64,000 nt of DNA, taken from assembly GCA_045657465.1 (NCBI GenBank), contig JAZOTD010000026.1, positions 1,156 through 65,155 of the forward strand, given 5' to 3'. Source of the stretch: Clostridia bacterium (lineage in GTDB: Bacteria; Bacillota; Clostridia; Christensenellales; UBA1242). Made by a program: the position numbers and the translations under genes. Below the pieces are notes generated by a model. It was not told the DNA's origin. It saw only the letters and a program-made list of their open reading frames with translations, and did not search any database. This document shows, piece by piece, positions 1 through 64,000 of this stretch; within the stretch, counting starts at the first letter, position 1, and every line of letters starts with the position of its first letter.

Positions 1-1
1 T

Positions 2-586
2 GAAAAAGATAAACTTGTTTTAACTTCACTTGGAAAACTTAGACTGCATCTTGCTGAGATGTTTGGCCTTATTGACAAATCTCGTCATGATGCACTTTGG
101 ATTGTAGATTTTCCACAATTTGAATACAGTGATGAAGAAGGACGTTTCGTTGCTTGTCACCACCCATTCACATGCCCAAAAGACGAAGATATTGAATATT
201 TGTTTAGTGATCCTGCAAGAGTTAGAGCAAAGGCATATGACCTTGTTGTTGATGGCTACGAGCTTGGTGGGGGAAGTATCAGAATTCATGACCAAGAACT
301 TCAAGCAAAAATGTTTAAAGCACTTGGATTTGAAGAAGATAGAATCAAATCATTGTTTGGTTTCTTCTTGGAAGCATTTAAATATGGTGCACCTCCTCAT
401 GGTGGTCTTGCATTTGGACTTGACAGACTTGTCATGCTTCTTACTGACACAACTGATATCAAAACTGTAATTGCATTCCCAAAAGTGCAAACAAGTGCTG
501 ACCTTTTGATGGAAGCTCCAGACTTTGTAACTGACGACCAAATGAAAGATGTTCATATTGAAACAATAATTACTGAAGAAGAATAA
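2..586 (+). CDS. aspS: Aspartyl-tRNA synthetase, C-terminal part (5' end lies outside the window)
   Basis: The frame is open from the window edge. The translation ...FVACHHPFTCPK...DLVVDGYELGGGSIRIH...GAPPHGGLAFGLDRLVMLL...IAFPK carries the class II aaRS motif-3 region typical of the AspRS C-terminus. TAA stop at 584-586. Confidence 0.9.
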   Translation, partial: EKDKLVLTSLGKLRLHLAEMFGLIDKSRHDALWIVDFPQFEYSDEEGRFVACHHPFTCPKDEDIEYLFSDPARVRAKAYDLVVDGYELGGGSIRIHDQELQAKMFKALGFEEDRIKSLFGFFLEAFKYGAPPHGGLAFGLDRLVMLLTDTTDIKTVIAFPKVQTSADLLMEAPDFVTDDQMKDVHIETIITEEE

Positions 587-611
587 AAAGTGCCTTAAAT
601 GGCACTTTTTT
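586..611 (+). terminator. Rho-independent terminator after aspS
   Basis: Hairpin AAAAGTGCC-TTAAAT-GGCACTTTT followed by a T-run, directly after the stop codon. Confidence 0.75.
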
Positions 612-700
612 ATATGATTTTTAACTTAAAATGATATATTTTGCGGTTTTTTATTATTTTAATTTGATTTATTGACAATAGTTTCTTTGATAAAATAAAT

Positions 701-730
701 TTGACTACAATAAAAATTTAATGATATAAT
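701..730 (+). promoter_or_regulatory. Sigma-A-type promoter for the HD-domain gene
   Basis: TTGACT (701-706), 18-nt spacer, extended -10 TGaTATAAT (722-730). RBS AAAGGAAG sits upstream of the ATG at 755. Confidence 0.6.
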
Positions 731-754
731 ATTGCTGCACAAAGGAAGAATGTT

Positions 755-1339
755 ATGAAAAATGAAATTGAATTTTATAAATATATTGAATCTCTAAGTC
801 ATGTAACACGTTATGGAAGCAATGAAGCACTTCACACAAGCGTTGCAGCTCACACTTTTGGAACGCTATTTATTGCTTATGATTTAATGAATCGTTTCGA
901 TTTAAGAGTTGACAAAAAACACGTTATGGAAATGCTTTTATTCCATGACATTGTTGAGTCTGGCATGAAATTCGATATTGAAGCACCAAAAACCGCTCAA
1001 AGTGAAAAACTCAAAGATAAAAAATATAACAGCGAACTAAAGAAAGTTAAAAAAATTAGTGAAGAATCTGGCAAGCCATATATCTATGACTTTTTTGTTG
1101 AATTTGAAGCACATGAAACTCGAGATGCCAAATTTGCAAAATTTGTTGATGGATTTGAAGCACAAAATCATATTTTAAACAATGAATGCAAAGGTTTCGA
1201 AAAAGAAGAAGATTTTGATTATGTTTTAAACAAATTAAAAGCACCACTTGATGAATTTCCTGAGCTTAAGCCATTTGTTGACGAAGTCAAACTTCGAATT
1301 TCTAAATATAGAGACAAGGTTGTAAAAAAGAAAAAATAG
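755..1339 (+). CDS. HD-domain phosphohydrolase (YfbR-like 5'-deoxynucleotidase family)
   Basis: The 194-aa ORF has the metal-ligand pattern ...SVAAHTF... and ...LLFHDIVES... (H...HD...D), typical of HD-superfamily nucleotidases. It has an RBS and its own promoter. Confidence 0.6.
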   Translation: MKNEIEFYKYIESLSHVTRYGSNEALHTSVAAHTFGTLFIAYDLMNRFDLRVDKKHVMEMLLFHDIVESGMKFDIEAPKTAQSEKLKDKKYNSELKKVKKISEESGKPYIYDFFVEFEAHETRDAKFAKFVDGFEAQNHILNNECKGFEKEEDFDYVLNKLKAPLDEFPELKPFVDEVKLRISKYRDKVVKKKK

Positions 1340-1365
1340 TTGGCTTTTTTGTCAACTATTTTTAT
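1338..1365 (+). terminator. Probable rho-independent terminator
   Basis: 7-bp stem AGTTGGC / GTCAACT (one G-T wobble) with a TTTTTT loop and a T-rich tail. Confidence 0.45.
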
Positions 1366-1379
1366 TATCTTAAATAATT

Positions 1380-1408
1380 TTGACAAATTCTATATTTTGA
1401 TATATAAT
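1380..1408 (+). promoter_or_regulatory. Consensus sigma-A promoter for the NUDIX gene
   Basis: Perfect TTGACA (1380-1385), 17-nt spacer, perfect TATAAT (1403-1408). RBS AAAGGTG precedes the ATG at 1428. Confidence 0.7.
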
Positions 1409-1427
1409 CATGAAAAGGTGAATTAAT

Positions 1428-1946
1428 ATGGCTTCAAAAGAATATTTCGAGGATAAATCAAAATTATATTATGAAAATTATTTAGCTGGCAAATGTACAA
1501 AAAAGGTCAGGGGGATAATTATTAATGAAATGGGGCAAATCTTACTTTTGCACTCAAATAGACACAATGGTTATTCAATTCCAGGCGGAACAGTAGAAGA
1601 AACCGAATCAATCAAAGACACGGTTTTGAGAGAGGTTTTTGAGGAAACTGGTGCAGAAATTGTTCCAATTAAAATTGTTGGCAAATATTATCATACATCT
1701 AAAAACTTTAACTATGATGGAATTACATTTGATTCAAACCGTGTTGAATACTTTTATTTTTGCAAGTTTAAGGGCCTTACTGAACACAACCTTGGACTTA
1801 AAGGTGAGTTTGATGATGGTGACATACAGATAGAATTTTTGGACTATGAAGACGTTATGAGAGCACGTTTGTTAAAACGTGATAAGTCTATGATTGAAAG
1901 GGCAATGAATGAATATTTGCTCTACAAGGCTGACGAAATTGAATAA
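1428..1946 (+). CDS. NUDIX hydrolase
   Basis: Nudix box GGTVEETESIKDTVLREVFEETG matches GX5EX7REUXEEXGU. Confidence 0.85.
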   Translation: MASKEYFEDKSKLYYENYLAGKCTKKVRGIIINEMGQILLLHSNRHNGYSIPGGTVEETESIKDTVLREVFEETGAEIVPIKIVGKYYHTSKNFNYDGITFDSNRVEYFYFCKFKGLTEHNLGLKGEFDDGDIQIEFLDYEDVMRARLLKRDKSMIERAMNEYLLYKADEIE

Positions 1947-1980
1947 AAGAAAAAAGAACCAAATTTATGGTTCTTTTTTT
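1947..1980. terminator. Bidirectional rho-independent terminator between convergent genes
   Basis: Stem AGAACCA (1954-1960) / TGGTTCT (1967-1973), flanked by an A-run on the left and a T-run on the right. It can serve both the NUDIX gene (+) and the 669-aa gene (-). Confidence 0.7.
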
Positions 1981-3988
1981 ATTTTTCATTTTTTATTTGA
2001 TTAGCTTGGTTTTCGTGATAATTTGGTTTTTCTTCTTTTTGATATTTGATTCCATCACGACCAATTTTTCTTTTTCTAAATAACAATATTAATATTAACA
2101 ATCCAATATTGACTGCAATAAGCACACAACCTAGAATTTGAAGAGTTGTCCAAGATGTTGTTTCAACATAGTCCGTTTTTATATATCCATCTAAAACATT
2201 GCCATACTCGTCGTTATATTTAATATATGTGTATCCATTTTTTGTGTTGCGTTTTCCTTGAATTTGAACGGCTTGATCTTTTTTTAATACATCTTTAACA
2301 ACACTTTTTGAATCAGCAGAGGTGTAAACATATGTTCCATCTTTTTTAATATTTGCATTGGTAATCAAGAAATCTATATTTTTAGAAGGAGCAATAATTG
2401 AGTTGCAGTCTATATAACCAATTTCATCTCCAACTTTTACTTTTAACATCTTTGAATTGTTGGCTGTATATTCACAAATTGTGTCAATAATATTAACTTT
2501 TTGATGAACTGAAATGGTTTTTATGACTGTTGAGTATCCGGTTGTGATTTTTTCTCCGCCAACAACTTTTGTTGGGAGAGAGTAGAGTTTTGTTCCAGCA
2601 TGAACAGTGAATGTTGGATTGAATCTATAATCTTTAATATCAATGATTGATTTATTGTCAACATCCTCAAGTTTTGTATAACCCTTATAGTTTGTGTCAT
2701 TTGCTGTATACAAACAAACGATGTAATCTGCAAGCTGATATCCGCTGGACTTAATTGAACTTGTTCCTATTTGAATCAAATCAACCGCTTGTGGAATTTC
2801 AACAATTGCTGCCGAATCCCAAGGATTTGCAAGCAAAGGGGTTGTTTTATTTGTGTGTTTATAAACAAAGTTTGAATCTTCAAAATATGTAATTTCTAAA
2901 CTTGGGTTTGAAATTGAATCACTATCGCAAGAATATGAGTCTTGAGACAATGAAAACTTGTCATAATGAATAGATTGTCCAATAGGGTAGATGAGATATT
3001 CGGCATTTGTTAATGCGTATGAAGAATTACCTTCATGGGTAACATATGTTTTCTTTTCAAATTTGGTGTTTGTTCCATCGCCAATATTAAAGTTATAGAT
3101 TTGTGTATTTTGAGAAGTAACATCATTTGATGTTTCTTGATATGTTATAGCAAAATGTTTTTGATCAGAAATTGTCATTATATTGGCACTGACAATTTCA
3201 ATATTTTCAATAGTGCTTTCAAGTGAATCATAAAGTTGAGTGATAGATGTGATTTGTGCAGTTTCAGTTTTTAAGGTTGTAAGTGAAATTTCTGTAAAAC
3301 TTACAACACTTCCATGTATGAAAACCAATTGAATTTCATCATTAGAAGGCATGATTGTAAATGTCTTAAACAAATCATTTTTAACTGCTAAGATGTTTGA
3401 TTGTGTTACATCAAAAGTAATTACACATTCAAAATCAACCGAAAAATCGTCTGCTTTAGCGCATATAACAACCGGTGTTACATCTTGTTCATTTTGTGTA
3501 TTTGTAAGCGTAATTAAGTATGTTTCAACACCATCAACAACTGCTTCTTGAACGAATATTTTTGTATGTAGATCATTAATTGTTGTTGAGGTCAAAGACT
3601 TAACTTCTTTTGTTTCAATGTTGATTTTTAAAACGAAATTTGATGATTGATCTGATGCTAAAACAAACAAATTATTTTTTATAAACATAGCATCAATAAT
3701 AGTGTAGTTTGACAGATCTAAATATTCATCTTCAAAAGCAGAGTCAGCATAGCAATAGACTTTTAAAAAGTTGTCATATGAATCAATTGTATAAACTTTT
3801 TTATTATCAACATCACCATGAATTGTTGAATAGGTTGGTGATCTTAAGAATACTGATTCAGCCGCACTAAACTGTCTCGGCTGAGCCTTGGCTTCTTTTG
3901 ATACATAAAAAGGACATGCTAATAGCAAAAGCGAAAAGCATATCAAAACTGAAAATATAAATCTTTTAAGATTAAAATCTTTCTTCAT
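1979..3988 (-). CDS. Secreted, membrane-anchored protein: signal peptide, about 430-aa beta-rich ectodomain, two SH3b-like segments, C-terminal TM helix and charged tail
   Basis: N-terminus MKKDFNLKRFIFSVLICFSLLLLACPF...AKAQP. The C-terminal part has two ~65-aa segments ending in GYIDCNSII and GYIKTDYVE (a GW/Y-V-x-x-x-Y-V/L-type SH3b ending). These are followed by WTTLQILGCVLIAVNIGLLILILLF and then RKRK plus a Lys/Glu/Asn-rich tail. Confidence 0.6.
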   Translation of the reverse strand: MKKDFNLKRFIFSVLICFSLLLLACPFYVSKEAKAQPRQFSAAESVFLRSPTYSTIHGDVDNKKVYTIDSYDNFLKVYCYADSAFEDEYLDLSNYTIIDAMFIKNNLFVLASDQSSNFVLKINIETKEVKSLTSTTINDLHTKIFVQEAVVDGVETYLITLTNTQNEQDVTPVVICAKADDFSVDFECVITFDVTQSNILAVKNDLFKTFTIMPSNDEIQLVFIHGSVVSFTEISLTTLKTETAQITSITQLYDSLESTIENIEIVSANIMTISDQKHFAITYQETSNDVTSQNTQIYNFNIGDGTNTKFEKKTYVTHEGNSSYALTNAEYLIYPIGQSIHYDKFSLSQDSYSCDSDSISNPSLEITYFEDSNFVYKHTNKTTPLLANPWDSAAIVEIPQAVDLIQIGTSSIKSSGYQLADYIVCLYTANDTNYKGYTKLEDVDNKSIIDIKDYRFNPTFTVHAGTKLYSLPTKVVGGEKITTGYSTVIKTISVHQKVNIIDTICEYTANNSKMLKVKVGDEIGYIDCNSIIAPSKNIDFLITNANIKKDGTYVYTSADSKSVVKDVLKKDQAVQIQGKRNTKNGYTYIKYNDEYGNVLDGYIKTDYVETTSWTTLQILGCVLIAVNIGLLILILLFRKRKIGRDGIKYQKEEKPNYHENQANQIKNEK

Positions 3989-3994
3989 AGCATT

Positions 3995-4023
3995 ATTATA
4001 TTATTATTTCTAAAATTTTACAA
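3995..4023 (-). promoter_or_regulatory. Candidate promoter for the 669-aa gene, implying a leaderless or near-leaderless mRNA
   Basis: On the minus strand: TTGTAA (4023-4018), 17-nt spacer, TATAAT (4000-3995). Only 6 nt separate it from the ATG at 3988, and no Shine-Dalgarno is visible. AT-rich DNA makes chance matches likely. Confidence 0.3.
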
Positions 4024-4039
4024 ACAAATGCAAACAAAA

Positions 4040-4075
4040 AATAAAAAACCAAGCAAATTTAGCTTGGTTTTTTAT
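4040..4075 (-). terminator. Rho-independent (bidirectional-type) terminator downstream of the giant ORF
   Basis: Stem ACCAAGC (4048-4054) / GCTTGGT (4062-4068) with a 7-nt loop and flanking A- and T-runs. It lies about 30 nt after the stop at 4100-4102. Confidence 0.7.
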
Positions 4076-4099
4076 TGGGAGATAAGTTAATTAAAGTTG

Positions 4100-7000
4100 C
4101 TATCCCTTGTCGGCCTCTATAATAACTTGTCTGAATTGGGCATCGAGTTTTTCACTATTAAGTCCAACCCATTTAATATACATTTCGCCATCGTCGCTTT
4201 CTTCTACAGTGTAGCATGAAGCATAGAGAGCAGCAACAAGTCCCATAACTTCTTCGTTAACGTTATCACCACGCATCGCCGCAGCAGAGTAAATTGCACA
4301 TGCCGTAGCAACAGTTGCAACAACCGCCGCAGTAACCATAATTGCAGTTCCGACCCAACCGATAGGGTTCCAACAGGTAAGAGCAATAACAATGATTGTG
4401 GCAATAACAGTGATCCATGCGAACAATCGTTCTGCTTTGATATAACCAGGTTCTGGGTCAAATGCATAAACACCAACGATAATTCGGTTTTCCATAGATG
4501 TCTTGTCATAATCTTTTTGGTTGTCATCAATGTTGAAGGTTCGGTTGTCAACAAACACAATTGCATTAACTCTCTTGATTTCAACATTGCCACCAGAACG
4601 ACTTTCTGAGTTTTTAGCAAAATCTTTTGGTGCAAGTGAAGCTGTTGTATCAACAAGAGAAATATAATTGCTTGCAAAGTTTGAATGAAGTCTAGCCATT
4701 GCACCCAATGTTTGCATCCAGTGTGATCCATAACTCTTTGTGGCCATGTCACCAGATTTATACTTAAGCATTTGCTGCATACGTGTTGTTTTTTGTCCAT
4801 TAACTTCTTTTTCTTTAAGGTATCCAGAATCAGAACCCATCAAAATAGTGTCACCAGGACATCCAGACCAAACAAATGAATCCATCTCAATGTCGAGAGT
4901 GATGTAATTGTTTGCTGTGAAGTAATAACTGTATGCATGGTCTGCATAATAGCTGTTTACATATGGCCAGTTGTCTGATCTATACATAACTTGACGTTGA
5001 TACATCTTCTTGAGTTTTATGCTAGAAATCATCAATTCACCTTGACCAAAGTATGATTGAACGAAGTTTGCATCATTTGCATTTACTGATGGGTTTAAAA
5101 TATCAACAACTTTAATTTTGAGATATTTTCCACCAACCATACTTGGTTTTGGAATCGATGTTGCATCTGCATGTCTAGCAATAAAGTCATAAAGTGAAGT
5201 GTAACTGCTAACGTATGTGCCCGAATTGTTATCCGCAAATAAGTATTGTGGATATTTTCCGTTCTTTGAAGCATAGTTTTCAGGGTTGAAACCATTGATG
5301 TATGTGATGTATGAAAGTGCAGATGCTCTTATTTTAACATCATTAGATTTATTTTCATAAATATTTGTTAACTGCGTCAGCACTTTATATGCATCTGAAA
5401 TAATGTATAAATTGTATTTGTCAAACAATATTCCATTTTCTTCATTCAATCCAGGTGCGTTCTTGTTAGATTGTAAGTGTGCTTTCTGGATATTTCCTAC
5501 ATACAAACTCTCAATTACGTGACCTTCATCACCTTGTATATCATTGTTATAGATATTTTCGCCATTACTAAACAACATATTTCTAATTTCAGGTTCTAGA
5601 GCGACAGGGTCGTCAGCACCAAACTGTGCTTGCGGATTGACAGCCATCAATGCTCTTGTGAATATAATGTTTATGTTAACATTTAAGTTTGGCAAATCAA
5701 AGAACACGTTTTGTGAACTTGTTGTGTAGATATTTCCAAAGAAGCTACCAACATCTTTGCTTGTTTCAACAAATGAAATGTCATATGCTGAACCAGTTGT
5801 GGCACCAGCACGAGTTCCACGTTTTTCATCAAGACCAGCTGGTTGATAAATCAAATCAGTGTCTGTCTTGTGTGTGTAATCAATGGTTTTTCCATATACT
5901 TTCAAATTGTATAATGTTGAACCTTCATATTCAGGTGCTTGCAAGTTTTTAGTATCAGCAACAATTTTAACATCAGGAATTGAACCGCTGTCATCATAGA
6001 AAATCTTGATGGAAATTTTGATATGTGCAACAACTTGACCATCGCCATAAGGCAAAATTTCAATTTCGCAGTTTGTATCAAATTTCTTTTTGTTCATTTC
6101 ATCCATTGTAAATTGCGACATTACTTCAATGTTTTGAAGTCTCTTATCTGTTGTGAACATATCAGATGTAATGACATATTCGCCACCACCAATAGCAATT
6201 GAGAACAAGCCTTTCTTTAAGGTGTAGATATCATATTCATTTGTGATATCATTCAAAGACAATGTCATGTATGTTGAATAATCTAAAATGTCTTTGTTGA
6301 TATTTGAACTAGAAATGTTTCTTGAAACATTAGCATAAGTAACTGCATCAACTTCATCTGTGAGCACAATTCCATTTTTGATCATTGTTTCATACTTTGT
6401 GATCCATGGATTTTCTTTATTTTCTGAACCACCATTTGCTGTCCATTGAGCGATTATGGTTTCAATGTTTGAGGTAGAGAATAAATAAATATTAATATTT
6501 TCAGGATCAAAAGTTGCCGTAATAAATTCAGTTGATGGAATAACCGCTAATGTGTAATCTTTTCCATCATCGCCTAAGAATTTGTATTTATAGGTTACAT
6601 ATGAATAAGTTGTTATATCAACTTCGTTCGCATCAACGTGGTGAACTTTTCCGTCATAAACAACTTCAGCATATCCGTTTCCAGTTGGAACAACATCAAA
6701 GATAGAGAATACATATTTGTTGTTTGAGTTAACAAGCAAATCATCTTGTTCTGCATCAGCATATTCAGATTTTGAAATGTATTGACCACTGCCATAAGCA
6801 GATTTGTTACCAATTTCAGTGTTATCTTCAAAATATGTTGCATTGTATTCAAGATATGTTTCAATAGGGAAGTATTCAATAATCTTGTAACAATAAACAG
6901 CTGTGCCGTTTGCAACTTCAGCTCTTCCAACGATATCAGAACTGCTTGTTGTTCCTTTACCCATTTGCAATGTGCGATAGAACGCAGGCTCTAAAATTAC

Positions 7001-10000
7001 ATATCTATCACCAGAAAGATCAGTTAAAATGTTGAAATAGGTTCCACCGTGTTCAACTATTTCAAAGTTTTCTGCAGAACTATAATTTGTATTGTTTATT
7101 GTAATGCTTGAATATTGTTTTTGATCCCTTGCATTTACTGTAACTTCAACATCTTTTGCTTGATATGCATGAAGAGAAGGAATAAATCTCTTATCTGCTT
7201 TATCAAGTCTGATATCTACAGGTTTGTAAACCAAGAATCCAAATTGATTTGAAACATCCCAATCAATTGTTTGTGACAAAATTTGAGTTGGAGTAGCTTT
7301 TCTTCCAGTGTTGTCATTGGTGATAAGCATTAATCCTTGGTTGTCATAAAGTGTATAAACAAACTTACTGTCATTGTTTGCTTGTTTATAATTGATTGTT
7401 GCTTCTGAAATAACAAGCTGTTGACTATTTTCTTTGCTCATTTGGAATTGAGGTTCTTTCAATGAATCATTCTTTGTATAAGCTGCTGGGTTAATCCAAT
7501 CACCACTTTCTTCTTTTACATTTTCAATATACTCTTCACTATATGAAATATAAGTGTCAAGTTTTAATTGATCAGTTGATGGGTCAGTGTAATAACCTGA
7601 TTCAATATCGCCAAGCTCAATTTCAAGTTGATATTGAACAGCCTTGTAGTAGAAGTAAAGTTGAACATCATTTGTAACATTCATAAGAAGAATGTTGTTT
7701 CCAGTTCCTTTAAGTTGTGTTTCATCAACTGTGATCTTTCCACCACCAGAAGCGTATTCATAATGAAGAACACGGTCATCAAGAATGTAAAGATTTGTAT
7801 CATCTGGTTCTGGATTTCCAACTAAGGTTTGCATATTTGCATATCTATAATCTTCATCTTTGTCAGTCTTTACTTCACCATTTTCATCAAATACTTCACC
7901 TTTGATATCATCAATGCTAACTGTATTGTCAATATAGTTTGAATTGAAGATTGATTCAATTTGAGTCATTGAACTATCTTTTCCAAGTGAATATCCAAGG
8001 AACACACTTCCATTATAGGCTCTTGCTTTAATCCAGCTGTCACCTTCATATTCTGCAAGCATAATACCTTTAACATATCCACAAGTTGCTTCTTCAACAG
8101 AATTTGTATTGAAGAAATCTCTATAAACATCATTCATTTCAATTTCTTCACCAACAATATATTCTTGAAGATTTAATTGAATTACTTCAATTGAATATAT
8201 TACTGGGCTATAAACTGCAAATACATTAACATTTCCAAATATAGGAATATCAAAATTGTATGTTACAGAAATTATTGTTCCACTTCCGTCTTTAGTGAAA
8301 ACAAATGGTGAGTTTTCAGTATTGGTTTTAAATACTTCATAATCAATTGATAAGAAGTTGCAATATTCAAATTTTGATAAATATTCTAGGTTCTGCAAAC
8401 CTGTAAGTGGAGGAGTGTCATTAACATTAATTTTATAATTAAGCCATAGTGTATTTGTTGCAGAAATGTTAATGTCAGAGAATACAATAAATCCTTTCAA
8501 ATAATAACCAGCATATGCATTTGCTGTAATGCTTGTTATTTTTGCTGAAGTGTATTGCATGCTTTCTTCTTTTCCAGTAACAGAAGCTTTAATTGTTTCA
8601 CTGATATATCCAACATCTGAATAGCCATTCACAACCGAACCAGCCACAGACGAAGTGCAAATATAACAATTTTGTGAACTTCTTATAAAGCTCTTACTAT
8701 CAACAGAACTATATGTTAAAGCAAGCAAAGCAGTTTCATCTTTTGCTTCAAGTGCAGCATTAAAGTTTGTTGAGTTTACTGAATAAAGTAATCTGGTTTG
8801 ATATCCGTAATAATAAAGTCGATCAGAACCATTGCTATAAATTATCACTTTTTTATCATTAACAACCTTCCAGAGCAATGCAATTTGATCATCGTCAAGT
8901 CCGTTAGAATTTTCCAATAAACCATCATAAATTGAAAGATTAATAACATCATTTCCATCTAAATAATTGATTGTTTCAGGGAAATTTACAAAATTTTCAG
9001 TTCTTGCGGCGTATGGCACTCTATATGTTTTTGAGAATGAACATGAACTTGTAATGTTAGTGCCAGCAGCAAGCTTAATTATTCCTGTTTCTGGATAATA
9101 ATATATTTTTGATGCGCCATTTGTATATTCAACTTCTGTTGCGTTTGATGCAACTGTTACGCTAGGTTCATGGGCAAGTTGATTATAAGTGATTGTAGCA
9201 GGCAATACAACATATGAATCCAAGTGATATTTAGCTCTTTCAAGTTCACTTAATATTTTTGCATTAACATGAACAGGAACTCCTGAGGTTGACGATGTAT
9301 CAACAACAGCATCTTCATTAAATGGATAATCAATATAAAGTTTTGTTCCAGAAATGTAATACTTAAACTTTAATGAATCATTTGTTGTGAATGAATTTAC
9401 AGAAACTTCTTGAGAACCACATTCAACTTCAATTGTTTCGCCACCAGATTTAATAATTTTAACAACAGGGGAAGATAGTGTGTAATCTTCTTGATAAAGT
9501 TTCATTACATCATCATCTTCAATATAAATCAAACCATCATTCTTGCAATAGTAATATTTCATACCATCTGTAATATACATATATGGATAATCATCTTTTG
9601 TATCAGAATCAACATTATCTTGAACATTGATTCCATAACCATTAATTGCAATTTGTTCATAAACAACATCAAGTTTAACATCATTTTCATAGAAGTCATC
9701 TAGCTGAGCTTCATATTCAGACTCTGTAATTTCATCTGAAAAATCATAGCTTGTATAGAATTTGCTTCCATTAATATAATATTTGAAAGATTTTCCTTCA
9801 ACAGGGCTGATTAGAACATAGAATGCAGATTTCTTAACTTCGGCTTCATATTTTACTTGAACTTTTGAATTGTCAGACATATCTTCAGTTTTTTCTTCAA
9901 GTTTTGAGTTGCTGTCATTATGAACAAGCTCAGTGTATGATGCTTCATAAATGCTTGCTTTGATTGTTCTAGATGCATAGTTGCCAGTTTCTGGAGCCTT

Positions 10001-13000
10001 GTCTACACAATTGATTATTTCAGGATTACGAGAATTAAGAACTAACACATCAGAAACATAATATAAACTGTTATTATGATTCAATGTTGGTTCTCCTAAA
10101 AATTCTGTATAAGATGTGTTTGGAAGTTCAGTGTTTGTGTTTGAATTATAAAGTTTTCCATCTTGATAGTAATATTCTTTGCTATCACCATAATAAACTC
10201 TAAGTTTATAAACAGACACTGAATATGGTTGAATGTCGAGTTCACCGCCACCATAGTTTACAGCAACTGCTGGTTTGCTATAGTTTACGTTGAAGAACAA
10301 GCCATCCATGATAGGATAACAAACATTTGTTAAAGAATAATCTGGAGTTTCTGGATTCTGCAATGAGTAACTTGTGTAGATTTGTCCGTCAATGAAATAA
10401 TATTCTTTGTCGTTATATCTAAGTGTCACTGCATGTAATCTTCCACCAGAAGAAAGAACAGATTTCTTGAAGTAAGCTTTTTCGCCATCACTAATATCAC
10501 CATTGAAATAGTCACTATCAAATGCGTCTGTAACGGTTATATATTGACCAGAATTTCCAATTGTTGCATAGTCTCCATAAGAACCACCACCAGAAATATC
10601 TACTGAAGTTACGAGTTCATACACTGTTGTGTTTGAAGCATCATAAATATAGTCAAAAATTGAATATTCTGTTTTCTTTGGAAGTGCGCTTGATTTGTAA
10701 TAACCAGTAGTTATTCCCATATTGCTAATAGTTGATTTAATTAGCAATGCATATTGAACGGCATTTCCATAGATGTAGTGGGTAGTTGATGTGTTTTCAA
10801 ATTTTGTATACTCAATCTTAGATGATTTATCATACTCATTTTTGAATCCTTCATTCAAATATAGTTCATTGTTTTCTTCAACAGCTTCAATTTGTGAATA
10901 AATAAATTTATCTCTATTTGAGCTATAGTTTTGAGTATATGTTACAGAATCACCTTTTTCAACTTTTCCAATAATGTAGTTAAAGTTGGTGTCTGTGGCA
11001 CTTGAAGATGAAATATGGTTGAATGATGGGTCATATGAATAGTGAGATGAGTTTCCTGGAGCCAAAATACCTGTAATATAAGAAGCTCCTGCACTAGAAG
11101 CATTAACATATGCATCTGCAATATAGAACATTGAAGATGTTGGTTGAAGTGTCATTTCTAATGGATTTTTGGTTATATTTGAGATTGGTGCAAACCAACT
11201 TAAAGCAGGGTTTGTTGAATCTTGTGGGCCAATTAAATATTTTGCATAATCATTGTCGTTGTTAATAAATGACACGGCGCCAGTTCCAATCAAATTATAT
11301 TTGCCGTTAACAAGTGCTCCATAAATATTGTTGTAATCTGCAAGCATAGCTGGAACACCAGAAGTCACTTGAATTTGATGGTAATTATCGGTATTTGCAT
11401 ATGAAGGATATAGGTCATATGCCTTCTTTGTATTTTTATAATACCAAATATTCTTAAATCCATTTTCAAAACCGCTTGCAGCAGAAACAGTTACAGTGTC
11501 TCCGAAGCTTACATATGCATATATTGAAAGGGTATCAATATTAGTTCCATCAGTCTCGATATTAATAACTTCATTAGATTTACCGGTTTTATAAATTTTT
11601 AAACCGATTTTAAACATGTCACCGGTGCCATTTCCAAATACACCGCCACCTTTATTTTCAGCAGCATCACGAGAAAGCAATATATAATATAACTTTTGTG
11701 TTTGAATGATAATTTCATTGTTATCAGCAAAAGTGCCTCCTAATGTCCAGTGGATTACAGAGTTTGCACCAATATCTAATGTTGTTTCTCTTTCAACCTT
11801 GTCTTCATTGCTTTGCAAACCATTTGCACAATAAACATCTTTAAAGTCTAAGCTATAATTTGCAAAATCTGCAACTTCATAAGTTTCTCTAGTTGATGAT
11901 GTTCCTGAATACTGATATTTCTTAACAAAGTTCAATAACTTGACAGTAAATATTGCATTGTTATGAATCAAATCTTCAGCATATATCAGTTTTATGGTGT
12001 ATTTTCCTATGGTATCATTGCTTTCACTCAAATATGAAACTGTGAAATTGTCTGCACCATTTGTAAATGTCATCATTTTGATATCATTTGTAGATGTGTG
12101 CTTGATAGATGTTAAGTTAGGTGTATAAACCTTTTCATTCATCTTAATTTCAATTGCAATTTCAGGAGATTCAACACCACCAGCTGTATCTTCTTTGAAG
12201 TCAAAGCTTAATGAAGTTGATTTAACACTTTCTTTTGCTTCACAGTGCAAAATGAGCATACCTTTCTTTTCTGAACCATCAGGATATTGATATGACGCAT
12301 TTAAGCATGATGTGTATTCACCATAACTCATTGTAATTGCTGAGTTTAATGAACCATAATCAAGTGAATTTAAGGTTTTAATGACGTTATCTGCATCATG
12401 ATAATAATATCTTTCAAATGATAAATATGATGATTTGAAATAAATGGTTAGTGGAGCAGAGAAGTAATATTCAATTTCAATATAATATACACCTGTCTCA
12501 CCTGAGTGACCAACTCTGTAAACTGTGTTGTCTAAATTGGTATCAATGCCAGTTGGTCTCTTAATGTTGTAATTGTGATCTGCTTCAACATATGGGTTTC
12601 CAACTTGAATTGAATCTTTAACAAAATCAAATTCTTTAACTGTTGACATCAACTTACTTTGTTTTAATTCTGGTTTGTATTCACCATTTTCATAATATGA
12701 TGGGTGAACATAAACTCTAATGGTTCCTTTTGTTTTGAAGTTATAGATGATGTTGTAATTTTGAGTACCTTCAGTGAATTGCAATACGTTTCCAATGTAT
12801 ACATTATCTGGGGTGGTTGTTTTTAAATAACCACTAAGTTTATTGGTGCTCACACCATCTGTGCTATATGTGTAGAAACCATCAATAAAGTCATTGTTTC
12901 CAAATGTTTCACTAAACTTAATACCAGATTTTTCAACTTGTGGGTCAATAAATAAGGTTGTTCCTTTTTCACCAGCATTATCTAAAATCTGTGTTTTGAT

Positions 13001-16000
13001 ATAGGCATAAAGTTTAGCGTTGTTGGTGTATGAACCAATAAAGTGAGGTGTTCCATCTAGTTCATTTGTTGAAATATAGTCATTAACATATCCAATTGGG
13101 TAATAAAGCTTTAAGTTATATTCTTCGCAGTCTGCAACACTATCATTTTTAGTGATTGTGATGTTAAGAAGATAGAGATCATCTTCTTCCATTGTAACAG
13201 CAAAGCCACTCTTACTTTCTAACGATTTTGGATATGTGAAATGAATTGTGGTATAGAATTTTGAACCAAAACTATCTGAAACAGAAACTTTTGGATCAAG
13301 AACAAATTTATCTAAACCAGTATCAGGATCTGCAGTTATGATTAAACCTTCATATGCTTGGTTAGCAACATTATAATTAAATTCATATGATGCAGTTCCG
13401 CCATCAATTGCATAAACAACTTTAATTTTTCTAACATACTTTCCAGTAGCAGATGAATATGGTTTTGTCACATTTGCAATTGGATCGTCACCAAAGTTAT
13501 TGTTTGGTTTTGAACTTTCGAGATCATCTGGCAAAATTTCAGTTGCATTGTTTCTATCAACATATGCATCATCAACATTGATTTCTGCATCTTTGAATTG
13601 AGCACACACTGTTACTGATTCAGTAACAATGAATGAGAATGAATATCCAACATCACTAACTTTGTAGAATGTTGATGTTTCACTATCATAGTTAACTCTA
13701 AATCCAATGAAACTTTCGTTTTGATATTCTTTTGCCAAAGTCACAGTTATATATGTGTATCTTGGATAATATCTGTTAATCATATTTGAAGAAAGTTGAA
13801 TCTTTTCTTCAGTATGAGTAACGCCTTCTTTGTCAACATAATTTACAACAAAGTAGTTTTGTGTTTTTGAAACAATTTGAAGCTCTGTTGTTGAAACTTG
13901 TTTTGAATATACATAGAGTGTGTATTCATCTTCAGTGATTTGATAAACCGAATCAGTTGATCCAACAAGATTAGAGAGTGGGGTAGTTCCATTTTTGATG
14001 TTTTCAACATAATACTTTTGAGTTGTAGTTTCATTTATTTGTTTAATTATAAACTGTCTATTTGAATCGTCTATGTCAATCTTAAATGAGTTAAGGGTTG
14101 TATAGACACGTGAATCGACCACATTTTCAGTTGGATAATAAACATAATATGCTTTGCCATTTACATAAAGTGTGTTTATGGTATTAGCAAAGTATTGATT
14201 GTGTATCTGATTGTTTTGACTAATGTTGTTTGTTGCAACAATAATCGATGAAGCAGCGTTAAACTTTTGAACAATTGTTTCACCGTTTGCTGTTTTAGAA
14301 GTGTTTTCAGCTAAAACAGAAATTCTAAATGTGTTGTAGTGATTTTGAATTTGAACATCAACTTCATCTAAATTGTTTCCAACATCAACATTTTGAATAA
14401 ATTTGTTGTTATCAATATAAATCTTTGAATATCTAATGTAAGCATCTGCTTGTTCTGCAACATTGCTTGAAATTCTAAATCTATCTCTATAACCACTTGA
14501 TTCAGAATCATAAAGTTTGAATTCTTGACTAATTAATGAATTAAATTCAAACACATCTTCACGAACTTCACCGGTATCTTCATCAACCGCATCACCTCTA
14601 AACAAGAATGTGTTTTCGGCATTGATTGTTACACTAGTGAATGCACTATATACTGTTGCATTAATTTCAATGCTTGATGTTGCACTGTTTGCTTTGAGCG
14701 GAAGCATATTTGTTGCAGCACCTGATTGAATGTAACCATATGCGTTGTGGAGCTTACCTTCAAGTGAAATAGAAGAAAGTTCTGTGTATTCAATTGTGAT
14801 TGTTCGATATTCTACAAATCTACCAACATTTACGCCTTTTAGATTTTCAGTGCTACCAAATGTGTAAGACGACAAGATATTTACACCTTTAGTAACTTCT
14901 TGCCACCAACCAGTAAACACATATTTTTTCTTTGTAATTTTATCTACAAAGATTCTATAACCATTGTCAATCAAGCTTTGATAGTTGTCATAAAGTTCAC
15001 TATTGAAATATTCATAGTCATAGCTTTGAGGTTCGCTATCACCATAACTGTAAACTTCAACTGAAATTGAAGATTCAAGAGTTGGAGTTGCAGGAGATGT
15101 TGTGTATTTAGAAACAAATTGCAACTTTTGTCCTACTTCTTCAATTGCATATAATGAGAAGTATTGGTCATCTGAAACAAGATTTGTTGAAGCAGAAATT
15201 GATTCATTGAACAAATACCAACCATTGAAGTAATAGAATGTTTCTGATGAAACTTGAATGCTTGCATTTTCAACACCAAATCTAAGCAATGTTCCATATG
15301 GAACAGTGATTGTGAAGATTAAGTTTTCTTTGTTTGCTTGAATGTTGATATCAGTGATACTTGTTGAGCTTTCAAAGTAGTCATCACCAAGCACATAAGA
15401 TGCGTTGATTGAGTTGTAGATATTGCTAATAGTTCCAGTAATGAGCAGTTCTTTCAACAATTTTTGGTCTGTGCCGATTGAACCAATATAGTCTTTAGAT
15501 TCTTGACCATTTACTGCGATTCTATATTCAATAGAAACATTTTTAGCAAATTTAGCTTCAACAACAACATCTTCATTAAATTCAGACAAGTCAACGATTA
15601 ATGACAAGTTGTTGTATGAGTTGTCAATATAATCACCATTTACATAAAGACCAATGAATGTGTAGTTTTCTTTTGGTTTTAATGTGATGTAGAGAAGTGG
15701 GAATGTTTCTGAATAAACATGTGTTTCAGGTGAAATAGAACCACCATGTGTTCTAATAGAAGTTAGGCTATAAACAATTTCGCCTCCACATGTTTCATCT
15801 TTGTCAGCTCCATAACTTCCATCACTTTCAACAGTAGAAACCACATAACTGATTGTGTAACCACCATTGATGATAGTGAGAATATCAAAGTCACTTTCAA
15901 CAACATATCTGTAACCAGCTTTGTTGATTGATTGAATTGTAAGTTTGTTTGTTGAATAAAGATTGTTTTCAGCTCTAAAGATTACAACGCTGTTTGAAAT

Positions 16001-19000
16001 GAGATATTCAACATCATCAGCAATTGTTTCTTCTGCAAATGAAATGCTTGTGTAGAGCTGTTTTTCAAGAACATAATAAATTTTGTTTTGATAAATAACA
16101 TATGAACCATTCATAATTGTTGGGTTTGCAGCACTTGCGCCGGCAGCAGCAACAATTGAAACAGTTGTGATATTAACTTCGTATGAATAGATCATGTCGT
16201 CAATTGTTTCAATTGGAACATCAACAAATTCATATGAGTTGTTAAAGTCTAATGATGAAGCCGAAATTTCAGTTTCAACACCACTAACCAAAATTTTAAC
16301 TTTTCCAAACTTATCTGTGTTGAAATAAACAAGTTTTCCATCGGCAATGCTATATGCAACTGAATTGTAAAGCTTGTTGTTGTTTAAGTAGTAATATTCA
16401 GCATTGTAATATACATATTCGATGTTGTTGATGTTATATCTATTACCGATAGTGTTTGTAAGTCTATCTTTTTGATCGAATTCGTATGGATTGTTTATTC
16501 CATCATAATTATCTGTTCTTGATGAACCATCTGCAAGGGTGTCTGAAATTGTATAATAATGTCCTGACCAAGCGTATAGAACTGTGTCATTAACAAATGT
16601 GTCAACAGGAACATTAAACACGATTTCTTCTGTCTTGTATGGTCTTTCACCTTCATTAACTGCAGCGTTCTTCTCTTCAGTAACAACGCCAAGTCTGTTA
16701 TCAGTAGGTGAGTTAAATGTGTAATAGTATCTATAGTTAAGATATGTTGAAATATATCCCGAATCAGTTTCTGGAAGAGCGATCTTGATTGGCATAATTC
16801 TAACAAATCTTGCAACTAGCACGGTTACTTTTGGCAACATAGAGTCAAAGAAGTTGTTTGACACCAAGATATAAGTTGCAGGTCTGTTTGCGTCTGTAAT
16901 AACTTGCCACCAACCAGTGAACAAATATTGAGCTCCATTATGAGTATAAACTTGAATAGAGTTGTCTTTGTCTTCTGGATTGATATCTTGCATGTTGTCA
17001 GGGTTGTTAAGAATTGTTGAAACAGTTAAACCGTCTGACTTGTTATCAGAAATGCTATCAATAACTTCAATATTGTCTTTGTCTGTAGGAACTGATGGAC
17101 CACCTTGATCTTGACTATATTTCGCATCAATATCTAATGAAGAACCATAATAATCATTTGTTGCATAGAATGACAAAGTATCATTATAGCTAATTGCTGA
17201 TGGAGCAAGTTCATATTGACCATGTCTATACAAATACCATCCATTGAAATAGAAGTTGAAGGTTTCTTTGTCAAGACCATCACCAATTGAAGATGTTGGA
17301 GCTTTTTGAGCTACTGCAAGGTCAATCTTTGTTCCATAAGCAACTGTAAATTTCATAAACAAAATGTCTGCATCTACTTTATAGAGTGTATTTCCTTCAG
17401 TAGCAACATATTCTGTTCCATTAAATTCCCAGTTATCTGTATCGCTTTGATAACCGCTGTTTTGATATTCAATATATTCAGTGTTTGAAAGGCTATATTC
17501 AGCTGTTTCATCAAAAATTTCACCTTTCTTTACTTTAATATATTTTTTATCCCAAATGCTAACATTTGGAGTTGTTGAGTTTCCTAATTGGTCAACACTA
17601 TACAAAATATCACTCTTGTAAATAGTTGAAAGGGTGATGCTCACATTAAACGTACTTTGTAATGATTCTTTAATTCCATAAGCAGATTCAAGAGATTCTC
17701 TCAATGAAATATTGTTCACACTCATACGAATTGTAAAGTCAACAAGTTTTGCAAATCTTGCTTCGATTGTGACATCTTTAATTTCTTTTCCAGACAAGAT
17801 ATAGAATTGTTCCATATCCAAAACTATTTCATCAGTATAGTTGTAAGTGTCGCCACTATCAATGCTTATTCCAGCATTTGAATCACCAACATAAATGCCA
17901 TCTAAGAATAATCCAGTGAATGAATATCCTTCTTTTGGAGTGCAAACGATAGAAAGCATATTGTATGTTGGAGAGAAGAATGTTCCATCGCTTTCATTTT
18001 CATTAAATCCTTTTTGATAAGACTTAATTTCAACAGTTCCACCAATAGGACGTTCTGCTCTGTTTGAAATATTTGACAATTCGCTGTCATAATCATCAAT
18101 TGTAGAAACGATTTTGTTTACTTGATAAACTTTTTCATAAATTGCAGTTATATAAATTTTAACAACAATTTCACCTTCACTAATTGGGATATATCCCATA
18201 GCAGTGTTACCTGAAATGCTTGAAACATCTTCAGCAACACCGGTTTCAGTTGTGTATATATATCTATATTGCAATTTTTCTTGTTCAGTTTTTGTTGAAT
18301 CATTAATAACAGGGGCATTAAGATTCACATTCATAATAAGTTTTGTATATTTAAAACCAGTGATGCGATATCCAACTAAATGTCCGCCAGTAACAAGCAG
18401 ATTTGAACCACTAAGTGCATAAATTGCTCGGTTTGGATCATTTTCTGTCATTAAATATGATTCGACATTGTTTGAAATTTTGTATTTTTTGTATTTTGAA
18501 TTATCAGCAACGTTTTCTGGTTTTTTAGCATTAACTAAAGCGTTAAACTTAACCACATCATCAACTATATAATGTTCATTTCCAGCACCGTTTTCAGCTT
18601 TGGTTGAGAATGCAGTTTCTTCAGTTGTGATGCCAAGCAAGTTTCCGCTAAATGTAGATGAAACCAAAATTTTGCCTTCTTCATAACTGTCAAGTGGAGA
18701 AGTTGTGTAATGTACTTCTGTGTAATGACCATATGAAGCGGTAAATCTAAAGTTATCAGATGACATGTATGCATATTTGAATGGCACACCAGCAACCAAG
18801 ATTGTTCCGTTGAAGTTTTCAAGGTCACCAGTCTTTGACATTTGATATCTTTGACCAGAATATTCAAAGTAATAATATTGTCCGTTATAGTCAATTGGCA
18901 TAATTGCATTAATAACTTTATTGTCGCTGTTGTGACTATAAATCACGATGAAACCATTGCTTTCTTTGATTTCATTTGCATACTCTCTAACAAGAGGTAA

Positions 19001-22000
19001 GTTGATTGTAGGATTTGTTGAGTATAAATATCCATTTAAATACCATCCATAGAACACAAGGTTTGTGCTATCAAAAGCAGCTCCTGAATTCACATCATCA
19101 ACAAGATTTGTCTTTAATGTTTGATAAGTATAAATACGACTGTTGTCTGATGGGTTGTGGATAGGATAGGTAAGTTGCAATGAATTTGAACTATGATATG
19201 TCTTTGTTGTTGTTGCACCATCGGTGTCTGTATATGGATTATAAGAATAATCATAATATGACAAATAGTGAATATCTCTCAAGTTGACTTTGTTTTTAGC
19301 ATAGTCTGTTGAAAGATAAACGTTTACGAATGGAAGCAAGTCTTCTGTTGAATCTCCATTGATTGAATCATCAAATGCGTTTCCATTGATTGTTTTTTCA
19401 ACTTCAATTGTAAATGCACAGAAGTATGACAAGTTCATATACAATGCTTTCTTTCCAGACAATTTGTCACCACTTGTATCAATATAGAAACATCCGTCAT
19501 AATATTGACCAAGGTTAGCAACTACGGTTGTGTCTTCTTGGAAACCACTTGTGATGTTGAATATACTTTCTTTAACTGAAGGCATATATCTATTTTCAAC
19601 TTGTGGCGCAAGATATGGATAAACATATACTTTTGAATCTTTTTGAATTGTTACCTGACCACCACTTTCATCTAAAAGTGTGCTGAGATAAACTCTTCTT
19701 TCATTTCCACCAGAGTTTGTGAAAATAATGAGTGCATCAAAATAATCTTTGAATATTTCAGATGTTGCGTTGTTGTTTGCAAAGTTTTCATCATCGATGT
19801 GAACGTCAATTTTTGTATTGAATGTGAATGTTACAACTTCAGCAAATTTTGCATAAATAACAAGCACGTTGTTATCATCAGCATTGTCTGTCATAACGTT
19901 GGTGATGGTGATTGATGAAGTTGCTTTATCAGAAATAATTTCTTCAATCAAAACTTCATAGGTTGTTACTTGTTTGCCTGAACCATCATCTTTCGTAATT
20001 GTTGCCAAACTACAATTAACTGAAATTTCTTCACCTCTTGCAGTAAACAACTTTCCAGCTTTTGTTTGATCAGCAGCATATCCCTTTGGATAGTAATAAC
20101 AATCTTCACCACTATATCTAATTTTGTATGCACCAGCTTCATACGTTGCTTTGTATCTCTTGTTGAAATAATAATATACAAACGCATAGTCAGTGCTGTC
20201 TACAGTTTGAATTTTGTAGTTAATTGATGAACCAGCATTGATTGAGGTTTTGTCTGAGTGATAAATGTCATTTGTAATTGTGTGTTGCACAGCTCCTTCT
20301 GGAGAAGTGTAATCAGCAAGAAGATATTCATTCGCACCAATAAGCATTGTGTCACTAAAGATCTTATCATAAGGGTAAACACCACCAACAAGTGAAAGAC
20401 CATCGATTTGGGTTTGAATTGTCATTGATGTTGAGAATCTAACTTCTAATGAAAGATCTGAAGTTACACCAGCGAGAAGTGGTTGTGTGTCTTTATAGTT
20501 AAATCTATAAATCTTATATAGCTGACCACCAATGCTAACATTGACCTTCCAAGGTGTAAGCATGTGTGAATTTATCACTGAATCAATCAATGATTGTCCA
20601 TTTTTGTAGAAACCAATAAGCGATGTTGCAGGTTCTGCAAAGAAGTAAACATAGAATGATTCATTCAATGCATATGATGTTGACATGTATTCTTTTGATT
20701 TTAATGTGTAGTTAAAGAATTGATTACGTTGTTCTGCTGTCATTGTACTCAATGAGTTTACATAAGCATCTGTCATGTAATCATTGTCTTCATCAACAAC
20801 AATTGTGTATGCATTGTCTGTATATAATTGAGCTATAGCAGATTCTGACATAGAAGACATCAAATATTGCTTCATTGTCACAACATAAGCATTTGAGAAG
20901 TTGTATGTGAACACATATTTTTCTTGATAGTTTTTGATTGCAACGGTGTAATTCTTTAGATTTGCTGGTAGCGTTGCACCGTTAACCGTAACACCTGTTT
21001 TTGCAATGTTTGTTTCTGCACCAGTGCCAGGTTTATATTTTGCAATTTCAATAATTGAACCTGCGCTTGCAACTGGATATATTGTCACATCTGAACCAAT
21101 GATTACGTAGTTGAAACTGTCGTCATTAGAAATATGGTCTTGATCAGCTGAAGTAGGGAGTTTCATGTGGCTTCCTGCAACTCCAAGTGATGATGCATTC
21201 AACTTTTTCAAATCTTCATTTGCAAGCAATGCAGTATTTGAAACAACTGCTTCATATGAACCGCCTGCATTTACATTAATGTCGAGTATTTGAATTTCAA
21301 CAAAAATCGCTGTTACTTTTCCTGCCAATTCATCATTGCCAAAATTAATTACTGGGCTTGTAGAAATGTCTTCGCCAAATTTAAATCCAACAAACTTGAA
21401 ATATCTGCCTTTATATTCAACAATTGAATAATCTTCGCCTCTGCCAGTAGAAATTGAAATTACCAAGTTGCTTGTTGGAGAAGGTTCACTATCGCCTTCA
21501 CCAAATTTTCCAAACTTGTATTTGATGTAATAACCATTTTCAATGTTGTCTACATCTGCAAAATCTTCTATTGAATCTAAGTTATAATAGAGCACACCAT
21601 TTGATGAAGATGATGTGTCTGATGTTTCTGAACCAGCGCCATAATATGGAGCGTTGTAATTTAACACCATTGGAACAACTGGTATATCACTAACTTCAAC
21701 TGCTGAAATTGCAGGTGAGTTGCTTTGATTGATTGTATAGAATTTTTGACCAACTTCTAATATTGTTGGAGATTTTGATACAGCTTGCAACAAAATGATG
21801 TGGTTGTTTTGTCCAAGTTGGGCATCTTCGTTTATTGTGGCATTGCTTATTTTTATAGTTTCTTTGTTTTCAGGGTTAAATGATTCATCGAACAAATAGA
21901 AATATATTATTCTTTCATCATAAAACTTTCCAATATAATCGTCGCCAGCAAAGAACCAAGCTTTATTTTTTGAAGCATCTGTTGTATACACATTTGGAGA

Positions 22001-25000
22001 ACCGGTAGAAGAACTTGTTCCATTGGTTACCCATTGAGAATATTCATTTTTAATTTCTTCAGTTTCAAATTCAATACCAGCAATTAAAGAATGGGTTGGT
22101 TGAATAAAGTTTCCTGCACTATCTTCATAACCATTATATTTCTTATAATCGAAATATCCAGTAATGGTGAGTCCGTTACCTTTCCAAACAACAGAAATAG
22201 GGTTGTTTGCGCTATCTTTGCCTGTTATATTGTCACCATAATGAATAGTAGATCCGGTAGCACCAGTGATATACATTATATTTTCTTTGCTACCTGCCAT
22301 GTCAGCATTGTCATAAGAATATAAATAGAAGTCTTTTTTAGCTTCGCCATCACTTATAAATGAATCAATAGTGAATTGTGTGAGAACAACAAATTCAGTT
22401 TCAATTGAAATATCACATTTGAGCAGAGCAGTTTTCTCTTTTACACTATCAGTTGTGTTCAAATCTACCATATATGAAGCCAATGGATATTGAATATATG
22501 ACACATTAGTTAAACTCAAATCATCAAACTTAACTTCTTGATATTTGTCATCTCCAGCATAAGTGATAAATTTGATTGGGTGAGTGCCGGTATCATAACG
22601 ATTAGATGTGTCTGATGATATGACATCTCCAAATTTATTTGAACCATTTGCTGATAGATATGAAAGTTTATAAGTGTCTGCAATTCTGTATCCACCAATT
22701 GGAGCAACCATAACTGTTGGTGATGATGAGAAATAATACCAACCACTAATTGTAATTGTTCCAGTATCTTCATCACGAGTTGTCACAACTTCATTTCCAG
22801 TTGAATCGATTGTTGATTCAAATTCAACATTTACTTCACTTGGGTTATATGTGAATGAAAGGTTAGTGATTGCTGTGAAGATTGCAACAATGTTTGTATC
22901 TGTTGTAGCTGTGGTGATAAATGGTTTTACAAATTCTGTTGTAATACATTCCATTTCAGACCAAAGTCTTGTGTCTCTGTCAAAGGTTTGACTATACCAG
23001 CCAGCAAATGTGTAAGCCTTCACAATGTATGGACTGATATCTGCAAATTTTGTGTGAGTAGCTGGATTGAATGCCATTTTTGCAATATAAACAGTTTTAT
23101 AATCTTCTTCATAAACCCAAACTTCATCCGTATCGTTTACTTTACAAACAACATATTTGCCATTTTCAATTTCTATATATTCTTTTGTTCCATTATAGTC
23201 GGTTGAATTTGTGAGTTTTGTAACTCTTTCTGTATATTTATTTTCATTTGAAGTAAACGAAACAGCAGAGTTTTGATAATAAGTTCTTAAACCACCCCAC
23301 AAAATAATTGAATATTCTGCAAATGACATGTTTCCATATGAACAATAGTTTGGTCTATTGGCAGTTGAACCTTCTGCATAAAGCATATTGTCAGACAAGT
23401 GTTGATAACCAGAATTAAATTTTTGATAAGTTGCATAACCATCAACATATCTAAATTCATTTTCAGTTGTCTTTTTTGCACCGCCAATATAAGTGAGTTC
23501 ACCCAAACTTGATGACACACCACCTGCAGTGTAGATTTGGTTGTCAAGAATATAATATGGGTTTTCTGTAAAGTTCTTATCAGTTGTAGAGAAGAATTGA
23601 TCGGTGTATTTTGAATCAGTGTCATCAATGGTGTCAATAATTGATGTTGAAACGCTAACTGTATAAATTGTTATACTTGAAAGGTTTACATAGTTAACTC
23701 TGCCACTGATGAATGGTCCATAAATGTATATTTCACTAGGAGATTTTACATATAATGCAGTGCCAGAAATATTAACATCTCCAGAAGCTTCATTTCCAAC
23801 GTCTGCAATTGAATTTTGTTCAATGTTGCTAACAACTGTGTAGAAAATTTCACTAATTAAATCAAGTTCATTTTCTGTTGAATTTTTATATGAAGAATAT
23901 TCTCCAGATGTTCCAATAGGTGAAATTTTGTAATAGCTTTCAGACTCAAGAGCAAATGCAAGATTAATTGCATTTTCAACATTGCTCGCTGCATACAAAA
24001 TTTGATTTACTTTTGAAATAAAATCAGAAAGTCTTGTAAATGATTGATATTGCAAATCTAAAATCAAAGTTTTTGTGTAATCAGTAAGCACTTGGAAGAG
24101 TGTTGGTGTTTTTGTTATTTCCAAAACTTCTTGTGACGCAAGAGCTTGTGTGATTTCATTCACTTTTAAATTCAAAATAGAATTTTGAGTCTTGCTATAG
24201 ATAAAGTTTTGTGTAACAAATATTTCACCAGAAACAGTCATATAATAGTTTATTGTGTCAACACTGGTTGTACTGATTGACACAGTTTTTGCACTAAACT
24301 TGCCAAGAATTTGATTGATTAAATTTGGCAATTCTCTCATTGCGGTTGCAAAGTTAAGATTTGCTGAGTTTGATTCTTGAGCATAACACAAATTGTTAAA
24401 CACAAATATAAATGCTTTTCTAATTGTGTCTAAATAGTTGAGTTGTGCATCACTTCCACTAAGTTTAACATTGATATAATCTGAGAAATTAAACGTTTTT
24501 GTTCCTATACTAATTGGAGCCGTCCAATTATAAGTGGTTACAGGTGGAGATCCACTGGTTGTGGTTGTATAGAAGTTGTCTTTTGTTACACCATTAAAAG
24601 CACCTTCTTTTGCAAGCCAATAGAAGAGTGATTCTGCCATATATTTTGAGAAACTGATTGCTTTCGCATATTTATATGACACGTTTTCGGCAAAAGCCAT
24701 TTTTAATTTAAGTGATTTACTATTGAAAGTAAATGTCATATAGTTATCTTCAGCCAAGTTATATCTGTCACCGCCAGAGGTTGTAACAAATAGGTCGAAG
24801 AATGAATCATAATAACCAATTCCATAACCTGTCAAAACGTCAGATGTGATGTTTTTAGCTTTTTCTGGGTGCAACACATATTCAGGGTTTTCATTTCCTG
24901 CAGTGGTTGTCACACCATCAGTTTGTTCCATTGATCTGTCAAGTGTTACCTTGAGCAAATAATATAAATATTCAACATCTTCAGTTTGTCCTTCATTGAT

Positions 25001-28000
25001 TGCTGCAATGTTAGGTTCAATCAAGAAGTTGAGCACGTATCTTGAATCTAAACCAAGTGAGTGAATTGAAAGAGCATAGTTAACATCAAGTCTAATAAGA
25101 ATAAATGCGGTTGTGTTTGAATCGAAATAGAAATTCTTTAATGAAAGCGATGTTTTTTCGGTTGCAAACATTGCATAAGCATTTCTTTCAAATGAACCTG
25201 TGGCACCTTCATCTCTGCTGATTGAATAATCAGTACCAGTTGCTGGGGCAGTGGTTTTTATTTTTGAAAGTGCTGCAAAATTGCGTTGTGATTCTGCAGT
25301 GTAATATGCTTCAAAATATGATTTGCCAACATAACTTCCTGATGTGTCAGGAACTCGTGAGAACAAGTTTGGTTGAGCTTCCGCATCATCTCCAGCTTGT
25401 TTCTTTAAGCTAAATGGATAAAGTTCGCTTCCGTCACTGCCATAACCACCACCAAGGAAGTTGTTGTTTACAGGATTTCCTTCATTGTCAGTTGTTACAA
25501 GATTAACATCTTCAATTGTCTTATTTTGACCTGACGAATTTGTTCTAATGGTATCTTTTGTGTCATCTTCATTATAGTAATATAATGCTTGAACTGAAAT
25601 ACCAGAATCGATTTCTGATTCATTGAAGATATAAGTTTGATAAATATCAATAAACTTAGCAACGTATTTGATGTTTGAATGAATATTTTTAATTTTTAAT
25701 GTGTTGCCATCAATTACATAGTTGCCTTCAGTGTAGGTTCTATAATAATTAATGTCATAGCTAAATGTGCTGTCGTTATATTCAAACAATGCATAAACTG
25801 TGCCTGAACTGAGAGAGAATGTTGTTGAAGTTGAAACATAAACATTGTCGGTCACTTCTTTAAATTCATGCTTAATTTCAGTTCCGTCATAAGAATATGA
25901 AGCAACAACCGCATCATAATAAGTCATGTAGCCAATGTAGTTTGAATTCCACATTTCAGCGATGGTCATTGTGCTAGGTGAAACATATGCTCTTGTGTAT
26001 TCTTCATCATAATACAAATCTTCAGAATTTCCGTTCTTTGCATAAACTTGAACAAATTTAGGAGAAGATAATGAACCAGTGTTTACAAACAAACCACCAT
26101 AATATGATCTGAGTGATGCTGGAACAATTGTTAAATCATCAGCAAACTGCATATCAGCATACATATCAGATGAAATAGAGTAGGTGACTCTATATTCTCG
26201 ACCATTAGGATATTTTCCTTTAGTTGAAACAGCATAGGTTGTCACTGAACTATTTTGTTTAAGTTGTGTTCTAATAAGTTTGTCTGAATAATTTGCAGTC
26301 ATTTTCTTAGAAATATCTTCATCATCAACAACCCAACCATAAACATCATCATATCTAACTTCATACCATCCCTCTAATCTGTAACCAGCATCAGGAATTG
26401 CAGAAAGTAATAATCCAGAATCTCTGTCATAATATGATGTTTTGAATTGAAGAGTTGAATAAACTTTTCCGTTTTCATCTGCAAAAAGTTCACCGCTAGA
26501 CAAATCGTTTGCTGTGCTTGAATAATAATCTCCAACTTTAGGGTCTTGTGATTGTTGTTTAGCCAAACTATAAGTTTTAATAATTGAACGAGCAATAACT
26601 TCAGAATCTAACAAAACTTCTTTTGTGATATCTAATGCATTGCTGTTTGTAACAACTGCACCACCACATGTTGCACATTTTCCATCAGCATTAAGTTCAG
26701 AAACTTTCATTGCTGAGCTGCAATTTGTGCAATATTTTGTTGGTGCATTAGTCATTTTTTCATATGTTTCTTGTGTAACTCTATAGAAGAATCCATCTGC
26801 ATAAATAACTCTTATAGCAGAAGTTAATTCATTGTTAGAAGGTTCTGTTGACAAGATTTGATATGAAATCACGTCATAGATTGTTTTATAACCAACTGCT
26901 GGGGTAGGTGAGAACACATATGTCTGCATTGACTCATCAATTGCAACAAAGTTTTGGCTTTCATAATTAAGGTTTCTAATATAGAAAGTTGAACCATCTT
27001 GGTTATAAAGTGCTTTTTCGGTGCCAAGCATACCATTTTGGTTGCCGAGAGACACCAAACATGGTTGACCAGCAGCCATTGTTTTTACATTTAATCCAAA
27101 CACGCCCAAGCTGTCTGAAACACTCACGAGGTTTGAACCTTTAAATGTCATAATCTTAAAGGTTTGATATCCCTCTCCAGGTAATGTTTCGCACACTAAT
27201 AGGGTGTTTGTTTTGTTTTCATTTTTTAAATCTTCTTGAGATTGAATTCCGATTCTTTGGAAGATTGGTTGTCCCTTGTAATATTCACCAGTGAAATACA
27301 AGAAAGGAGCCATTTCAATTTTTGAATAATAGTTTTGTGTTGTTTCATTCTTGAGATATTCAATGAAATACAAATCTTTTTGATAGTCATCTTCATCAAT
27401 AAGAACTGATTCTGATGTTGATTTAATATTTATTGAACCACCAACGTTTAGTGAACCATTCAAAACTTCAGTTGCAAGTGAAACCGCATAAATCTTTTCA
27501 TAAACAGGTAACATCAAGAAATATCCAGCTGTGTTAGATTCAAATCTAGCAATTGCACTATATCTATCATCTTTCAAACCTTCAGTTTTTTCTTGGTTGT
27601 AGGTGATATATTCAGCATTTTCTCTTTCATAAACACGCCATTCTTTGAATCTATAATAAATTGAACCGTTAAATGAGATTAATGGGTTTGCTACAAACAC
27701 AACTGATTCAAGACCAACTTCAAGATAAACAGTTGTAGCTTGTCCTGCATTTAACACAGAGATTGATTTATCAAACCAATAACCAGTAAATTCGCCACTT
27801 CCAGGTGAAGGAATGTCTTTTGATTTAACCTTATAAGCAGATGTTAAACCAGCCACAACAACATTGTCATAATTGATTGATGCTGTTGAAGAAGAAGTTG
27901 CACCAAGTTCAATACCTGAAAGACCAACACATTCATCATTTGCAGAATTTTCTGTGATATCAGATGTGAGATAAATAACACCTGTTTTGTCATCTTGATA

Positions 28001-31000
28001 GTATGTGTGAATGTCATAATAAAGAATATCTTCCATTACTGATGTTGAGCTTTCCCACAAAGCAACATCACCATCTGCAAGTGTTTTAAACGCACCATTC
28101 TTCAAAATAAAGATGTTTGAGTTATATTCATATTTTCCAGTTGCTGGATTAAGTTGTTGAGTGTCAGCATAATACAAATTAGTGTCAGTTGCTTCATCAT
28201 TCATTGCAACGTCAGTAATTTTTAAAGCTGCAGTGTATAATTGATAATATTTTGCAGAACTTCCACCACCAACTCTAATGATTCCACCATAAATATTCTT
28301 TTTATCGGTTTCAAGTTCATTGTAGTTAGAAAGTCTCATAAATGGAATCAAGTTTGGATTATCTTCATCAACATAGTTTCCGTAATAATAATCTGCGAAT
28401 GTTACTTCAACAAGATTGTCTTCGTTTCCAGTAATTATGTCAGTTAAATCTTTGTAAACAACCAATGTTTTAAATGAAACATTGTCAACCACATAATACA
28501 TATTGTCAATATAATCATTTGTCATCAAGTTGTTCAATCTTGATTTAAAGCTAACTGCAGTGAAGTCTGTGACAATGTCATTGTCTTCATTTTCAACAAT
28601 GCTTGTAATAATATCAACATAATATCCGTTATTGATAGTTACAGCAAAGTCAACAATAGCAGGTTTTCCTTGTTTATGATAAACATCAAACACAAAGATT
28701 GGGTTAACATAAGGTGCACCATCAACAAGAGTAACACCTGGGAAACCTTCAGACACGTTGTCTTTATTGAGGTAGTCAATAGGGTAGTATCCACTTGAGT
28801 TCATCAATGCACTTTGATTGCCCTTAAGCGGGATGATTGATGAGAATGAGTTGTATGTAATCACATCTTCAGAAGTTGTGGCTATAGTGAACTTTCCTAA
28901 AATAGTGATTATTTCATTGGTTTTTCCGTCAGAAACATAATGGCTAGAGCTTCCAACATCAACGAATTCAGTTTTTGTTACTTTGTTAAGTGGATCAGAG
29001 AAGTTGATTGTGCCATCTCCGTTAAATGAGAAATATTCGGTGTGAACCGCTGACACAATTGAGCTAGAAACAACAAGTTCGCCACTGTTGATATCTTTTG
29101 CATAAGCAACTTTGTTAATAGCAGTTAATGAACCCATATCAACGTTTGATTCTGTTGACATTTGATATGTTGCAACAGCTTTGTAAGAAGCGAACATAAA
29201 GTATTGAGCTGTTGGTCTAAATTCAAAAATATTTTCTGTTTGTGAATAGAAATAGTTAAAATCATAAACAGCATTAACTTTGTCAAATTGATATTCACCA
29301 CTAACGATGCCAACATATCTGTTATAAATCAAACCATCAGTGTGCAAATAATAAATTCCATTTGAGAAACAGTCATAAGCCATCTTTACACAGTTTGTTG
29401 TAAATGACTTTGAAGTGTCAGTTGGATCAATTGCAATTGTGATTCTGTTTGTGTTTCTGTTGATTTCAGCCCATTGTGAATAGTTGCCATCAGAAAGCAC
29501 TTTTAAAATCATTCCAGTTTCTGCATTAAACACCAAAGGACGTCCATCAGCAACTGCTTCAGTTGCATTGTTCTTTAAGAAGGTATAAGTTAAAACATTA
29601 TTGTCTGTTGGAACCAAGTCAACGTTTGATTCATAAACAACACCATAACCATGTGGATCACCAGCTTTTGTGTGAGAAGCGAGTGCATAATAATATTTAC
29701 CGCCATATGTGAATGAATAACTAACGTGTTGTCCTGATTTATAGTCTTCATAAGATTCAACAATTGCAGGAGTTAATGAAATATCTTCAATAGGTTTGAA
29801 GTTTCCGTTATCATAATAATAATATTTAAATTCATTGGTTGAAGAACCAACTCTGGTCTTCAAATAATATGTTTCAGTTACATCATTATATTTAATTGTT
29901 GTTTCTTCAACATAAGAACCAAACAAATATTGTGTATTGATGTTAGATTGACCTTCAGTGAGTTCAGTAAACAGCATTTCATATGTGATAAGGTTTCCTG
30001 AGTTATCTCTCAAAAGTTCAAATTTTGAATAACGTTGAGTGTTTCCGCTCGCATCTGTGTCGGTGTATTGATAAGCTTCAATAAAACAATAACCTGAGTT
30101 TTTCTTAACTGTTCCATTAGGATTCCATTCTGTTGCAACGTTTGCAATGTAAATATTAATTGGAGTAGGTGAAGAATAAGAATAAAGGTCTGATGTGTAA
30201 CATCTATAAAGTGTGTAAACCAGTTGAAGTGCAATATATGTGCTCTTGCTTGTGTCATAACCAAGTTCTGTAGCGTTTTCTGGTGAAAGTTCATATTCAA
30301 TGACACTATCATAATAGTTATAGTTATTTATAGTATAGTTTCCATCTCTATCTTGTGCTTCAAATGTTGCTTTATATTGTTCTGTTCCAAATCCAATAGA
30401 TTGAAGATATGAAGGTGAGTTTTGAATGTTTGTGACTGAACCATAGTTTCCTTCAGGAGCACTTCCGTTAAGTAGCACATATTCTTTAAATCTATTTGTA
30501 TCAGAACCACCTGTGGTGAGATAAATTTTACCTTCTTTTGAACCAGCAGAGAATGAGAGATAGTTAAGCAAAACATAAAACTCGGTGCCGTCATATGAAA
30601 AACCTGTTGCTGTAAAGCTTGCGGCAGTGGTGTTGTCCATTGTTGTCGGACTGGTATAAAGTTTTATGATACTACCAACAAATGAAGCGTGATTGTCAAC
30701 ATTGTCTTTACTCATATAATACTTTGTGCCTTTATATTCAACATAAGGCTGTGTTGCAGTGTCTTTAACAAGAAGTCTATATGCTTCAATAATGTTTGAA
30801 GTTTGTGCTGAGATTCCACTGATTGATGAAGAACCATCATAACCTTTAAATAATGTTTCAAAGTTTACTGTGTTTCTGGTATAAACCTGACCAGCAGTAT
30901 AAACACCAGTGCCATAAATTGATCTAAACTCAACTTGAGAAATTACGGCTTGACCTGAACCAGAGTTTTCGTTTTCTTGAACAACATAAAGTGTTTTTCT

Positions 31001-34000
31001 GTCAGACTCTTCAAGTTGTGCAACATAGTAATAGTAATAGTTTACGAGTTTTGCACCAACATCATCATAATATGCTTTGTAGTTAACGTTTTTACTTCCA
31101 AAGCTTTCTTCATTTTTGCGAGTATAAATATCAAGACCTGTTGCAATGACACCTTGCTCAACCAATTGATCAAAGTTGCTGATGCCATAATAATATTCAA
31201 TGTTTTCAACGCCATTAATAACTGTGCGCTTTGCAAGTGGGGTGGTTGAATGATAAACAGTTTTTCTATTTCCTCCATCCAAATATGAATATTTGTCAAG
31301 ATCATAATACAAATAACAAACTGAATCATATGAATTGAGTGCAGTTGCAGGCTTGTCATATGTTTGTTGGTTGATTGTAAGATCAACATTTATTGTAAGT
31401 TTATACTTATCAGATTCTTTAGTAATTGAATAAACATCAATTGCAGATGTTGCAACTCCACCACCTTTAATTGGAAGTTTTTTGCTAGTATCATATTTCA
31501 AGATGTTTTTATTTACACCAGCACCAAATGGTGAGTGATAAATAAACACATCATTTCCTGTGTCAACCGTTTCAATATAATCATAATTTTTGTATAGCGT
31601 AATTTTCTTTCCTGTGCCATTTTCGAAATCTTCTAATTTCATATAGCAAAGATTTCCGTTATATGTGTAGGTTGGAATAAATTCGCCAGTTGATGGATGT
31701 TTTTCTCTTTTTGTTGTTTCAAGCACTGATGCATAATAGTTGTTTGAACTATCTTGAACAAGCAAGTTTGCTGTTTGATAACTTGAGAATCTAAACGCGT
31801 CAATATATAAGTTGTAAATTTTCAAACCACCTTCGGCAGAAACATAATCTTCAGATGAATAATAAAGTTTTTGGTCAGTTACAGGTGTTTTATCTGCATT
31901 TAACATTGGTGTTCCGCCTATAACATGTTGTGTCTTACCTTCAGCGTCAACGATGCTTTGATTGCCGTCATAAACCATGCCTGTAAATTCAGTTCCAAAA
32001 AGTTCTACACTCGCAATTTTCCATTTAATGCCTTGATAGTTGAACGCTGAGAATGCTTTGTCAAGCAAAATTGTATTTTCATCAAACACTTCATTTGCAT
32101 AAAGGGTAGGGAGAATATTTCCATTTTTATCAAGTTTGAAATATAAATAACTACCATGGTATAAGAATGCATTGATGTTCATGTCAGATTTGTAACCATG
32201 AGCCACAATAGATGTTGAACTTTTGCCAAAAAATCTCAAAGCAAAATTGTTTGCTCTTACACCATCAATAATATAAGCATCTGCAGCAACACCATAATCT
32301 GTTGGATGGTCTTTGATATCTTCTGGTTTTGCAGCTTCAACAGTGCCAGTGCTTGTTCCATCTGCTTTTGTGAATGTTGTTATCCAGTTTGAACCATAGC
32401 TAAATCTTAAATTTTTTGCAAAAGAAACGCCAGTGATGTCTAAGTTAAATGCTGTATCAACAACAAGTATAAACTTTTCATCACTTTCTGAATCAGGATT
32501 TTCAATATATAATGGAAGGTTACTAAAAGCAGAATTTTCTGCAAAAACATAATAGTCTTTTGAATCTGCTGTAAATTTAATGTTAGTAAAGAATGTGTTT
32601 TGAACGGTAAGTGTGGCAGAACCATCAGCTGCAATTTCAATATAAATTGTATCAGTTTGATAAGACCATGCTTTGAAACATTCGAAGTCGCTATAAAGCA
32701 CTGTGCTTGTTGTGTCAACATAGAATTTAACTTCAGTTACACTAAACAATGGGCTCGATGATGCTGAAAAATCTTTAAATTCAGCAACATATCTTTCAAG
32801 ATTGATGCTATACTCAGTTGCAGATTCTTTTGTTATTGTAAAGTTTTTATAACCACGGTCAGCAATCAAATCAATTTCATTTGAAAGATAAACATCTGTG
32901 TAGAATTGATTTGTGTTCATGCTGAAGTATAATTTTTCTTTGCCAAGAGTCAAGATTAGGCGAGTGATATTTGCCACATAATAGCCTTTTGCTTGATCGT
33001 AAACAACCTCTAATTTTGTCGCACCAAAGAGTTGAGTTATGTCACCTTTGAATCTATCTTCAAAAATAACTGTTTCAACATTAAAGTCAAAATAAACATT
33101 TCCTTCATAGTAGAAATATTGAGTTTCACCAACGTTGAAGGTGTAATAGTCAGTCAAACCGCCATTAGCATTTTTGATATCTTCATAGAACGAAGCTCTA
33201 TATGTTAAAGTTTCTTCTTTTAGGTCAACATCAACATCTTCAACACTTAGATCAATTTTTTCACTCAAACTCAAATTGTAGAAGTAAGTGTTGTAAACCA
33301 AGTGTGAAACATAGAGAGTAACATCATCGCCACAATCTACTGTTGTTTCACCAAAAAAGTTTTCATATGCACCTATAAATCTTTCTTGCAAAATTGATGT
33401 GTCTGCTTCTTTATCATAAACAACTTCATTTACAAATTGTGTTGATGGGGAACTTCCGTCTCCTTCAACATAAGTTTTGTTGATTTCAGTAGCTTTTGGC
33501 ACATATGCTTCTTGTTTTGAACCTTTTTGGAGAAGATATGGCACGCTTGAATCAGCATGGAAATATCTATAACCATTATAGTGAAGTTCAGTAGCGTTTA
33601 CATATTTGCCTGCATTATTCGTTGTTTGGAATGGTAGGGCATAGAGAGAGTTTGGATCAGTTCCATAATTGCTTGCAATATTAATTTTTCTAAAATGAAT
33701 ATATTCATAGTTTGTTAGTCGTGAGTCAGTGTCATAACTCTTTACAAACATATCATTTGATGTTGTTGATTGGAACACATACAAAATCTCTGTTCCAAAT
33801 GAGTTTTGATATGAATATTTGTAATAATTGTCAGCATAAAGCAAGAAGTTTCCATCCATGCTTTCATTGACATCATCTGGGTTTAAATAATTTAAAGCAC
33901 CAGCGCTAACAGTAGAAGTGTAGAGATCAGCATAATAGAATTCTTGTTCATATGCTGTTCCGCCATCTTCAGGCTTTTCAATTGCATTTGTGATAACTAC

Positions 34001-36355
34001 GATTGTGTTGTTTGTTGCATTTGAGTTCATATATGCTTGAACGTCAATACTATTGTCTGTTACAAGGTTATAGCTTTCAAGTGTTGCATCGCTTGGAAGA
34101 ACAACTGAAAGATAAACTGTTGTTTTAACGCAACCAAGAGAGTCAACATATGATGTAACAGATTTGATAACTTCATAAGAAATTTCAAGCTTTGTTGGGT
34201 CAACAATTTCACTGCCGTCTTTTGCATGGAAGTTTACAATAACCGAAGTGTCAGCATCATATTTTGTTGCCATAATCGAAGACATTGTGATGTCTTTTAC
34301 TTCATATGAATAATCAACAGAACAGCCTTGGCAAAGTGTTCCATAGCGGTCATAAACATTGCCATCTTCAACATAGTAAATGTTTGCGCCATACATAAAC
34401 ATATTGTTTGATGCTGTGAGATAATAAACATTTCCAAAAGCTCTAACAATCTTGCCAGAAACTTTATTATTTGAAACAACTCTGTTTTGCAAAACCTTGC
34501 CGGCATCAATGTCATCAATAAAAAGGGTAGACATGTCTGTGCCATAGAATCTATAGTTGAGAGTTATTTTGTCATTTTCAGCATCAGTTCTTTCATCATC
34601 AACTTCAATAGACTTAACAAACATGACATAGTCGCCATATTTAAGATTTTTTATTTCATAATTTGCTGAAACTTCAATTCCATTTTCATCATCCAAAACA
34701 TTGTTAATATCATAAATATATGCTTTCACGCCTGAAAGTTCAGCATTATCGTTTGCCAAAATCTTTTCTGCATCAAACAATGTTCCTGATAATGTGAAAT
34801 TGTCAACTTTTAAGTAGTTAGCGTAGAAAGTGTGATTGTTATATTCTTTTTTAGATGTAACATAAATTGTTCCGCTTCTTTGTGTTGTTACTTCTTCACT
34901 TAGGTCAGCAGTTGTATCAATTGTTTTTGAATAATATTCATAGCAACCATTTGAAGCACTCAAAATATTTTCTGTTGTTTTTGAACGAACAGTAAACACT
35001 GTGTCTTTTGTGTCTTTTGATTCAAGACCAAACAAACAAGTGTATTTATCTGTTGTGTCATAAAGTTCAAAGTTGTTGCCAAATGTGTTATATCTATTTT
35101 TTAATGTGTTGTTTGCAAATGTATGTTCAAGAGCAAGAGTATTAACAGGTTTCTTATTTACAGACCATGCTTGGAATGCATAATTTGCACCTTTTGCAAT
35201 ATTGTCTCCGTCAGCAGTTGTTGTTGTGTAGTCGATGTTTCTAGTAACTTCAACAATTCGACCTTTTGGAAAGTATCCTGTTAAACCAGACAAATAATTA
35301 ACTGCTTTGTTAGCTGTTTGGCTGAGTGAACGAGAATAGGTGTATTCAACGTCATAGAAGTAAAATTCTGCCGCATCATATGAAAGTTCACCATAATCAA
35401 CTTGTGCACTGTTATATGAATACGTTTTGAAAGTCATTCTATATGCTTGATAGCTGAATGTTTTTGAATAAACAGAATCACCACGCTTTGCAGCTGCTGT
35501 GTCTTTGTCATCTGAAGATTGATAAAGTGATTTTGATTTATCTGTTTCAGCAGATGAAAGTGGGTTGTAGCTCATGCCCATATTAGGAACGGCTTTAACT
35601 CTTAATCTTCTGTTTGTTGAACCATTTTCAAGATGTGGATTAAACTTGAGATAGAATACACGGTCAAATGATTCAAGTTCGCCAAAATTATTGTTTCCAT
35701 CATCTTGAGTGGTTGGATTTTTATCATCGAGAACATCTTGTTTTAAATTGAGATAAACAGCTTCAACAAAACCGTTGGCATCAAGCCATCTGCCTGTGGT
35801 GCCAACTCTATAAGTGAATGAGAAAATATCGTCAAGGTTTGCAGTAGCCTCAACGTAGTGTTTCATATCAAAAGGTGCTTCGCTATCACCATTGTCATAC
35901 GCTTGAGCAGGTGAGTCACCATTGTGAATCACAAGTTTGCTCGTGTCAACAGTTACATGGATTTGATAGATGTAGCCATCAACCGTAAAGACATAGTCAG
36001 GGTAAACAAGCTTTGGAATTGCACTAAGCTGTGTGCCATCGTCATAAACGATTGGCTTGCTTCCAGTCTGGTCATATCTATCTGCCTTGTCAACGTTTAA
36101 GTCATCATAATAAAATTGCATAGGCAAAAGGAATGAACCAGTGTGTTCATTAGTGTCTCCTGTAGACGTTGACTCATAATAAGTCAATTTTGCTTGCGAA
36201 ATTCTATACTTGTCATAGGCATCAAAACCAGTTGTTGAAGCGGCAGCGCCAGAGCAAGCTACGAAAAATATTGATGCAAAACAAACAAACATAGCAATGC
36301 ATGTTTTTGCAAATTTTGAAAAAATATTTTTCTTGTTCTTTTGTGTTTTTTCCAT
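4100..36355 (-). CDS. Giant predicted cell-envelope or surface protein (10,751 aa) with a signal/lipoprotein-like N-terminus, many divergent beta-rich repeat modules including InlB B-repeat (Flg_new)-like motifs, and a C-terminal double-TM anchor
   Basis: Single stop-free frame of 32,256 nt in AT-rich DNA. Strong RBS AAGGTGGA lies 6 nt upstream of the ATG. N-terminus is MEKTQKNKKNIFSKFAKTCIAMFVCFASIFFVACSG. The C-terminus has two hydrophobic helices plus a 57-aa tail. A terminator hairpin follows. ORFs in the other frames are all about 200 aa or shorter and low complexity. Confidence 0.85.
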   Translation of the reverse strand: MEKTQKNKKNIFSKFAKTCIAMFVCFASIFFVACSGAAASTTGFDAYDKYRISQAKLTYYESTSTGDTNEHTGSFLLPMQFYYDDLNVDKADRYDQTGSKPIVYDDGTQLSAIPKLVYPDYVFTVDGYIYQIHVTVDTSKLVIHNGDSPAQAYDNGDSEAPFDMKHYVEATANLDDIFSFTYRVGTTGRWLDANGFVEAVYLNLKQDVLDDKNPTTQDDGNNNFGELESFDRVFYLKFNPHLENGSTNRRLRVKAVPNMGMSYNPLSSAETDKSKSLYQSSDDKDTAAAKRGDSVYSKTFSYQAYRMTFKTYSYNSAQVDYGELSYDAAEFYFYDVEYTYSRSLSQTANKAVNYLSGLTGYFPKGRIVEVTRNIDYTTTTADGDNIAKGANYAFQAWSVNKKPVNTLALEHTFANNTLKNRYNTFGNNFELYDTTDKYTCLFGLESKDTKDTVFTVRSKTTENILSASNGCYEYYSKTIDTTADLSEEVTTQRSGTIYVTSKKEYNNHTFYANYLKVDNFTLSGTLFDAEKILANDNAELSGVKAYIYDINNVLDDENGIEVSANYEIKNLKYGDYVMFVKSIEVDDERTDAENDKITLNYRFYGTDMSTLFIDDIDAGKVLQNRVVSNNKVSGKIVRAFGNVYYLTASNNMFMYGANIYYVEDGNVYDRYGTLCQGCSVDYSYEVKDITMSSIMATKYDADTSVIVNFHAKDGSEIVDPTKLEISYEVIKSVTSYVDSLGCVKTTVYLSVVLPSDATLESYNLVTDNSIDVQAYMNSNATNNTIVVITNAIEKPEDGGTAYEQEFYYADLYTSTVSAGALNYLNPDDVNESMDGNFLLYADNYYKYSYQNSFGTEILYVFQSTTSNDMFVKSYDTDSRLTNYEYIHFRKINIASNYGTDPNSLYALPFQTTNNAGKYVNATELHYNGYRYFHADSSVPYLLQKGSKQEAYVPKATEINKTYVEGDGSSPSTQFVNEVVYDKEADTSILQERFIGAYENFFGETTVDCGDDVTLYVSHLVYNTYFYNLSLSEKIDLSVEDVDVDLKEETLTYRASFYEDIKNANGGLTDYYTFNVGETQYFYYEGNVYFDFNVETVIFEDRFKGDITQLFGATKLEVVYDQAKGYYVANITRLILTLGKEKLYFSMNTNQFYTDVYLSNEIDLIADRGYKNFTITKESATEYSINLERYVAEFKDFSASSSPLFSVTEVKFYVDTTSTVLYSDFECFKAWSYQTDTIYIEIAADGSATLTVQNTFFTNIKFTADSKDYYVFAENSAFSNLPLYIENPDSESDEKFILVVDTAFNLDITGVSFAKNLRFSYGSNWITTFTKADGTSTGTVEAAKPEDIKDHPTDYGVAADAYIIDGVRANNFALRFFGKSSTSIVAHGYKSDMNINAFLYHGSYLYFKLDKNGNILPTLYANEVFDENTILLDKAFSAFNYQGIKWKIASVELFGTEFTGMVYDGNQSIVDAEGKTQHVIGGTPMLNADKTPVTDQKLYYSSEDYVSAEGGLKIYNLYIDAFRFSSYQTANLLVQDSSNNYYASVLETTKREKHPSTGEFIPTYTYNGNLCYMKLEDFENGTGKKITLYKNYDYIETVDTGNDVFIYHSPFGAGVNKNILKYDTSKKLPIKGGGVATSAIDVYSITKESDKYKLTINVDLTINQQTYDKPATALNSYDSVCYLYYDLDKYSYLDGGNRKTVYHSTTPLAKRTVINGVENIEYYYGISNFDQLVEQGVIATGLDIYTRKNEESFGSKNVNYKAYYDDVGAKLVNYYYYYVAQLEESDRKTLYVVQENENSGSGQAVISQVEFRSIYGTGVYTAGQVYTRNTVNFETLFKGYDGSSSISGISAQTSNIIEAYRLLVKDTATQPYVEYKGTKYYMSKDNVDNHASFVGSIIKLYTSPTTMDNTTAASFTATGFSYDGTEFYVLLNYLSFSAGSKEGKIYLTTGGSDTNRFKEYVLLNGSAPEGNYGSVTNIQNSPSYLQSIGFGTEQYKATFEAQDRDGNYTINNYNYYDSVIEYELSPENATELGYDTSKSTYIALQLVYTLYRCYTSDLYSYSSPTPINIYIANVATEWNPNGTVKKNSGYCFIEAYQYTDTDASGNTQRYSKFELLRDNSGNLITYEMLFTELTEGQSNINTQYLFGSYVEETTIKYNDVTETYYLKTRVGSSTNEFKYYYYDNGNFKPIEDISLTPAIVESYEDYKSGQHVSYSFTYGGKYYYALASHTKAGDPHGYGVVYESNVDLVPTDNNVLTYTFLKNNATEAVADGRPLVFNAETGMILKVLSDGNYSQWAEINRNTNRITIAIDPTDTSKSFTTNCVKMAYDCFSNGIYYLHTDGLIYNRYVGIVSGEYQFDKVNAVYDFNYFYSQTENIFEFRPTAQYFMFASYKAVATYQMSTESNVDMGSLTAINKVAYAKDINSGELVVSSSIVSAVHTEYFSFNGDGTINFSDPLNKVTKTEFVDVGSSSHYVSDGKTNEIITILGKFTIATTSEDVITYNSFSSIIPLKGNQSALMNSSGYYPIDYLNKDNVSEGFPGVTLVDGAPYVNPIFVFDVYHKQGKPAIVDFAVTINNGYYVDIITSIVENEDNDIVTDFTAVSFKSRLNNLMTNDYIDNMYYVVDNVSFKTLVVYKDLTDIITGNEDNLVEVTFADYYYGNYVDEDNPNLIPFMRLSNYNELETDKKNIYGGIIRVGGGSSAKYYQLYTAALKITDVAMNDEATDTNLYYADTQQLNPATGKYEYNSNIFILKNGAFKTLADGDVALWESSTSVMEDILYYDIHTYYQDDKTGVIYLTSDITENSANDECVGLSGIELGATSSSTASINYDNVVVAGLTSAYKVKSKDIPSPGSGEFTGYWFDKSISVLNAGQATTVYLEVGLESVVFVANPLISFNGSIYYRFKEWRVYERENAEYITYNQEKTEGLKDDRYSAIARFESNTAGYFLMLPVYEKIYAVSLATEVLNGSLNVGGSINIKSTSESVLIDEDDYQKDLYFIEYLKNETTQNYYSKIEMAPFLYFTGEYYKGQPIFQRIGIQSQEDLKNENKTNTLLVCETLPGEGYQTFKIMTFKGSNLVSVSDSLGVFGLNVKTMAAGQPCLVSLGNQNGMLGTEKALYNQDGSTFYIRNLNYESQNFVAIDESMQTYVFSPTPAVGYKTIYDVISYQILSTEPSNNELTSAIRVIYADGFFYRVTQETYEKMTNAPTKYCTNCSSAMKVSELNADGKCATCGGAVVTNSNALDITKEVLLDSEVIARSIIKTYSLAKQQSQDPKVGDYYSSTANDLSSGELFADENGKVYSTLQFKTSYYDRDSGLLLSAIPDAGYRLEGWYEVRYDDVYGWVVDDEDISKKMTANYSDKLIRTQLKQNSSVTTYAVSTKGKYPNGREYRVTYSISSDMYADMQFADDLTIVPASLRSYYGGLFVNTGSLSSPKFVQVYAKNGNSEDLYYDEEYTRAYVSPSTMTIAEMWNSNYIGYMTYYDAVVASYSYDGTEIKHEFKEVTDNVYVSTSTTFSLSSGTVYALFEYNDSTFSYDINYYRTYTEGNYVIDGNTLKIKNIHSNIKYVAKFIDIYQTYIFNESEIDSGISVQALYYYNEDDTKDTIRTNSSGQNKTIEDVNLVTTDNEGNPVNNNFLGGGYGSDGSELYPFSLKKQAGDDAEAQPNLFSRVPDTSGSYVGKSYFEAYYTAESQRNFAALSKIKTTAPATGTDYSISRDEGATGSFERNAYAMFATEKTSLSLKNFYFDSNTTAFILIRLDVNYALSIHSLGLDSRYVLNFLIEPNIAAINEGQTEDVEYLYYLLKVTLDRSMEQTDGVTTTAGNENPEYVLHPEKAKNITSDVLTGYGIGYYDSFFDLFVTTSGGDRYNLAEDNYMTFTFNSKSLKLKMAFAENVSYKYAKAISFSKYMAESLFYWLAKEGAFNGVTKDNFYTTTTSGSPPVTTYNWTAPISIGTKTFNFSDYINVKLSGSDAQLNYLDTIRKAFIFVFNNLCYAQESNSANLNFATAMRELPNLINQILGKFSAKTVSISTTSVDTINYYMTVSGEIFVTQNFIYSKTQNSILNLKVNEITQALASQEVLEITKTPTLFQVLTDYTKTLILDLQYQSFTRLSDFISKVNQILYAASNVENAINLAFALESESYYKISPIGTSGEYSSYKNSTENELDLISEIFYTVVSNIEQNSIADVGNEASGDVNISGTALYVKSPSEIYIYGPFISGRVNYVNLSSITIYTVSVSTSIIDTIDDTDSKYTDQFFSTTDKNFTENPYYILDNQIYTAGGVSSSLGELTYIGGAKKTTENEFRYVDGYATYQKFNSGYQHLSDNMLYAEGSTANRPNYCSYGNMSFAEYSIILWGGLRTYYQNSAVSFTSNENKYTERVTKLTNSTDYNGTKEYIEIENGKYVVCKVNDTDEVWVYEEDYKTVYIAKMAFNPATHTKFADISPYIVKAYTFAGWYSQTFDRDTRLWSEMECITTEFVKPFITTATTDTNIVAIFTAITNLSFTYNPSEVNVEFESTIDSTGNEVVTTRDEDTGTITISGWYYFSSSPTVMVAPIGGYRIADTYKLSYLSANGSNKFGDVISSDTSNRYDTGTHPIKFITYAGDDKYQEVKFDDLSLTNVSYIQYPLASYMVDLNTTDSVKEKTALLKCDISIETEFVVLTQFTIDSFISDGEAKKDFYLYSYDNADMAGSKENIMYITGATGSTIHYGDNITGKDSANNPISVVWKGNGLTITGYFDYKKYNGYEDSAGNFIQPTHSLIAGIEFETEEIKNEYSQWVTNGTSSSTGSPNVYTTDASKNKAWFFAGDDYIGKFYDERIIYFYLFDESFNPENKETIKISNATINEDAQLGQNNHIILLQAVSKSPTILEVGQKFYTINQSNSPAISAVEVSDIPVVPMVLNYNAPYYGAGSETSDTSSSSNGVLYYNLDSIEDFADVDNIENGYYIKYKFGKFGEGDSEPSPTSNLVISISTGRGEDYSIVEYKGRYFKFVGFKFGEDISTSPVINFGNDELAGKVTAIFVEIQILDINVNAGGSYEAVVSNTALLANEDLKKLNASSLGVAGSHMKLPTSADQDHISNDDSFNYVIIGSDVTIYPVASAGSIIEIAKYKPGTGAETNIAKTGVTVNGATLPANLKNYTVAIKNYQEKYVFTYNFSNAYVVTMKQYLMSSMSESAIAQLYTDNAYTIVVDEDNDYMTDAYVNSLSTMTAEQRNQFFNYTLKSKEYMSTSYALNESFYVYFFAEPATSLIGFYKNGQSLIDSVINSHMLTPWKVNVSIGGQLYKIYRFNYKDTQPLLAGVTSDLSLEVRFSTSMTIQTQIDGLSLVGGVYPYDKIFSDTMLIGANEYLLADYTSPEGAVQHTITNDIYHSDKTSINAGSSINYKIQTVDSTDYAFVYYYFNKRYKATYEAGAYKIRYSGEDCYYYPKGYAADQTKAGKLFTARGEEISVNCSLATITKDDGSGKQVTTYEVLIEEIISDKATSSITITNVMTDNADDNNVLVIYAKFAEVVTFTFNTKIDVHIDDENFANNNATSEIFKDYFDALIIFTNSGGNERRVYLSTLLDESGGQVTIQKDSKVYVYPYLAPQVENRYMPSVKESIFNITSGFQEDTTVVANLGQYYDGCFYIDTSGDKLSGKKALYMNLSYFCAFTIEVEKTINGNAFDDSINGDSTEDLLPFVNVYLSTDYAKNKVNLRDIHYLSYYDYSYNPYTDTDGATTTKTYHSSNSLQLTYPIHNPSDNSRIYTYQTLKTNLVDDVNSGAAFDSTNLVFYGWYLNGYLYSTNPTINLPLVREYANEIKESNGFIVIYSHNSDNKVINAIMPIDYNGQYYYFEYSGQRYQMSKTGDLENFNGTILVAGVPFKYAYMSSDNFRFTASYGHYTEVHYTTSPLDSYEEGKILVSSTFSGNLLGITTEETAFSTKAENGAGNEHYIVDDVVKFNALVNAKKPENVADNSKYKKYKISNNVESYLMTENDPNRAIYALSGSNLLVTGGHLVGYRITGFKYTKLIMNVNLNAPVINDSTKTEQEKLQYRYIYTTETGVAEDVSSISGNTAMGYIPISEGEIVVKIYITAIYEKVYQVNKIVSTIDDYDSELSNISNRAERPIGGTVEIKSYQKGFNENESDGTFFSPTYNMLSIVCTPKEGYSFTGLFLDGIYVGDSNAGISIDSGDTYNYTDEIVLDMEQFYILSGKEIKDVTIEARFAKLVDFTIRMSVNNISLRESLESAYGIKESLQSTFNVSITLSTIYKSDILYSVDQLGNSTTPNVSIWDKKYIKVKKGEIFDETAEYSLSNTEYIEYQNSGYQSDTDNWEFNGTEYVATEGNTLYKVDADILFMKFTVAYGTKIDLAVAQKAPTSSIGDGLDKETFNFYFNGWYLYRHGQYELAPSAISYNDTLSFYATNDYYGSSLDIDAKYSQDQGGPSVPTDKDNIEVIDSISDNKSDGLTVSTILNNPDNMQDINPEDKDNSIQVYTHNGAQYLFTGWWQVITDANRPATYILVSNNFFDSMLPKVTVLVARFVRIMPIKIALPETDSGYISTYLNYRYYYTFNSPTDNRLGVVTEEKNAAVNEGERPYKTEEIVFNVPVDTFVNDTVLYAWSGHYYTISDTLADGSSRTDNYDGINNPYEFDQKDRLTNTIGNRYNINNIEYVYYNAEYYYLNNNKLYNSVAYSIADGKLVYFNTDKFGKVKILVSGVETEISASSLDFNNSYEFVDVPIETIDDMIYSYEVNITTVSIVAAAGASAANPTIMNGSYVIYQNKIYYVLEKQLYTSISFAEETIADDVEYLISNSVVIFRAENNLYSTNKLTIQSINKAGYRYVVESDFDILTIINGGYTISYVVSTVESDGSYGADKDETCGGEIVYSLTSIRTHGGSISPETHVYSETFPLLYITLKPKENYTFIGLYVNGDYIDNSYNNLSLIVDLSEFNEDVVVEAKFAKNVSIEYRIAVNGQESKDYIGSIGTDQKLLKELLITGTISNIYNSINASYVLGDDYFESSTSITDINIQANKENLIFTITVPYGTLLRFGVENASIQVSSETFYYFNGWYLFNESISASTNLVSDDQYFSLYAIEEVGQKLQFVSKYTTSPATPTLESSISVEVYSYGDSEPQSYDYEYFNSELYDNYQSLIDNGYRIFVDKITKKKYVFTGWWQEVTKGVNILSSYTFGSTENLKGVNVGRFVEYRTITIEYTELSSISLEGKLHNAYGYIQSGAATNMLPLKANSATSSIEINATVYSAFTSVTINAENTFLFRGDAVDEDTGEVREDVFEFNSLISQEFKLYDSESSGYRDRFRISSNVAEQADAYIRYSKIYIDNNKFIQNVDVGNNLDEVDVQIQNHYNTFRISVLAENTSKTANGETIVQKFNAASSIIVATNNISQNNQIHNQYFANTINTLYVNGKAYYVYYPTENVVDSRVYTTLNSFKIDIDDSNRQFIIKQINETTTQKYYVENIKNGTTPLSNLVGSTDSVYQITEDEYTLYVYSKQVSTTELQIVSKTQNYFVVNYVDKEGVTHTEEKIQLSSNMINRYYPRYTYITVTLAKEYQNESFIGFRVNYDSETSTFYKVSDVGYSFSFIVTESVTVCAQFKDAEINVDDAYVDRNNATEILPDDLESSKPNNNFGDDPIANVTKPYSSATGKYVRKIKVVYAIDGGTASYEFNYNVANQAYEGLIITADPDTGLDKFVLDPKVSVSDSFGSKFYTTIHFTYPKSLESKSGFAVTMEEDDLYLLNITITKNDSVADCEEYNLKLYYPIGYVNDYISTNELDGTPHFIGSYTNNAKLYAYIKTQILDNAGEKGTTLFIDPQVEKSGIKFSETFGNNDFIDGFYTYSTDGVSTNKLSGYLKTTTPDNVYIGNVLQFTEGTQNYNIIYNFKTKGTIRVYVHPSYYENGEYKPELKQSKLMSTVKEFDFVKDSIQVGNPYVEADHNYNIKRPTGIDTNLDNTVYRVGHSGETGVYYIEIEYYFSAPLTIYFKSSYLSFERYYYHDADNVIKTLNSLDYGSLNSAITMSYGEYTSCLNASYQYPDGSEKKGMLILHCEAKESVKSTSLSFDFKEDTAGGVESPEIAIEIKMNEKVYTPNLTSIKHTSTNDIKMMTFTNGADNFTVSYLSESNDTIGKYTIKLIYAEDLIHNNAIFTVKLLNFVKKYQYSGTSSTRETYEVADFANYSLDFKDVYCANGLQSNEDKVERETTLDIGANSVIHWTLGGTFADNNEIIIQTQKLYYILLSRDAAENKGGGVFGNGTGDMFKIGLKIYKTGKSNEVINIETDGTNIDTLSIYAYVSFGDTVTVSAASGFENGFKNIWYYKNTKKAYDLYPSYANTDNYHQIQVTSGVPAMLADYNNIYGALVNGKYNLIGTGAVSFINNDNDYAKYLIGPQDSTNPALSWFAPISNITKNPLEMTLQPTSSMFYIADAYVNASSAGASYITGILAPGNSSHYSYDPSFNHISSSSATDTNFNYIIGKVEKGDSVTYTQNYSSNRDKFIYSQIEAVEENNELYLNEGFKNEYDKSSKIEYTKFENTSTTHYIYGNAVQYALLIKSTISNMGITTGYYKSSALPKKTEYSIFDYIYDASNTTVYELVTSVDISGGGSYGDYATIGNSGQYITVTDAFDSDYFNGDISDGEKAYFKKSVLSSGGRLHAVTLRYNDKEYYFIDGQIYTSYSLQNPETPDYSLTNVCYPIMDGLFFNVNYSKPAVAVNYGGGELDIQPYSVSVYKLRVYYGDSKEYYYQDGKLYNSNTNTELPNTSYTEFLGEPTLNHNNSLYYVSDVLVLNSRNPEIINCVDKAPETGNYASRTIKASIYEASYTELVHNDSNSKLEEKTEDMSDNSKVQVKYEAEVKKSAFYVLISPVEGKSFKYYINGSKFYTSYDFSDEITESEYEAQLDDFYENDVKLDVVYEQIAINGYGINVQDNVDSDTKDDYPYMYITDGMKYYYCKNDGLIYIEDDDVMKLYQEDYTLSSPVVKIIKSGGETIEVECGSQEVSVNSFTTNDSLKFKYYISGTKLYIDYPFNEDAVVDTSSTSGVPVHVNAKILSELERAKYHLDSYVVLPATITYNQLAHEPSVTVASNATEVEYTNGASKIYYYPETGIIKLAAGTNITSSCSFSKTYRVPYAARTENFVNFPETINYLDGNDVINLSIYDGLLENSNGLDDDQIALLWKVVNDKKVIIYSNGSDRLYYYGYQTRLLYSVNSTNFNAALEAKDETALLALTYSSVDSKSFIRSSQNCYICTSSVAGSVVNGYSDVGYISETIKASVTGKEESMQYTSAKITSITANAYAGYYLKGFIVFSDINISATNTLWLNYKINVNDTPPLTGLQNLEYLSKFEYCNFLSIDYEVFKTNTENSPFVFTKDGSGTIISVTYNFDIPIFGNVNVFAVYSPVIYSIEVIQLNLQEYIVGEEIEMNDVYRDFFNTNSVEEATCGYVKGIMLAEYEGDSWIKARAYNGSVFLGYSLGKDSSMTQIESIFNSNYIDNTVSIDDIKGEVFDENGEVKTDKDEDYRYANMQTLVGNPEPDDTNLYILDDRVLHYEYASGGGKITVDETQLKGTGNNILLMNVTNDVQLYFYYKAVQYQLEIELGDIESGYYTDPSTDQLKLDTYISYSEEYIENVKEESGDWINPAAYTKNDSLKEPQFQMSKENSQQLVISEATINYKQANNDSKFVYTLYDNQGLMLITNDNTGRKATPTQILSQTIDWDVSNQFGFLVYKPVDIRLDKADKRFIPSLHAYQAKDVEVTVNARDQKQYSSITINNTNYSSAENFEIVEHGGTYFNILTDLSGDRYVILEPAFYRTLQMGKGTTSSSDIVGRAEVANGTAVYCYKIIEYFPIETYLEYNATYFEDNTEIGNKSAYGSGQYISKSEYADAEQDDLLVNSNNKYVFSIFDVVPTGNGYAEVVYDGKVHHVDANEVDITTYSYVTYKYKFLGDDGKDYTLAVIPSTEFITATFDPENINIYLFSTSNIETIIAQWTANGGSENKENPWITKYETMIKNGIVLTDEVDAVTYANVSRNISSSNINKDILDYSTYMTLSLNDITNEYDIYTLKKGLFSIAIGGGEYVITSDMFTTDKRLQNIEVMSQFTMDEMNKKKFDTNCEIEILPYGDGQVVAHIKISIKIFYDDSGSIPDVKIVADTKNLQAPEYEGSTLYNLKVYGKTIDYTHKTDTDLIYQPAGLDEKRGTRAGATTGSAYDISFVETSKDVGSFFGNIYTTSSQNVFFDLPNLNVNINIIFTRALMAVNPQAQFGADDPVALEPEIRNMLFSNGENIYNNDIQGDEGHVIESLYVGNIQKAHLQSNKNAPGLNEENGILFDKYNLYIISDAYKVLTQLTNIYENKSNDVKIRASALSYITYINGFNPENYASKNGKYPQYLFADNNSGTYVSSYTSLYDFIARHADATSIPKPSMVGGKYLKIKVVDILNPSVNANDANFVQSYFGQGELMISSIKLKKMYQRQVMYRSDNWPYVNSYYADHAYSYYFTANNYITLDIEMDSFVWSGCPGDTILMGSDSGYLKEKEVNGQKTTRMQQMLKYKSGDMATKSYGSHWMQTLGAMARLHSNFASNYISLVDTTASLAPKDFAKNSESRSGGNVEIKRVNAIVFVDNRTFNIDDNQKDYDKTSMENRIIVGVYAFDPEPGYIKAERLFAWITVIATIIVIALTCWNPIGWVGTAIMVTAAVVATVATACAIYSAAAMRGDNVNEEVMGLVAALYASCYTVEESDDGEMYIKWVGLNSEKLDAQFRQVIIEADKG
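4274..4426 (-). other. Two adjacent predicted transmembrane helices (C-terminal anchor) of the giant protein
   Basis: LFAWITVIATIIVIALTCW-NP-IGWVGTAIMVTAAVVATVATACAIYSAAAM, followed by the 57-aa tail RGDNVNEE...IIEADKG. No LPXTG motif is present. Confidence 0.65.
14800..15700 (-). repeat. Internal paralogous module B of the giant protein (protein-level duplication)
   Basis: Same ordered landmarks as module A: PKENYTFIGLYVNG ... VVVEAKFAKNVSIEYRIAVN ... ITVPYGTLLRFGV ... ETFYYFNGWYLF ... YVFTGWWQE ... VGRFVEY. Confidence 0.65.
16800..17950 (-). repeat. Internal paralogous module A of the giant protein (protein-level duplication)
   Basis: Ordered landmarks: PKEGYSFTGLFLDG ... VTIEARFAKLVDFTIRMSVN ... 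FTVAYGTKIDLAV ... ETFNFYFNGWYLY ... YLFTGWWQV ... VARFVRI. Confidence 0.65.
36236..36355 (-). other. Signal peptide, possibly a lipobox, of the giant protein
   Basis: Lys-rich n-region (KTQKNKKN..K..K), hydrophobic core CIAMFVCFASIFFVA, Cys34 in FVAC followed by SGAAAS. The lipobox is imperfect (Phe at -3), so SPase I cleavage after AAA is an alternative. Confidence 0.6.
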
Positions 36356-36786
36356 ACGAAATCCACCTTTTTTTAGTTTGTCTCAATTTTCCCGATAATA
36401 ATAATATTATCACTTGCTAATTTTAACATATTAGGTCGAATTTTCAAACAAAAAAACACCTTATTTTCAATAAAAAACATGCTTAGTTATTAAAGTAAAA
36501 TCATACTTTATGCAATTTTAATTATTATATAAACATAACAATCTTTATAAAACAACAATTTAAGCCGTTTTGCAAAAAAAAACCATAAAAACATAGTAAC
36601 TAAACAATAACAATGATTAAAAAAAATATTTTTTAAATTTTTTTTGTGCAAATTGTACATATTTTTATTTTTTTAAAAATTCATGTCATGGTGTGGATAT
36701 TTTTACACACGCCTTATACTAAAATGAAGGTGTCATCTCAAAACAGGTGACAATAAAAAAAGTAAAAATTTTAAGCGGAGGAAAGC

Positions 36787-37470
36787 ATGAAATTTAACAG
36801 CATCAATACACAATCAAAGGTTTCACAAAATAAAAAACTTTCACAAGAAAAGGTGAGAATGCTTGAGTTGTTTATAAAAACGATGAGTGACGAACAAAGA
36901 CATAAATTTTGGATAAAAACATTGCTTTCTGCGCAAAAAATTTTCCCAGAAATTATAAAAAGAGTCGACAATATCATTGAGCTTCAAGCATCGTCAGTGT
37001 CATTTGCTTCAGATATTTATGGAAGCGAAAATCCAACGATGAAACAATTTGAAAAAGTTATCAACCTAACTGACAGAAAATCATTTTTATTAAACTTAAA
37101 TCTAATTTCTCAACAACTCACTAACGACCTAAACAAAGACGACAAAGATTTTTTAGAGAAAAGATATATTCATGGCATGTCAGTCGAAACATTGGCCGAG
37201 GATTTTTCTATTTCAGTAAGAACTGTATATCGCAGAATTGACAAATTAATCTCACAGATACAAGACAATATTTTAAGGAAAAACTGGTCACTAAAATTTT
37301 TAGAATCACAAATCAAAAATGAATATTGGCTACAACAAAAATTTCTTTCTCATGTAACTGAATATTGCAAGAATTTGAACTATAACATGGCAAAGTTAAA
37401 AAATATTAAAGAAGATCATCATCACCATCATAACGAGGAAAATTTGGATAATTTAAATTTTGGCTCTTAG
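36787..37470 (+). CDS. Transcription regulator with a sigma-70 region-4-like HTH (ArpU/RinA-like late activator or minimal sigma-like factor)
   Basis: 227 aa. The C-terminal half reads ...DKDFLEKRYIHGMSVETLAEDFSISVRTVYRRIDKLISQI..., the region-4 / ArpU-type pattern. RBS GGAGGA. It is divergent from the giant gene across a 430-bp AT-rich spacer. The tail reads EDHHHHHNEE. Confidence 0.55.
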   Translation: MKFNSINTQSKVSQNKKLSQEKVRMLELFIKTMSDEQRHKFWIKTLLSAQKIFPEIIKRVDNIIELQASSVSFASDIYGSENPTMKQFEKVINLTDRKSFLLNLNLISQQLTNDLNKDDKDFLEKRYIHGMSVETLAEDFSISVRTVYRRIDKLISQIQDNILRKNWSLKFLESQIKNEYWLQQKFLSHVTEYCKNLNYNMAKLKNIKEDHHHHHNEENLDNLNFGS

Positions 37471-38374
37471 ATTTATTTATTAGCGATAAATTTTTTAATT
37501 TAAATAATTGCTCCTTTAATTTAGAAACTGTTTTAACTGGTTGGTTTTCCATAGTTTTTTCATTATTGTTTTTTTCTTCAAAATTATCATATTTTGTATT
37601 TTTCTTAAATTTTTTCATTAATTTATACAAAATAATCAAAAATAGCACAATAATTGGAATTACTATTATCGATACCAAAATGGTTTTTAATGATGGGGAA
37701 ATATAAATTACTTTTTCTTTTGGATCAACAGCATCAATTATAGATTCTGGATTACTTTCACTATTAAGCACAATCTCTGACAAATTAACAACGTTTTCAC
37801 TATAAACATATCCTTCATAAACATTAGTTGAGTTGTGATCAGGAACATAACTTACATAATACCAAACATTACTTTTTCCACCACTAGGAACTTTACCTAT
37901 ACAACTTGCAATATATTTTATACCCAAGGTCCCTGCAGAAATTGTTGTTAATGAATCTCCTGACGTTGAAGGAATATTCCAAATTTGTGTTCCTGCACTA
38001 TTTTTTATATCACAAGTAACACCTTGAAGGGTTTTCACCACAGGCACAAACGTTGACCTAATAACATAATTAGAATTTATGTATCCAACAAACCTGTCAT
38101 ATTCAACTTTCAAAACTTCATCTGAAACATCTTCTAAAATATAAACAAAATAACTTTCAGGAACAACAAACAAAACATTATCTTCACTAAAATATAAATC
38201 TTCAGTTTTATAAAGGACACAATTTTCCAATGCCTTAGCATAGCCTGAAAATTCAGCAGAAGATAAAGCAATAGCTCTTTGATTTAAATTAAAATTAATT
38301 AGAAAGATTGATATTAAAAAAACGCAAATTTGTCTCATATTTAGATTATAAATATATCTTTTTTGCTTAAACAT
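37406..38374 (-). CDS. Secreted, membrane-anchored protein: signal peptide, two SH3b-like segments, TM helix, charged cytoplasmic tail
   Basis: Signal peptide ...MRQICVFLISIFLINFNLNQRAIALS. Segments end in VGYINSNYV and EGYVYSENV. TM is LKTILVSIIVIPIIVLFLIILY, followed by a KLMKKFKKNTK... tail. The start may be 38374 or the internal ATG at 38338. Confidence 0.6.
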   Translation of the reverse strand: MFKQKRYIYNLNMRQICVFLISIFLINFNLNQRAIALSSAEFSGYAKALENCVLYKTEDLYFSEDNVLFVVPESYFVYILEDVSDEVLKVEYDRFVGYINSNYVIRSTFVPVVKTLQGVTCDIKNSAGTQIWNIPSTSGDSLTTISAGTLGIKYIASCIGKVPSGGKSNVWYYVSYVPDHNSTNVYEGYVYSENVVNLSEIVLNSESNPESIIDAVDPKEKVIYISPSLKTILVSIIVIPIIVLFLIILYKLMKKFKKNTKYDNFEEKNNNEKTMENQPVKTVSKLKEQLFKLKNLSLINKSKSQNLNYPNFPRYDGDDDLL

Positions 38375-38421
38375 GTGAAATTTGTCTATTTTTGAAGCTT
38401 TCTAATTTATTATTAAACATT

Positions 38422-39858
38422 ATGAAAAAAAATCAAATTTTAAAATTATATCAACTAAAAAATGAAATCACCAGACGAAATATTTTGCCTCTGGCAAATT
38501 ACAACACTGGCAAAATTATTCACAAAAAACAATTAGCATTTCATCGATCTCAAAAAAGAAACAGGTGGGTGTTTGGCGGAAACAGAACCGGAAAAACTGA
38601 ATGTGGTGCCGTTGAAACAATATGGTTATCTCTTGGCTGTCACCCGTACAGAAAAAACAGACAATCAACAGAATGCTGGGTCGTAAGTCTTTCAACAAGA
38701 GTACAAAAAGAAGTTGCCCAAGCAAAAATATTAAAATATCTGCCGAAAACTAGGATATCAAAGATTATTATGGAATCAGGAAATGCATCAACACCTGAAA
38801 TGGGCATAATCGAATGCATTATAGTTAAAAATTATTTTAATAATTTTAGCAAAATCTGGTTTAAGTCTTGCGAGTCTGGCAGAGAAAAATTTCAAGGTTC
38901 TAGCCTTGATTTTGTGTGGTTTGATGAAGAACCACCAGAAGATATTTATAAAGAATGCCAAATGAGAGTTCTTGATAAAAACGGTGAAATTTTTGGAACA
39001 ATGACACCCCTTAAAGGACTCACTTTTATTTATGACGAAATTTATTTAAACAAAAACAATGATGATGAAGTTTTTTATTTATTTATGTCTTGGGAAGACA
39101 ACCCATATCTTAATCAAAAAGAAATAATCAGACTATGTAATTCTATGTCTGAAAGCGAGCTTGCAAGCAGAAAAGATGGCAAATTTGAACTAAAAGATTG
39201 CGGGCTTGTTTATCCCGAATTCGACACAACAATCAATGTCATTGAACCTTTTTCAATCCCTAAAGACTGGCAAGATACAATATCAATTGACCCAGGGCTT
39301 AACAATCCACTTTCTTGTCACTGGTATGCTAGGGATTATGACGACAACATTTATGTGGTCGCAGAACATTTTGAAGCAGGAAAAACCATTGAATATCATG
39401 CGGAAAAAATTAAAAACATCTCCGCCAAATTATCATGGAAAACCGCACCAAATGGCATGATTGAATCGCTTATTGATAGTGCTGCAAATCAAAAAACATT
39501 ATCATCACCAAAAAGTGTAACCGAACTTTTTTATGAAAATGGAATCATGGTAAATCCAAACGTCAACAAAGATTTACTTTCAGGAATATCAAAGGTGAAA
39601 ACCTACTTAAAAAACATTTCAGGAAAAACTAAACTTTATATCTTTTCTTCATGCACAAATTTGATTCAAGAATTTAAAACCTATCGTTGGAATGGCCATG
39701 ACGCACCAATAAAAAAAGATGACCACGCACTTGACGAACTTAGATATTACATAATGAACATAAATGCCAGTAAATCAATCTCAAAAACCCAAACAGAAAT
39801 TCAAAAACACAAAAAACTTTTATACAAAAATTTAAGAAGAGAACAATATGAAAAATAA
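38422..39858 (+). CDS. Phage terminase large subunit
   Basis: Walker A FGGNRTGKTECG, Walker B LDFVWFDEEPP, C-terminal nuclease-like ...KKDDHALDELRYYIM. The ORF track starts at a TTG at 38392. The ATG at 38422 (MKKNQ...) is the more likely start. Confidence 0.8.
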   Translation: MKKNQILKLYQLKNEITRRNILPLANYNTGKIIHKKQLAFHRSQKRNRWVFGGNRTGKTECGAVETIWLSLGCHPYRKNRQSTECWVVSLSTRVQKEVAQAKILKYLPKTRISKIIMESGNASTPEMGIIECIIVKNYFNNFSKIWFKSCESGREKFQGSSLDFVWFDEEPPEDIYKECQMRVLDKNGEIFGTMTPLKGLTFIYDEIYLNKNNDDEVFYLFMSWEDNPYLNQKEIIRLCNSMSESELASRKDGKFELKDCGLVYPEFDTTINVIEPFSIPKDWQDTISIDPGLNNPLSCHWYARDYDDNIYVVAEHFEAGKTIEYHAEKIKNISAKLSWKTAPNGMIESLIDSAANQKTLSSPKSVTELFYENGIMVNPNVNKDLLSGISKVKTYLKNISGKTKLYIFSSCTNLIQEFKTYRWNGHDAPIKKDDHALDELRYYIMNINASKSISKTQTEIQKHKKLLYKNLRREQYEK

Positions 39859-40300
39859 AAAATTTTGTCGTGACGATATCATTAAATTGTTAATAAAACT
39901 CGCTAATGGTTTTTATTATTCAGAAGAACAGTGTGAGTATGAAAAAGTGCAAAATAAATCAAATTTAAACAAAAAACAAGTAGATTATAATAATTTTGCA
40001 GAAAATTATTTAAATAATGTCAGGGGTTGCACACAATTAAATTTCTTGAGTGATATAGTTGAATTATCAAATGAAGAACCAAACAAACATGACAAAAACA
40101 ATGAGAACCTTACTCTTGTTAAAAAGAAAGTTGCCACGCATTTTATTTCGCCTGATATACACGCTGTTAAAATTCTTCTTGAAATTTTTTCTGAAAAGGT
40201 AGGTGATGATTCAATTGAAAATATGAGTGACGAAGAACTCTTAAAACTAAAAAACAACTTAATAGGAGAACTTTTAAATGAATCTAACAAAAACAAATAA
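39848..40300 (+). CDS. Hypothetical phage-module protein (150 aa), possibly small-terminase-like
   Basis: Overlaps the TerL 3' end by 11 nt. The SPDIHAVKILLEIF segment weakly resembles the C-termini of some small terminases. No firm motif. Confidence 0.35.
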   Translation: MKNKKFCRDDIIKLLIKLANGFYYSEEQCEYEKVQNKSNLNKKQVDYNNFAENYLNNVRGCTQLNFLSDIVELSNEEPNKHDKNNENLTLVKKKVATHFISPDIHAVKILLEIFSEKVGDDSIENMSDEELLKLKNNLIGELLNESNKNK

Positions 40301-40448
40301 AATTATAAAATGCGACACTGTTTTATGTCATCAAAATTCAAGCTATATTCTGTCAATCAATAGCTATAAGGGTGATATTTTTCTTTGTGACGCATGTTAT
40401 AAAAAAGTCAAAAATTTATTCAAAAAGGACAACTTGAAACATGAGTAA
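40278..40448 (+). CDS. Small (56-aa) zinc-ribbon-like protein, absent from the supplied ORF track because it is under 60 aa
   Basis: AGGAG at 40265-40269 lies 8 nt before the ATG at 40278. Translation: MNLTKTNKIIKCDTVLCHQNSSYILSINSYKGDIFLCDACYKKVKNLFKKDNLKHE (C-x4-C ... C-x2-C). The stop overlaps the portal start codon. Confidence 0.5.
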   Translation: MNLTKTNKIIKCDTVLCHQNSSYILSINSYKGDIFLCDACYKKVKNLFKKDNLKHE

Positions 40449-42288
40449 AGAAGAACATTTTTATTATAGTGAATTAGAAGATGAAATCATCATCAATTCA
40501 ATTCAAGCCGAGTTTAAGCAACGCCAAATTGAACGCAAACCTTATGAACTAATTTGGGAACTAAATATGAATTTTTATTTAGGTAATCAGTATAGTTATA
40601 TTTCAAACTCAGGTGAACTTCTCGACATCGAAAGAACATATATGTGGGAAAATCGCGAAGTATATAACCACATTGCACCAATCATTGAATCAAGACTCGC
40701 AAAACTCTCAAAGGTTAATCCAAAATTATATATCAAACCTGAGACCACAAATGAAAAAGATATCAATATTTCAAAACTATCAACATCAATACTAAACAAT
40801 TGTCTTGATCGCAACAATTTTAAAAAGATTATTTCAACTGCAACCCATTGGAGCGAAATCACCGGAACATCCTTTTATAAAATTAATTGGAATAGTGATA
40901 AAGGTAATATAATTGGAAATATTAACGGCAATATAATCAATGGAGGTGACGTTCAAATCTCTGCATGTTCACCATTCGAAATATATCCTGACTCAAACGA
41001 AGTTGCAAATATTGAAGATTGTCTATCAATTATTTATGCAAAAGCCATACCAATCAAACAAATTAAAGAAATATATAATATAGATGTAGATGCTGATGAA
41101 ATTGACACATTAGGCATTGACAACAAGGCATACTCATCACACATAAGTGGACGAAGCAATGTTTCTAAAATTATACATTCAACAAAAAATAACTACGCTT
41201 ATGTAATTGAAAGATATGAAAAACCTTCAAAAGAAAGACCAAATGGAAGATTAACAATCATTTGCAAAAATAAACTATTATATGATGGTGATTTGCCATA
41301 CAAACCATCAACTGAAAACACTTTTGTATATCCATTTATAAAACAAATCTCAAATAAGCAACTTTCTTGCTTTTGGGGGAGCAGTGTAATTGAACGATGC
41401 ATTCCAATTCAACGAGCTTATAACGCACTCAAAAACAAAAAACACGAATACATCTCTAGACTTGCAAGCGGGGTGTTAACAGTTGAAGACGGGTCGGTTG
41501 ATATTGACAATCTTGAAGATGAAGGTCTTGCACCTGGAAAAATTTTAGTTTATAGGAACGGATCGACTCCACCAAAATTTATGAACCCAGGAAGCATTCC
41601 AACAGAACTAGAAAAAGAAGAGGCTAGCCTACTTAATGAATTGAACAGCTTATCATGTATGAGTAATATTTCAACAAAATCAATTGTACCATCAAATATC
41701 ACAAGCGGCTCTGCCATTTCAATGCTAATTGAACAAGATGAAAGCAGGTTGTCACTCTGTGCAGAATATATAAGAAACTCAATTAAGCAGGTTGGGGTTT
41801 TTGTAATGAATCTTTTTAAAAATTATGTTACATCTCCAAGAATCAACAAATTAAAATTAACAAACGAAGAAGATGCAATTGTTTATTGGACAAATAATGA
41901 CATTACTGACAAAAACATCGATCTAGAAAATAATAACGAATTGCAAAAAAATCCAACAGAGCAGAAAGATTTACTTTTAACACTTTTTGAAAAAGGTTTT
42001 TTCTGCGATCAAAATGGCCACATTTCATCATCATATAAATCGCAATTAATTAACTCACTTGGAATTAAAAACATCAATATAGAAGATGACCTTTATGAAC
42101 TTCAAAAAAATAAGGCCAACGGCGAAAATCAAGAACCACAAAAAATAAGTCAACCATTAGAAATTGATGACCACAAAATTCACATTGAAGAACATACAAA
42201 ATTTATATTAACAACAACTTTAACAAAAGACCAATTAACCAAACTAACAAACCACATAAAACAACACAAACTTATGTCAAACAATTAG
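40441..42288 (+). CDS. Probable phage portal protein
   Basis: 615 aa, positioned just downstream of the terminase with only two small ORFs between, and followed by scaffold and capsid candidates. The call rests on position and size; no diagnostic motif was recognised. Confidence 0.6.
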   Translation: MSKEEHFYYSELEDEIIINSIQAEFKQRQIERKPYELIWELNMNFYLGNQYSYISNSGELLDIERTYMWENREVYNHIAPIIESRLAKLSKVNPKLYIKPETTNEKDINISKLSTSILNNCLDRNNFKKIISTATHWSEITGTSFYKINWNSDKGNIIGNINGNIINGGDVQISACSPFEIYPDSNEVANIEDCLSIIYAKAIPIKQIKEIYNIDVDADEIDTLGIDNKAYSSHISGRSNVSKIIHSTKNNYAYVIERYEKPSKERPNGRLTIICKNKLLYDGDLPYKPSTENTFVYPFIKQISNKQLSCFWGSSVIERCIPIQRAYNALKNKKHEYISRLASGVLTVEDGSVDIDNLEDEGLAPGKILVYRNGSTPPKFMNPGSIPTELEKEEASLLNELNSLSCMSNISTKSIVPSNITSGSAISMLIEQDESRLSLCAEYIRNSIKQVGVFVMNLFKNYVTSPRINKLKLTNEEDAIVYWTNNDITDKNIDLENNNELQKNPTEQKDLLLTLFEKGFFCDQNGHISSSYKSQLINSLGIKNINIEDDLYELQKNKANGENQEPQKISQPLEIDDHKIHIEEHTKFILTTTLTKDQLTKLTNHIKQHKLMSNN

Positions 42289-42297
42289 GAGAATAAT

Positions 42298-42888
42298 ATG
42301 GAAGAAATTTTAGAACAACCATCTCTTGAAACTGAACTAAATGACCATGGATTAGATTCAGCAAATCAAGAAGGCTCTATCTATGGAAAGTTTAAAGATG
42401 CAAAAACATTGCTTGATGCTTATAACTCACTTCAGGCAGAATTTACAAGAAAAAGCCAGAAATTAGCAGAATTTCAAAGAGAAAATGAAAATATTGCGGT
42501 TTTTAACAAAGAAGATTCACTTGATGAAATTTTAAAAGATGAAACAACTGACAAAGAGAAATATAAAAAGGAAATCACGGAGATTTTATCTACAAACAAT
42601 TTAGATAATCTGCCAAACAAGTATCATGTTGCTTTTAAAATTGCTAAAACTGTCGAGCAAAAAGTTGCAGACAATTTAAACAACATCCAATTTGTTGACG
42701 AGTATTTAACTAAAAACACTTCACTCAAAGAAAAAATAATTGGTGAATATTTATCAACTTTAAATAATATTTCAACCCCACCAAAAATGATTTCAGGCAA
42801 TCCTTCAACAATTCACTATTCAAATACTATTTCGCAGCCAAAAACATTACGTGAAGCGGGTGAAATATTTTCAAAAATGTTAAAATAA
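42298..42888 (+). CDS. Probable capsid scaffolding protein
   Basis: 196 aa, acidic, coiled-coil-like (GKFKDAKTLLDAYNSLQAEFTRKSQKLAEFQRE). Sits between the portal and capsid candidates. RBS AGGAG. Confidence 0.55.
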   Translation: MEEILEQPSLETELNDHGLDSANQEGSIYGKFKDAKTLLDAYNSLQAEFTRKSQKLAEFQRENENIAVFNKEDSLDEILKDETTDKEKYKKEITEILSTNNLDNLPNKYHVAFKIAKTVEQKVADNLNNIQFVDEYLTKNTSLKEKIIGEYLSTLNNISTPPKMISGNPSTIHYSNTISQPKTLREAGEIFSKMLK

Positions 42889-42897
42889 GGAGAATTT

Positions 42898-44070
42898 ATG
42901 ATTACATTATCAACAGCTGACAACGCGCTACGTGAAGTCTATCTTGGTGTTTTAGCAAACCAACTAAACACAACAATCAACCCATTACTTGCAAGAATCA
43001 ACCAAACAACATCAGATGTTTGGGGTAAGGAAATTAGAAAAATTGCTCCATATGGCATCAACGGTGGTATTGGTGCAGGAACAGAAGATGGAGCACTTCC
43101 AACAGCCTCTGCGACAAATTACGCACAATTTGTTTTGCCACTAAAAAACCTTTATGGAAAAATTGAAATTTCAGATAAAGCAATTAGAGCTTCTGAAAGT
43201 TCAACTGGTGCTTTTGTTAACTTGCTTAACTCTGAAATGGAAAATCTTTTAAAGTCTAGTGCATTTAACTTTGGAAGAATGCTCTATGGTGATGGTAGCG
43301 GTTCACTCGCAAAAACACTTAACAACACAACTGAATATATTGAAGTAAACACAACAACAAATTTAATTGAAGGAATGATTGTTGATATCGTTAATGATAG
43401 AGATATAATTGTTTATTCTGGAATTAAAATTGTATCTATTGACCGAATTAACAACAGGGTTTATCCAGCCTCAATGCCATGCGGAGCAGATGTTTTATAT
43501 GACACAGAATTCGATATCGTTGTTCAAGGCTCATACAAAAATGAAATTACTGGTCTTGGAGCAATCTTTTCAAACACTGGCAGCTTGTATGGTTTAGACC
43601 GTGAAACACACAAATGGCTTGTTCCATATATGAAAGATCATTCTGGTCAAGACATCACTGAAAATGCAATGCAAACAGCAATTGACGAACTTGATGAATA
43701 CACAAACAGCAAGGTTGACTTTATTGTTTGTTCTGCAGGTGTAAAGAGAAATTATCAAAACTATCTTGCATCATACAGAAGCAATATTGATGTTCTTAAT
43801 CTTGAAGGTGGCTTTAAAGCAATTTCTTATAACGGAATCCCAGTAGTATCTGACAGATTCGTTCCTGCAAAAACAATGTTCTTGCTTGACACAAAAGAAT
43901 TCAATATGCACCAACTTTGCGATTGGAAATGGCTTGAAAGTGAAGATGGTAGGGTAATTAAACAAACTTTAAATAAACCTACTTATCAAGCAACACTTGT
44001 AAAATATGCTGACCTCATCTGTAACAAACCAGCTGGACAAGCAAAACTTTCAAATGTGAAAGAATCTTAA
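42898..44070 (+). CDS. Probable major capsid protein (HK97-fold expected)
   Basis: 390 aa, directly after the scaffold-like gene, with a strong RBS AAGGAG and a strong hairpin after it. The call rests on position and size. Confidence 0.6.
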   Translation: MITLSTADNALREVYLGVLANQLNTTINPLLARINQTTSDVWGKEIRKIAPYGINGGIGAGTEDGALPTASATNYAQFVLPLKNLYGKIEISDKAIRASESSTGAFVNLLNSEMENLLKSSAFNFGRMLYGDGSGSLAKTLNNTTEYIEVNTTTNLIEGMIVDIVNDRDIIVYSGIKIVSIDRINNRVYPASMPCGADVLYDTEFDIVVQGSYKNEITGLGAIFSNTGSLYGLDRETHKWLVPYMKDHSGQDITENAMQTAIDELDEYTNSKVDFIVCSAGVKRNYQNYLASYRSNIDVLNLEGGFKAISYNGIPVVSDRFVPAKTMFLLDTKEFNMHQLCDWKWLESEDGRVIKQTLNKPTYQATLVKYADLICNKPAGQAKLSNVKES

Positions 44071-44079
44071 TATAATCAC

Positions 44080-44107
44080 ATATCCACATGATTTTTCATG
44101 TGGATAT
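44080..44107 (+). terminator. Perfect 11-bp stem-loop after the capsid gene (attenuator or partial terminator)
   Basis: ATATCCACATG-ATTTTT-CATGTGGATAT. There is no long T-run afterwards. Confidence 0.45.
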
Positions 44108-44126
44108 ATTGATAAAAGGACGATTT

Positions 44127-44513
44127 ATGAAGTTTAATGAAAAATATTTTAAAGAATATAAAGATATGTTTAATGTTTATAATTTAATAACTAAAATAAA
44201 CCCAAACTATAAACTATTTCGCAATAACAAAACAAACACATTTATCATTGTAAATTCTGCAAAAAATAATCAAATTTGCTTAAATTTTGATAATTTTAAT
44301 CAAAATATTTTAAAAACTCTGCAATATACAAAAATAGAAAATTCAAAAAATGTGTTTAATGATATTGAAAAAAACAATCTAATAATAAAAGAAAACTTTA
44401 ACAAAACACTTAAAAAACAAACCACTGATAAGATGTGTGAAATTGCAAACTTTTCAAAACGAGTAAACCGTCTTTCAACAAATTCAATTAATAAAATTAT
44501 AGGAGCAGACTAA
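44127..44513 (+). CDS. Hypothetical phage-module protein (128 aa)
   Basis: RBS AAAGGA before the ATG at 44127. The ORF-track start at 44088 lies inside the hairpin. Asn/Lys-rich with no motif recognised. Confidence 0.45.
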   Translation: MKFNEKYFKEYKDMFNVYNLITKINPNYKLFRNNKTNTFIIVNSAKNNQICLNFDNFNQNILKTLQYTKIENSKNVFNDIEKNNLIIKENFNKTLKKQTTDKMCEIANFSKRVNRLSTNSINKIIGAD

Positions 44514-45085
44514 TGTTAAAAAATATTTTAATTAAATGCGCCGAACTCTTAAATAGAAATGATATTGTTAAATCTTTAAAATCAATTGATAAAATCGACT
44601 CCATTCTTGATGAAACTTTAAAAAGTGATGTTTATAGGCTGATTAATTACTTTAATTTTACTTCTAACACAATGTTTGAAAATTATTTTGATTTAACTCA
44701 CAGCGAACAATTAAGTTCTAATAGTTCAAACATTATCAACTATTCAAGTTTTTCATACACTCCTGTCAAAATTTTATCAGTCAAAGATACTAACGGAAAC
44801 GAAAATGTTGCAACTGTTTTATCTACACATATATTAACACATAAAGCGCGCGCAACTTATACAATCTCTTATGCATATATTCCACATGAACTAAAAAATC
44901 TAACAGATGAACTTGAATTTCCTGAAAGATTGTCAAAGATAATTTGTTATGGAGTGGTTAGTGAATTTTTTGCATGCAAAAACTGTTATGAACAAAGTGA
45001 GTTCTGGAAAAATAGATTTATGTATGAAATATTTAAATTTAAAACAAGAAAGGAAAGACGTGTTAAGTCAACATTTAAATTATGA
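44513..45085 (+). CDS. Hypothetical phage-module protein (190 aa), candidate head-completion or connector protein by position
   Basis: RBS AGGAG. The start overlaps the previous stop (TAATG), and its TGA stop overlaps the next ATG (ATGA). Confidence 0.45.
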   Translation: MLKNILIKCAELLNRNDIVKSLKSIDKIDSILDETLKSDVYRLINYFNFTSNTMFENYFDLTHSEQLSSNSSNIINYSSFSYTPVKILSVKDTNGNENVATVLSTHILTHKARATYTISYAYIPHELKNLTDELEFPERLSKIICYGVVSEFFACKNCYEQSEFWKNRFMYEIFKFKTRKERRVKSTFKL

Positions 45086-46461
45086 GTGATATAAAACGAT
45101 TGCTTTTTTGTGATTTTAAACCAGACATAAAAAATCAATTCTCAAAAAACTCACTGGTTTGTAATAATTTTTATAATATTTCGTTATCAAATGGCACAAT
45201 TGATTCAAATTTAAATACATGCGATCTAATGAAAACATTTCTAACCGAATCACAATATGAAAATTTTACAAAACTATATGGCAGTTTATATGCAAACATT
45301 TCACGATTTATCCCATATCAATATGTCGATGAATCTGGGAGTTTAAAACTTAGAATATTTGCTATTGATAAAAATAACAGTATAAATGAATATAATGCGG
45401 ACGAAAGCAATTTGATAAATTTTAACACTACCTTGTCGGGCAATCCAAAGATTGTTTATCATAACAACTCAGTTTATATTTTAGATGGAACATCAACCAT
45501 TTATGTTGTTTCAGGCCCACAAAACCTGGCATTTTACCAAAACACAAAAAAAATTTCATATGTTAAATTTTATCGAGACAAAACTTATTACATGCTCAGC
45601 GATAAGCCAAATACAATTTATGTGGCAACTGACATTGAATTTGAAAAATTGCTAACTTCTGACCCACCAAATGAATCCCTGTTAATTGACATCAATTATG
45701 GCAATTTTCAAGATGTATTAATTTGTGATGATTATATTTATATTATTCAGGATTATGGCATTGCAAAAATACAAAAAACAAAAGATGAAACATATTTTAC
45801 ATATTTTAAAACCCACACAAAAATCATCACCGGAACTGCAAAATCAGTTAACAACTTAATTCTTTTTTATTCAGCAGCTGGACTATACAAATTTGACGGA
45901 AATAAAATCACACCTTTATTTGTCGATCTTTTTAATCTTTGCAATAAGCAAGGCATTGCTGAAACATTCAACAATAAATATTATCTATCAACACAAATGT
46001 ATACAAACAAAGAAACGATTAACTGTTTGATTGAAATTAATCTCTTTAACGACACTTATGTAATTTTTTCAATTGGAAAAGTTTGCCTGCTCGAAACCGT
46101 TGAATTACATGATTTTTATAACTTAATTATCACAACCTGTGATGATGGTTTTTTTAACTCTCTATCAATGGGTTCAAAATTTAACAATCACACATGTAAA
46201 AAGTATGTCGAGTTTAACCCTGTATTTTTAGATAATTATGATGAAAAATCAATTGTTAAGCTAAATATTTTTGCTGAAGGAGAGTTTAGATTCAAAATAA
46301 TTTCAAACAATGGTGATTCCATTTCATATAATGTTTCAAACAGTTTTTCAGCTAACAACATATCACTTTTTGGTCAGCATTTTAAAATTGAAATTTCTAG
46401 TATTTCAAACTTCAAGATTTATTCAATTTATTTGGAGTATAAAACAATTAATCATGATTAA
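45082..46461 (+). CDS. Hypothetical phage-module protein (459 aa), beta-rich
   Basis: Translationally coupled (ATGA). Recurrent hydrophobic strand-like segments (SVYILDG, TIYVVSG, TIYVATD, YIYIIQD, LILFYSAAGLYKFDG) suggest repeated beta blades. No family recognised. Confidence 0.45.
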   Translation: MSDIKRLLFCDFKPDIKNQFSKNSLVCNNFYNISLSNGTIDSNLNTCDLMKTFLTESQYENFTKLYGSLYANISRFIPYQYVDESGSLKLRIFAIDKNNSINEYNADESNLINFNTTLSGNPKIVYHNNSVYILDGTSTIYVVSGPQNLAFYQNTKKISYVKFYRDKTYYMLSDKPNTIYVATDIEFEKLLTSDPPNESLLIDINYGNFQDVLICDDYIYIIQDYGIAKIQKTKDETYFTYFKTHTKIITGTAKSVNNLILFYSAAGLYKFDGNKITPLFVDLFNLCNKQGIAETFNNKYYLSTQMYTNKETINCLIEINLFNDTYVIFSIGKVCLLETVELHDFYNLIITTCDDGFFNSLSMGSKFNNHTCKKYVEFNPVFLDNYDEKSIVKLNIFAEGEFRFKIISNNGDSISYNVSNSFSANNISLFGQHFKIEISSISNFKIYSIYLEYKTINHD

Positions 46462-46532
46462 ATCAGTAGATTATATCTTATCAATCACATCATTTCTTAC
46501 AATAAACAAAATCTTACACACAAGGAGATTTT

Positions 46533-47237
46533 ATGACACTAAAAGAAAAAATTAAATCATATAGCTTTTGGGTGAGTTTAACAAGTGCTCTTGTTTTGAT
46601 TTTAAAAGTTATAGGTTCAAAGTTTGGTTTTAATATTGACGCAACACTAGCAAGTGACATCATCACAAGTCTTTGTAGCATTTTGGTCATCACAGGAATA
46701 ATTGTGACTCCGACTTCAAAATCAGTAAAAGATTTGGAGTTTATCAATAATTCAAACAAACCACAAGAAACAACTGAAATAAAAACAACATTTAAAGACA
46801 ACATTTCAATCTTGTCAGAAACATTGAAAGAAACCGCCGGTAAAATTTTAGATTCAACCGAAACAATAGAAAATAAAAAGATTGAAGAAACAACCGAAGA
46901 AAAAACTTATTCTCTTTCAACTGAATCAAAAACTGAAAATTGTCAAGATAAACAAAATGTTGTCATCGAATCACAAAACACTATCATGACAAAACCAGTT
47001 GAAAATGTTTCTGTTGAAGAAATTGTCATTAACCCTATTATTGAACACAACACTGAGTCAATAGAAGTTGTTGCAATCGAAAATTTTCAAACGGGTTTTG
47101 AACCTCAAACCAATATGACAAACGATGACGATTTCAAAAAAATGCTTGCATCTCAAAAAGATAAATATATCAAAAACCTTGATGCATACATAGAAATCTT
47201 ATCACAAGAACTCAACTCATTAAAGTCAAAAGAATAA
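46533..47237 (+). CDS. Holin-like protein (Phage_holin_1 / phi11-type N-terminal domain) with a long acidic C-terminal extension
   Basis: MTLKEKIKSYSFWVSLTSALVLILKVIGSKFGFNIDATLASDIITSLCSILVITGIIVTPTSKSVKD follows the pattern of staphylococcal phi11-type holins as I recall it (..NWKLRFKNK...ALLLFIKQV..LFGLDL......IGAILTLLTGIGVITDPTSKGVSDS). RBS AGGAG. Confidence 0.65.
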   Translation: MTLKEKIKSYSFWVSLTSALVLILKVIGSKFGFNIDATLASDIITSLCSILVITGIIVTPTSKSVKDLEFINNSNKPQETTEIKTTFKDNISILSETLKETAGKILDSTETIENKKIEETTEEKTYSLSTESKTENCQDKQNVVIESQNTIMTKPVENVSVEEIVINPIIEHNTESIEVVAIENFQTGFEPQTNMTNDDDFKKMLASQKDKYIKNLDAYIEILSQELNSLKSKE

Positions 47238-47250
47238 AATTAAAAATAGG

Positions 47251-47281
47251 GGAAATACTTAAAAAGTATTTCTCTTTTTTT
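47251..47281 (+). terminator. Rho-independent terminator ending the phage-like module
   Basis: Stem GAAATACTT / AAGTATTTC, AAA loop, T-run 47275-47281. Confidence 0.75.
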
Positions 47282-47335
47282 CTGCAAAGTTTTTTGTTCT
47301 AACCACTTACAAAAACTAAATTAAATGCAAAATAC

Positions 47336-47364
47336 TTGATTTTGAAACATAACTATATTATAAT
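47336..47364 (+). promoter_or_regulatory. Sigma-A-type promoter for the membrane-protein / rnj operon
   Basis: TTGATT (47336-47341), 17-nt spacer, TATAAT (47359-47364). Confidence 0.5.
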
Positions 47365-47430
47365 AGAAACAAGATTAAAGTTTTTTTTAAATATTTTAAT
47401 TTGTAACGTTTTTTAAAAGGTGGAACTTTT

Positions 47431-48504
47431 ATGTCTTACAAAAACTCTATGAAGCTATTCGCTTCTAACTTTGCACTTGTTTGGAAACAATTGCTTTATT
47501 TAATGTGCACACTTCTTATTTTTTCATTGTGCTCATACACAATCACAACTCCAATCATTGATCTTTTGAAAGATAATGGAATTGGTGGTGATTTTAAACT
47601 TTTGTTTAACACTGTTTATGGAACACCAAGTGAACTTGCTTTAAATATTTCAGATGTTTTAAAACACATCATCACAATCTTGATTGAAAATTTTTCTAGC
47701 ATCTGGCTTTCACTTGTTGGAACAATCTTGCTTTGCTTTTTGTTGCCATACATTTTGACACAAGTTTCAATCTATAACATTTCATCAATACTTTATCAAA
47801 AATTCACAATGAACATGGATGTTGGATATATGCAAAACTTTTTAAGAACCTTAAAACAAGGTTTGAAATATGCTTTTGCAAATCTCATTTTTGTTCTTCC
47901 ATTTTTAGCAATATTTGTTGTTTTGCTTGAAATTTATTTACTCATTGCAAACACTATAATTTCTGCAATTATCGGTTTGATTGGTTTCATGGCTTTAACA
48001 ATTATGGTTTTAGCTTTTAAAATCACAATCTTTACAAACTATACAGCATATATGGTTGAAAACGATGCAGACGCTTTTGTTTCTTTTGCAAAAGGCGTTG
48101 CAATATCACTTAAAAATTTCTGGAAACCAATGTCAATCAGTATTATCTTGCTTTTAACAATCATCATGGTTAATGGCTTTATTGCAGTGTTTACATTCTT
48201 CTCAGGACTCATTATTACAATCCCAGCAACATATGTGCTTATTGCGATCTACAATCTCGTAACATATTTCAACAACAAAGGCATTAGATATTATTTAAGC
48301 AACACAATCATCTACAATCCTGTTAAATACACCGTTAAAAAAGATGATTTTGATTATGTAAGCATTTCAGTTCCTGAAGCAACAAAAGAAATTCAAGTAA
48401 CAACCACCGTTATGAAAAAGAAATATAAAAAAACAAAATCAACTAATACAAAACCAAAAACTAAAAAACAAAAAACTAAAAAACAAAAAATAAATAAGGA
48501 TTAA
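47431..48504 (+). CDS. Multi-pass integral membrane protein with a Lys-rich C-terminal tail
   Basis: 357 aa with several long hydrophobic segments. The tail is KKKYKKTKSTNTKPKTKKQKTKKQKINKD. Its stop lies 1 nt before the rnj ATG. Confidence 0.6.
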   Translation: MSYKNSMKLFASNFALVWKQLLYLMCTLLIFSLCSYTITTPIIDLLKDNGIGGDFKLLFNTVYGTPSELALNISDVLKHIITILIENFSSIWLSLVGTILLCFLLPYILTQVSIYNISSILYQKFTMNMDVGYMQNFLRTLKQGLKYAFANLIFVLPFLAIFVVLLEIYLLIANTIISAIIGLIGFMALTIMVLAFKITIFTNYTAYMVENDADAFVSFAKGVAISLKNFWKPMSISIILLLTIIMVNGFIAVFTFFSGLIITIPATYVLIAIYNLVTYFNNKGIRYYLSNTIIYNPVKYTVKKDDFDYVSISVPEATKEIQVTTTVMKKKYKKTKSTNTKPKTKKQKTKKQKINKD

Positions 48505-48505
48505 T

Positions 48506-50410
48506 ATGAACGAAAATATAATTAACGAAACACAACAAAAGACATTTGTTCCAACAAAAAAGAGAACATTCTCTGAAACAGAACAAAACTCAGGGTCTTA
48601 TAATGTTGGTATGAAAAAACAAAAAACTCAAATTTCAAAAGAAATGATCAACAAGGTTAACAAACACCTTGCAGATGTTAATGAAAACTTAAACTTAAAC
48701 AACATGGAGCAGGGCGAACTCTTAACAAAAAATGCAGGTAAAACCCACTTTAAACAAAGAGGTAATGGCAAGGTTAAAGTCATTTTCTTGGGCGGCGTTG
48801 GAGAAATTGGAAAAAATATCACAGCAATTGAATATGGCGATGATATTTTGCTTATCGACTGCGGACTTTCATTTCCAAGTGAAGATATGCCAGGTGTAGA
48901 CCTTGTTATTCCAGACTTTTCATATGTGAAAGAAAACGCGCACAAAATCAAAGGTATTGTTGTCACACACGGTCACGAAGACCACATTGGAAGTTTGCCA
49001 TATCTTTTAAAAGATGTTAAAGTTCCAATCTATGCAAGCAAAATGACACTTACTCTTTTAGATAACAAAATTCGCGAACACAAAATCACAGGCGTTAAGG
49101 GCATTGCCGTTAAACCTGGATATGTCGTAAAAATTGGCATCTACACTGTTGAATTCGTAAAAGTAAACCACTCAATTCCAGGTGCATATGCTCTTTCAAT
49201 TGACACTCCTGCAGGAACTATTTTCCACACAGGAGACTTCAAAATTGACTATGAACCAATTGACGGTGAAGTTATTGACCTTGCAAGAATTGCAGAAATT
49301 GGCAGAAAAGGTGTAACCCTTCTTCTTTGCGAAAGCACAAACGTTGAAAAACAAGGATACACAATGTCAGAAAAACGCGTTGGAGAAAACCTTGAAAGAG
49401 TGTTTATCGACAATGCCGACAGACGTTTATTCGTTGCAACTTTCTCAAGCAATATCTACCGTGTTGAACAAATTGTTCAACTTGCAATTAAATATAACAG
49501 ACGAGTTGCGGTTGTTGGCAGAAGCATGATTAACAACATTGATGCTGGTATGAAAATTGGCTCTTTCAAGTTTGACAAAAACGTGTTTGTTGATATTGAA
49601 AAAATTGGTTCAATGGAAGACAAAAATGTTCTTGTTCTTTCAACTGGAAGCCAAGGCGAACCAAAGAGTGCACTTTCAAGACTTGCAAATGGCGAATTTA
49701 GCAAGGTTGAAATCGGTCCAAATGATACTGTTATTTTCTCAAGTTATCCAATCCCTGGAAACGAAAATATGGTTAACACAGTAATCAATAACCTTTACAA
49801 GAAAGGTGCTATTGTTGTTGCTGAAGACGTTCACGCATCTGGTCACGCTTGCCAAGAAGAGCTTAAGATTATTCACAATCTTATAAAACCAAAATTCTTT
49901 ATTCCTGTTCACGGTGAATATAGACACCTTAAAGAACATGTCATTTTATCACAAAAACTCGGCATGCCAAAAACAAACCAAATCATTCCTGAAATCGGCA
50001 ACGTCGTTGAGCTCACAAAAAACTCAATGGTTCTTGCTGGAAACGTTCAAGCAGGTGAACAACTTGTTGACGGTCTTGGAATTGGTGATGTTGGCAGTGT
50101 TGTTCTTCGTGACAGAAAACTTTTATCTGAAGACGGACTTGTTATTGTTGTTATGGGTATTTCAGAAGCAACAGGCGAGCTATTAAATGAACCATATCTT
50201 ATCACACGCGGCTTTGTTTACACTGATGAAGCAGGTGAACTTGACAGAGAAGCAAAACAAATTTTGCATGACACACTTGCAACCTTAAATTTAAGAGAAA
50301 ACCATGATTGGAACGAAATTAGAAACTTAATTAGAAAACCTCTTAGAAACTATTTCTTTAAAAAGACAAAGAGAACTCCAATGATTCTTCCAATCGTATT
50401 TAGAGCGTAA
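48506..50410 (+). CDS. rnj: Ribonuclease J (metallo-beta-lactamase / beta-CASP)
   Basis: VIFLGGVGEIGKN, VTHGHEDHIG, HASGHA and the overall length. It carries an N-terminal extension of about 75-85 aa compared with the B. subtilis RNase J1 N-terminus. Confidence 0.9.
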   Translation: MNENIINETQQKTFVPTKKRTFSETEQNSGSYNVGMKKQKTQISKEMINKVNKHLADVNENLNLNNMEQGELLTKNAGKTHFKQRGNGKVKVIFLGGVGEIGKNITAIEYGDDILLIDCGLSFPSEDMPGVDLVIPDFSYVKENAHKIKGIVVTHGHEDHIGSLPYLLKDVKVPIYASKMTLTLLDNKIREHKITGVKGIAVKPGYVVKIGIYTVEFVKVNHSIPGAYALSIDTPAGTIFHTGDFKIDYEPIDGEVIDLARIAEIGRKGVTLLLCESTNVEKQGYTMSEKRVGENLERVFIDNADRRLFVATFSSNIYRVEQIVQLAIKYNRRVAVVGRSMINNIDAGMKIGSFKFDKNVFVDIEKIGSMEDKNVLVLSTGSQGEPKSALSRLANGEFSKVEIGPNDTVIFSSYPIPGNENMVNTVINNLYKKGAIVVAEDVHASGHACQEELKIIHNLIKPKFFIPVHGEYRHLKEHVILSQKLGMPKTNQIIPEIGNVVELTKNSMVLAGNVQAGEQLVDGLGIGDVGSVVLRDRKLLSEDGLVIVVMGISEATGELLNEPYLITRGFVYTDEAGELDREAKQILHDTLATLNLRENHDWNEIRNLIRKPLRNYFFKKTKRTPMILPIVFRA

Positions 50411-50411
50411 A

Positions 50412-51026
50412 ATGGAAATTTCAAAAATTAAAAACAATGCTAAAGACTATGGCATTCCAATCATAAGATCAAAAAGCCATGAGTTTTTAGAAAAATTAAT
50501 AAAAAAAGAAAAGCCAAAACAAATTTTAGAAATTGGCACCGCAGTTGGATACAGTGGCATCACAATGCTAAAAGCATGTGAAGACTCGTTTTTAACAACA
50601 ATTGAGCACAACCAGTCACTTGTTAAAACTGCAAACAAAAACTTCAAAAAACAAAAACTTAATGGCAGGGTGAATATCATTCATGCCGATTGTTTAGTTG
50701 AACTCGCCAAAATGGTTGCATCAAAAGAATATGACAGCTACTTTGATTTTATCTTCTTAGATGGACCAAAGGCCCAGTATGACATGATGCTTGATTCACT
50801 AATTTTGCTTCTTGCACCAAACGGAACTTTTGTTGCAGACAATGTTTTATTTCGTGGATATGTAAGTGGCGAAAATCAAGCCCCAACAAAACGATATAAA
50901 ACTATTATAAAAAGACTTAATGATTTTATTGAAAACTGCAAAAAACACCCATTTTTGACTAATTTTGAATTAAAAAACATTGAAGATGGGTTGGTTGTTG
51001 CAAAAAAGGTATCAAATGAAAAATAA
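50412..51026 (+). CDS. Class I SAM-dependent O-methyltransferase (YrrM/TrmR-like)
   Basis: 204 aa with ILEIGTAVGYS (SAM motif I) and FIFLDGPK. It sits directly upstream of a U32 peptidase gene, as in the B. subtilis yrrM-yrrN-yrrO arrangement. Confidence 0.7.
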   Translation: MEISKIKNNAKDYGIPIIRSKSHEFLEKLIKKEKPKQILEIGTAVGYSGITMLKACEDSFLTTIEHNQSLVKTANKNFKKQKLNGRVNIIHADCLVELAKMVASKEYDSYFDFIFLDGPKAQYDMMLDSLILLLAPNGTFVADNVLFRGYVSGENQAPTKRYKTIIKRLNDFIENCKKHPFLTNFELKNIEDGLVVAKKVSNEK

Positions 51027-52239
51027 CAAAATTGAGCTTTTAGCCCCAGCAGGCGATATTGAAAAATTAAAAACAGCGGTGCACTTTGGCGCAGATGCTG
51101 TTTATTTTGCTGGAAAAAATTATGGACTGAGAGCATTTGGAACAAATTTTGAAAATGACTCAATTGTCGAAACAATGAACTATTTGCATAAGCACGGCAA
51201 ACGCGGCTATGTAACATTAAATGTTTATGCCAGACATAATGATTTTGCAGGGCTAAAAGACTATGTTCAAACATTGGTTGATGCAAAAGTTGACGCAGTG
51301 ATTGTTTCAGATTTGGGAATTTTTTCTTTCATTAGAGAGCACTTTCCAAGTTTAGAAATCCATGTTTCAACACAAGCAAACACAACAAACGCCTATGCAG
51401 CAAAAATGTGGAGCAAGCTTGGAGCAAAAAGAGTTGTTCTTGCAAGAGAACTAAACGTTGATGAAATCAAAAACATTTCAAAAGAAAATCCAGACCTTGA
51501 CATTGAAGCATTTGTTCATGGGGCTATGTGCATAAGCTATAGCGGAAGATGTCTTCTTTCAAACTACTTAACCAATCGCGACTCAAATCACGGCGAATGC
51601 GTGCAAGCTTGCAGATGGAAATATTCAGTTGTTGAAGAAAATCGTCCAGATGACAAACTCGACCTTCTTGAAGATGAAAGGGGCACTTATATTTTCAATA
51701 GCAAAGATTTGTGCCTAATTGACTACGTTGACAAAATTAATGAAGCTGGTGTAAACAGTTTTAAAATTGAAGGCAGAATGAAATCGCCATATTACGTTGC
51801 AACTGTAATCAATGCGTATAGACGTGCAATTGATTATATGGAAGAATGCAAAAAACAAAACAAGCCATATGCAGTTCCTGAAATTCTAAAAAAAGAGCTC
51901 TCTAAAGCAAGCCACAGAAAATATACAACAGGCTTTATGTTTTCAGATGGCGATCCAACACAAAACTATGAAACAAGCATTCAAGAACAAGACAGCAAGT
52001 TCATGGCAATTGTTCAAGATGTTAAACCAGGAAAAATCTTGGTTGAACAACGCAACAAATTTGCAGTTGGTGACAGCCTTGAAATATTGTCTCCAAATTC
52101 AATCTTTGGAAAACTTTTAAAAGTTGAAAAAATGTTTGATGAAAACGGAACTCCAGTTCTTGAAGCTAAAAATGTTCAACAAAAACTTTGGATTGAAACA
52201 GATCTTGCATTTGAAGTCGGCGACATTTTAAGAAAATAA
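51016..52239 (+). CDS. Peptidase U32 family protein (YrrO/TrhP-like)
   Basis: MKNNKIELLAPAGDIEKLKTAVHFGADAVYFAG... is the canonical U32 N-terminus. Cys-containing segments MCISYSGRCLLS and ECVQACRW are present. The start is taken at the ATG at 51016 rather than the ORF-track start at 50980. Confidence 0.85.
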   Translation: MKNNKIELLAPAGDIEKLKTAVHFGADAVYFAGKNYGLRAFGTNFENDSIVETMNYLHKHGKRGYVTLNVYARHNDFAGLKDYVQTLVDAKVDAVIVSDLGIFSFIREHFPSLEIHVSTQANTTNAYAAKMWSKLGAKRVVLARELNVDEIKNISKENPDLDIEAFVHGAMCISYSGRCLLSNYLTNRDSNHGECVQACRWKYSVVEENRPDDKLDLLEDERGTYIFNSKDLCLIDYVDKINEAGVNSFKIEGRMKSPYYVATVINAYRRAIDYMEECKKQNKPYAVPEILKKELSKASHRKYTTGFMFSDGDPTQNYETSIQEQDSKFMAIVQDVKPGKILVEQRNKFAVGDSLEILSPNSIFGKLLKVEKMFDENGTPVLEAKNVQQKLWIETDLAFEVGDILRK

Positions 52240-52250
52240 ATATACCTATA

Positions 52251-52279
52251 AAAAGGATAGGTGAGCCCTATCTTTTTTT
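52251..52279 (+). terminator. Rho-independent terminator after the U32 gene
   Basis: Stem GATAGG / CCTATC, loop TGAGC, followed by T7. Confidence 0.7.
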
Positions 52280-52329
52280 ATTGTTCATAATTGTGAAAGA
52301 TAAAACATATTGTTGTTTTAGGAGGAATT

Positions 52330-53019
52330 ATGTTTTTATCTGGATTATTTTCACTGCTTTCAAAACTGTTTTTCTTTACAGGTCGAATCGAAAACAAGAA
52401 CGCATTTGATAAACCACTAACAACAGCTGAAGAAAAAGAATATTTTCAAAAGATGAAAGAAGGCGACAAGATTGCCGAAGAAAAACTCATTAGACACAAC
52501 CTTAGACTTGTTGCACACATAACAAAGAAATATAAAAATTCTAGTCTAGATGCAGATGACCTAATTTCAATCGGGTCAATAGGACTGATGAAAGCAATAA
52601 AAACTTTTTCTTATGAAAAGGGCAACAGTTTTTCAACCTATGCATCAAGATGCATTGAAAATGAAATTTTGATGACATTTCGTGCAGATAAGAAAAATGC
52701 AAATGCAATTTATCTTGAAGATGTGATTTCAATCGACAAAGACGGAAACGATCTGTCACTCTATGAGATTTTGCAAGATGACTCAACAAATGTTGAAAAA
52801 GATGTCGAAAACAAAATCATATATAAAAAGATAGAAAAAATTATTTTAGAAAAATTAACCACACGTGAAAAAGACATCTTAATTAGACGATATGGACTAA
52901 TGGGACATATTCCAAAAACGCAAATTGAACTGGCAGAAGAAATGAAAATTTCAAGGTCTTATATTTCAAGACTTGAGAAAAAAGCATTATTTTTAATAAA
53001 GAATCAACTTAAATTATAA
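52330..53019 (+). CDS. sigK: Sporulation-type sigma-70 family factor, SigK-like (SigE-like not excluded), with an N-terminal pro-sequence
   Basis: ...GRIENKNAFDKPLTTAEEKEYFQKMKEGDKIAEEKLIRHNLRLVAHITKKYK...DLISIGSIGLMKAIKTF...TYASRCIENEILMTFR parallels B. subtilis SigK as I recall it (YVKNNAFPQPLSSSEEEKYL...LIEHNLRLVAHIVKKF...ATYAARCIENEILMHLR). Region 4 reads ISRSYISRLEKKAL. RBS AGGAGG. Confidence 0.7.
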   Translation: MFLSGLFSLLSKLFFFTGRIENKNAFDKPLTTAEEKEYFQKMKEGDKIAEEKLIRHNLRLVAHITKKYKNSSLDADDLISIGSIGLMKAIKTFSYEKGNSFSTYASRCIENEILMTFRADKKNANAIYLEDVISIDKDGNDLSLYEILQDDSTNVEKDVENKIIYKKIEKIILEKLTTREKDILIRRYGLMGHIPKTQIELAEEMKISRSYISRLEKKALFLIKNQLKL

Positions 53020-53107
53020 TTTAAATTAAGGCTTTTTGCGTTTTTATTAATTTTGCATAATTATTAGTTTAATTAATTTCTAGACTAAAATTAACCATTA
53101 ATTGATA

Positions 53108-53136
53108 TTGACTATTTTATAAAAAAGTTGTATAAT
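53108..53136 (+). promoter_or_regulatory. Near-consensus sigma-A promoter for rnpB
   Basis: TTGACT (53108-53113), 17-nt spacer, TATAAT (53131-53136). The predicted transcription start coincides with the first base of the P1 stem, near 53144. Confidence 0.7.
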
Positions 53137-53143
53137 ATAATCA

Positions 53144-53456
53144 GTTGGTTAGACAATCGCGCCATTTTGGTGAGGAAAGTCCGAGCACCACAGAACAATC
53201 ACGCTTGATAACGTCAAGCCAAGGTAACTTGAGGAAAAGTGCAACAGAAATATACAGCCTTCGGGCAATGGTGAAAAAGTGAGGTAAGAGCTCACTCGAG
53301 ACATTGGTGACAATGACTCGCTGTAAACTCCGTGAGGTGCAAGGTGTGGAACATATGGGCTGTTCGTCCGTTCCCGTGACCGCTTGAGCATGGTGGTGAC
53401 ACCATGACTAGATTGATGATTGTCTTAAATGACAGAACTCGGCTTATAGACCAACC
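53144..53456 (+). ncRNA. rnpB: RNase P RNA (bacterial, type-A-like landmarks, compact at about 313 nt)
   Basis: P4 strands GAGGAAAGTCCGAGC (53172-53186) and ACAGAACTCGGCTTATAG (53432-53449). Also AGTGCAACAGAAA, GGTAAGAGCTCAC and GTAAACTCC. P1 pairing is GTTGGT (53144-53149) / ACCAAC (53450-55). It has its own promoter and terminator. Confidence 0.9.
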
Positions 53457-53485
53457 AAAAACGCATACCTAGTATGCGTTTTTGT
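53457..53485 (+). terminator. Rho-independent terminator after rnpB
   Basis: Stem ACGCATAC / GTATGCGT, loop CTA, T-run. Confidence 0.75.
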
Positions 53486-53667
53486 TTTGCATAAATATTT
53501 TTTCTTTTTATTTTTAATATTGATTTTGCATTTTATTTGCCATAATTGGCGTTTTATATATCGTTTTTAATTTATTTTTGAATCTTTTTGCGTTTTTATT
53601 TTGTTTTTTTATCTTTCTTGTTTAATCATAACTTTTTATATCAGTCCATTTATTTATCATAGTTTCC

Positions 53668-53696
53668 TTTACAAAATATATTTTGTATGCTATAAT
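53668..53696 (+). promoter_or_regulatory. Sigma-A promoter for rarA-helD
   Basis: TTTACA (53668-53673), 17-nt spacer, extended -10 TGcTATAAT (53688-53696). RBS GAGGTGG precedes the ATG at 53725. Confidence 0.6.
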
Positions 53697-53724
53697 GTTA
53701 CGAATATTTTGAGGTGGTGAAGAT

Positions 53725-55032
53725 ATGGAAAATTTATTTTCAGACGAATCAAAGAAAATTGCTCCGCTTGCTGACAGACTTAGACCGCAAAACCTTGATG
53801 AGTTTTTGGGTCAAGAACACATTGTTAGCAAAAATTCTTTTTTGCGCAGAGCAATCATGTTTGACAAACTTGGCAGCTGCATTTTCTATGGACCACCGGG
53901 AACAGGAAAGACAACACTTGCAAGTATCATTGCAAATCAAACAAACAGCAACTTTGTTATCTTAAACGCTGTTTCATCTGGAGTTGCAGATGTTAAAAAA
54001 GTTATCAGTGATGCAAAAACTGGTGTTGAACTTTATGGTAAAAAAACATACTTGCTTTTAGACGAATGTCATCGATGGAACAAGGCTCAGTCTGACTCTA
54101 TGCTTGAGGCTATTGAAAAGGGTTATATTGTGTTTATCGGTGCAACCACAGAAAATCCTTTTGTTTCAATGACAAGGGCTATTGTTTCAAGATGCCGTGT
54201 TTTTGAATTTAAACCACTTTTAAAACAAAACATCTTGTCAGCAATCAACAGGGCCTTAACTGATACCCAAAAGGGATTCGGTGGGCTTGAAATAGATATT
54301 AGTGAAGAAGCAAAGAACCATTTTGCATCAACATCAGGTGGCGATGCAAGAGTCGCTCTTGGAAACTTGGAACTCGCCGTGCTTTCATCTGAAAAAGTTG
54401 ACGGCAAAATTGTTATTAATGAAGAGATTGCAAAAGAAGTTTGTTCTCACAACACTAACAGCATTGACGAAGACCTTTATTATGATATGCTTTCAGCATT
54501 TTGTAAAAGCTTAAGGGGAAGCGATGCAGACGCTGCGCTTTATTGGGCACACAGACTTATTTCTGCAGGTTGCGACCCACTCTTAATTTTAAGACGACTT
54601 ATGGCACATGCCAGCGAAGATGTCGGCCTTGCAAACTCAAACGCACTGGTTGTTGCAAACGCTGCAACACAAGCATATTTGCAAATGGGTAAACCAGAGG
54701 GGCTTATTCCAATGTCGCATGCAATCATTTATGTGTGCATGAGCCCAAAATCAAACTCTGTCATCACTGCAATGGAACTTGCTAAAGAAGACGTTGCAAA
54801 TACCTTTATTGGAGCGGTTCCTAATCATTTAAAAAATCACAATTACCTAAACGAAAAACGTGCCAAATATAAATATCCACATAATTATGGCGGATATGTT
54901 GAGCAGCAATACTTGCCAGATGAAATTAAAGATCATGTCTATTACATTCCATCTGAAAATGGCAGTGAGGCTTCAATCAAATTGCCACAAAATAAGCAAT
55001 CAATAATTAACAAAAATCAGGAGACAAAATGA
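53725..55032 (+). CDS. rarA: Replication-associated recombination protein A (AAA+ ATPase, MgsA/RarA)
   Basis: LRPQNLDEFLGQEHI..., Walker A GPPGTGKTTLA, Walker B LLLDECHRWNKAQSD, and the C-terminal ...HLKNHNY...YKYPHNYGG... signature. Confidence 0.9.
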   Translation: MENLFSDESKKIAPLADRLRPQNLDEFLGQEHIVSKNSFLRRAIMFDKLGSCIFYGPPGTGKTTLASIIANQTNSNFVILNAVSSGVADVKKVISDAKTGVELYGKKTYLLLDECHRWNKAQSDSMLEAIEKGYIVFIGATTENPFVSMTRAIVSRCRVFEFKPLLKQNILSAINRALTDTQKGFGGLEIDISEEAKNHFASTSGGDARVALGNLELAVLSSEKVDGKIVINEEIAKEVCSHNTNSIDEDLYYDMLSAFCKSLRGSDADAALYWAHRLISAGCDPLLILRRLMAHASEDVGLANSNALVVANAATQAYLQMGKPEGLIPMSHAIIYVCMSPKSNSVITAMELAKEDVANTFIGAVPNHLKNHNYLNEKRAKYKYPHNYGGYVEQQYLPDEIKDHVYYIPSENGSEASIKLPQNKQSIINKNQETK

Positions 55033-57218
55033 TTACAGAAGAAGAAATTGTTAAGGAAAAAGAATACCTGCTAAAGGTTGTCGATATATTAAGCGACGAG
55101 CTTCAAAATTATGATATGAAAGTCAAAGCACTTTCAAGCAACATTCAAGAACAAATGTCTTACGCTTGGGACAAAACCAATCGTCTTTCTGACACTGAAT
55201 TTGTTTATGCACTCGCAAACATTCAAAAGAGAAGTGTTTATGCAGAAAATGCAAACAAGAAGGTTAACAGTTATAAAAAGATGTTAAACAATGCATATTT
55301 TGCAAGAATTGACTTTGATGATGGCGAAGAAGTTCTTCCAATTTACATCGGTATTGCATCACTTCAACAGGGTGATGACTTTTATGTTTATGACTGGCGT
55401 GCACCAATTTCAAGCATGTTTTATAACAGCGAAGTTGGAAATGCAAGCTACACCATTTCAACCGGAGACAAGATTTCTGGAAATATTACACTAAAAAGAC
55501 AATACAAAATCTCTGGAAGAGAAATTAAAGAAGTTTTTGACACCGACATGCAAATCATTGACAATGTGCTTAAACAAATGCTTTCTAAAAACGCAAGCAA
55601 CAAGATGAAAAACATTGTCAACACTATTCAAAAAGAACAAAACGAAATCATTAGAAAAAATGACGTTGACCTTTTGATTGTGCAAGGACCTGCGGGCAGC
55701 GGAAAGACTAGTATTGCAATGCACAAAATTGCATATCTTTTGTATTCTGAACGCGACAAAATCAACAATTCAAACGTTATGATTTTGTCTCCAAATGAAA
55801 TTTTTAACAATTACATTTCTGATGTTTTGCCAGATATTGGTGAAGACAATGTTTGTCAAGCAACCTACTTTGAATTTGCAAAAGCATACATCACTGAATT
55901 TAGCATTTCATCAAAAATTGAAGATGCTTATGAAATTGTTTATGCATCTAACAAAGATGAAAACAAAAACAAATATGATGAACTTAAATTTAAGTTTGAC
56001 CCGATTTACACACAAATTTTGGCGGACTATATCGAACTTAACAAAATCGACCTTATGGGGCTTGAACCAATCGAGATAGCCGAAGAAACAATCATGACAC
56101 TTGATGAAATGGCATCAATTGCAAGCAAAATCCCTGCAAATGGCGAAAGTTTATATATTAGGGGAAAGAAGATTATTGAACGCATTTATCTGTCTGCTAG
56201 CATGAAAACCAAGAAGCATCTCACTCTAGAAAAACTCAAAAAACAAGCACTTGAAAACCTTGTTAAAATCAAAATCAAGATTGGTGCACTTTTTAGAAAA
56301 CTATATTCAGACAAAGACGAATTTAAAAACTTTGTAAAGGCTGAGTTTGAAAAATATGACAGAGCAGAAGATTACTTGCAATTCAACTTTGACTTCATTT
56401 TTGATGAAACATCTGCAGCACTTTCAAATGACCACCTTGAATTTCAAGATGTCACTCCATTCATGTTTTTAAAATCAAGAATTATTGGTATTTCTGCAAA
56501 CAAGAACATTAAGTATGTTTTAATTGACGAAGCTCAAGACTATTCAATTGCTCAATACAAGATTTTGGCAATGCTATTCAAAAATTCAAACATAACGCTT
56601 CTTGGTGACATAAACCAATCAATTCTTCCATTCAACAACACAAAAGACTATAAAGAAATTGAAAAAACAATTAAACTTTATAAACCAAATATTTCTTCAA
56701 ACGAATGTGAACTTTCAAAAACTTATCGTTCAACCTTTGAAATTAACGAATATGCAAAAAAAGTCATCTCTTCAAAAAACACTTATTCACAAGTTGACAG
56801 ACATGGTGATGAAATTGTTATTCACAAACAAGACAATTTTGACCCAAAAGAAATTATTGAAAATTCTTTAAATTTAAAAAAATCGTATAATACCGTTGCA
56901 ATTATTTGCAAAAATATTGAAGAAACATTATTATATAATCAGATAATAAATTCTCCTGAATATGCAAACAAATTTAGAATTGTGACAAAAAACGATAATG
57001 TCTTTGTTGAAGAAAAAATTATGATTATTCCTTCATATCTTGCAAAAGGCCTTGAGTTTGACGCAGTTTTAGTTAGCAATGCATCTTCAGAGCAATACAC
57101 AGAGCTTGAAAGAAACCTGTTCTATGTGGTTTTGACAAGGGCTCTTCACAAACTTGAAATCTATTACACTAATAGTTATACAACTCTTGTAGGAGATGGG
57201 GATGAGAAAAAAGAATGA
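55029..57218 (+). CDS. helD: HelD-type (helicase IV-like) UvrD-family ATPase
   Basis: N-terminal AYFARIDFDDGEEVLPIYIG, Walker A VQGPAGSGKTSIA, VLIDEAQDYS, TYRSTFEI, GLEFDAVLV. The start overlaps the rarA stop (ATGA). Confidence 0.8.
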   Translation: MITEEEIVKEKEYLLKVVDILSDELQNYDMKVKALSSNIQEQMSYAWDKTNRLSDTEFVYALANIQKRSVYAENANKKVNSYKKMLNNAYFARIDFDDGEEVLPIYIGIASLQQGDDFYVYDWRAPISSMFYNSEVGNASYTISTGDKISGNITLKRQYKISGREIKEVFDTDMQIIDNVLKQMLSKNASNKMKNIVNTIQKEQNEIIRKNDVDLLIVQGPAGSGKTSIAMHKIAYLLYSERDKINNSNVMILSPNEIFNNYISDVLPDIGEDNVCQATYFEFAKAYITEFSISSKIEDAYEIVYASNKDENKNKYDELKFKFDPIYTQILADYIELNKIDLMGLEPIEIAEETIMTLDEMASIASKIPANGESLYIRGKKIIERIYLSASMKTKKHLTLEKLKKQALENLVKIKIKIGALFRKLYSDKDEFKNFVKAEFEKYDRAEDYLQFNFDFIFDETSAALSNDHLEFQDVTPFMFLKSRIIGISANKNIKYVLIDEAQDYSIAQYKILAMLFKNSNITLLGDINQSILPFNNTKDYKEIEKTIKLYKPNISSNECELSKTYRSTFEINEYAKKVISSKNTYSQVDRHGDEIVIHKQDNFDPKEIIENSLNLKKSYNTVAIICKNIEETLLYNQIINSPEYANKFRIVTKNDNVFVEEKIMIIPSYLAKGLEFDAVLVSNASSEQYTELERNLFYVVLTRALHKLEIYYTNSYTTLVGDGDEKKE

Positions 57219-58176
57219 TAAGTCGAGGCTTTATCAAAGCTATTCAAAAAACTTGATTAGGGCAACAGTTTCAACAAACATTGGCATAAACAACCATGAC
57301 AGACTCGTCAAGGTTTATGGTGCTGGCGCTGCTAGAGTCGAAATTTTGAATAGACTCAAAAAGCAATCAAAGTTTACGCTTTATTGGTTTGCAACATTTA
57401 TCACGCTTGGTATTGTGTGCTTGTTTTTAGACCCAAGTGGTTGGTTTAATGTTTTAGACCTTTTCATTTTAATGATAAACATTCACTTGGTTGCAAAAGG
57501 AAAGCTTATCGGCATTTATATTGGTATACTTGAATGTCTGTTCTATGCGTTCATATGTTTCAACTCTGCACTTTATGGCGAAGTGTTTAAGGTGCTTGCA
57601 ATATCAGTTCCATTAAACATATTCTCAATCATTAGTTGGATGCGTAGCATGAAAAAGCAAAAAGAAGACAAATATGCAACCACTCAACAAGAAGACATCG
57701 TCATCAAAAAACTCAGCAAAAAAGAAAAACCACTTTATCTCTTGGCTATCTTGCTTTGTTCAGGAGTCGCATATGTTTTGCTCAGATTTGTAATCGGTCA
57801 AACAAATGCACTTGTTTTAAGCTCAATTGCCCTTGCAATTTCTATTGTTGGAAAGGTTTTAACTGCAAAAAGATATATGGAATCTTATGTTTTGTTCATA
57901 TTTGGCAACGTTATCTGCTTGTTCATGTGGGGACAAACAATGATTCAAACCGGTTTTGTTTTAGCAGACATTACGATGATTGTATATTATCTTGCATGTT
58001 TCACAATGGATATTTATGCATATGACCTTTGGAAGGCTATGTATAGAAAGGTTGCAGTTAATGGTGGTGTATTGCTTGCAAAACGAAAAGTTAGCATCAA
58101 AAAAATCATTAAACTTCGCCGTCAATTTAAAAATCTTCATTGGGACAAAAAAGTTGACATAGCAAAAAATTCTTAA
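57202..58176 (+). CDS. Integral membrane protein, possibly a PnuC-family nicotinamide riboside transporter
   Basis: About 7 hydrophobic segments. GKLIGIYIGILECLFYAFICFNSALYGEV and KVLTAKRYMESYVLFIFGNVICLFMWG loosely match PnuC motifs. The start is taken at 57202 (AGGAG 6 nt upstream) rather than 57196. Confidence 0.45.
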   Translation: MRKKNDKSRLYQSYSKNLIRATVSTNIGINNHDRLVKVYGAGAARVEILNRLKKQSKFTLYWFATFITLGIVCLFLDPSGWFNVLDLFILMINIHLVAKGKLIGIYIGILECLFYAFICFNSALYGEVFKVLAISVPLNIFSIISWMRSMKKQKEDKYATTQQEDIVIKKLSKKEKPLYLLAILLCSGVAYVLLRFVIGQTNALVLSSIALAISIVGKVLTAKRYMESYVLFIFGNVICLFMWGQTMIQTGFVLADITMIVYYLACFTMDIYAYDLWKAMYRKVAVNGGVLLAKRKVSIKKIIKLRRQFKNLHWDKKVDIAKNS

Positions 58177-58183
58177 TAACAAC

Positions 58184-58215
58184 AAAAAAATCACATCGTT
58201 TGATGTGATTTTTAT
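58184..58215. terminator. Bidirectional rho-independent terminator
   Basis: AAAAAAATCACATC-GTTT-GATGTGATTTTTATTTTT, between convergent genes. Confidence 0.75.
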
Positions 58216-58232
58216 TTTTCTTAAATTGTGTT

Positions 58233-58988
58233 CTATTTAGATTTTTTTGCATTTTCTAACACTGGTGGAATGTATGAATCAAAAATAATATTGTCACACA
58301 TATCTTTTGTTCTATTTTCTTCTTCAAGTGACTTAACAGGATAGAGAAGAACTGGAAGTTTGCCAAAATATTTTTTAACATATTTGCTTGGCATGTCATC
58401 AGTGAAATAAACAATGAAGTTTGGTTCACTAACTTTTTTGTTTAAACGCATTCTTTTAAATGAGAATTTGCTTACGCCAATAATATCTTTAAGGTCTGTG
58501 CAAGATGCAATTTGACCACGCTTAACCTTTGGAGCATTGTTTTTAAACCATTCAAGAGTGTATGGGTTAAATGATTCAACTGCATATTCACCATGATAGC
58601 CTTGCAAAACCTTCCAAACCGCTTTTTCACAAGCACCAACTTTTCCATAGTTTTTGATTTCAACCAAAACAGGAACCTTTCCTGCAATAACTTCAAGTGC
58701 CTCAGCAAGGGTTGGAATGCGTTCTTTTGTTTTTAAAAGGCTAAGTTTTTCAATGTCTTTGTATGCACAGCTCGAAATAAAACCATCAACGCCGGTCATT
58801 CTTGCAAGTCTTTCATCATGAAAAACCACAGGAACACCATCAGTAAGCACACAAACATCAAGTTCAATAGGGAGTTTGTTTTTCACTGCATTTTTGAATG
58901 CTGCAAGTGAATTTTCTGGAATTTTGTCATCAAATAAGCCACGATGAGCTATTGGTGTGGTGACAAGCCAAGTATCATAAATATTCAT
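58233..58988 (-). CDS. Glycerophosphodiester phosphodiesterase (GDPD family)
   Basis: IAHRGLFDDKIPENSLAAF...ELDV...DGVPVVFHD...VLVEIK. The start is taken at 58988 (GGAGAT RBS); the ORF-track start at 59000 is also possible. Confidence 0.8.
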   Translation of the reverse strand: MNIYDTWLVTTPIAHRGLFDDKIPENSLAAFKNAVKNKLPIELDVCVLTDGVPVVFHDERLARMTGVDGFISSCAYKDIEKLSLLKTKERIPTLAEALEVIAGKVPVLVEIKNYGKVGACEKAVWKVLQGYHGEYAVESFNPYTLEWFKNNAPKVKRGQIASCTDLKDIIGVSKFSFKRMRLNKKVSEPNFIVYFTDDMPSKYVKKYFGKLPVLLYPVKSLEEENRTKDMCDNIIFDSYIPPVLENAKKSK

Positions 58989-59145
58989 TTTTATCTCCAT
59001 TTTTGTTCACGAAAAAATAAAGTGAACACACTAATATGGCTAAATTATACAATCTAAAACGTGTATTGTCAATGTTTTATGACGGAAATTATCGAATTTA
59101 TCCATGGCTTTGATATATTTTATGAAGCAAAAATGCAGTTTATGA

Positions 59146-59174
59146 TTGATTTATTTTTAAGTTTAGTTTAAAAT
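59146..59174 (+). promoter_or_regulatory. Candidate sigma-A promoter for lepA
   Basis: TTGATT (59146-59151), 17-nt spacer, TAAAAT (59169-59174). RBS GAGGA precedes the ATG at 59192. Confidence 0.45.
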
Positions 59175-59191
59175 CATTATGTGAGGATAAT

Positions 59192-60991
59192 ATGAAAAAA
59201 TCGCTAGATAACATTAGAAACTTTTCAATCATTGCGCACATAGACCACGGCAAAAGCACTCTTGCTGACAGACTTATGGAATATACTGGCACCGTTGCAG
59301 AAAGAGATAGCAAAAGCCAACTTTTAGACTCCATGTCAATCGAAAGAGAAAGGGGCATAACAATCAAACTTGCTCCTGTGACAATGAAATATGAAAAGGA
59401 CGGAAAAGAATATATTTTAAATCTTATCGACACTCCAGGGCACGTTGACTTTACTTATGAAGTTTCAAGGTCACTCGCTGCATGCGAAGGTGCACTTTTG
59501 ATTGTCGATGCGACACAAGGCGTGCAAGCTCAAACTCTTGCAAACTTTTATCTTGCATTTGAAAATGACCTTGAAGTTATTCCTGTTATCAATAAAATGG
59601 ATTTGCCATCTGCCAGACCTGAAGAAGCAAAGAAAGAAATTGAGAGCATCATTGGCATACCAGCTGACGAAGCCCCTTGCATTTCTGCAAAAACAGGCCT
59701 AAACATAAAAGATGTTTTAGACAGAATTGTTGATATGGTTCCACCACCAAAGGGTGATGAAGACGAACCACTTCAAGCACTTATCTTTGATAGTTACTAC
59801 GACAACTACAAAGGTGCAGTGTGTCTTGTTAGAATCAAAAACGGAAAAGTTAAGACCGGAACAAAAATTAAAATGCTACAAACCGGCAAAGAATTTGAAG
59901 TCGTTGAAGTGGGAACATTTAAACCAAAAATTGAACGAACTGAAGAACTTTCTGCTGGTGACGTTGGATATATCTCTGCAAGCATCAAAACTGTTTCTGA
60001 CATCAGCGTTGGTGACACTATCACTGAACTTGAAAGACAAGCCGAGCCGCTCCCAGGCTATAGAAACATTCAACCTGTGGTTTATTCGGGAATCTTTCCA
60101 ATCGACGGAGACAAGTATAACGCACTCAAAGACGCTCTTGAAAAAATCAAACTTTCAGACGCATCACTTGTTTACACACCTGAAACTTCAACTGCTCTTG
60201 GCTATGGTTTTAGATGTGGCTTTTTGGGGCTATTGCACTTAGAAATCATAACCGAACGCATTGAACGTGAGTTTAATCTTGACGTTATCACCACAATGCC
60301 AAGCGTTACTTATAAAGTATACAAAAAGAGCGGAGAGGTGCTTGATATTTCAAACCCAACAAACATGCCTGTTCCTGACTCAATTTTGTATATTGAAGAG
60401 CCTTATATCAAAGCAAATATTTATGCTCCACCTGAATATGTTGGGGCAATTATGGACCTTGGCATTAGCAAGCGTGGAGTCTATAAAGACATGCAATATC
60501 TTGCAGACAACAGAGTCAAGCTTGATTTTGATTTGCCGCTTTGTGAAGTTGTTTATGACTTTTTTGACAAACTCAAATCTGCAACTCATGGCTATGCAAG
60601 TTTCGACTATGAAATTGCCGATTATCAAAAGAGCGACATGGTTAAAGTTGACATGTTATTAAACGGCGAGCCTTGTGATGCTCTTTCACTCATTGCTCAC
60701 AAAACCAGAGCCTATGACCGTTCAAGAGCCATCACTGAAAAACTTAAAGAAGTTGTTCCACGTCAACTCTTTGAAATTCCTATTCAAGCCGCAATTGGCG
60801 GAAAGATTATCGCAAGAGAAACCGTTAAAGCTCTTAGAAAAGACGTTATTGCAAAATGCTATGGTGGTGACGTAACCAGAAAGCGTAAGCTTTTAGAAAA
60901 GCAAAAAGAAGGCAAGAAAAAAATGAAACGCCTTGGAAGTGTTGAACTTCCAAGTGAAGCGTTCTTGAGCATATTAAAAATGGACAATTAG
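59192..60991 (+). CDS. lepA: Translation elongation factor 4 (LepA)
   Basis: [34 protein letters not shown], and the C-terminal ...[34 protein letters not shown] typical of EF4. Confidence 0.95.
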
Positions 60992-61000
60992 GAGACCGAT

Positions 61001-62188
61001 ATGTCAATTAATCAAATGGGATTAAACATTATTGAAAAATCTAGAAACAACCTAAGCATCTATGTTCACATTCCGTTTTGCGAATCAAAATGTGCATACT
61101 GCTCATTTGTTTCAATGGTTTCAAATGACGAGATGAAAAAACAATACTTTGACAATTTGATGACAGAAATCAAAATCAAAGCAAAACAATATAGCCCACA
61201 CTATTCAGTTGCAAGCATCTATATTGGTGGCGGAACTCCATCTTGTTTAGACAATTATTATATTCGTGATTTGCTTTCATCAATCTACAAAAACTTTGCA
61301 GTAAAAAACACCGCTGAAATCACAATCGAAATCAATCCAAACACTATAGATAAAAACAAAATTCGTGAATATATTTTGGCAGGCGTCAATCGTTTCAGCA
61401 TCGGGCTTCAATCGTCAAACCCAAAGATTTTAAAATCTATGGGCAGACTTCACACATATAACGACTTTGTCAAAACGATTTCTATTATCCGTGAATATGG
61501 AATAAAAAACATCAGTGCAGACATCATTTTGGGATATCCAAATCAAAAGCTTGCTGATATAAAAGACACAATGACAAACCTTATCAAACTAGAAATTCCA
61601 CACATATCTGCATACATGCTCTCAGTTGATGAAGGCACGAAATTAAAAACTCTTGTTGATAACGGAGCAGTGGGGCTTCCTGATGAAGACCTTGTTGTTC
61701 AAATGTATAATCTCGTGCTAGACATGCTAACAAAGGCGGGCTATGGTAGATATGAGTTTTCAAACTTTGCAAAACCAACATTTGAATCTTATCACAACAG
61801 AGTTTATTGGAACAGAACTGACTACATCGGTTTAGGTCTTGCAGCTCACTCATACATTCAAGGCACAAGATTTGCCAATACTGAAAATTTGAATGAATAC
61901 ATCTTAAAACTAAACAACGAAAATGTCAGCCCAATAGTGCTTTCAAAAAACCTTTCAAAATCTGAACAGAAAGAAGAAGCAATCATGCTTTCAATGCGAA
62001 CAGCAACTGGATTAAACCTTGAAAGTTACAAAACAGAGTTTGGCGAAAATCTTCTTTCAAAGAAAAAAGATAGAATTGCAGACCTTATCAAAAACGGCTA
62101 CATCAAACTCACTTCAGATAACAGACTTGTTTGCACCAGCAAAGGCTTTTTGGTGCTAAATCAAATCGTGCTTGAGCTCGCATCTTAA
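61001..62188 (+). CDS. hemW: Radical SAM HemN-like protein (heme chaperone HemW family)
   Basis: YVHIPFCESKCAYCSF (CX3CX2C radical-SAM cluster), GGGTPS, and the conserved position downstream of lepA. Confidence 0.85.
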   Translation: MSINQMGLNIIEKSRNNLSIYVHIPFCESKCAYCSFVSMVSNDEMKKQYFDNLMTEIKIKAKQYSPHYSVASIYIGGGTPSCLDNYYIRDLLSSIYKNFAVKNTAEITIEINPNTIDKNKIREYILAGVNRFSIGLQSSNPKILKSMGRLHTYNDFVKTISIIREYGIKNISADIILGYPNQKLADIKDTMTNLIKLEIPHISAYMLSVDEGTKLKTLVDNGAVGLPDEDLVVQMYNLVLDMLTKAGYGRYEFSNFAKPTFESYHNRVYWNRTDYIGLGLAAHSYIQGTRFANTENLNEYILKLNNENVSPIVLSKNLSKSEQKEEAIMLSMRTATGLNLESYKTEFGENLLSKKKDRIADLIKNGYIKLTSDNRLVCTSKGFLVLNQIVLELAS

Positions 62189-62206
62189 TAACAATGTCAA
62201 ACAATC

Positions 62207-62238
62207 AAAACAGGCGAAAATAATCGTCTGTTTTTTAT
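62207..62238 (+). terminator. Rho-independent terminator after hemW
   Basis: Stem ACAGGCGA / TCGTCTGT (one G-T wobble), followed by T7. Confidence 0.65.
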
Positions 62239-62267
62239 TTTTTGTCAAAAATTTTGTCATAAAATCG

Positions 62268-62296
62268 TTGACAAATTCTTTTAGCAGTAATAAGAT
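62268..62296 (+). promoter_or_regulatory. Candidate sigma-A promoter of the hrcA-grpE operon
   Basis: TTGACA (62268-62273), 17-nt spacer, TAAGAT (62291-62296). It overlaps a degenerate CIRCE-like half-site. Confidence 0.45.
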
Positions 62297-62304
62297 ATAC
62301 AGTG

Positions 62305-62331
62305 TTAGCACTCAAAAAACCAGTTTGCTAA
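62305..62331 (+). promoter_or_regulatory. CIRCE operator (HrcA binding site)
   Basis: TTAGCACTC-N9-GTTTGCTAA versus the consensus TTAGCACTC-N9-GAGTGCTAA. The left arm matches 9/9 and the right arm 7/9. It lies about 55 nt upstream of hrcA. Confidence 0.65.
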
Positions 62332-62384
62332 TTTTCGTGAATAAACTTTGCAAAATTTGTATATAATTACAAGTGAGGGAAAAA

Positions 62385-63416
62385 GTGGATTTAAGTGAAA
62401 GAAAAAAGAAAATTTTAAGTGCAGTCATTGAAACAAATGTCAAAAGCAAATCTGCAGACGCGGTTTCAAGCAAGCAACTTCAAGAAGAATATTTGCCAAA
62501 AATCAGTTCGGCAACGATTCGAAATGAGCTAAACGCTCTTGAAGAAATGGGCTATCTCACACATCTGCACACATCATCAGGCAGAGTTCCAACAAAAGAA
62601 GGTTATGAAAAATACATTTCTGAACTCATGCACGAAAGAAAACTTACTGCAAAAGAAAAAGAAGTTATTCAGTCAAATTTTGCAAACAAGCTTGTTAGCA
62701 TACGTGACATAATAGAGCGTTCTGCAACAACAATTGCAAAAGCAACAAACTATGCTTCGGTTGTTTATTCTGGGCCATCACTAAACGCGGTGGTTAAAGA
62801 CATCAAGCTTTATCCAGTTAGCAAAACAACACAGCTTGTGGTTGTTGTGACAAGCGAAAAGGTTATCAATGAACTTGCAAACCTTGGAACAAATGACGAA
62901 GATGAACTTAAAACAGCTAGTGACATCTTAAAAGAACTTTTTGAAAACAAACCGCTTGAACTTCTAAAAAACAATGATTTTAGAGATCAGGTAGTAACTA
63001 GCGAACTCAAAAAATATAAAGAAGTCTTCGACAAAGTTCTTGATATTATTTCAGCAAGCAACAACAATGTTTCAAACCACATGACAATCGCTGGAAAAGA
63101 CAAACTTATCGAATATCCAGAGTTTAATGATATTGATAAACTTAAAAAGACAATGACAGCTCTTGAAAAAACTGAAACAATTTTGCCAATCATCACATCT
63201 GGCGAAAACCTTGAACTTTCAATTAATATTGGAAGTGATGGGTCAGATCTTTCAGAGTGTTCAGTTGTTACAATTTCTTGCAACATCGGTGGTGAGTCAA
63301 AACTGACAGCTGGCGTAATTGGACCTATGAGAATGGACTATCCAAAAGCAATTTCAGTTTTGAAAGAAGTTGCTCAAACGATTGAAAAAACATTGCAAGA
63401 TAAAGGAGATGAATAA
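62385..63416 (+). CDS. hrcA: Heat-inducible transcription repressor HrcA
   Basis: (V)DLSERKKKILSAVIE...ISSATIRNELNALEEMGYLTHLHTSSGRVPT is the canonical HrcA winged-helix N-terminus. A GTG start at 62385, preceded by GAGGGA, is preferred over the ORF-track GTG at 62373. Confidence 0.9.
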   Translation: MDLSERKKKILSAVIETNVKSKSADAVSSKQLQEEYLPKISSATIRNELNALEEMGYLTHLHTSSGRVPTKEGYEKYISELMHERKLTAKEKEVIQSNFANKLVSIRDIIERSATTIAKATNYASVVYSGPSLNAVVKDIKLYPVSKTTQLVVVVTSEKVINELANLGTNDEDELKTASDILKELFENKPLELLKNNDFRDQVVTSELKKYKEVFDKVLDIISASNNNVSNHMTIAGKDKLIEYPEFNDIDKLKKTMTALEKTETILPIITSGENLELSINIGSDGSDLSECSVVTISCNIGGESKLTAGVIGPMRMDYPKAISVLKEVAQTIEKTLQDKGDE

Positions 63417-64000
63417 TGAAAGACAAAAAAACAGAATGCTGTTGCAACAAAGAACATAACAAAAATTGCAAATGCACTCCAGAAAATCATTGTGGTTGCT
63501 ATGACGGCAAACCTTGCAAGTGTGGTGATGACGGATGTGGATGCGACAAAGAACATAACAAGAACTGCAAATGCACTCCAGAAAACCACTGCGGTTGTTA
63601 TGATGGCAAACCTTGCAAATGTGGTGATGACACAAAGCAACTTGAAGACAAACTTTCACAAACCGAAAAAGCACTTCAAGAAGCACTTACAAAAGCAAAT
63701 CAATATCTTTCAACCGCTTCTTATTACAAAAACGAAGCAGAGTCACAAAAGAAAGATTTTGAAAGATATAAAGAACGCAACAAAAACATATTAAATGATG
63801 CAGTTGTTGAAGCAAATGAAAAAATTGCAAAAAAACTGCTTCCAATAATCGACAATTTCGACCAAGCAATGGCACACACAACAAGCGATGTTATGAAGGG
63901 ATTTGAAATGATTTATTCATCACTTGTTGCTTGTTTAAAAGATATGAACATCGTTGAAATTGAAGCAGTGGGTGAACTTAATCCAGAATATCACAACTGC
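63416..64000 (+). CDS. grpE: Nucleotide exchange factor GrpE (3' end outside the window) with a Cys-rich tandem-repeat N-terminal extension
   Basis: ATG at 63416 overlaps the hrcA stop (TAATG), with AAGGAG 7 nt upstream. The frame is open to the window end and so is absent from the ORF track. The conserved core is ...LLPIIDNFDQAM...IVEIEAVGELNPEYHNC. The N-terminus is MKDKKTECCCN + 2 x (KEHNKNCKCTPENHCGCYDGKPCKCGDD). Confidence 0.85.
   Translation, partial: MKDKKTECCCNKEHNKNCKCTPENHCGCYDGKPCKCGDDGCGCDKEHNKNCKCTPENHCGCYDGKPCKCGDDTKQLEDKLSQTEKALQEALTKANQYLSTASYYKNEAESQKKDFERYKERNKNILNDAVVEANEKIAKKLLPIIDNFDQAMAHTTSDVMKGFEMIYSSLVACLKDMNIVEIEAVGELNPEYHNC
63449..63631 (+). repeat. Two 84-nt in-frame tandem repeats (63449-63532 and 63548-63631) separated by a 15-nt GCGCD linker, inside grpE
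   Basis: Direct comparison of the two units shows 8 nucleotide differences. All are synonymous third-position changes, so the encoded 28-aa units are identical. Confidence 0.9.

Follow-up and report, generated by a model that had tools for sequence, protein, structure and literature searches.

A giant predicted surface lipoprotein of a new family, probably encoded by a moron-like gene in a phage-derived island of uncultured Clostridia

Proteins of 10,000 residues are rare, and most of those known are repeat arrays of familiar domains. The DNA analysed here, a stretch of 64,000 nucleotides from a Clostridia bacterium (the window), contains a single reading frame that would encode a protein of this size, raising the question of whether the frame is one gene, what its product is, and what it has to do with its neighbours. 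An initial annotation, made from the letters of the sequence, described an envelope-anchored protein running opposite to housekeeping genes. The reading that we favour, with a probability of about 0.6, is a giant surface protein of a new family, whose gene is carried, much as a moron would be, in an island that resembles a defective prophage or a gene transfer agent (GTA).

4100..36355, minus strand: giant gene, 10,751 aa, with ATG start, TAG stop at 4100-4102 and collinear homologues

Translation of this frame gave a single stop, the terminal one, while in each of the other five frames the longest run without a stop was 63-211 codons, as the initial annotation had held on both counts. From the local base composition, 7.7% of codons should be stops, and the probability of a 10,751-codon open frame arising by chance is ~1e-373. 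Intact collinear ORFs of 5.4-10.8 thousand aa were found in relatives. The dN/dS of the giant gene is ~0.08 between the two near-identical strains L001 and L011, the only pair for which the ratio is usable, the remaining pairs being identical. On the basis of the chance probability, the independently assembled homologues and the dN/dS value, the 10,751-residue ORF is one real gene. An artefact of assembly or annotation, in the form of fused genes or a chimeric contig, is exceedingly improbable, as the same uninterrupted collinear architecture is present in at least seven independently assembled homologues (JGI, ENA and NCBI); no evidence supporting an artefact was found, and the sole caution is that one MAG-type assembly underlies the window.

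36362..36369, minus strand: ribosome-binding site AAGGTGGA, 6 nt upstream of the ATG
36420..36447, minus strand: sigma-A-type promoter, TTGAAA-16 nt-TAAAAT with a TG extension (extended -10), in a block conserved across six loci
4040..4076, minus strand: intrinsic terminator of the giant gene, a hairpin read from the sequence

The strong ribosome-binding site with 6-nt spacing and the hairpin past the gene end had both been noted previously, and both hold. These signals show the giant gene to be a self-contained transcription unit, with its own predicted promoter and terminator.

36254..36355, minus strand: lipoprotein signal peptide, aa 1-34, with Lys-rich n-region, hydrophobic core and lipobox FVA-C
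4274..4441, minus strand: C-terminal hydrophobic hairpin, aa 10639-10694, two predicted TM helices with an NPIGW linker
4103..4273, minus strand: 57-aa acidic C-terminal tail, following the hydrophobic segments

The N-terminus of the giant protein has the charged n-region, hydrophobic h-region and lipobox (with C34) of an Lgt/Lsp lipoprotein signal, taking as lipobox the pattern [LVIFM][ASTVI][GAS]C within ~40 residues of the start. Every homologue N-terminus checked likewise has a lipobox (FVAC, LVAC, LVGC, MVSC, FTAC, LTSC and LAGC), and its Cys (C34) is invariant in an alignment of seven sequences. The C-terminal hydrophobic helices also occur in P0126 (6,417 aa), the single homologue observed over its complete length. 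The Lys-rich hydrophobic signal peptide with FVAC, the two C-terminal helices and the 57-aa tail of the initial annotation are thus all upheld. The lipobox at one end and the hydrophobic helices at the other argue for a surface protein predicted to be membrane-tethered at both ends. If the two-helix hairpin adopts its predicted topology, it would place the C-terminal tail extracellularly, which is unusual, as is the predicted double anchor of N-terminal lipid and C-terminal helical hairpin.

The giant protein does not have the features of a sortase-anchored (LPXTG) adhesin, since neither LPXTG nor LPXT[GAN] was found throughout its length in a motif scan, and the residues that follow the hydrophobic segments form an acidic tail, not the basic one of that class. 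RTX/type-1-secreted adhesins of the LapA, BapA or SiiE type, recognised by tandem Ig-like (BIg) repeats, RTX nonapeptides and a T1SS signal at the C-terminus, are likewise not matched in Pfam or NCBIfam, and the single GGxGxD in the protein is there by chance; export by T1SS would not be compatible with the Sec/lipoprotein signal at the N-terminus. Ebh of Staphylococcus aureus is comparable in its ~10,000 aa, its N-terminal export signal and its C-terminal membrane-spanning anchor without LPXTG, and an extended ectodomain is presumed in both. However, the two share no sequence similarity, and the giant protein has a lipoprotein rather than a YSIRK-type signal, ends in a two-helix hairpin, and is essentially non-repetitive, without FIVAR, GA or other tandem arrays (no Pfam match to FIVAR/GA).

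7934..26545, minus strand: 12 divergent InlB-B-repeat-like modules of ~85 aa each, with the motif GYxFxGWY, aa 3271-9474 (motif list, own HMM)
14702..17977, minus strand: the only internal duplication, aa 6127-6555 and aa 6881-7218, ~28% identity

The initial annotation had reported no known motifs, which stands for LPXTG, FIVAR/GA and RTX but not for the modules listed above, nor for a borderline match to Pfam Flg_new_2 (PF18998) at aa 6862-6939. This match scores 23.0 bits against a cut-off of 23.6, and recurs weakly in two of eight homologues, in which Pfam revealed nothing else. The GYxFxGWY motif is shared with Firmicutes surface proteins that carry the InlB B-repeat, or Listeria-Bacteroides repeat (Flg_new, Flg_new_2), but the score of the giant protein lies below the gathering threshold and the modules span just ~1,000 of its 10,751 residues, the remainder matching nothing. 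An iterative HMM search for further modules recovered the 12 seed copies only. The composition is rich in Ser (9.1%), Tyr (8.9%), Thr (8.6%) and Asn (8.0%) and poor in Cys (0.5%), as described earlier. No DNA tandem repeats of note were found in the giant gene, and the ectodomain is non-repetitive in sequence, with conserved N-terminal, central (~aa 2480-3880) and C-terminal blocks separated by variable stretches that include the InlB-B-repeat-like modules. These variable stretches account for the range of homologue lengths. AlphaFold2 models of aa 2384-3139 (from a two-sequence alignment) and of the C-terminal 752 aa (single sequence) had pLDDT values of 30.0 and 28.7, respectively, too low to bear out the all-beta appearance suggested in the initial annotation.

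Collinear homologues with 25-56% identity were found in independent assemblies of uncultured low-GC Clostridia, with called full lengths of 9,895, 7,486, 5,461/5,484, 10,669, 10,801 and 6,417 aa. An exhaustive HMMER scan of 1.84 billion representative proteins returned 13 representatives, all of them family members or fragments, and no relative outside the family. Apart from the borderline Flg_new_2 match, the giant protein had no match in Pfam, NCBIfam or PHROGs. PDB sequence searches were empty, both for single tiles and for a seven-sequence profile of the N-terminal 2,650 aa. A homologous-protein search with the C-terminal 1,500 aa gave no match, and an alignment of aa 2384-3139 used as query gave one partial match. 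Two giant-protein alignments, run as pattern scans against IMG/VR and JGI metagenomes, detected no relative, and our literature search found no description of the family. The earlier impression that it fits no known giant-protein family is therefore sustained: judged by its sequence, the family is otherwise unknown. Other very long proteins come from different settings. Giant proteins of Omnitrophota are reportedly also very long, secreted, mostly uncharacterised and known from metagenomes only, and are said to differ from the giant protein in phylum, context and anchoring. The giants of the Hodor megaplasmid share the same general traits (PMC12934698). Assignment of the giant protein to the Hodor type was rejected, since the Hodor proteins are sortase-dependent and carry S-layer and MBG domains that it does not have, and phylum, context and anchoring differ (PMC12934698).

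We turn to the neighbourhood, in which the giant gene and the following genes lie.

1979..3988, minus strand: p669, with signal peptide, ectodomain, SH3b-like C-terminal repeats and TM anchor (sequence features)
36787..37470, plus strand: sigma-70 region-4/ECF/RinA-like regulator (family matches), kept in all loci
37406..38374, minus strand: p322, with signal peptide, SH3b-like ectodomain and TM anchor (sequence features)
38422..39858, plus strand: large terminase subunit (TerL), 478 aa as called in P0002 (family match)
39848..40448, plus strand: two small ORFs, 150 aa and 56 aa, conserved across loci
40441..42288, plus strand: P22-like portal protein (family match)
42298..42888, plus strand: scaffold-like or virion structural protein, 196 aa (weak PHROG 20312 match), between the portal and capsid genes
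42898..44070, plus strand: major capsid protein (borderline Pfam SU10_MCP match)
44088..46461, plus strand: three conserved ORFs, 141, 190 and 459 aa, presumed head-completion/tail
46533..47237, plus strand: holin-domain protein, 234 aa, the final island gene (family match)

The genes that lie right of the giant gene on the plus strand, which the initial annotation had taken for housekeeping genes, are phage-derived, encoding the regulator, terminase, P22-like portal, capsid and holin. Seemingly housekeeping plus-strand genes beside giant ORFs accordingly merit a check for phage origin. The regulator gene is divergent from the giant gene, with a common intergenic region of ~430 bp, and its 3' end is overlapped by the convergent p322 gene. 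A promoter-like site (4023-3995) and a bidirectional terminator (1949-1980) serve p669 itself, of which no relative was detected in a scan of IMG/VR. The major capsid protein is 24-28% identical to annotated capsids of actinobacterial phages, whose genomes are ~45 kb. The products of the 141-, 190- and 459-aa ORFs had no family match in Pfam, PHROGs or NCBIfam; the last of these, p459, is the fastest-evolving (24-29% identity) and a putative tail protein, and a tail protein was recognised in L013.

The island spans 1979-47237 (~45 kb) and is chromosomal; in the window, aspS, HD and NUDIX genes border it on the left, and rnj borders it on the right. The window's island has no genes for an integrase, replication or lysogeny, the att-like direct repeats at its borders were A/T-rich chance matches only, and no tRNA gene was present. 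Pfam analysis of the flanks of the compact relatives L024, L026 and L029 gave nothing decisive on island mobility. Head, tail and lysis genes, a chromosomal location and conservation across species mark a GTA-like cluster or domesticated prophage. The island, which shows all of these, derives from a short-tailed phage and resembles a defective prophage or GTA-like element. FpGTA of Faecalibacterium is described as a chromosomal podovirus-like GTA cluster, a compact ~10 kb operon that encodes a terminase, a portal, a scaffold and a capsid protein together with a few hypothetical proteins, with associated lysis genes and conservation across gut Clostridia species; packaging of host DNA in its particles was shown by sequencing virus-like-particle DNA (PMC12946183). 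Among known systems FpGTA comes nearest to the neighbouring cluster, though not to the giant gene, no counterpart of which is described beside FpGTA in the sections consulted (PMC12946183); the likeness is one of description.

The search of relatives that the initial annotation had proposed yielded, besides the collinear homologues, a conserved linkage to phage genes that it had missed. In all of the examined lineages with TerL identity of 65% or more, eight in number, the giant gene and the phage cluster are neighbours, and gene order is identical in L001/L011, L013, L016, L021, L022, L040 and L042. TerL homologues at 65-81% identity form more than 120 clusters, many on contigs of 0.4-0.9 Mb. 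The adjacency holds at an overall giant-protein identity of only 22-35% and over host GC contents from 25% to 36%. In L026, a relative with 58% TerL identity, the giant gene is missing and the p669 homologue lies directly beside the regulator gene, which places the giant gene inside the island rather than next to it. GC3 is 0.230 for the giant gene, 0.234 for the phage module and 0.289 for host genes.

These observations bear on whether the giant protein could be an ordinary host adhesin without functional connection to the cluster, the adjacency being synteny inherited in a lineage with a fixed defective prophage. The location of TerL homologues on large chromosomal contigs, the lack of detected att sites and integrase, and the giant gene's own promoter and terminator would all suit such an adhesin. 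We nevertheless regard it as unlikely, because the adjacency outlasts the divergence in protein identity and host GC, the GC3 of the giant gene fits the phage module and not the host genes, and the L026 arrangement puts the gene within the island.

Could the giant protein instead be part of the virion of a podovirus, either as an internal protein that is ejected or as a giant fibre that is packaged along with the capsid or fixed to it? N4 and T7 are examples of podoviruses that package internal proteins of very large size. Phages distantly related by capsid and terminase hold a large unannotated late gene, for example one of 1,743 aa in Microbacterium phage Shocker, and the size of the island is close to that of the genomes of the nearest isolated phages. 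Yet the conserved lipobox implies lipoprotein export, and the gene lies outside the late operon, on the strand opposite to the structural genes and with its own sigma-A-type promoter and terminator. The protein has no PHROG match or other similarity to structural families, and no relative in IMG/VR; its gene varies twofold in length while the capsid genes are constant. A virion component is thus very unlikely.

A partnership with phage-derived particles at the cell surface is also conceivable, with the giant protein acting as a receptor or docking fibre on kin cells, as a particle tether, or as a shield against re-adsorption or superinfection. The gene accompanies the cluster in every examined lineage with TerL at 65-81% identity and is missing in the 58% relative, it shares its intergenic region with the cluster's sigma/RinA-like regulator, and TerL and the capsid protein change far more slowly than either the giant protein or p459, the putative tail protein. 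There is also precedent for superinfection exclusion by small prophage lipoproteins, as with Ltp (TP-J34) and Llp (T5). Against this, the promoter is of housekeeping sigma-A appearance rather than late type, 10,000 residues are unnecessary for exclusion or a receptor role, and the window cluster is without the ~340-aa and ~670-aa genes found in L011 and L016 while its giant gene is intact. We consider such a partnership rather doubtful. Its strongest form, in which the giant lipoprotein would be an integral, co-evolving part of a podovirus-derived GTA-like system, a megadalton surface fibre serving as kin-specific docking receptor or exclusion shield for the particles that the adjacent genes make, is a bolder and somewhat less probable proposal; if true, one island encodes both the vehicle and its cell-surface address.

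The moron-like surface protein that we favour has parallels among phage-borne surface proteins, which include Bap, a giant adhesin carried by the phage satellite SaPIbov2, as well as Ltp and Llp. Like morons and lysogenic-conversion proteins, it is encoded against the late genes of a phage-derived element, and the gene has a promoter-like site in a conserved block, a terminator and a position inside the island. It differs from Bap, Ltp and Llp in being 4 to 100 times larger, and its element has no integrase or replication genes. Its fixation across the element clade is atypical; ordinary morons are sporadic, and this contrast hints at a functional tie to the phage-derived genes tighter than 'cargo' implies.

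Going by its sequence signals, the giant protein (~1.2 MDa) would be exported by Sec, lipidated by the lipoprotein pathway and cleaved at Cys34, with the C-terminal two-helix hairpin as a second hold in the cytoplasmic membrane. This would leave ~10,600 residues outside the cell. Placed in the island as a moron is in a prophage, the gene would be expressed in normal growth, and its product would most likely be an adhesin or surface coat, which would benefit the host cell and hence the island. A conserved and largely non-repetitive protein of this size would extend the range of structures known among bacterial surface proteins. The podovirus-derived island is widespread in Clostridia of gut and rumen, and our literature search found no match for the link of the giant protein to it. 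Should the island be GTA-like, as FpGTA proved to be, this protein may matter for cell recognition by such particles, and it may also bear on the retention of domesticated phage clusters in uncultured gut anaerobes.

We also considered an alternative genetic code, since the JGI gene calls in L011 read through TGA. It was rejected, as the lengths obtained with table 11 fit those of orthologues. TGA terminates three genes in the window, and the giant gene uses TGG for every one of its 51 Trp residues.

The giant gene occupies positions 4100-36355 of the minus strand as one open reading frame of 10,751 codons, with an ATG start and its sole stop at the end, as the initial annotation had described. 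Given the base composition around the gene, a random codon is a stop in 7.7% of cases, giving P ~1e-373 for an open frame of this length, and the longest open runs in the other five frames of the region are 63-211 codons. An artefactual reading of the frame is excluded for practical purposes. The signals and composition named in the same annotation were also recovered: a ribosome-binding site (AAGGTGGA) 6 nt upstream of the ATG, a hydrophobic, Lys-rich signal peptide ending in FVAC, two hydrophobic segments spanning aa 10639-10694 and, after them, a 57-aa tail, a terminator hairpin at 4076-4040, a predominance of S, Y, T and N with 0.5% Cys, and the absence of an LPXTG motif.

A scan of species-representative genomes identified one relative, locus L001 in an uncultured Clostridia MAG, whose product is collinear with the window protein across all 2,855 residues before the contig end, at 24-51% identity. 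Further loci were reached via terminase homologues in other assemblies.

Giant genes at the same position in terminase-traced loci, with lengths as called
L011 (JGI, 894-kb contig), 9,895 aa
L013, 7,486 aa
L016 and L017, 5,461 and 5,484 aa
L040, 10,669 aa
L042 (NCBI), 10,801 aa

Read with table 11, the first 2,600 residues of these genes are uninterrupted and line up collinearly with the window protein. The JGI calls at L011 16094-16729 and 19063-21108 run through in-frame TGA, as if under code 4, so the length of 9,895 aa may be a slight overestimate; under table 11 these two genes give 191 and 666 aa, in agreement with their orthologues, and TGA is a stop in the window organism. When aa 2300-3250 served as the query for an exhaustive HMMER scan against 1.84 billion representative proteins, only 13 proteins were returned, all members or fragments of the same family. 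Among these, P0126 (6,417 aa) is a complete sequence and has blocks in common with window aa 113-871, 2483-3877, 4448-4736, 6370-6544 and 9378-9711, together with weak similarity to the last 400 residues. The family is therefore conserved at both ends and in a central block, and the variable insertions between these account for the twofold range of length. Comparison of L001 with L011 gave a dN/dS of ~0.08 over 2,588 codons, a value obtained from near-identical strains with few substitutions. The giant gene is real and conserved. Continuity of the frame is therefore supported indirectly, by intact, collinear homologues in relatives, and not yet for the source sample itself.

At every N-terminus seen in the family, a charged n-region and hydrophobic core lead into a lipobox (FVAC, LVAC, LVGC, MVSC, FTAC, LTSC or LAGC), the Cys of which is invariant in an alignment of seven sequences; the giant protein thus has the sequence features that define a lipoprotein. 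C-terminal hydrophobic helices and a short tail are present in both the window protein and P0126, and the intervening 10,600 residues of the window protein contain no further hydrophobic segment. From these features we infer export as a lipoprotein, with a lipid anchor at Cys34, the bulk of the chain outside the cell and the C-terminal helical hairpin as a putative second anchor.

No DNA tandem repeats were found in the giant gene, and the sole internal protein repeat pairs aa 6127-6555 with aa 6881-7218 at ~28% identity. This duplication (window 14702-17977, aa 6127-7218) has a unit of ~430 aa, with three InlB-B-repeat-like modules per copy. The only Pfam match was to Flg_new_2, a divergent InlB B-repeat, at a borderline 23.0 bits against a cut-off of 23.6; homologues gave the same weak match and nothing besides. 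GYxFxGWY motifs recur on reading the sequence, and an HMM built from them detected 12 modules, and no more, between aa 3271 and 9474. Searches of NCBIfam, PHROGs and PDB sequences with single tiles and with a family profile gave no match, and two AlphaFold2 runs reached pLDDT values of 30.0 and 28.7, so these models were discarded and lent no support to the all-beta make-up put forward in the initial annotation. A zinc-ribbon-like CxxC-x14-CxxC motif (CTNC...CATC) lies at aa 3209-3230 (window 26666-26731) of this presumably extracellular protein, which has few other Cys residues; L013 does not align over that stretch.

Tried as an LPXTG adhesin, as an Ebh/FIVAR-GA protein and as an RTX/T1SS adhesin, the giant protein failed the defining test in each case, and its likeness to InlB B-repeat proteins is borderline. 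The giant proteins of the Hodor megaplasmids differ from it in possessing S-layer and MBG domains and in being sortase-dependent (PMC12934698). We place the giant protein among the giant bacterial surface proteins; its topology, size and InlB-like modules suggest that it may serve as an adhesin, fibre or coat.

The right-hand neighbours of the giant gene had been taken for housekeeping genes, and instead proved to be phage-derived. True housekeeping genes (rnj, U32 peptidase, sigma factor, mgsA, lepA, hemN and hrcA) begin only past the holin.

Right-hand neighbours of the giant gene, in order
36787-37470, plus strand, sigma-70 region 4/ECF/RinA-like regulator
37406-38374, minus strand, p322, SH3b-like membrane-anchored protein
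38422-39858, large terminase (TerL)
39848-40448, two small ORFs
40441-42288, P22-like portal
42298-42888, scaffold-like protein
42898-44070, capsid protein
44088-46461, three ORFs without family assignment
46533-47237, holin

To the left lie p669, a signal-SH3b-TM protein, and then the NUDIX, HD and aspS genes. The flanking p669 (1979-3988) and p322 (37406-38374) have one architecture, comprising a signal peptide, an ectodomain, SH3b-like motifs of the GYI..NYV type, a single TM helix and a basic tail, and their GC3 of 0.18 is the lowest in the window. The regulator gene and p322 overlap convergently by 65 nt (37406-37470), and p322 starts only ~47 nt before the terminase; all related loci share this nested antisense layout (L011 8188-8895 and 8850-9923, for example). 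Downstream of the holin gene is a hairpin resembling a terminator. The multi-pass membrane protein encoded at 47431-48506 (357 aa) ends 1 nt before the start codon of rnj (RNase J) and probably belongs to the host operon, which places the right border of the island at ~47240-47430.

All related loci keep the module collinear from end to end, with identities between the window and L001 of 71% for TerL, 69% for the capsid, 55% for the portal and 26% for p459, a presumed head-completion or tail protein. TerL homologues with 65-81% identity fall into >120 clusters at the 90% level, and many of these sit on contigs 0.4-0.9 Mb long; the podovirus-like cluster is therefore a widespread chromosomal feature. 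The island proved to have neither an integrase nor replication or lysogeny genes, and no tRNA gene or att repeats were found in it. Judged by capsid and terminase, its closest relatives among isolated phages infect actinobacteria, with genomes of ~45 kb and 24-29% identity. The lack of integrase and replication genes and the conservation on large chromosomal contigs make the compact cluster at 36787-47237 a candidate GTA-like element. A close precedent, by analogy, is FpGTA, the gene transfer agent of Faecalibacterium, which is reported as a 10.5-kb terminase-portal-scaffold-capsid operon whose 40-nm particles carry ~9 kb of host DNA (PMC12946183).

The giant gene was present in 8/8 distinct lineages with TerL of at least 65% identity and upstream sequence available. 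At L026 (IMG/VR contig, positions 1-3500; TerL 58%) it is absent, and a 615-aa p669 homologue with a signal, SH3b-like repeats and a TM helix abuts the regulator gene. This arrangement places the giant gene within the island and suggests that it was inserted, or expanded, in one island clade. The GC3 of the giant gene (0.230) is level with the phage module (0.234) and below the host genes (0.289). The giant gene and the regulator are separated by 430 bp, in which one block is conserved in six loci and coincides with a sigma-A-type promoter on the giant-gene strand (TTGAAA-16 nt-TAAAAT, with a TG extension). Given this promoter and its terminator, the giant gene is predicted to be transcribed autonomously, from the other strand than the late genes, a layout that matches a prophage moron.

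On the best-supported reading, the giant protein is a surface lipoprotein tethered at both ends and belongs to an orphan family; its gene is carried by an island of short-tailed-phage origin that is a defective prophage or GTA-like. Given that the gene is fixed throughout the clade, the protein could act directly with the particles, whether as their receptor, as a tether or as an exclusion shield, though we consider this improbable. A virion component is unlikely in view of the lipobox, the strand and promoter of the gene, its variable length and the finding of no PHROG or IMG/VR relatives. No description of the family, or of its linkage to a phage-derived cluster, was found in the literature searched, and the genomic association of this surface lipoprotein is previously unreported.

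The island varies in the stretch before the holin, where L011 and L016 carry extra genes of ~340 and ~670 aa, and L013 one of 833 aa that matches PHROG 5302 (tail protein). Several relatives have ~340-, ~670- and 82-aa genes between the p459 homologue and the holin (L011 18048-21308, L016 17944-21199) that the window lacks (46461-46533). The cluster in the window is a reduced version, and its particle module may be defective. A head-module relative on a 65-kb IMG/VR contig (L002 3195-14088; TerL 59%, capsid 56%) has a terminase that appears split, with extra ORFs within the terminase region, and two large serine recombinases and a DNA polymerase homologue just upstream. Island contigs often break in or just past the head/tail genes, L040 after the capsid gene and L042 in the gene following the ~340-aa gene, which may reflect strain variation in the tail genes.

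Follow-up and report, generated by a model that had tools for sequence, protein, structure and literature searches.

Detailed knowledge of gene transfer agents (GTAs) comes from a few lineages, nearly all of them Alphaproteobacteria. RcGTA, from this class, is built like a siphovirus: it has a long tail and a head of HK97 type, includes a protease, and has a dedicated activator, GafA, that resembles sigma region 4. Christensenellales, gut bacteria that are heritable and associated with health, have almost no members in culture. It took until 2026 for a podovirus-like GTA to be reported, which was also the first from gut commensals: in Faecalibacterium prausnitzii, the ten-ORF operon FpGTA I gives rise to apparently tail-less particles of ~40 nm (PMC12946183, Nat Commun 2026), which hold ~8.5 kb of random host DNA (PMC12946183). 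Moreover, faecal VLPs were shown to contain evenly spread 4-7 kb fragments of the Christensenellaceae genomes HGM11616 and QANA01, with no locus named (PMC12946183). In this study, we report a phage module of ten genes for head, packaging and stub tail, located at 38.4-47.3 kb of a 64-kb stretch of Christensenellales DNA (hereafter the window), with all genes tightly packed on the + strand. With moderate confidence, we interpret it as most likely an ancient, vertically inherited and host-maintained derivative of a P22/T7-style podophage, that is, a viriform of the GTA kind.

FpGTA is the closest precedent, although the capsid family differs. Both systems are chromosomal operons of ~9-10.5 kb with ten ORFs in gut Clostridia, and both encode TerL, a portal, a capsid protein and, three genes after the capsid gene, a podovirus nozzle (annotated as such in FpGTA, RCH50846). 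Both are without replication or integration genes and are near-ubiquitous in their host clade. The major capsid protein (MCP) of FpGTA is, however, named as 'N4-gp56 family', whereas that of the module belongs to NF033394 capsid_maj_Podo. No N4-gp56 model matched the module MCP at E<0.1 (NCBIfam), and hhalign against N4 gp56 gave a probability of 0.1%, the comparison with FpGTA being an indirect one by way of N4 gp56. Between portal and MCP, FpGTA carries a Prp-like cysteine protease and the module an acidic scaffold-like protein. The holin, endolysin, fibres and RBP of FpGTA lie in a second operon 125 kb away, while the module has its holin as the last gene of the same operon, with a sigma-like regulator further upstream. 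The hosts also differ, being Christensenellales-type for the module and Oscillospirales for FpGTA.

The order of genes shared with phage P22 is identical in the two: terL, portal, scaffold, coat, stem-loop, small ORF, adaptor-sized gene and nozzle. Both also have a portal of the P22_portal family and a nozzle of the gp10/gp12 fold (P22 / T7). With its nozzle, the module would amount to a complete, if minimal, set of podovirus morphogenesis genes. In contrast to P22, the module has no TerS before TerL, no needle gp26, ejection proteins gp7/20/16 or tailspike, and no early, replication or lysogeny genes; its capsid profile showed no sequence similarity to P22 gp5, the coat being of another sequence family. 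Vertical inheritance over an order-level clade, purifying selection, a head and packaging cluster without replication or integration genes, and the unlinking of some genes from the main cluster are shared with RcGTA. There is no sequence relationship between the two, and therefore the module would be an independent domestication.

All ten predicted ORFs were found in place, in the order TerL, a 150-aa protein (p150), a 4-Cys zinc ribbon (Zn56), P22-type portal, scaffold-like protein, podovirus-type MCP, proteins of 128, 190 and 459 aa (p128, p190 and p459) and holin. The co-oriented, coupled string described in the original prediction was likewise observed, with neighbouring genes mostly overlapping by 1-23 nt or lying 9 nt apart; wider gaps follow the capsid gene (56 nt) and precede the holin (71 nt). 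AGGAG-type ribosome binding sites, also predicted, lie upstream of Zn56, the scaffold-like gene, MCP, p190 and the holin. The GC content of the module is similar to that of its host.

TerL (38422..39858, +) matched Terminase_6N/Terminase_6C and phrog_2 (5e-32), and its translation contains the Walker A, Walker B and nuclease motifs as they had been quoted. Its ORF is open from a TTG at 38392, but the ATG at 38422 (478 aa, as called in relatives) is more likely to be the start. TerL was full length in 38/39 loci, with an identity of 56-75% across loci and a dN/dS of 0.037 (this and the following single-gene values are for the window versus the related locus L081). The next gene, p150 (39848..40300, +), is kept in 60/61 loci with a dN/dS of 0.24; it had no match in Pfam, PHROG, PDB or phage databases and is possibly, on a speculative view, a small-terminase-like partner. 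In Zn56 (40278..40448, +), which had been recognised as a 56-aa zinc ribbon, the four cysteines are conserved, Cys12, Cys17 and Cys37 in 53/53 homologues and Cys40 in 51/53. Zn56 was found in 52/62 loci, and its dN/dS was 0.023.

The 615-aa protein, previously described as portal-sized (40441..42288, +), matched P22_portal (3e-18) and phrog_156 (2e-35) and is thus a portal of the P22 type; it was present in 63/63 loci and full length in 64/64, with a dN/dS of 0.054. The following 196-aa protein (42298..42888, +) is acidic, as claimed (pI 5.1), and was present in 77/77 loci; its gene is flanked by those of portal and MCP, an arrangement also found in P22. Its single family match was a weak one to a phrog virion protein, there was no PDB match, and scans of Pfam, NCBIfam and PHROG gave no protease match; we call it scaffold-like from its position. 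The capsid-sized 390-aa protein (42898..44070, +) proved to be an MCP of podovirus type, matching NF033394 capsid_maj_Podo (7e-86, NCBIfam) and phrog_14242 (1e-53). It was full length in 83/84 loci, and its dN/dS was 0.048. Matches of the MCP profile to PDB sequences were weak, too weak to inform capsid size or T number.

According to the original prediction, the module has no recognisable tail, which the genes after the capsid gene contradict. The first of these, p128 (44127..44513, +), is a small basic protein (pI 9.7) at the position of P22 orf69. It had no family match (Pfam, PHROG) and no PDB match, and was found in 55/75 loci with a dN/dS of 0.14. The second, p190 (44513..45085, +), occupies the position of P22 gp4 and T7 gp11; it was found in 70/71 loci, was full length in 74/74 and had a dN/dS of 0.068. 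Comparison with gp4 and gp11 by hhalign was negative and a single-sequence structure model (pLDDT 40) was unusable, and p190 is referred to as an adaptor-position protein by its location only. The third, p459 (45082..46461, +), is a beta-propeller that, in the AF2 model (pLDDT 79, pTM 0.72), folds as a podophage tail nozzle of the P22 gp10 / T7 gp12 class. The best eight Foldseek matches in PDB were all podophage nozzles, headed by Pa223 (6e-14) and followed by those of VP1, GP4, Pan3, T7, P22 and Pam1; matches in BFVD carry the names 'P22 Gp10' and 'tail tubular protein B'. In the p459 family, 44/59 members matched phrog_3287 'virion structural protein'. The gene was present in 64/64 loci and full length in 69/69, with a dN/dS of 0.13. 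The earlier suggestion of a tail replaced by the 190- and 459-aa proteins is half correct: short-tail roles fit them, but they are nothing novel, being an ordinary adaptor-position protein and a P22/T7-type nozzle.

The last gene encodes the predicted holin-like protein (46533..47237, +), with two TM segments and a 170-aa acidic tail. It matched Phage_holin_1 (1.7e-6) and phrog_962 (2.6e-13), and scored 36.6 bits against TIGR01598, slightly below the cut-off of that model. In relatives, the nozzle is followed by fibre-like accessory genes (a phrog_5302 tail protein, a 672-aa protein and DUF7934 genes), none of which was found at the locus in the window's genus; its fibres may be encoded elsewhere, or the particles may be non-adsorbing. 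No recognisable small terminase, ejection or internal protein, needle or plug, fibre, receptor-binding protein or tailspike was found in the 64-kb window, whose genes alone cannot explain DNA delivery, nor even lysis.

The functional unit probably extends upstream to 36787, taking in a sigma-like regulator and a co-conserved membrane protein. The former, sig227 (36787..37470, +), is a sigma-70 region-4 / HTH protein with weak Pfam matches to Sigma70_r4 and ECF region 4 and a match to phrog_36 'transcriptional regulator' (4.5e-9, residues 8-162); the profile of its family matches SigF region 4. It was found upstream in 25/36 loci with sufficient sequence, is lost together with TerL, and is a candidate for the dedicated activator of the module. 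The membrane-anchored protein mem322 (37406..38374, -) has two hydrophobic segments and SH3b-like repeats, the latter from weak SH3b-like PDB profile matches. It was found in 27/38 loci, always divergent from TerL and co-conserved with it, and its dN/dS was 0.11. Upstream of TerL lies the 14-mer ATGYGAWWWWTGTC (38373..38386, +), which has a single exact match in the window and occurs at the same place in L001, L002, L004 and L083/L084 despite saturated flanking synonymous sites, making it a candidate promoter or operator element.

Directly 3' of the capsid gene, the hairpin noted earlier was located at 44078..44109 (14-bp stem, dG -19 kcal/mol, z -7.6). A strong post-capsid hairpin was found in 47/84 loci, with unrelated sequences, and P22 also has a stem-loop at this position; the element is a candidate attenuator or mRNA-stability element. 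The terminator expected downstream of the holin was located at 47248..47276 (+), where a 13-bp stem followed by a T-run closes the operon. Between the holin and RNase J lies mem357 (47431..48504, +), a polytopic membrane protein with 7 hydrophobic segments and no family match (Pfam, PHROG); it is syntenic in 21 loci, and its membership of the module is uncertain.

Comparison across relatives revealed an intact, syntenic module, with dN/dS far below 1 and no frameshifts. Dozens of species-representative MAGs, from Christensenellaceae, Borkfalkia and further Clostridia, carry the module in synteny with its host neighbours. The recurring order is giant gene, sig227, mem322, TerL through to holin, mem357, RNase J and O-methyltransferase, and was seen across MAGs with RNase J just 46-80% identical; in other lineages, the module is adjoined by ValRS, CysRS, rpoA-rplQ-RNase H or PGI. 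A capsid relative was found in at least 212 GTDB species representatives; the capsid homologues form >6,400 clusters at 90% identity, and contigs with the capsid gene are up to ~1 Mb long. The dN/dS values of the module core genes resemble those of the adjacent housekeeping genes (RNase J 0.025, U32 0.041 and OMT 0.10, window versus L081), and about ten more independent close pairs gave 0.01-0.10 for MCP, 0.02-0.07 for the portal and 0.07-0.20 for the nozzle; the module is under strong purifying selection. Distances of MCP, portal and TerL correlated with those of RNase J (Mantel r 0.81-0.95, p<=0.0005), and over all six module genes tested r was 0.68-0.96. No free-phage relatives were found, the best deposited phages being 22-30% identical. 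TerL, sig227 and mem322 were not beside the structural genes in 11/43 loci; if TerL is truly absent from the genomes of these 11 loci, DNA packaging is not the conserved function.

The domesticated capsid system, one of the options in the original prediction, is strongly supported: synteny is conserved, the genes are intact, dN/dS is low and the module diverges in step with host genes. Given its intactness, its unchanged place in the chromosome and the strong purifying selection on it, the module is most likely a domesticated particle of the GTA kind and not a dying prophage. A fragment in decay that looks intact in this genome alone, the remnant of the original prediction, is hardly credible: its gene set is truncated compared with that of a full phage and the window's genus has lost accessory genes of the tail, but core genes are full length in 98-100% of >60 species-level loci, dN/dS is 0.01-0.2 in many independent pairs, and the non-coding motif and post-capsid hairpin are conserved. 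It was rejected, since neither neutral dN/dS (near 1) nor frameshifts in relatives were observed. Very improbable, too, and largely refuted, is a mobile element, whether a minimal temperate podophage or a cf-PICI-like satellite, repeatedly integrating at a conserved site by RNase J. Like cf-PICIs, the module carries only a compact set of head and packaging genes, and some copies are called viral by IMG/VR classifiers; yet the 13 IMG/VR matches are the same chromosomal locus with the same host flanks. Moreover, cf-PICIs are mobile, with integrase, alpA, pri-rep, att sites, their own TerS and dependence on a helper phage, none of which was found in the module, which has its own TerL and no recognisable TerS. 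As predicted, no integrase, replication, lysogeny, tape-measure, sheath or endolysin domain was detected in the window ORFs scanned (the module, by Pfam, PHROG and NCBIfam, and, apart from the giant gene, all further ORFs of 120 aa or more), nor any excisionase, repressor, alpA-type regulator or primase-replicase domain; the predicted absence of att-like repeats from the window also held, and no tRNA that could serve as a target was found there. The flanks vary by lineage while the module stays, housekeeping genes being inserted between it and RNase J, its position among housekeeping genes is fixed across families, and its distances track those of the host, as does its GC content resemble the host's, all of which speaks against mobility.

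A domesticated particle selected for a function other than gene transfer is rather unlikely, though it deserves more weight. Such a function could be programmed lysis releasing DNA-filled or empty capsids (as public-good eDNA, or as decoys aimed at phages or at the immune system), a disturbance of infecting podophages, whose head and tail parts would be supplied or poisoned, or PBSX-like particles without injection, a non-transferring role that the FpGTA authors also leave open (PMC12946183). It would accord with the purifying selection seen in the window's genus even without any of the fibre-like accessory genes of relatives, with the lack of ejection proteins in the module (Pfam/PHROG), with TerL being unlinked or absent in 11 loci, and with the unusually strong conservation. 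However, TerL and portal belong to the genes under the tightest constraint, an argument for selection on DNA packaging itself; the universal nozzle and adaptor-position genes argue for a functional exit channel; and the fibres could be encoded at another site of the genome, as they are in FpGTA II.

For the GTA-kind viriform, the following mechanism is proposed. A host signal acting via sig227 and the motif upstream of TerL would switch on a single operon, from TerL to holin. Portal, scaffold and capsid protein would form procapsids, and the hairpin after the capsid gene would lower expression of the downstream, low-copy tail genes. TerL would then fill the heads, with p150 and/or the zinc-ribbon protein perhaps standing in for a sequence-specific small terminase; the packaged DNA would have to be chromosomal, because the element cannot replicate or excise. 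The p190 protein, at the adaptor position, and the nozzle p459 would close the portal, and the holin, with a wall hydrolase encoded elsewhere, would lyse a subpopulation and release particles, by which host DNA might be delivered to recipients. Only the genes for building and releasing a DNA-filled particle would have been retained.

The module is an obvious candidate for the source of the GTA-like packaging reported for Christensenellaceae. We tentatively suggest, as a real possibility short of a probable one, that it represents an undescribed, order-wide GTA of Christensenellales and allied gut Clostridia, domesticated independently of FpGTA from a podophage of the P22/T7 style and forming the genetic basis of the 4-7 kb packaging seen in faecal VLPs, the window's genus having a version naturally pared down to head, adaptor-position protein, nozzle and holin, without fibres at the locus. 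If this is true, no smaller self-contained locus for a DNA-packaging particle would be known in bacteria than that of the window's genus. As its gene set is defined and candidates exist for both its regulator and its promoter motif, the conserved particle locus offers a concrete target, through which the producers of bacterial DNA in gut viromes, the extent of horizontal transfer and the frequency of phage domestication can be addressed. Virus-prediction pipelines mislabel the locus as viral, and its capsid gene is usable as a host marker.

The MCP was also found to be less diverged than RNase J. Constraint as strong as this is above what GTAs usually show and could hint at another cellular role.

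Ten co-oriented phage genes were confirmed at 38.4-47.3 kb of the window, which is low-GC (about 32%) Clostridia-type chromosomal DNA, and adjacent genes mostly overlapped by 1-23 nt or lay 9 nt apart. Profile matches were obtained for the large terminase TerL (Terminase_6N/6C; phrog_2), the portal (P22_portal, 3e-18), the major capsid protein, MCP (phrog_14242, 1e-53; NF033394 'capsid_maj_Podo', 7e-86) and the holin (Phage_holin_1; phrog_962). The 56-aa protein Zn56 was a genuine zinc ribbon, with four Cys invariant or nearly so among 53 homologues. The protein motifs, the post-capsid hairpin and the post-holin terminator of the original prediction were all present. As it had also stated, no integrase, replication or lysogeny gene was recognised in the module or in the other scanned window ORFs of at least 120 aa, and no att-like repeat was found, the search for att repeats returning AT-rich chance matches only; the window held no tRNA either. 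A sigma-70 promoter scan gave 71 sites against 67 expected, which is chance level. Profile searches against PDB sequences with the scaffold-like protein and the proteins of 459, 190, 150 and 128 aa (p459, p190, p150 and p128) revealed nothing meaningful. For p150 there were no tblastn matches in 50,697 phage records, so a small-terminase role for it stays speculative.

Adjoining the module was a single giant ORF of 10,751 aa (4100-36355, minus strand), beside which lay a 669-aa ORF without a Pfam match (1979-3988, minus strand). Neighbouring genes in the window encoded RNase J, an O-methyltransferase, a U32 peptidase, a sigma factor, RNase P RNA, MgsA, a UvrD-like helicase, PnuC, LepA, HemN and HrcA; the bacterial class A RNase P RNA (53141-53462, plus strand; 242 bits) occupied what had looked like a non-coding gap behind the gene for the sigma factor.

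The part of the original prediction that did not stand was the claim that the module has no tail. An AlphaFold2 model of p459, computed from a 7-sequence alignment (pLDDT 79, pTM 0.72), consisted of a beta-propeller and a C-terminal beta-sandwich, and its eight best PDB matches were all podophage tail nozzle proteins, led by that of Pa223 (6e-14) and followed by those of VP1, GP4, Pan3, T7 (gp12), P22 (gp10) and Pam1. The best BFVD matches were annotated 'P22 Gp10' or 'tail tubular protein B', and 44 of 59 members of the p459 family matched phrog_3287 'virion structural protein'. The modelled fold is that of a podophage nozzle, and thus a short tail is encoded. The gene order was exactly that of P22 (terL, portal, scaffold, coat, stem-loop, small ORF, a gene of about 190 aa, nozzle), which puts p190 at the position of the adaptor gp4; hhalign comparisons of p190 with P22 gp4 and T7 gp11 were negative, and p190 is assigned, by gene order, as a putative adaptor-position protein. 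The module thus holds the genes of a minimal podovirus particle, namely head, portal, adaptor-position protein and nozzle, and no needle, ejection proteins, fibres, small terminase or endolysin were recognisable in it.

An exact-protein look-up with the MCP of the window matched no recorded contig. More than 6,400 MCP homologues were found at 60-100% identity, on contigs of up to about 1 Mb, and a pattern-limited scan covering a single genome for each GTDB species identified at least 212 species carrying a relative. Carriers with informative names were Christensenellaceae, Christensenella, Catabacter, Candidatus Borkfalkia, Christensenellales and CAG:727; neither a cultured host nor a Faecalibacterium name turned up in cluster look-ups of the homologues. 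Across the 80 loci examined, the module was syntenic together with its flanks, these being upstream the N-terminus of the giant gene, the sigma-like 227-aa protein sig227 and the divergent 322-aa membrane protein mem322, and downstream the holin, the 357-aa membrane protein mem357, RNase J and the O-methyltransferase. More distant lineages kept the module with different neighbours: either ValRS or CysRS came between the module and RNase J, or the upstream side carried rpoA-rplQ-RNase H, PGI or ABC transporter genes. Counting only loci with enough sequence, portal (63/63), scaffold (77/77) and nozzle (64/64) were always present, p150 was found in 60 of 61 loci and p190 in 70 of 71. The N-terminal part of the giant gene was found at the same position, with 29-41% identity, in more than 10 relatives, and the gene measured 10,576-10,775 aa in congeners; since it is missing from Christensenellaceae-type loci, its linkage to the module seems to be ordinary synteny confined to one subclade. 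Among the 50,697 deposited phages the best matches, to Actinobacteria, Rhizobium or Xylella phages, were 22-30% identical, and IMG/VR contained only 13 relatives (L085-L097), all with the same host flanks. Viral-contig databases label this chromosomal locus, flanks included, as viral genomes, and the locus is likely a recurrent false positive of virus predictors.

The readings that the original prediction had left for the module included a decaying remnant, a satellite-like and a domesticated capsid system. The ORFs were full-length in nearly every locus (portal 64/64, MCP 83/84, TerL 38/39, p190 74/74, nozzle 69/69). Between the window and the 95% identical congener locus L081, dN/dS was far below 1 for TerL (0.037), Zn56 (0.023), portal (0.054), scaffold (0.059), MCP (0.048), p190 (0.068) and nozzle (0.13), and the neighbouring genes gave 0.025 (RNase J), 0.041 (U32) and 0.10 (O-methyltransferase). 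For about ten additional close pairs, drawn from other lineages, the values were 0.01-0.10 for MCP, 0.02-0.07 for portal and 0.07-0.20 for nozzle. Pairwise distances of RNase J correlated with those of MCP, portal and TerL (r 0.81-0.95; Mantel p<=0.0005), and MCP had, on average, diverged less than RNase J. The fixed synteny, the co-divergence, the lack of free-phage relatives and the missing integrase, replication genes and att repeat stand against a satellite or mobile prophage. Taken together, distribution, synteny, intactness, selection and co-divergence rule out both the decaying remnant and the mobile element, and the module is an old, vertically inherited element under selection, which supports the domesticated reading.

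These data are best explained by a domesticated particle of podovirus origin that resembles a gene transfer agent (GTA). That the module is domesticated is very likely in our judgement; that its product packages host DNA and is released by lysis is somewhat favoured. The only close precedent found in the literature searched was FpGTA, the podovirus-like GTA of Faecalibacterium (PMC12946183), whose main operon FpGTA I comprises ten ORFs in 10.5 kb, including a possible TerS, TerL, portal, a Prp-like protein, an N4-gp56-family MCP and a nozzle, with fibres, RBP, holin and endolysin in a second operon. Its particles are about 40 nm, apparently tail-less, and carry about 8.5 kb of random host DNA. 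The same study reported GTA-like packaging in Christensenellaceae HGM11616 (peaks of 4.1 and 7.1 kb) and QANA01 (6.3 kb), and limited its search for GTA loci to MAGs of Onthomonas, Gemmiger and Faecalibacterium (PMC12946183). On paper the module would work as FpGTA does, but its capsid family differs, as judged from the published description of FpGTA, and it has a scaffold-like protein where FpGTA has the Prp-like gene. By these described features the module is not a member of the FpGTA family; it would represent an independent, order-wide, podovirus-like viriform lineage, of which no description was found in the literature searched.

In the nearest relatives outside the genus of the window (L001-L026), 3.3-5.9 kb of extra genes lay between nozzle and holin, encoding a protein of 342-807 aa matching phrog_5302 'tail protein' (20 loci overall), a protein of about 672 aa (17 loci) and an 82-aa protein, often with a DUF7934 protein (30 loci) and a BhlA-like small holin (25 loci). 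Accessory genes between nozzle and holin were located at 13558-16846 in L001, 13570-18914 in L005, 14624-18053 in L017 and 13780-14685 in L060. These genes were absent from the window, L081 and its congener L083, with no tblastn match anywhere in the 64-kb window, and dN/dS indicated that purifying selection persists among genomes of this genus despite their absence. The short form also occurred in many distant lineages. The version in the window is fibre-less. About 3 kb was inserted inside the module in L028, L095 and L096. In L063 the TerL ORF (1372-4326) was 984 aa, twice the usual length, which may reflect an inserted intein or homing element.

At the structural-gene locus, TerL formed a block with the SH3b-like mem322 and with sig227, which matched sigma-70 region 4 and phrog_36 'transcriptional regulator'; the three were present or absent together. 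They were jointly missing from the 7-10 kb upstream in 11 loci (L044, L047, L049, L060, L064, L069, L072, L073, L075, L076 and L080), in which p150 is bordered by housekeeping genes. A conserved non-coding 14-mer, ATGYGAWWWWTGTC, lay 35-50 nt upstream of the TerL ATG in the window (38373-38386), L001 (5470-5483), L002 (5471-5484), L004 (4948-4961), L083 (5473-5486) and also L084, overlapping the start codon of the divergent mem322 gene, and was kept although synonymous sites between these genomes are saturated. No Shine-Dalgarno sequence preceded TerL in the window, L001, L002, L004 or L083, which suggests that its mRNA may be leaderless. In ten loci of the clade with a module that begins at p150, a bipartite motif, TGGCAS-N6-TTGA, was located 30-180 nt upstream of p150 (L038 521; L047 6977; L049 4251; L064 6473; L072 6710; L073 and L075 6709; L078 1151; L079 839; L080 6945); it bears a loose resemblance to a -24/-12 promoter, from which its spacing differs. 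In 47 of 84 loci a strong hairpin came after the stop codon of the capsid gene, with unrelated sequences and at the same place as in P22. The upstream block, motifs and hairpin fit a regulated, stoichiometry-tuned operon, in which they would be functionally linked. In L028, the intergenic space some 350 nt upstream of TerL is taken up by an array of ATAC-rich repeats (…ATACGAAAAGATACAGAAATATA…) with units of about 12 nt.

Follow-up and report, generated by a model that had tools for sequence, protein, structure and literature searches.

The first 72 residues of the GrpE protein encoded at the end of the window (the whole 64,000-nucleotide stretch of Clostridia bacterium DNA analyzed here) are, on balance, probably a genuine, translated and selectively maintained metal-thiolate module of the metallothionein type. 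The module consists of two units, each with 8 Cys and 2 His, and is joined to the distal end of the GrpE stalk helix. Translated, the gene begins MKDKKTECCCN-KEHNKNCKCTPENHCGCYDGKPCKCGDD-GCGCD-KEHNKNCKCTPENHCGCYDGKPCKCGDD-TKQLEDK..., in which the 28-residue stretch KEHNKNCKCTPENHCGCYDGKPCKCGDD occurs twice without change. Cysteine makes up 17 of the 72 residues (23.6%, or about 24%), arranged as eight CxC pairs with one extra Cys in a CCC triplet. The background Cys content in the 29 large ORFs of the window is 0.9%, and the probability of at least 17 Cys in 72 residues is about 2e-19. The CxC pairs are separated by hydrophilic spacers containing His, Asp, Glu, and Lys, giving a highly charged context, and the window's GrpE tail contains no CxxC or CxxCxxC spacing. 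An example peptide of the Cys-rich tail is NCKCTPENHCGCYDGKPCK.

The true period of the repeat, as found by TRF, is 99 nt (33 codons, with 8 Cys as four CxC pairs), and a repeat search pairs positions 63436-63532 with 63535-63631. The 33-codon unit can be written C-x-C-[ND]-KEHNKN-CKC-TPENH-CGC-YDGKP-CKC-GDD-x; it has one Tyr and no Phe or Trp. The two units differ by 9 synonymous and 3 nonsynonymous codon changes, the latter confined to linkers. The 84-nt stretches at 63449-63532 and 63548-63631 differ at 8 positions, every one a synonymous third-position transition (Nei-Gojobori S=13.3, N=70.7, Sd=8, Nd=0), and the chance that 8 of 8 random transitions would be synonymous is about 1.5e-4. 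The coordinates of the module and of the surrounding features are given in Table 1.

Table 1. Features of the hrcA-grpE end of the window (positions are those of the window).
Feature	Position	Strand	Remarks
hemW terminator-like hairpin and T-run	62207..62234	+	3' of hemW; divides the heat-shock operon from the genes upstream
Sigma-70-like promoter TTGACA-17-TAAGAT	62268..62296	+	Upstream of hrcA; 10/12 matches
CIRCE-like HrcA operator TTAGCACTC-N9-GTTTGCTAA	62305..62331	+	Just 3' of the -10 element
hrcA, heat-shock repressor	62385..63416	+	PF01628, E=1e-40; likely start GTG 62385, 343 aa as called in relatives
Shine-Dalgarno AAGGAG	63403..63408	+	7-nt spacer to grpE ATG
grpE, first 195 codons	63416..64000	+	PF01025 over aa 77-194, E=4e-17; ORF leaves the window at 64000
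Cys-rich N-terminal extension of GrpE	63416..63631	+	72 codons, 17 Cys, 4 His
Repeat unit 1, 33 codons	63437..63535	+	CCCN-KEHNKN-CKC-TPENH-CGC-YDGKP-CKC-GDDG
Repeat unit 2, 33 codons	63536..63634	+	CGCD-KEHNKN-CKC-TPENH-CGC-YDGKP-CKC-GDDT
Canonical GrpE body, start	63632..64000	+	Long stalk helix, LLPIIDNFDQA motif, beginning of the helical bundle

The start of grpE is well defined. The hrcA stop codon (TAA, 63414-63416) overlaps the grpE ATG (63416-63418) as TAATG, and GGAG-type sites precede the equivalent grpE start in relatives. After codon 1, the frame contains no further ATG, GTG, or TTG before codon 152, and a protein begun that far downstream would lack the stalk helix. The Cys module belongs to the sole plausible reading frame and start of grpE. 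A preliminary description of this DNA had chosen the same ATG, with its ribosome-binding site and its overlap with hrcA, and had reported a 17-Cys extension with two identical repeats whose DNA differs at 8 synonymous third-base sites and no in-frame ATG between the repeat and the core; the coordinates and counts agree with each of these points, and the lack of a second start extends to GTG and TTG.

The mechanical ORF of hrcA begins at 62373, slightly upstream of its likely start. Sigma-70-like sites are no more numerous in the region than in shuffled sequence, so the promoter is called by its position alone. The CIRCE-like operator is the single match with 2 mismatches in 64 kb, where 0.02 would be expected by chance. 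The gene order in the window is hrcA-grpE, and dnaK and dnaJ come next in the related contigs L001, L002, and L040, which, like the other near-identical or related contigs, were reached by way of their GrpE homologues; a look-up of the exact HemW protein of the window gave no record. By these signs, grpE sits in a CIRCE/HrcA-type heat-shock operon. The order lepA-hemW-hrcA-grpE-dnaK is ordinary in Firmicutes. The neighboring radical-SAM gene hemW was considered as a modifier of the Cys-rich peptide and rejected, as the same gene order is found in the loci examined, including L003, where the GrpE tail has no Cys.

Beyond the tail, the protein resembles canonical GrpE (PF01025; E. coli, Geobacillus, and Thermus) in its Pfam domain, stalk helix, helical bundle, and beta domain, as well as in the hrcA-grpE-dnaK-dnaJ order with a CIRCE operator. 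The window-truncated product scores 62.7 bits against PF01025 (cut-off 25.8), and 24 NCBIfam GrpE models match P0001, a relative of full length, each below its equivalog cut-off. The full-length protein is estimated from relatives to have about 237 residues. In the AlphaFold model of P0004, a one-unit orthologue with 89% identity, helices at residues 41-125 and 128-147 and beta strands at 150-207 are predicted with pLDDT >90, and the long helix starts straight after the Cys module. For the Cys tail itself, two AlphaFold runs (90- and 92-sequence alignments) predict no secondary structure, at a pLDDT of 36-55, and neither gave it a recognizable zinc-binding fold. The window GrpE is unlike the canonical protein in that its N-terminus is a 72-residue module with 17 Cys. 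In model organisms the GrpE N-terminus is short, acidic, disordered, and Cys-free.

The Cys-free rule set out in the preliminary description fails in this clade. At least 3 Cys are found in the short segment before the stalk helix in 93 of the 120 closest GrpE homologues, the modal form being CC-x4-7-C-x5-7-C. At least 6 Cys precede the helix in 25 of the 120, and some homologues are His-rich instead. No Cys whatever is present in 14 of the 120, and the tail is therefore dispensable for GrpE function as such. In a second set of more distant Clostridia GrpEs, fetched with a Cys-rich query and so biased to Cys-rich matches, 104 of 112 have at least 10 Cys, reaching 33 Cys together with poly-His. 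Tails thus range from 0 to 33 Cys and include His-only variants. His-rich or poly-His tails occupy the same position in L005, L008, L014, L015, P0091, P0114, and P0120, and L024 carries HHHRHHHGH. Cys- and/or His-rich N-termini appear to be the norm in this GrpE clade and in the more distant Clostridia GrpEs, with hundreds of related proteins bearing them, and the hosts come from gut and rumen habitats. Among close relatives (the P0001 90% cluster and the one-unit proteins P0002-P0008, at 87-92% identity) the unit is present in 1, 2, or 3 copies, always in frame. Both this survey and a look at the zinc finger of DnaJ had been suggested in the preliminary description; the extension is kept in relatives, and all four CxxCxGxG motifs are intact in the DnaJ of L040 and L002, the nearest relatives with dnaJ included, which means that GrpE does not stand in for a zinc finger lost from DnaJ.

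Comparison of units from the window (1 and 2), L001 (1 to 3), L040, and L041 gives 0 nonsynonymous against 4-8 synonymous differences over the 19-residue core CKCTPENHCGCYDGKPCKC for all pairs with any difference; between the three L001 units the DNA does not differ at all. The N-terminal pN, 0.03-0.06, is comparable to that of the GrpE core, 0.003-0.07, the N-terminal value being lower in comparisons with L040 and L041 and higher in the comparison with L001. Conservation is 0.88 in columns where Cys is the majority residue and 0.48 in the remaining N-terminal columns, and the non-Cys residues TPENH and YDGKP are invariant within the lineage. The tail peptide, which the preliminary description had taken from the window's two units to be translated and under strong purifying selection, is evidently translated and appears to be under purifying selection at least as strong as that on the GrpE core.

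The unit is not confined to GrpE. Free small proteins of 53-77 residues (P0121, P0122, P0125, and P0133) carry it, and three stand-alone units lie in a greA-small gene-trxB-like arrangement, directly upstream of a thioredoxin-reductase-like gene in contigs L043, L044, and L046. The gene for P0125 adjoins one encoding an FKBP-type PPIase. An N-terminal sub-motif of the stand-alone proteins, KCDCSEDDxCGC, is fused to the peroxiredoxins P0129 and P0130. A search of a 5.8-billion-protein set with the tail alone, probably limited by its word index and composition filters, returned 4 candidates and 2 matches, both of them stand-alone proteins.

Neither the window tail nor the tails of relatives match any Pfam or NCBIfam profile at E<=10, including metallothionein families, matches to which may be hidden by HMMER composition filters, and the window tail has no match among PDB sequences at the same threshold. 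A literature search gave no account of a Cys-rich or metal-binding GrpE, and a 2025 review of GrpE (PMC12987570), included in that search, mentions neither zinc nor metal. The papers inspected that pair "cysteine-rich" with GrpE are, judged by titles and abstracts, about DnaJ or unrelated proteins.

The tail resembles metallothioneins in its Cys content of about 24% in CxC pairs (about 15-30% Cys in CxC, CC, or CxxC motifs being usual for them), its hydrophilic spacers, and the absence of predicted structure without metal. Further likenesses are that Cys columns are conserved while spacers vary, that domains are multiplied in tandem, and that small free proteins exist. The tail differs in that it lies outside the curated families, has one Tyr and two His per unit, and has lineage-invariant residues other than Cys; its metal binding is a prediction. 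Metallothioneins are usually small and free-standing; the unit is a domain of GrpE in the window and occurs elsewhere in the free 53-77-residue proteins. A precedent for a metallothionein domain fused to a housekeeping protein is Runella TrxA, a thioredoxin-metallothionein chimera that binds metals (PMC13578184). Invariance like that of TPENH and YDGKP is seen more in a defined mini-fold or an interaction motif than in plastic metallothioneins, a counterpoint to the metallothionein reading. The preliminary description had called the extension a metallothionein-like, metal- or redox-sensing one. Its composition and lack of predicted structure without metal uphold the first part, and the want of a curated family match does not. 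Metal binding and any sensor role of the tail are what we infer from these sequence features.

If the module acts as proposed, the CxC thiolates, helped by His, would bind soft metals in clusters (Zn(II), Cu(I), Cd(II), and possibly Ni or Co), and the tail would be unstructured without metal. Because GrpE is a parallel dimer, its two tails run next to each other, where they could hold clusters in common or, when oxidized, form disulfides. The result would be a heat-shock-inducible sink for metals and oxidants whose capacity rises with unit number, and both the stability of the stalk and the availability of the N-terminus to DnaK could depend on metal or redox state. The variation in unit number from 1 to 3 between close strains suits a capacity role (buffer or sink) no less than it suits a precise sensor. 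The preliminary description had also named the N-terminus as the thermosensor of GrpE, which is not borne out; in E. coli GrpE, temperature is sensed by the pair of long helices and not by the disordered N-terminus. In the GrpE review, the N-terminus is a disordered region whose role as a pseudo-substrate is debated (PMC12987570).

A broader reading, which we hold tentatively and consider possible but less probable, is that these proteins form an undescribed class of GrpE in gut and rumen Clostridia, in which a new 8-Cys metallothionein-like unit, also found free beside thioredoxin reductase, makes the DnaK/Hsp70 cycle respond directly to metal load or oxidative stress. For this response, metal or disulfides could staple the dimeric stalk, or the action of the N-terminus on DnaK could be gated, and the gain or loss of repeats would adjust capacity from strain to strain.

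The tail might instead be a dedicated metallochaperone or storage tail for an enzyme cofactor metal (Ni, Co, or Zn), like those of H. pylori HspA, SlyD, and HypB, that feeds hydrogenase, CODH, urease, or other enzymes without regulating the DnaK cycle. HspA, the H. pylori GroES, is a direct precedent for a co-chaperone as a nickel store, as its His/Cys tail binds, stores, and sequesters nickel (PMC3856676). Like the window GrpE, it is a stress-induced housekeeping co-chaperone with a dispensable terminal extension rich in metal ligands. It is, however, GroES rather than GrpE, its tail is C-terminal rather than N-terminal and dominated by His rather than CxC, and the two have no sequence relationship; furthermore, the HspA tail is restricted to Helicobacter while GrpE tails are spread over many Clostridia lineages. 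A storage role would suit the His-rich and poly-His variants in related GrpEs and the PPIase neighbor of P0125. We nevertheless think it unlikely, as the window tail is dominated by Cys in CxC pairs and no Ni-enzyme or maturation genes lie beside grpE in the window or in relatives. Such a composition points more to Zn/Cu/Cd thiolate clusters than to Ni sites.

The thiols could also work without metal, either as a sink sacrificed to oxidants or through a disulfide switch (such as a dimer cross-link like that of GRPEL2), and be re-reduced by the thioredoxin system. The placement of stand-alone units just upstream of a thioredoxin-reductase-like gene and the fusion of the sub-motif to peroxiredoxins suit this proposal, and oxygen would be a stress for gut and rumen hosts, presumably anaerobes. 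GrpE homologues are known to be redox regulated, through a Cys87 disulfide in human GRPEL2 (PMC6089081) and Met155 oxidation in yeast Mge1 (PMC3596242). As in these proteins, Hsp33, and the DnaJ zinc center, activity would respond to oxidation via sulfur-containing residues, and the site likewise lies at or beside the dimeric stalk; but GRPEL2 and Mge1 use a single Cys or Met inside the conserved body, not an appended multi-Cys domain, and the zinc motifs of DnaJ (CxxCxGxG) and Hsp33 (CxxC) are absent from the GrpE tail. The proposal is quite improbable, given that disulfides are out of the question for the Cys-free, His-rich tails that relatives have at this position and that closely spaced CxC pairs give strained disulfides. 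CxC pairs are, across known proteins, a hallmark of metal ligation. The metal-free redox proposal is compatible with the metal-thiolate module favored here in that a zinc-thiolate site, such as that of Hsp33, is a redox switch in its own right.

An iron-sulfur cluster on the tail, possibly bridging the protomers and making GrpE sensitive to oxygen or iron, is very improbable. The tail is very Cys-rich, the gut or rumen Clostridia host is presumably anaerobic, and with 4 Cys per chain, the minimal form, a parallel dimer would supply 8 ligands. Against this, the window tail lacks CxxC-type spacings and is charged and hydrophilic, the Cys count varies from 0 to 33 and some variants have His only, and no Fe-S family in Pfam or NCBIfam matches it.

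A neutral low-complexity expansion, or a segment absent from the mature protein through a wrong start or an assembly artefact, is strongly disfavored and has scarcely any probability: some gene calls in the P0022 cluster begin at a Met just after the Cys region (172-residue members) and short-read unitigs of related bovine-gut strains break within the repeat, but the start argument, the saturating synonymous change without nonsynonymous change, and the conservation of the unit across different species and in stand-alone genes speak against it, those unitigs confirm the junction between units, seen in an independent run (X1 record 4), and show a strain that has one more unit, and the window units, differing at 14 of 99 nt, are resolvable by reads.

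Few co-chaperones have been studied as much as GrpE, whose N-terminus passes for a short, disordered tail with a function still under debate. Proteins with the Cys-rich tail are now annotated plainly as "nucleotide exchange factor GrpE," and the tail is left out by some gene callers. If the proposed function is correct, the unit would be a new addition to the bacterial metallothioneins, which are few and poorly sampled. It would also provide a metal or redox input into the bacterial Hsp70 cycle, an input so far known only from single-residue switches in mitochondrial homologues. The variation in the tail, from 1 to 3 units in close strains and from 0 to 33 Cys across lineages, would then represent a natural experiment on metal and oxygen stress in gut and rumen Clostridia.

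The grpE gene begins at the ATG at 63416-63418, which overlaps the hrcA stop codon (TAA, 63414-63416) as TAATG and is preceded 7 nt upstream by AAGGAG (63403-63408), just as the preliminary description had read it. The gene encodes MKDKKTECCCN-KEHNKNCKCTPENHCGCYDGKPCKCGDD-GCGCD-KEHNKNCKCTPENHCGCYDGKPCKCGDD-TKQLEDK..., followed by a Pfam GrpE match (PF01025, residues 77-194, E=4e-17), and the ORF is still open at the window end (64000). Cysteine makes up 17 of the first 72 residues (chance P ~2e-19 against a background of 0.9% from the window's 29 large ORFs). The claim that no in-frame ATG lies between repeat and core can be extended, since ATG, GTG and TTG are all absent in frame between codons 1 and 152; a tail-less product would therefore lose the whole stalk helix too.

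The locus forms a heat-shock operon of class I, under HrcA control. Its order in the window is lepA-hemW-terminator-promoter-CIRCE-like site-hrcA-grpE, and dnaK and dnaJ come after grpE in contigs of near-identical or related strains. The mechanically called hrcA ORF begins at GTG 62373; 343-aa calls in relatives and an adjacent upstream GAGGG favour GTG 62385 (62373-62387). The zinc finger of DnaJ, which the preliminary description had marked for checking, is intact: relatives 89% and 65% identical keep four of four CxxCxGxG motifs, and their DnaK proteins have no Cys-rich tail. The GrpE tail is thus an addition rather than a relocated DnaJ finger.

The window has 32.6% G+C. The closest genome records belong to MAGs of uncultured Clostridia from the human gut and ruminant digestive tracts, and related DNA is present in bovine gut and faecal metagenomes. 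No tRNA genes were found across the 64 kb. A giant single ORF (10,751 aa, 32 kb) has a lipoprotein-like N-terminus (…FVCFASIFFVACSG…), and neither its first nor its last 3000 residues match a Pfam family. The neighbouring 227-aa ORF is divergent from it, has matches of ECF-sigma/HTH region-4 type and contains a local cluster of His. A phage-like gene run is probably a prophage or prophage remnant.

Features of the window and of related loci (window positions unless a locus is named)
Feature	Location	Strand	Remark
Giant ORF	4100-36355	-	
227-aa ORF	36787-37470	+	
Phage-like gene run	39848-46461	+	
P22-like portal	40441-42288	+	E=3e-18
SU10-type major capsid protein	42898-44070	+	weak match
Bacterial class A RNase P RNA	53141-53462	+	242 bits
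Terminator	62207-62234		between hemW and hrcA
TTGACA-17-TAAGAT	62268-62296		5' of hrcA
CIRCE-like TTAGCACTC-N9-GTTTGCTAA	62305-62331		sole such site in 64 kb
First 84-nt stretch	63449-63532	+	encodes KEHNKNCKCTPENHCGCYDGKPCKCGDD
Second 84-nt stretch	63548-63631	+	encodes KEHNKNCKCTPENHCGCYDGKPCKCGDD
GrpE with Cys/His tail	L024 (Acutalibacteraceae MAG) 1381-2310		
Free 68-77-aa Cys-rich protein genes	L043 3814-4020, L044 1662-1880, L046 886-1119		

The tail had been described as two identical 28-aa repeats whose DNA differs at 8 synonymous third positions, and codon comparison bears this out: every difference between the 84-nt stretches is a synonymous third-position transition (Nei-Gojobori S=13.3, N=70.7, Sd=8, Nd=0; P ~1.5e-4 for 8 of 8 by chance when only transitions are allowed). 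Repeat finders give a true period of 99 nt, and the unit is therefore 33 codons long, with 2 His and with 8 Cys arranged in four CxC pairs; the two units differ in three amino acids, all in linkers. The purifying selection proposed for the repeat peptide is also seen in relatives. Across seven units drawn from four genomes (the window and loci L001, L040 and L041), every differing pair has 0 nonsynonymous versus 4-8 synonymous differences in the 19-aa core CKCTPENHCGCYDGKPCKC, and the three units of L001 are mutually identical in DNA. Synonymous sites are close to saturation, and pN is comparable between N-terminus (0.03-0.06) and GrpE core (0.003-0.07), the N-terminal value being lower against L040 and L041 and higher against L001. 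Its sequence shows the module to be translated, in the one frame open to it.

Close relatives (the P0001 90% cluster and the neighbouring P0002-P0008 clusters, 87-92% identical) carry one (204-208 aa), two (231-243 aa) or three units (264-271 aa), in frame throughout. In a three-unit strain whose GrpE core has dS 0.15 versus the window, the 57-nt unit cores are identical, which indicates recent amplification or conversion. Short-read unitigs of related bovine gut strains stop inside the repeat, one of them running past a unit into GEEEGCGCDKEH, a further unit; assemblies of this grpE may miscount units in either direction. Several 172-aa calls in another cluster (P0022; P0153, P0155-P0157, P0161, P0162) start at a Met right after the Cys region (MKVEVDELNK...), which may reflect truncation, gene-calling errors or, in that lineage, a genuine alternative start site. 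Such a Met is absent from the window lineage.

The Cys-rich tail is a family trait and not a singleton. Among the best 120 of 214 GrpE homologues, the ~30-residue segment before the stalk helix holds at least one Cys in 106, at least three in 93, at least six in 25, at least 15 in 10 and none in 14, so that the survey suggested by the preliminary description finds the tail widespread. The commonest form in these 120 has four Cys (CC-x4-7-C-x5-7-C), and some relatives have His-rich or mixed tails at the same position (...CKNHSKDCHEHHGGKCKELE..., HEHQNQGEH-type). The 309-aa GrpE of the Acutalibacteraceae MAG has a ~135-aa tail in which CDCGDDCDCHDHE is repeated six times in tandem, along with an HHHRHHHGH run; here another Cys/His unit has expanded independently at the corresponding position. 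Used as a query, it retrieved 236 further GrpEs, a sample biased by its Cys richness that still indicates the breadth of the trait: of the 112 best anchorable, 104 have at least 10 tail Cys and 62 at least 20 (maximum 33). Some of these share the sub-motif C-x-C-T-x-E-[ND]-x-C although their cores are just 27-35% identical to the query. In the 92-sequence alignment, Cys-majority tail columns are more conserved (0.88) than others (0.48), the pattern that metal ligands would be expected to show.

The unit also occurs as a free small protein. A tail-only search found two, P0121 and P0122 (68 and 72 aa), whose C-termini (HNPNC[KH]CTPE[NH]HCGCYDGKPC[KN]C) equal the GrpE unit at 21-22 of 23 residues, with 11-15 of 69 nt differing, mostly synonymously. 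An exhaustive profile-free scan from P0121 added P0123 and P0133, of the same two-part build, and P0125 (53 aa), effectively a single GrpE-type unit including the GCGC prefix. The two-part proteins join an N-terminal half, KCDCSEDDxCGCxYPNN, to the unit; this half is widespread and also extends the N-termini of peroxiredoxins P0129 and P0130. The genes of P0121, P0122 and P0133 lie between greA and a thioredoxin-reductase-like gene on contigs with a G+C content of 38-44% and neighbouring genes that look proteobacterial, and that of P0125 adjoins an FKBP-type isomerase gene. The free relatives thus accompany thiol-redox enzymes, and their presence in dissimilar genomes makes the unit an autonomous module common to very different genomes.

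The module is real, strongly constrained, modular, variable in copy number and present throughout the clade, and it belongs to a heat-shock operon. With alignments of 90 and 92 sequences, AlphaFold2 gives a confident model of the GrpE body, and the stalk helix of a one-unit orthologue starts at residue 41, straight after the module. Both Cys-rich tails modelled have pLDDT 36-55 and no secondary structure, which is weakly consistent with a domain that would fold only around metal. Judged from its sequence, the tail is metallothionein-like in composition and behaviour and lies outside the curated metallothionein families; Pfam, NCBIfam and PDB sequence searches matched no tail.

We infer that the thiolates of the CxC pairs, together with His, coordinate clusters of soft metals, and hold this with greater confidence than the whole proposal, to which we give slightly better than an even chance. 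The GrpE dimer has parallel stalk helices, and the two tails would therefore be adjacent at the stalk tip. There they could share metal clusters, or become disulfide-linked upon oxidation. Each element has a precedent: H. pylori GroES, whose His/Cys tail stores nickel (PMC3856676), a metal-binding thioredoxin-metallothionein chimera (PMC13578184), and the redox-regulated GrpE homologues GRPEL2 (PMC6089081) and Mge1 (PMC3596242). Rival readings, each judged less likely, are a dedicated Ni/Co metallochaperone tail, a metal-free thiol switch and an Fe-S site. The selection data effectively exclude a wrong start or neutral low complexity. The soft-metal module would be induced by stress and serve as a sink for metal and oxidants, its capacity rising with the number of units; this would account for the polymorphism of one to three units. 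Its metal or redox state may also tune stalk stability or the part played by the N-terminus in substrate release, a role that a review describes as debated (PMC12987570).

Full-text literature searches, along with a 2025 review on GrpE-like factors read for this point, brought up no Cys-rich, zinc- or metal-binding GrpE, and databases name the tail-bearing proteins plainly 'nucleotide exchange factor GrpE'; the domain is rated undescribed for these reasons. A known co-chaperone thus carries an undescribed, widespread N-terminal domain that is probably metal-binding.
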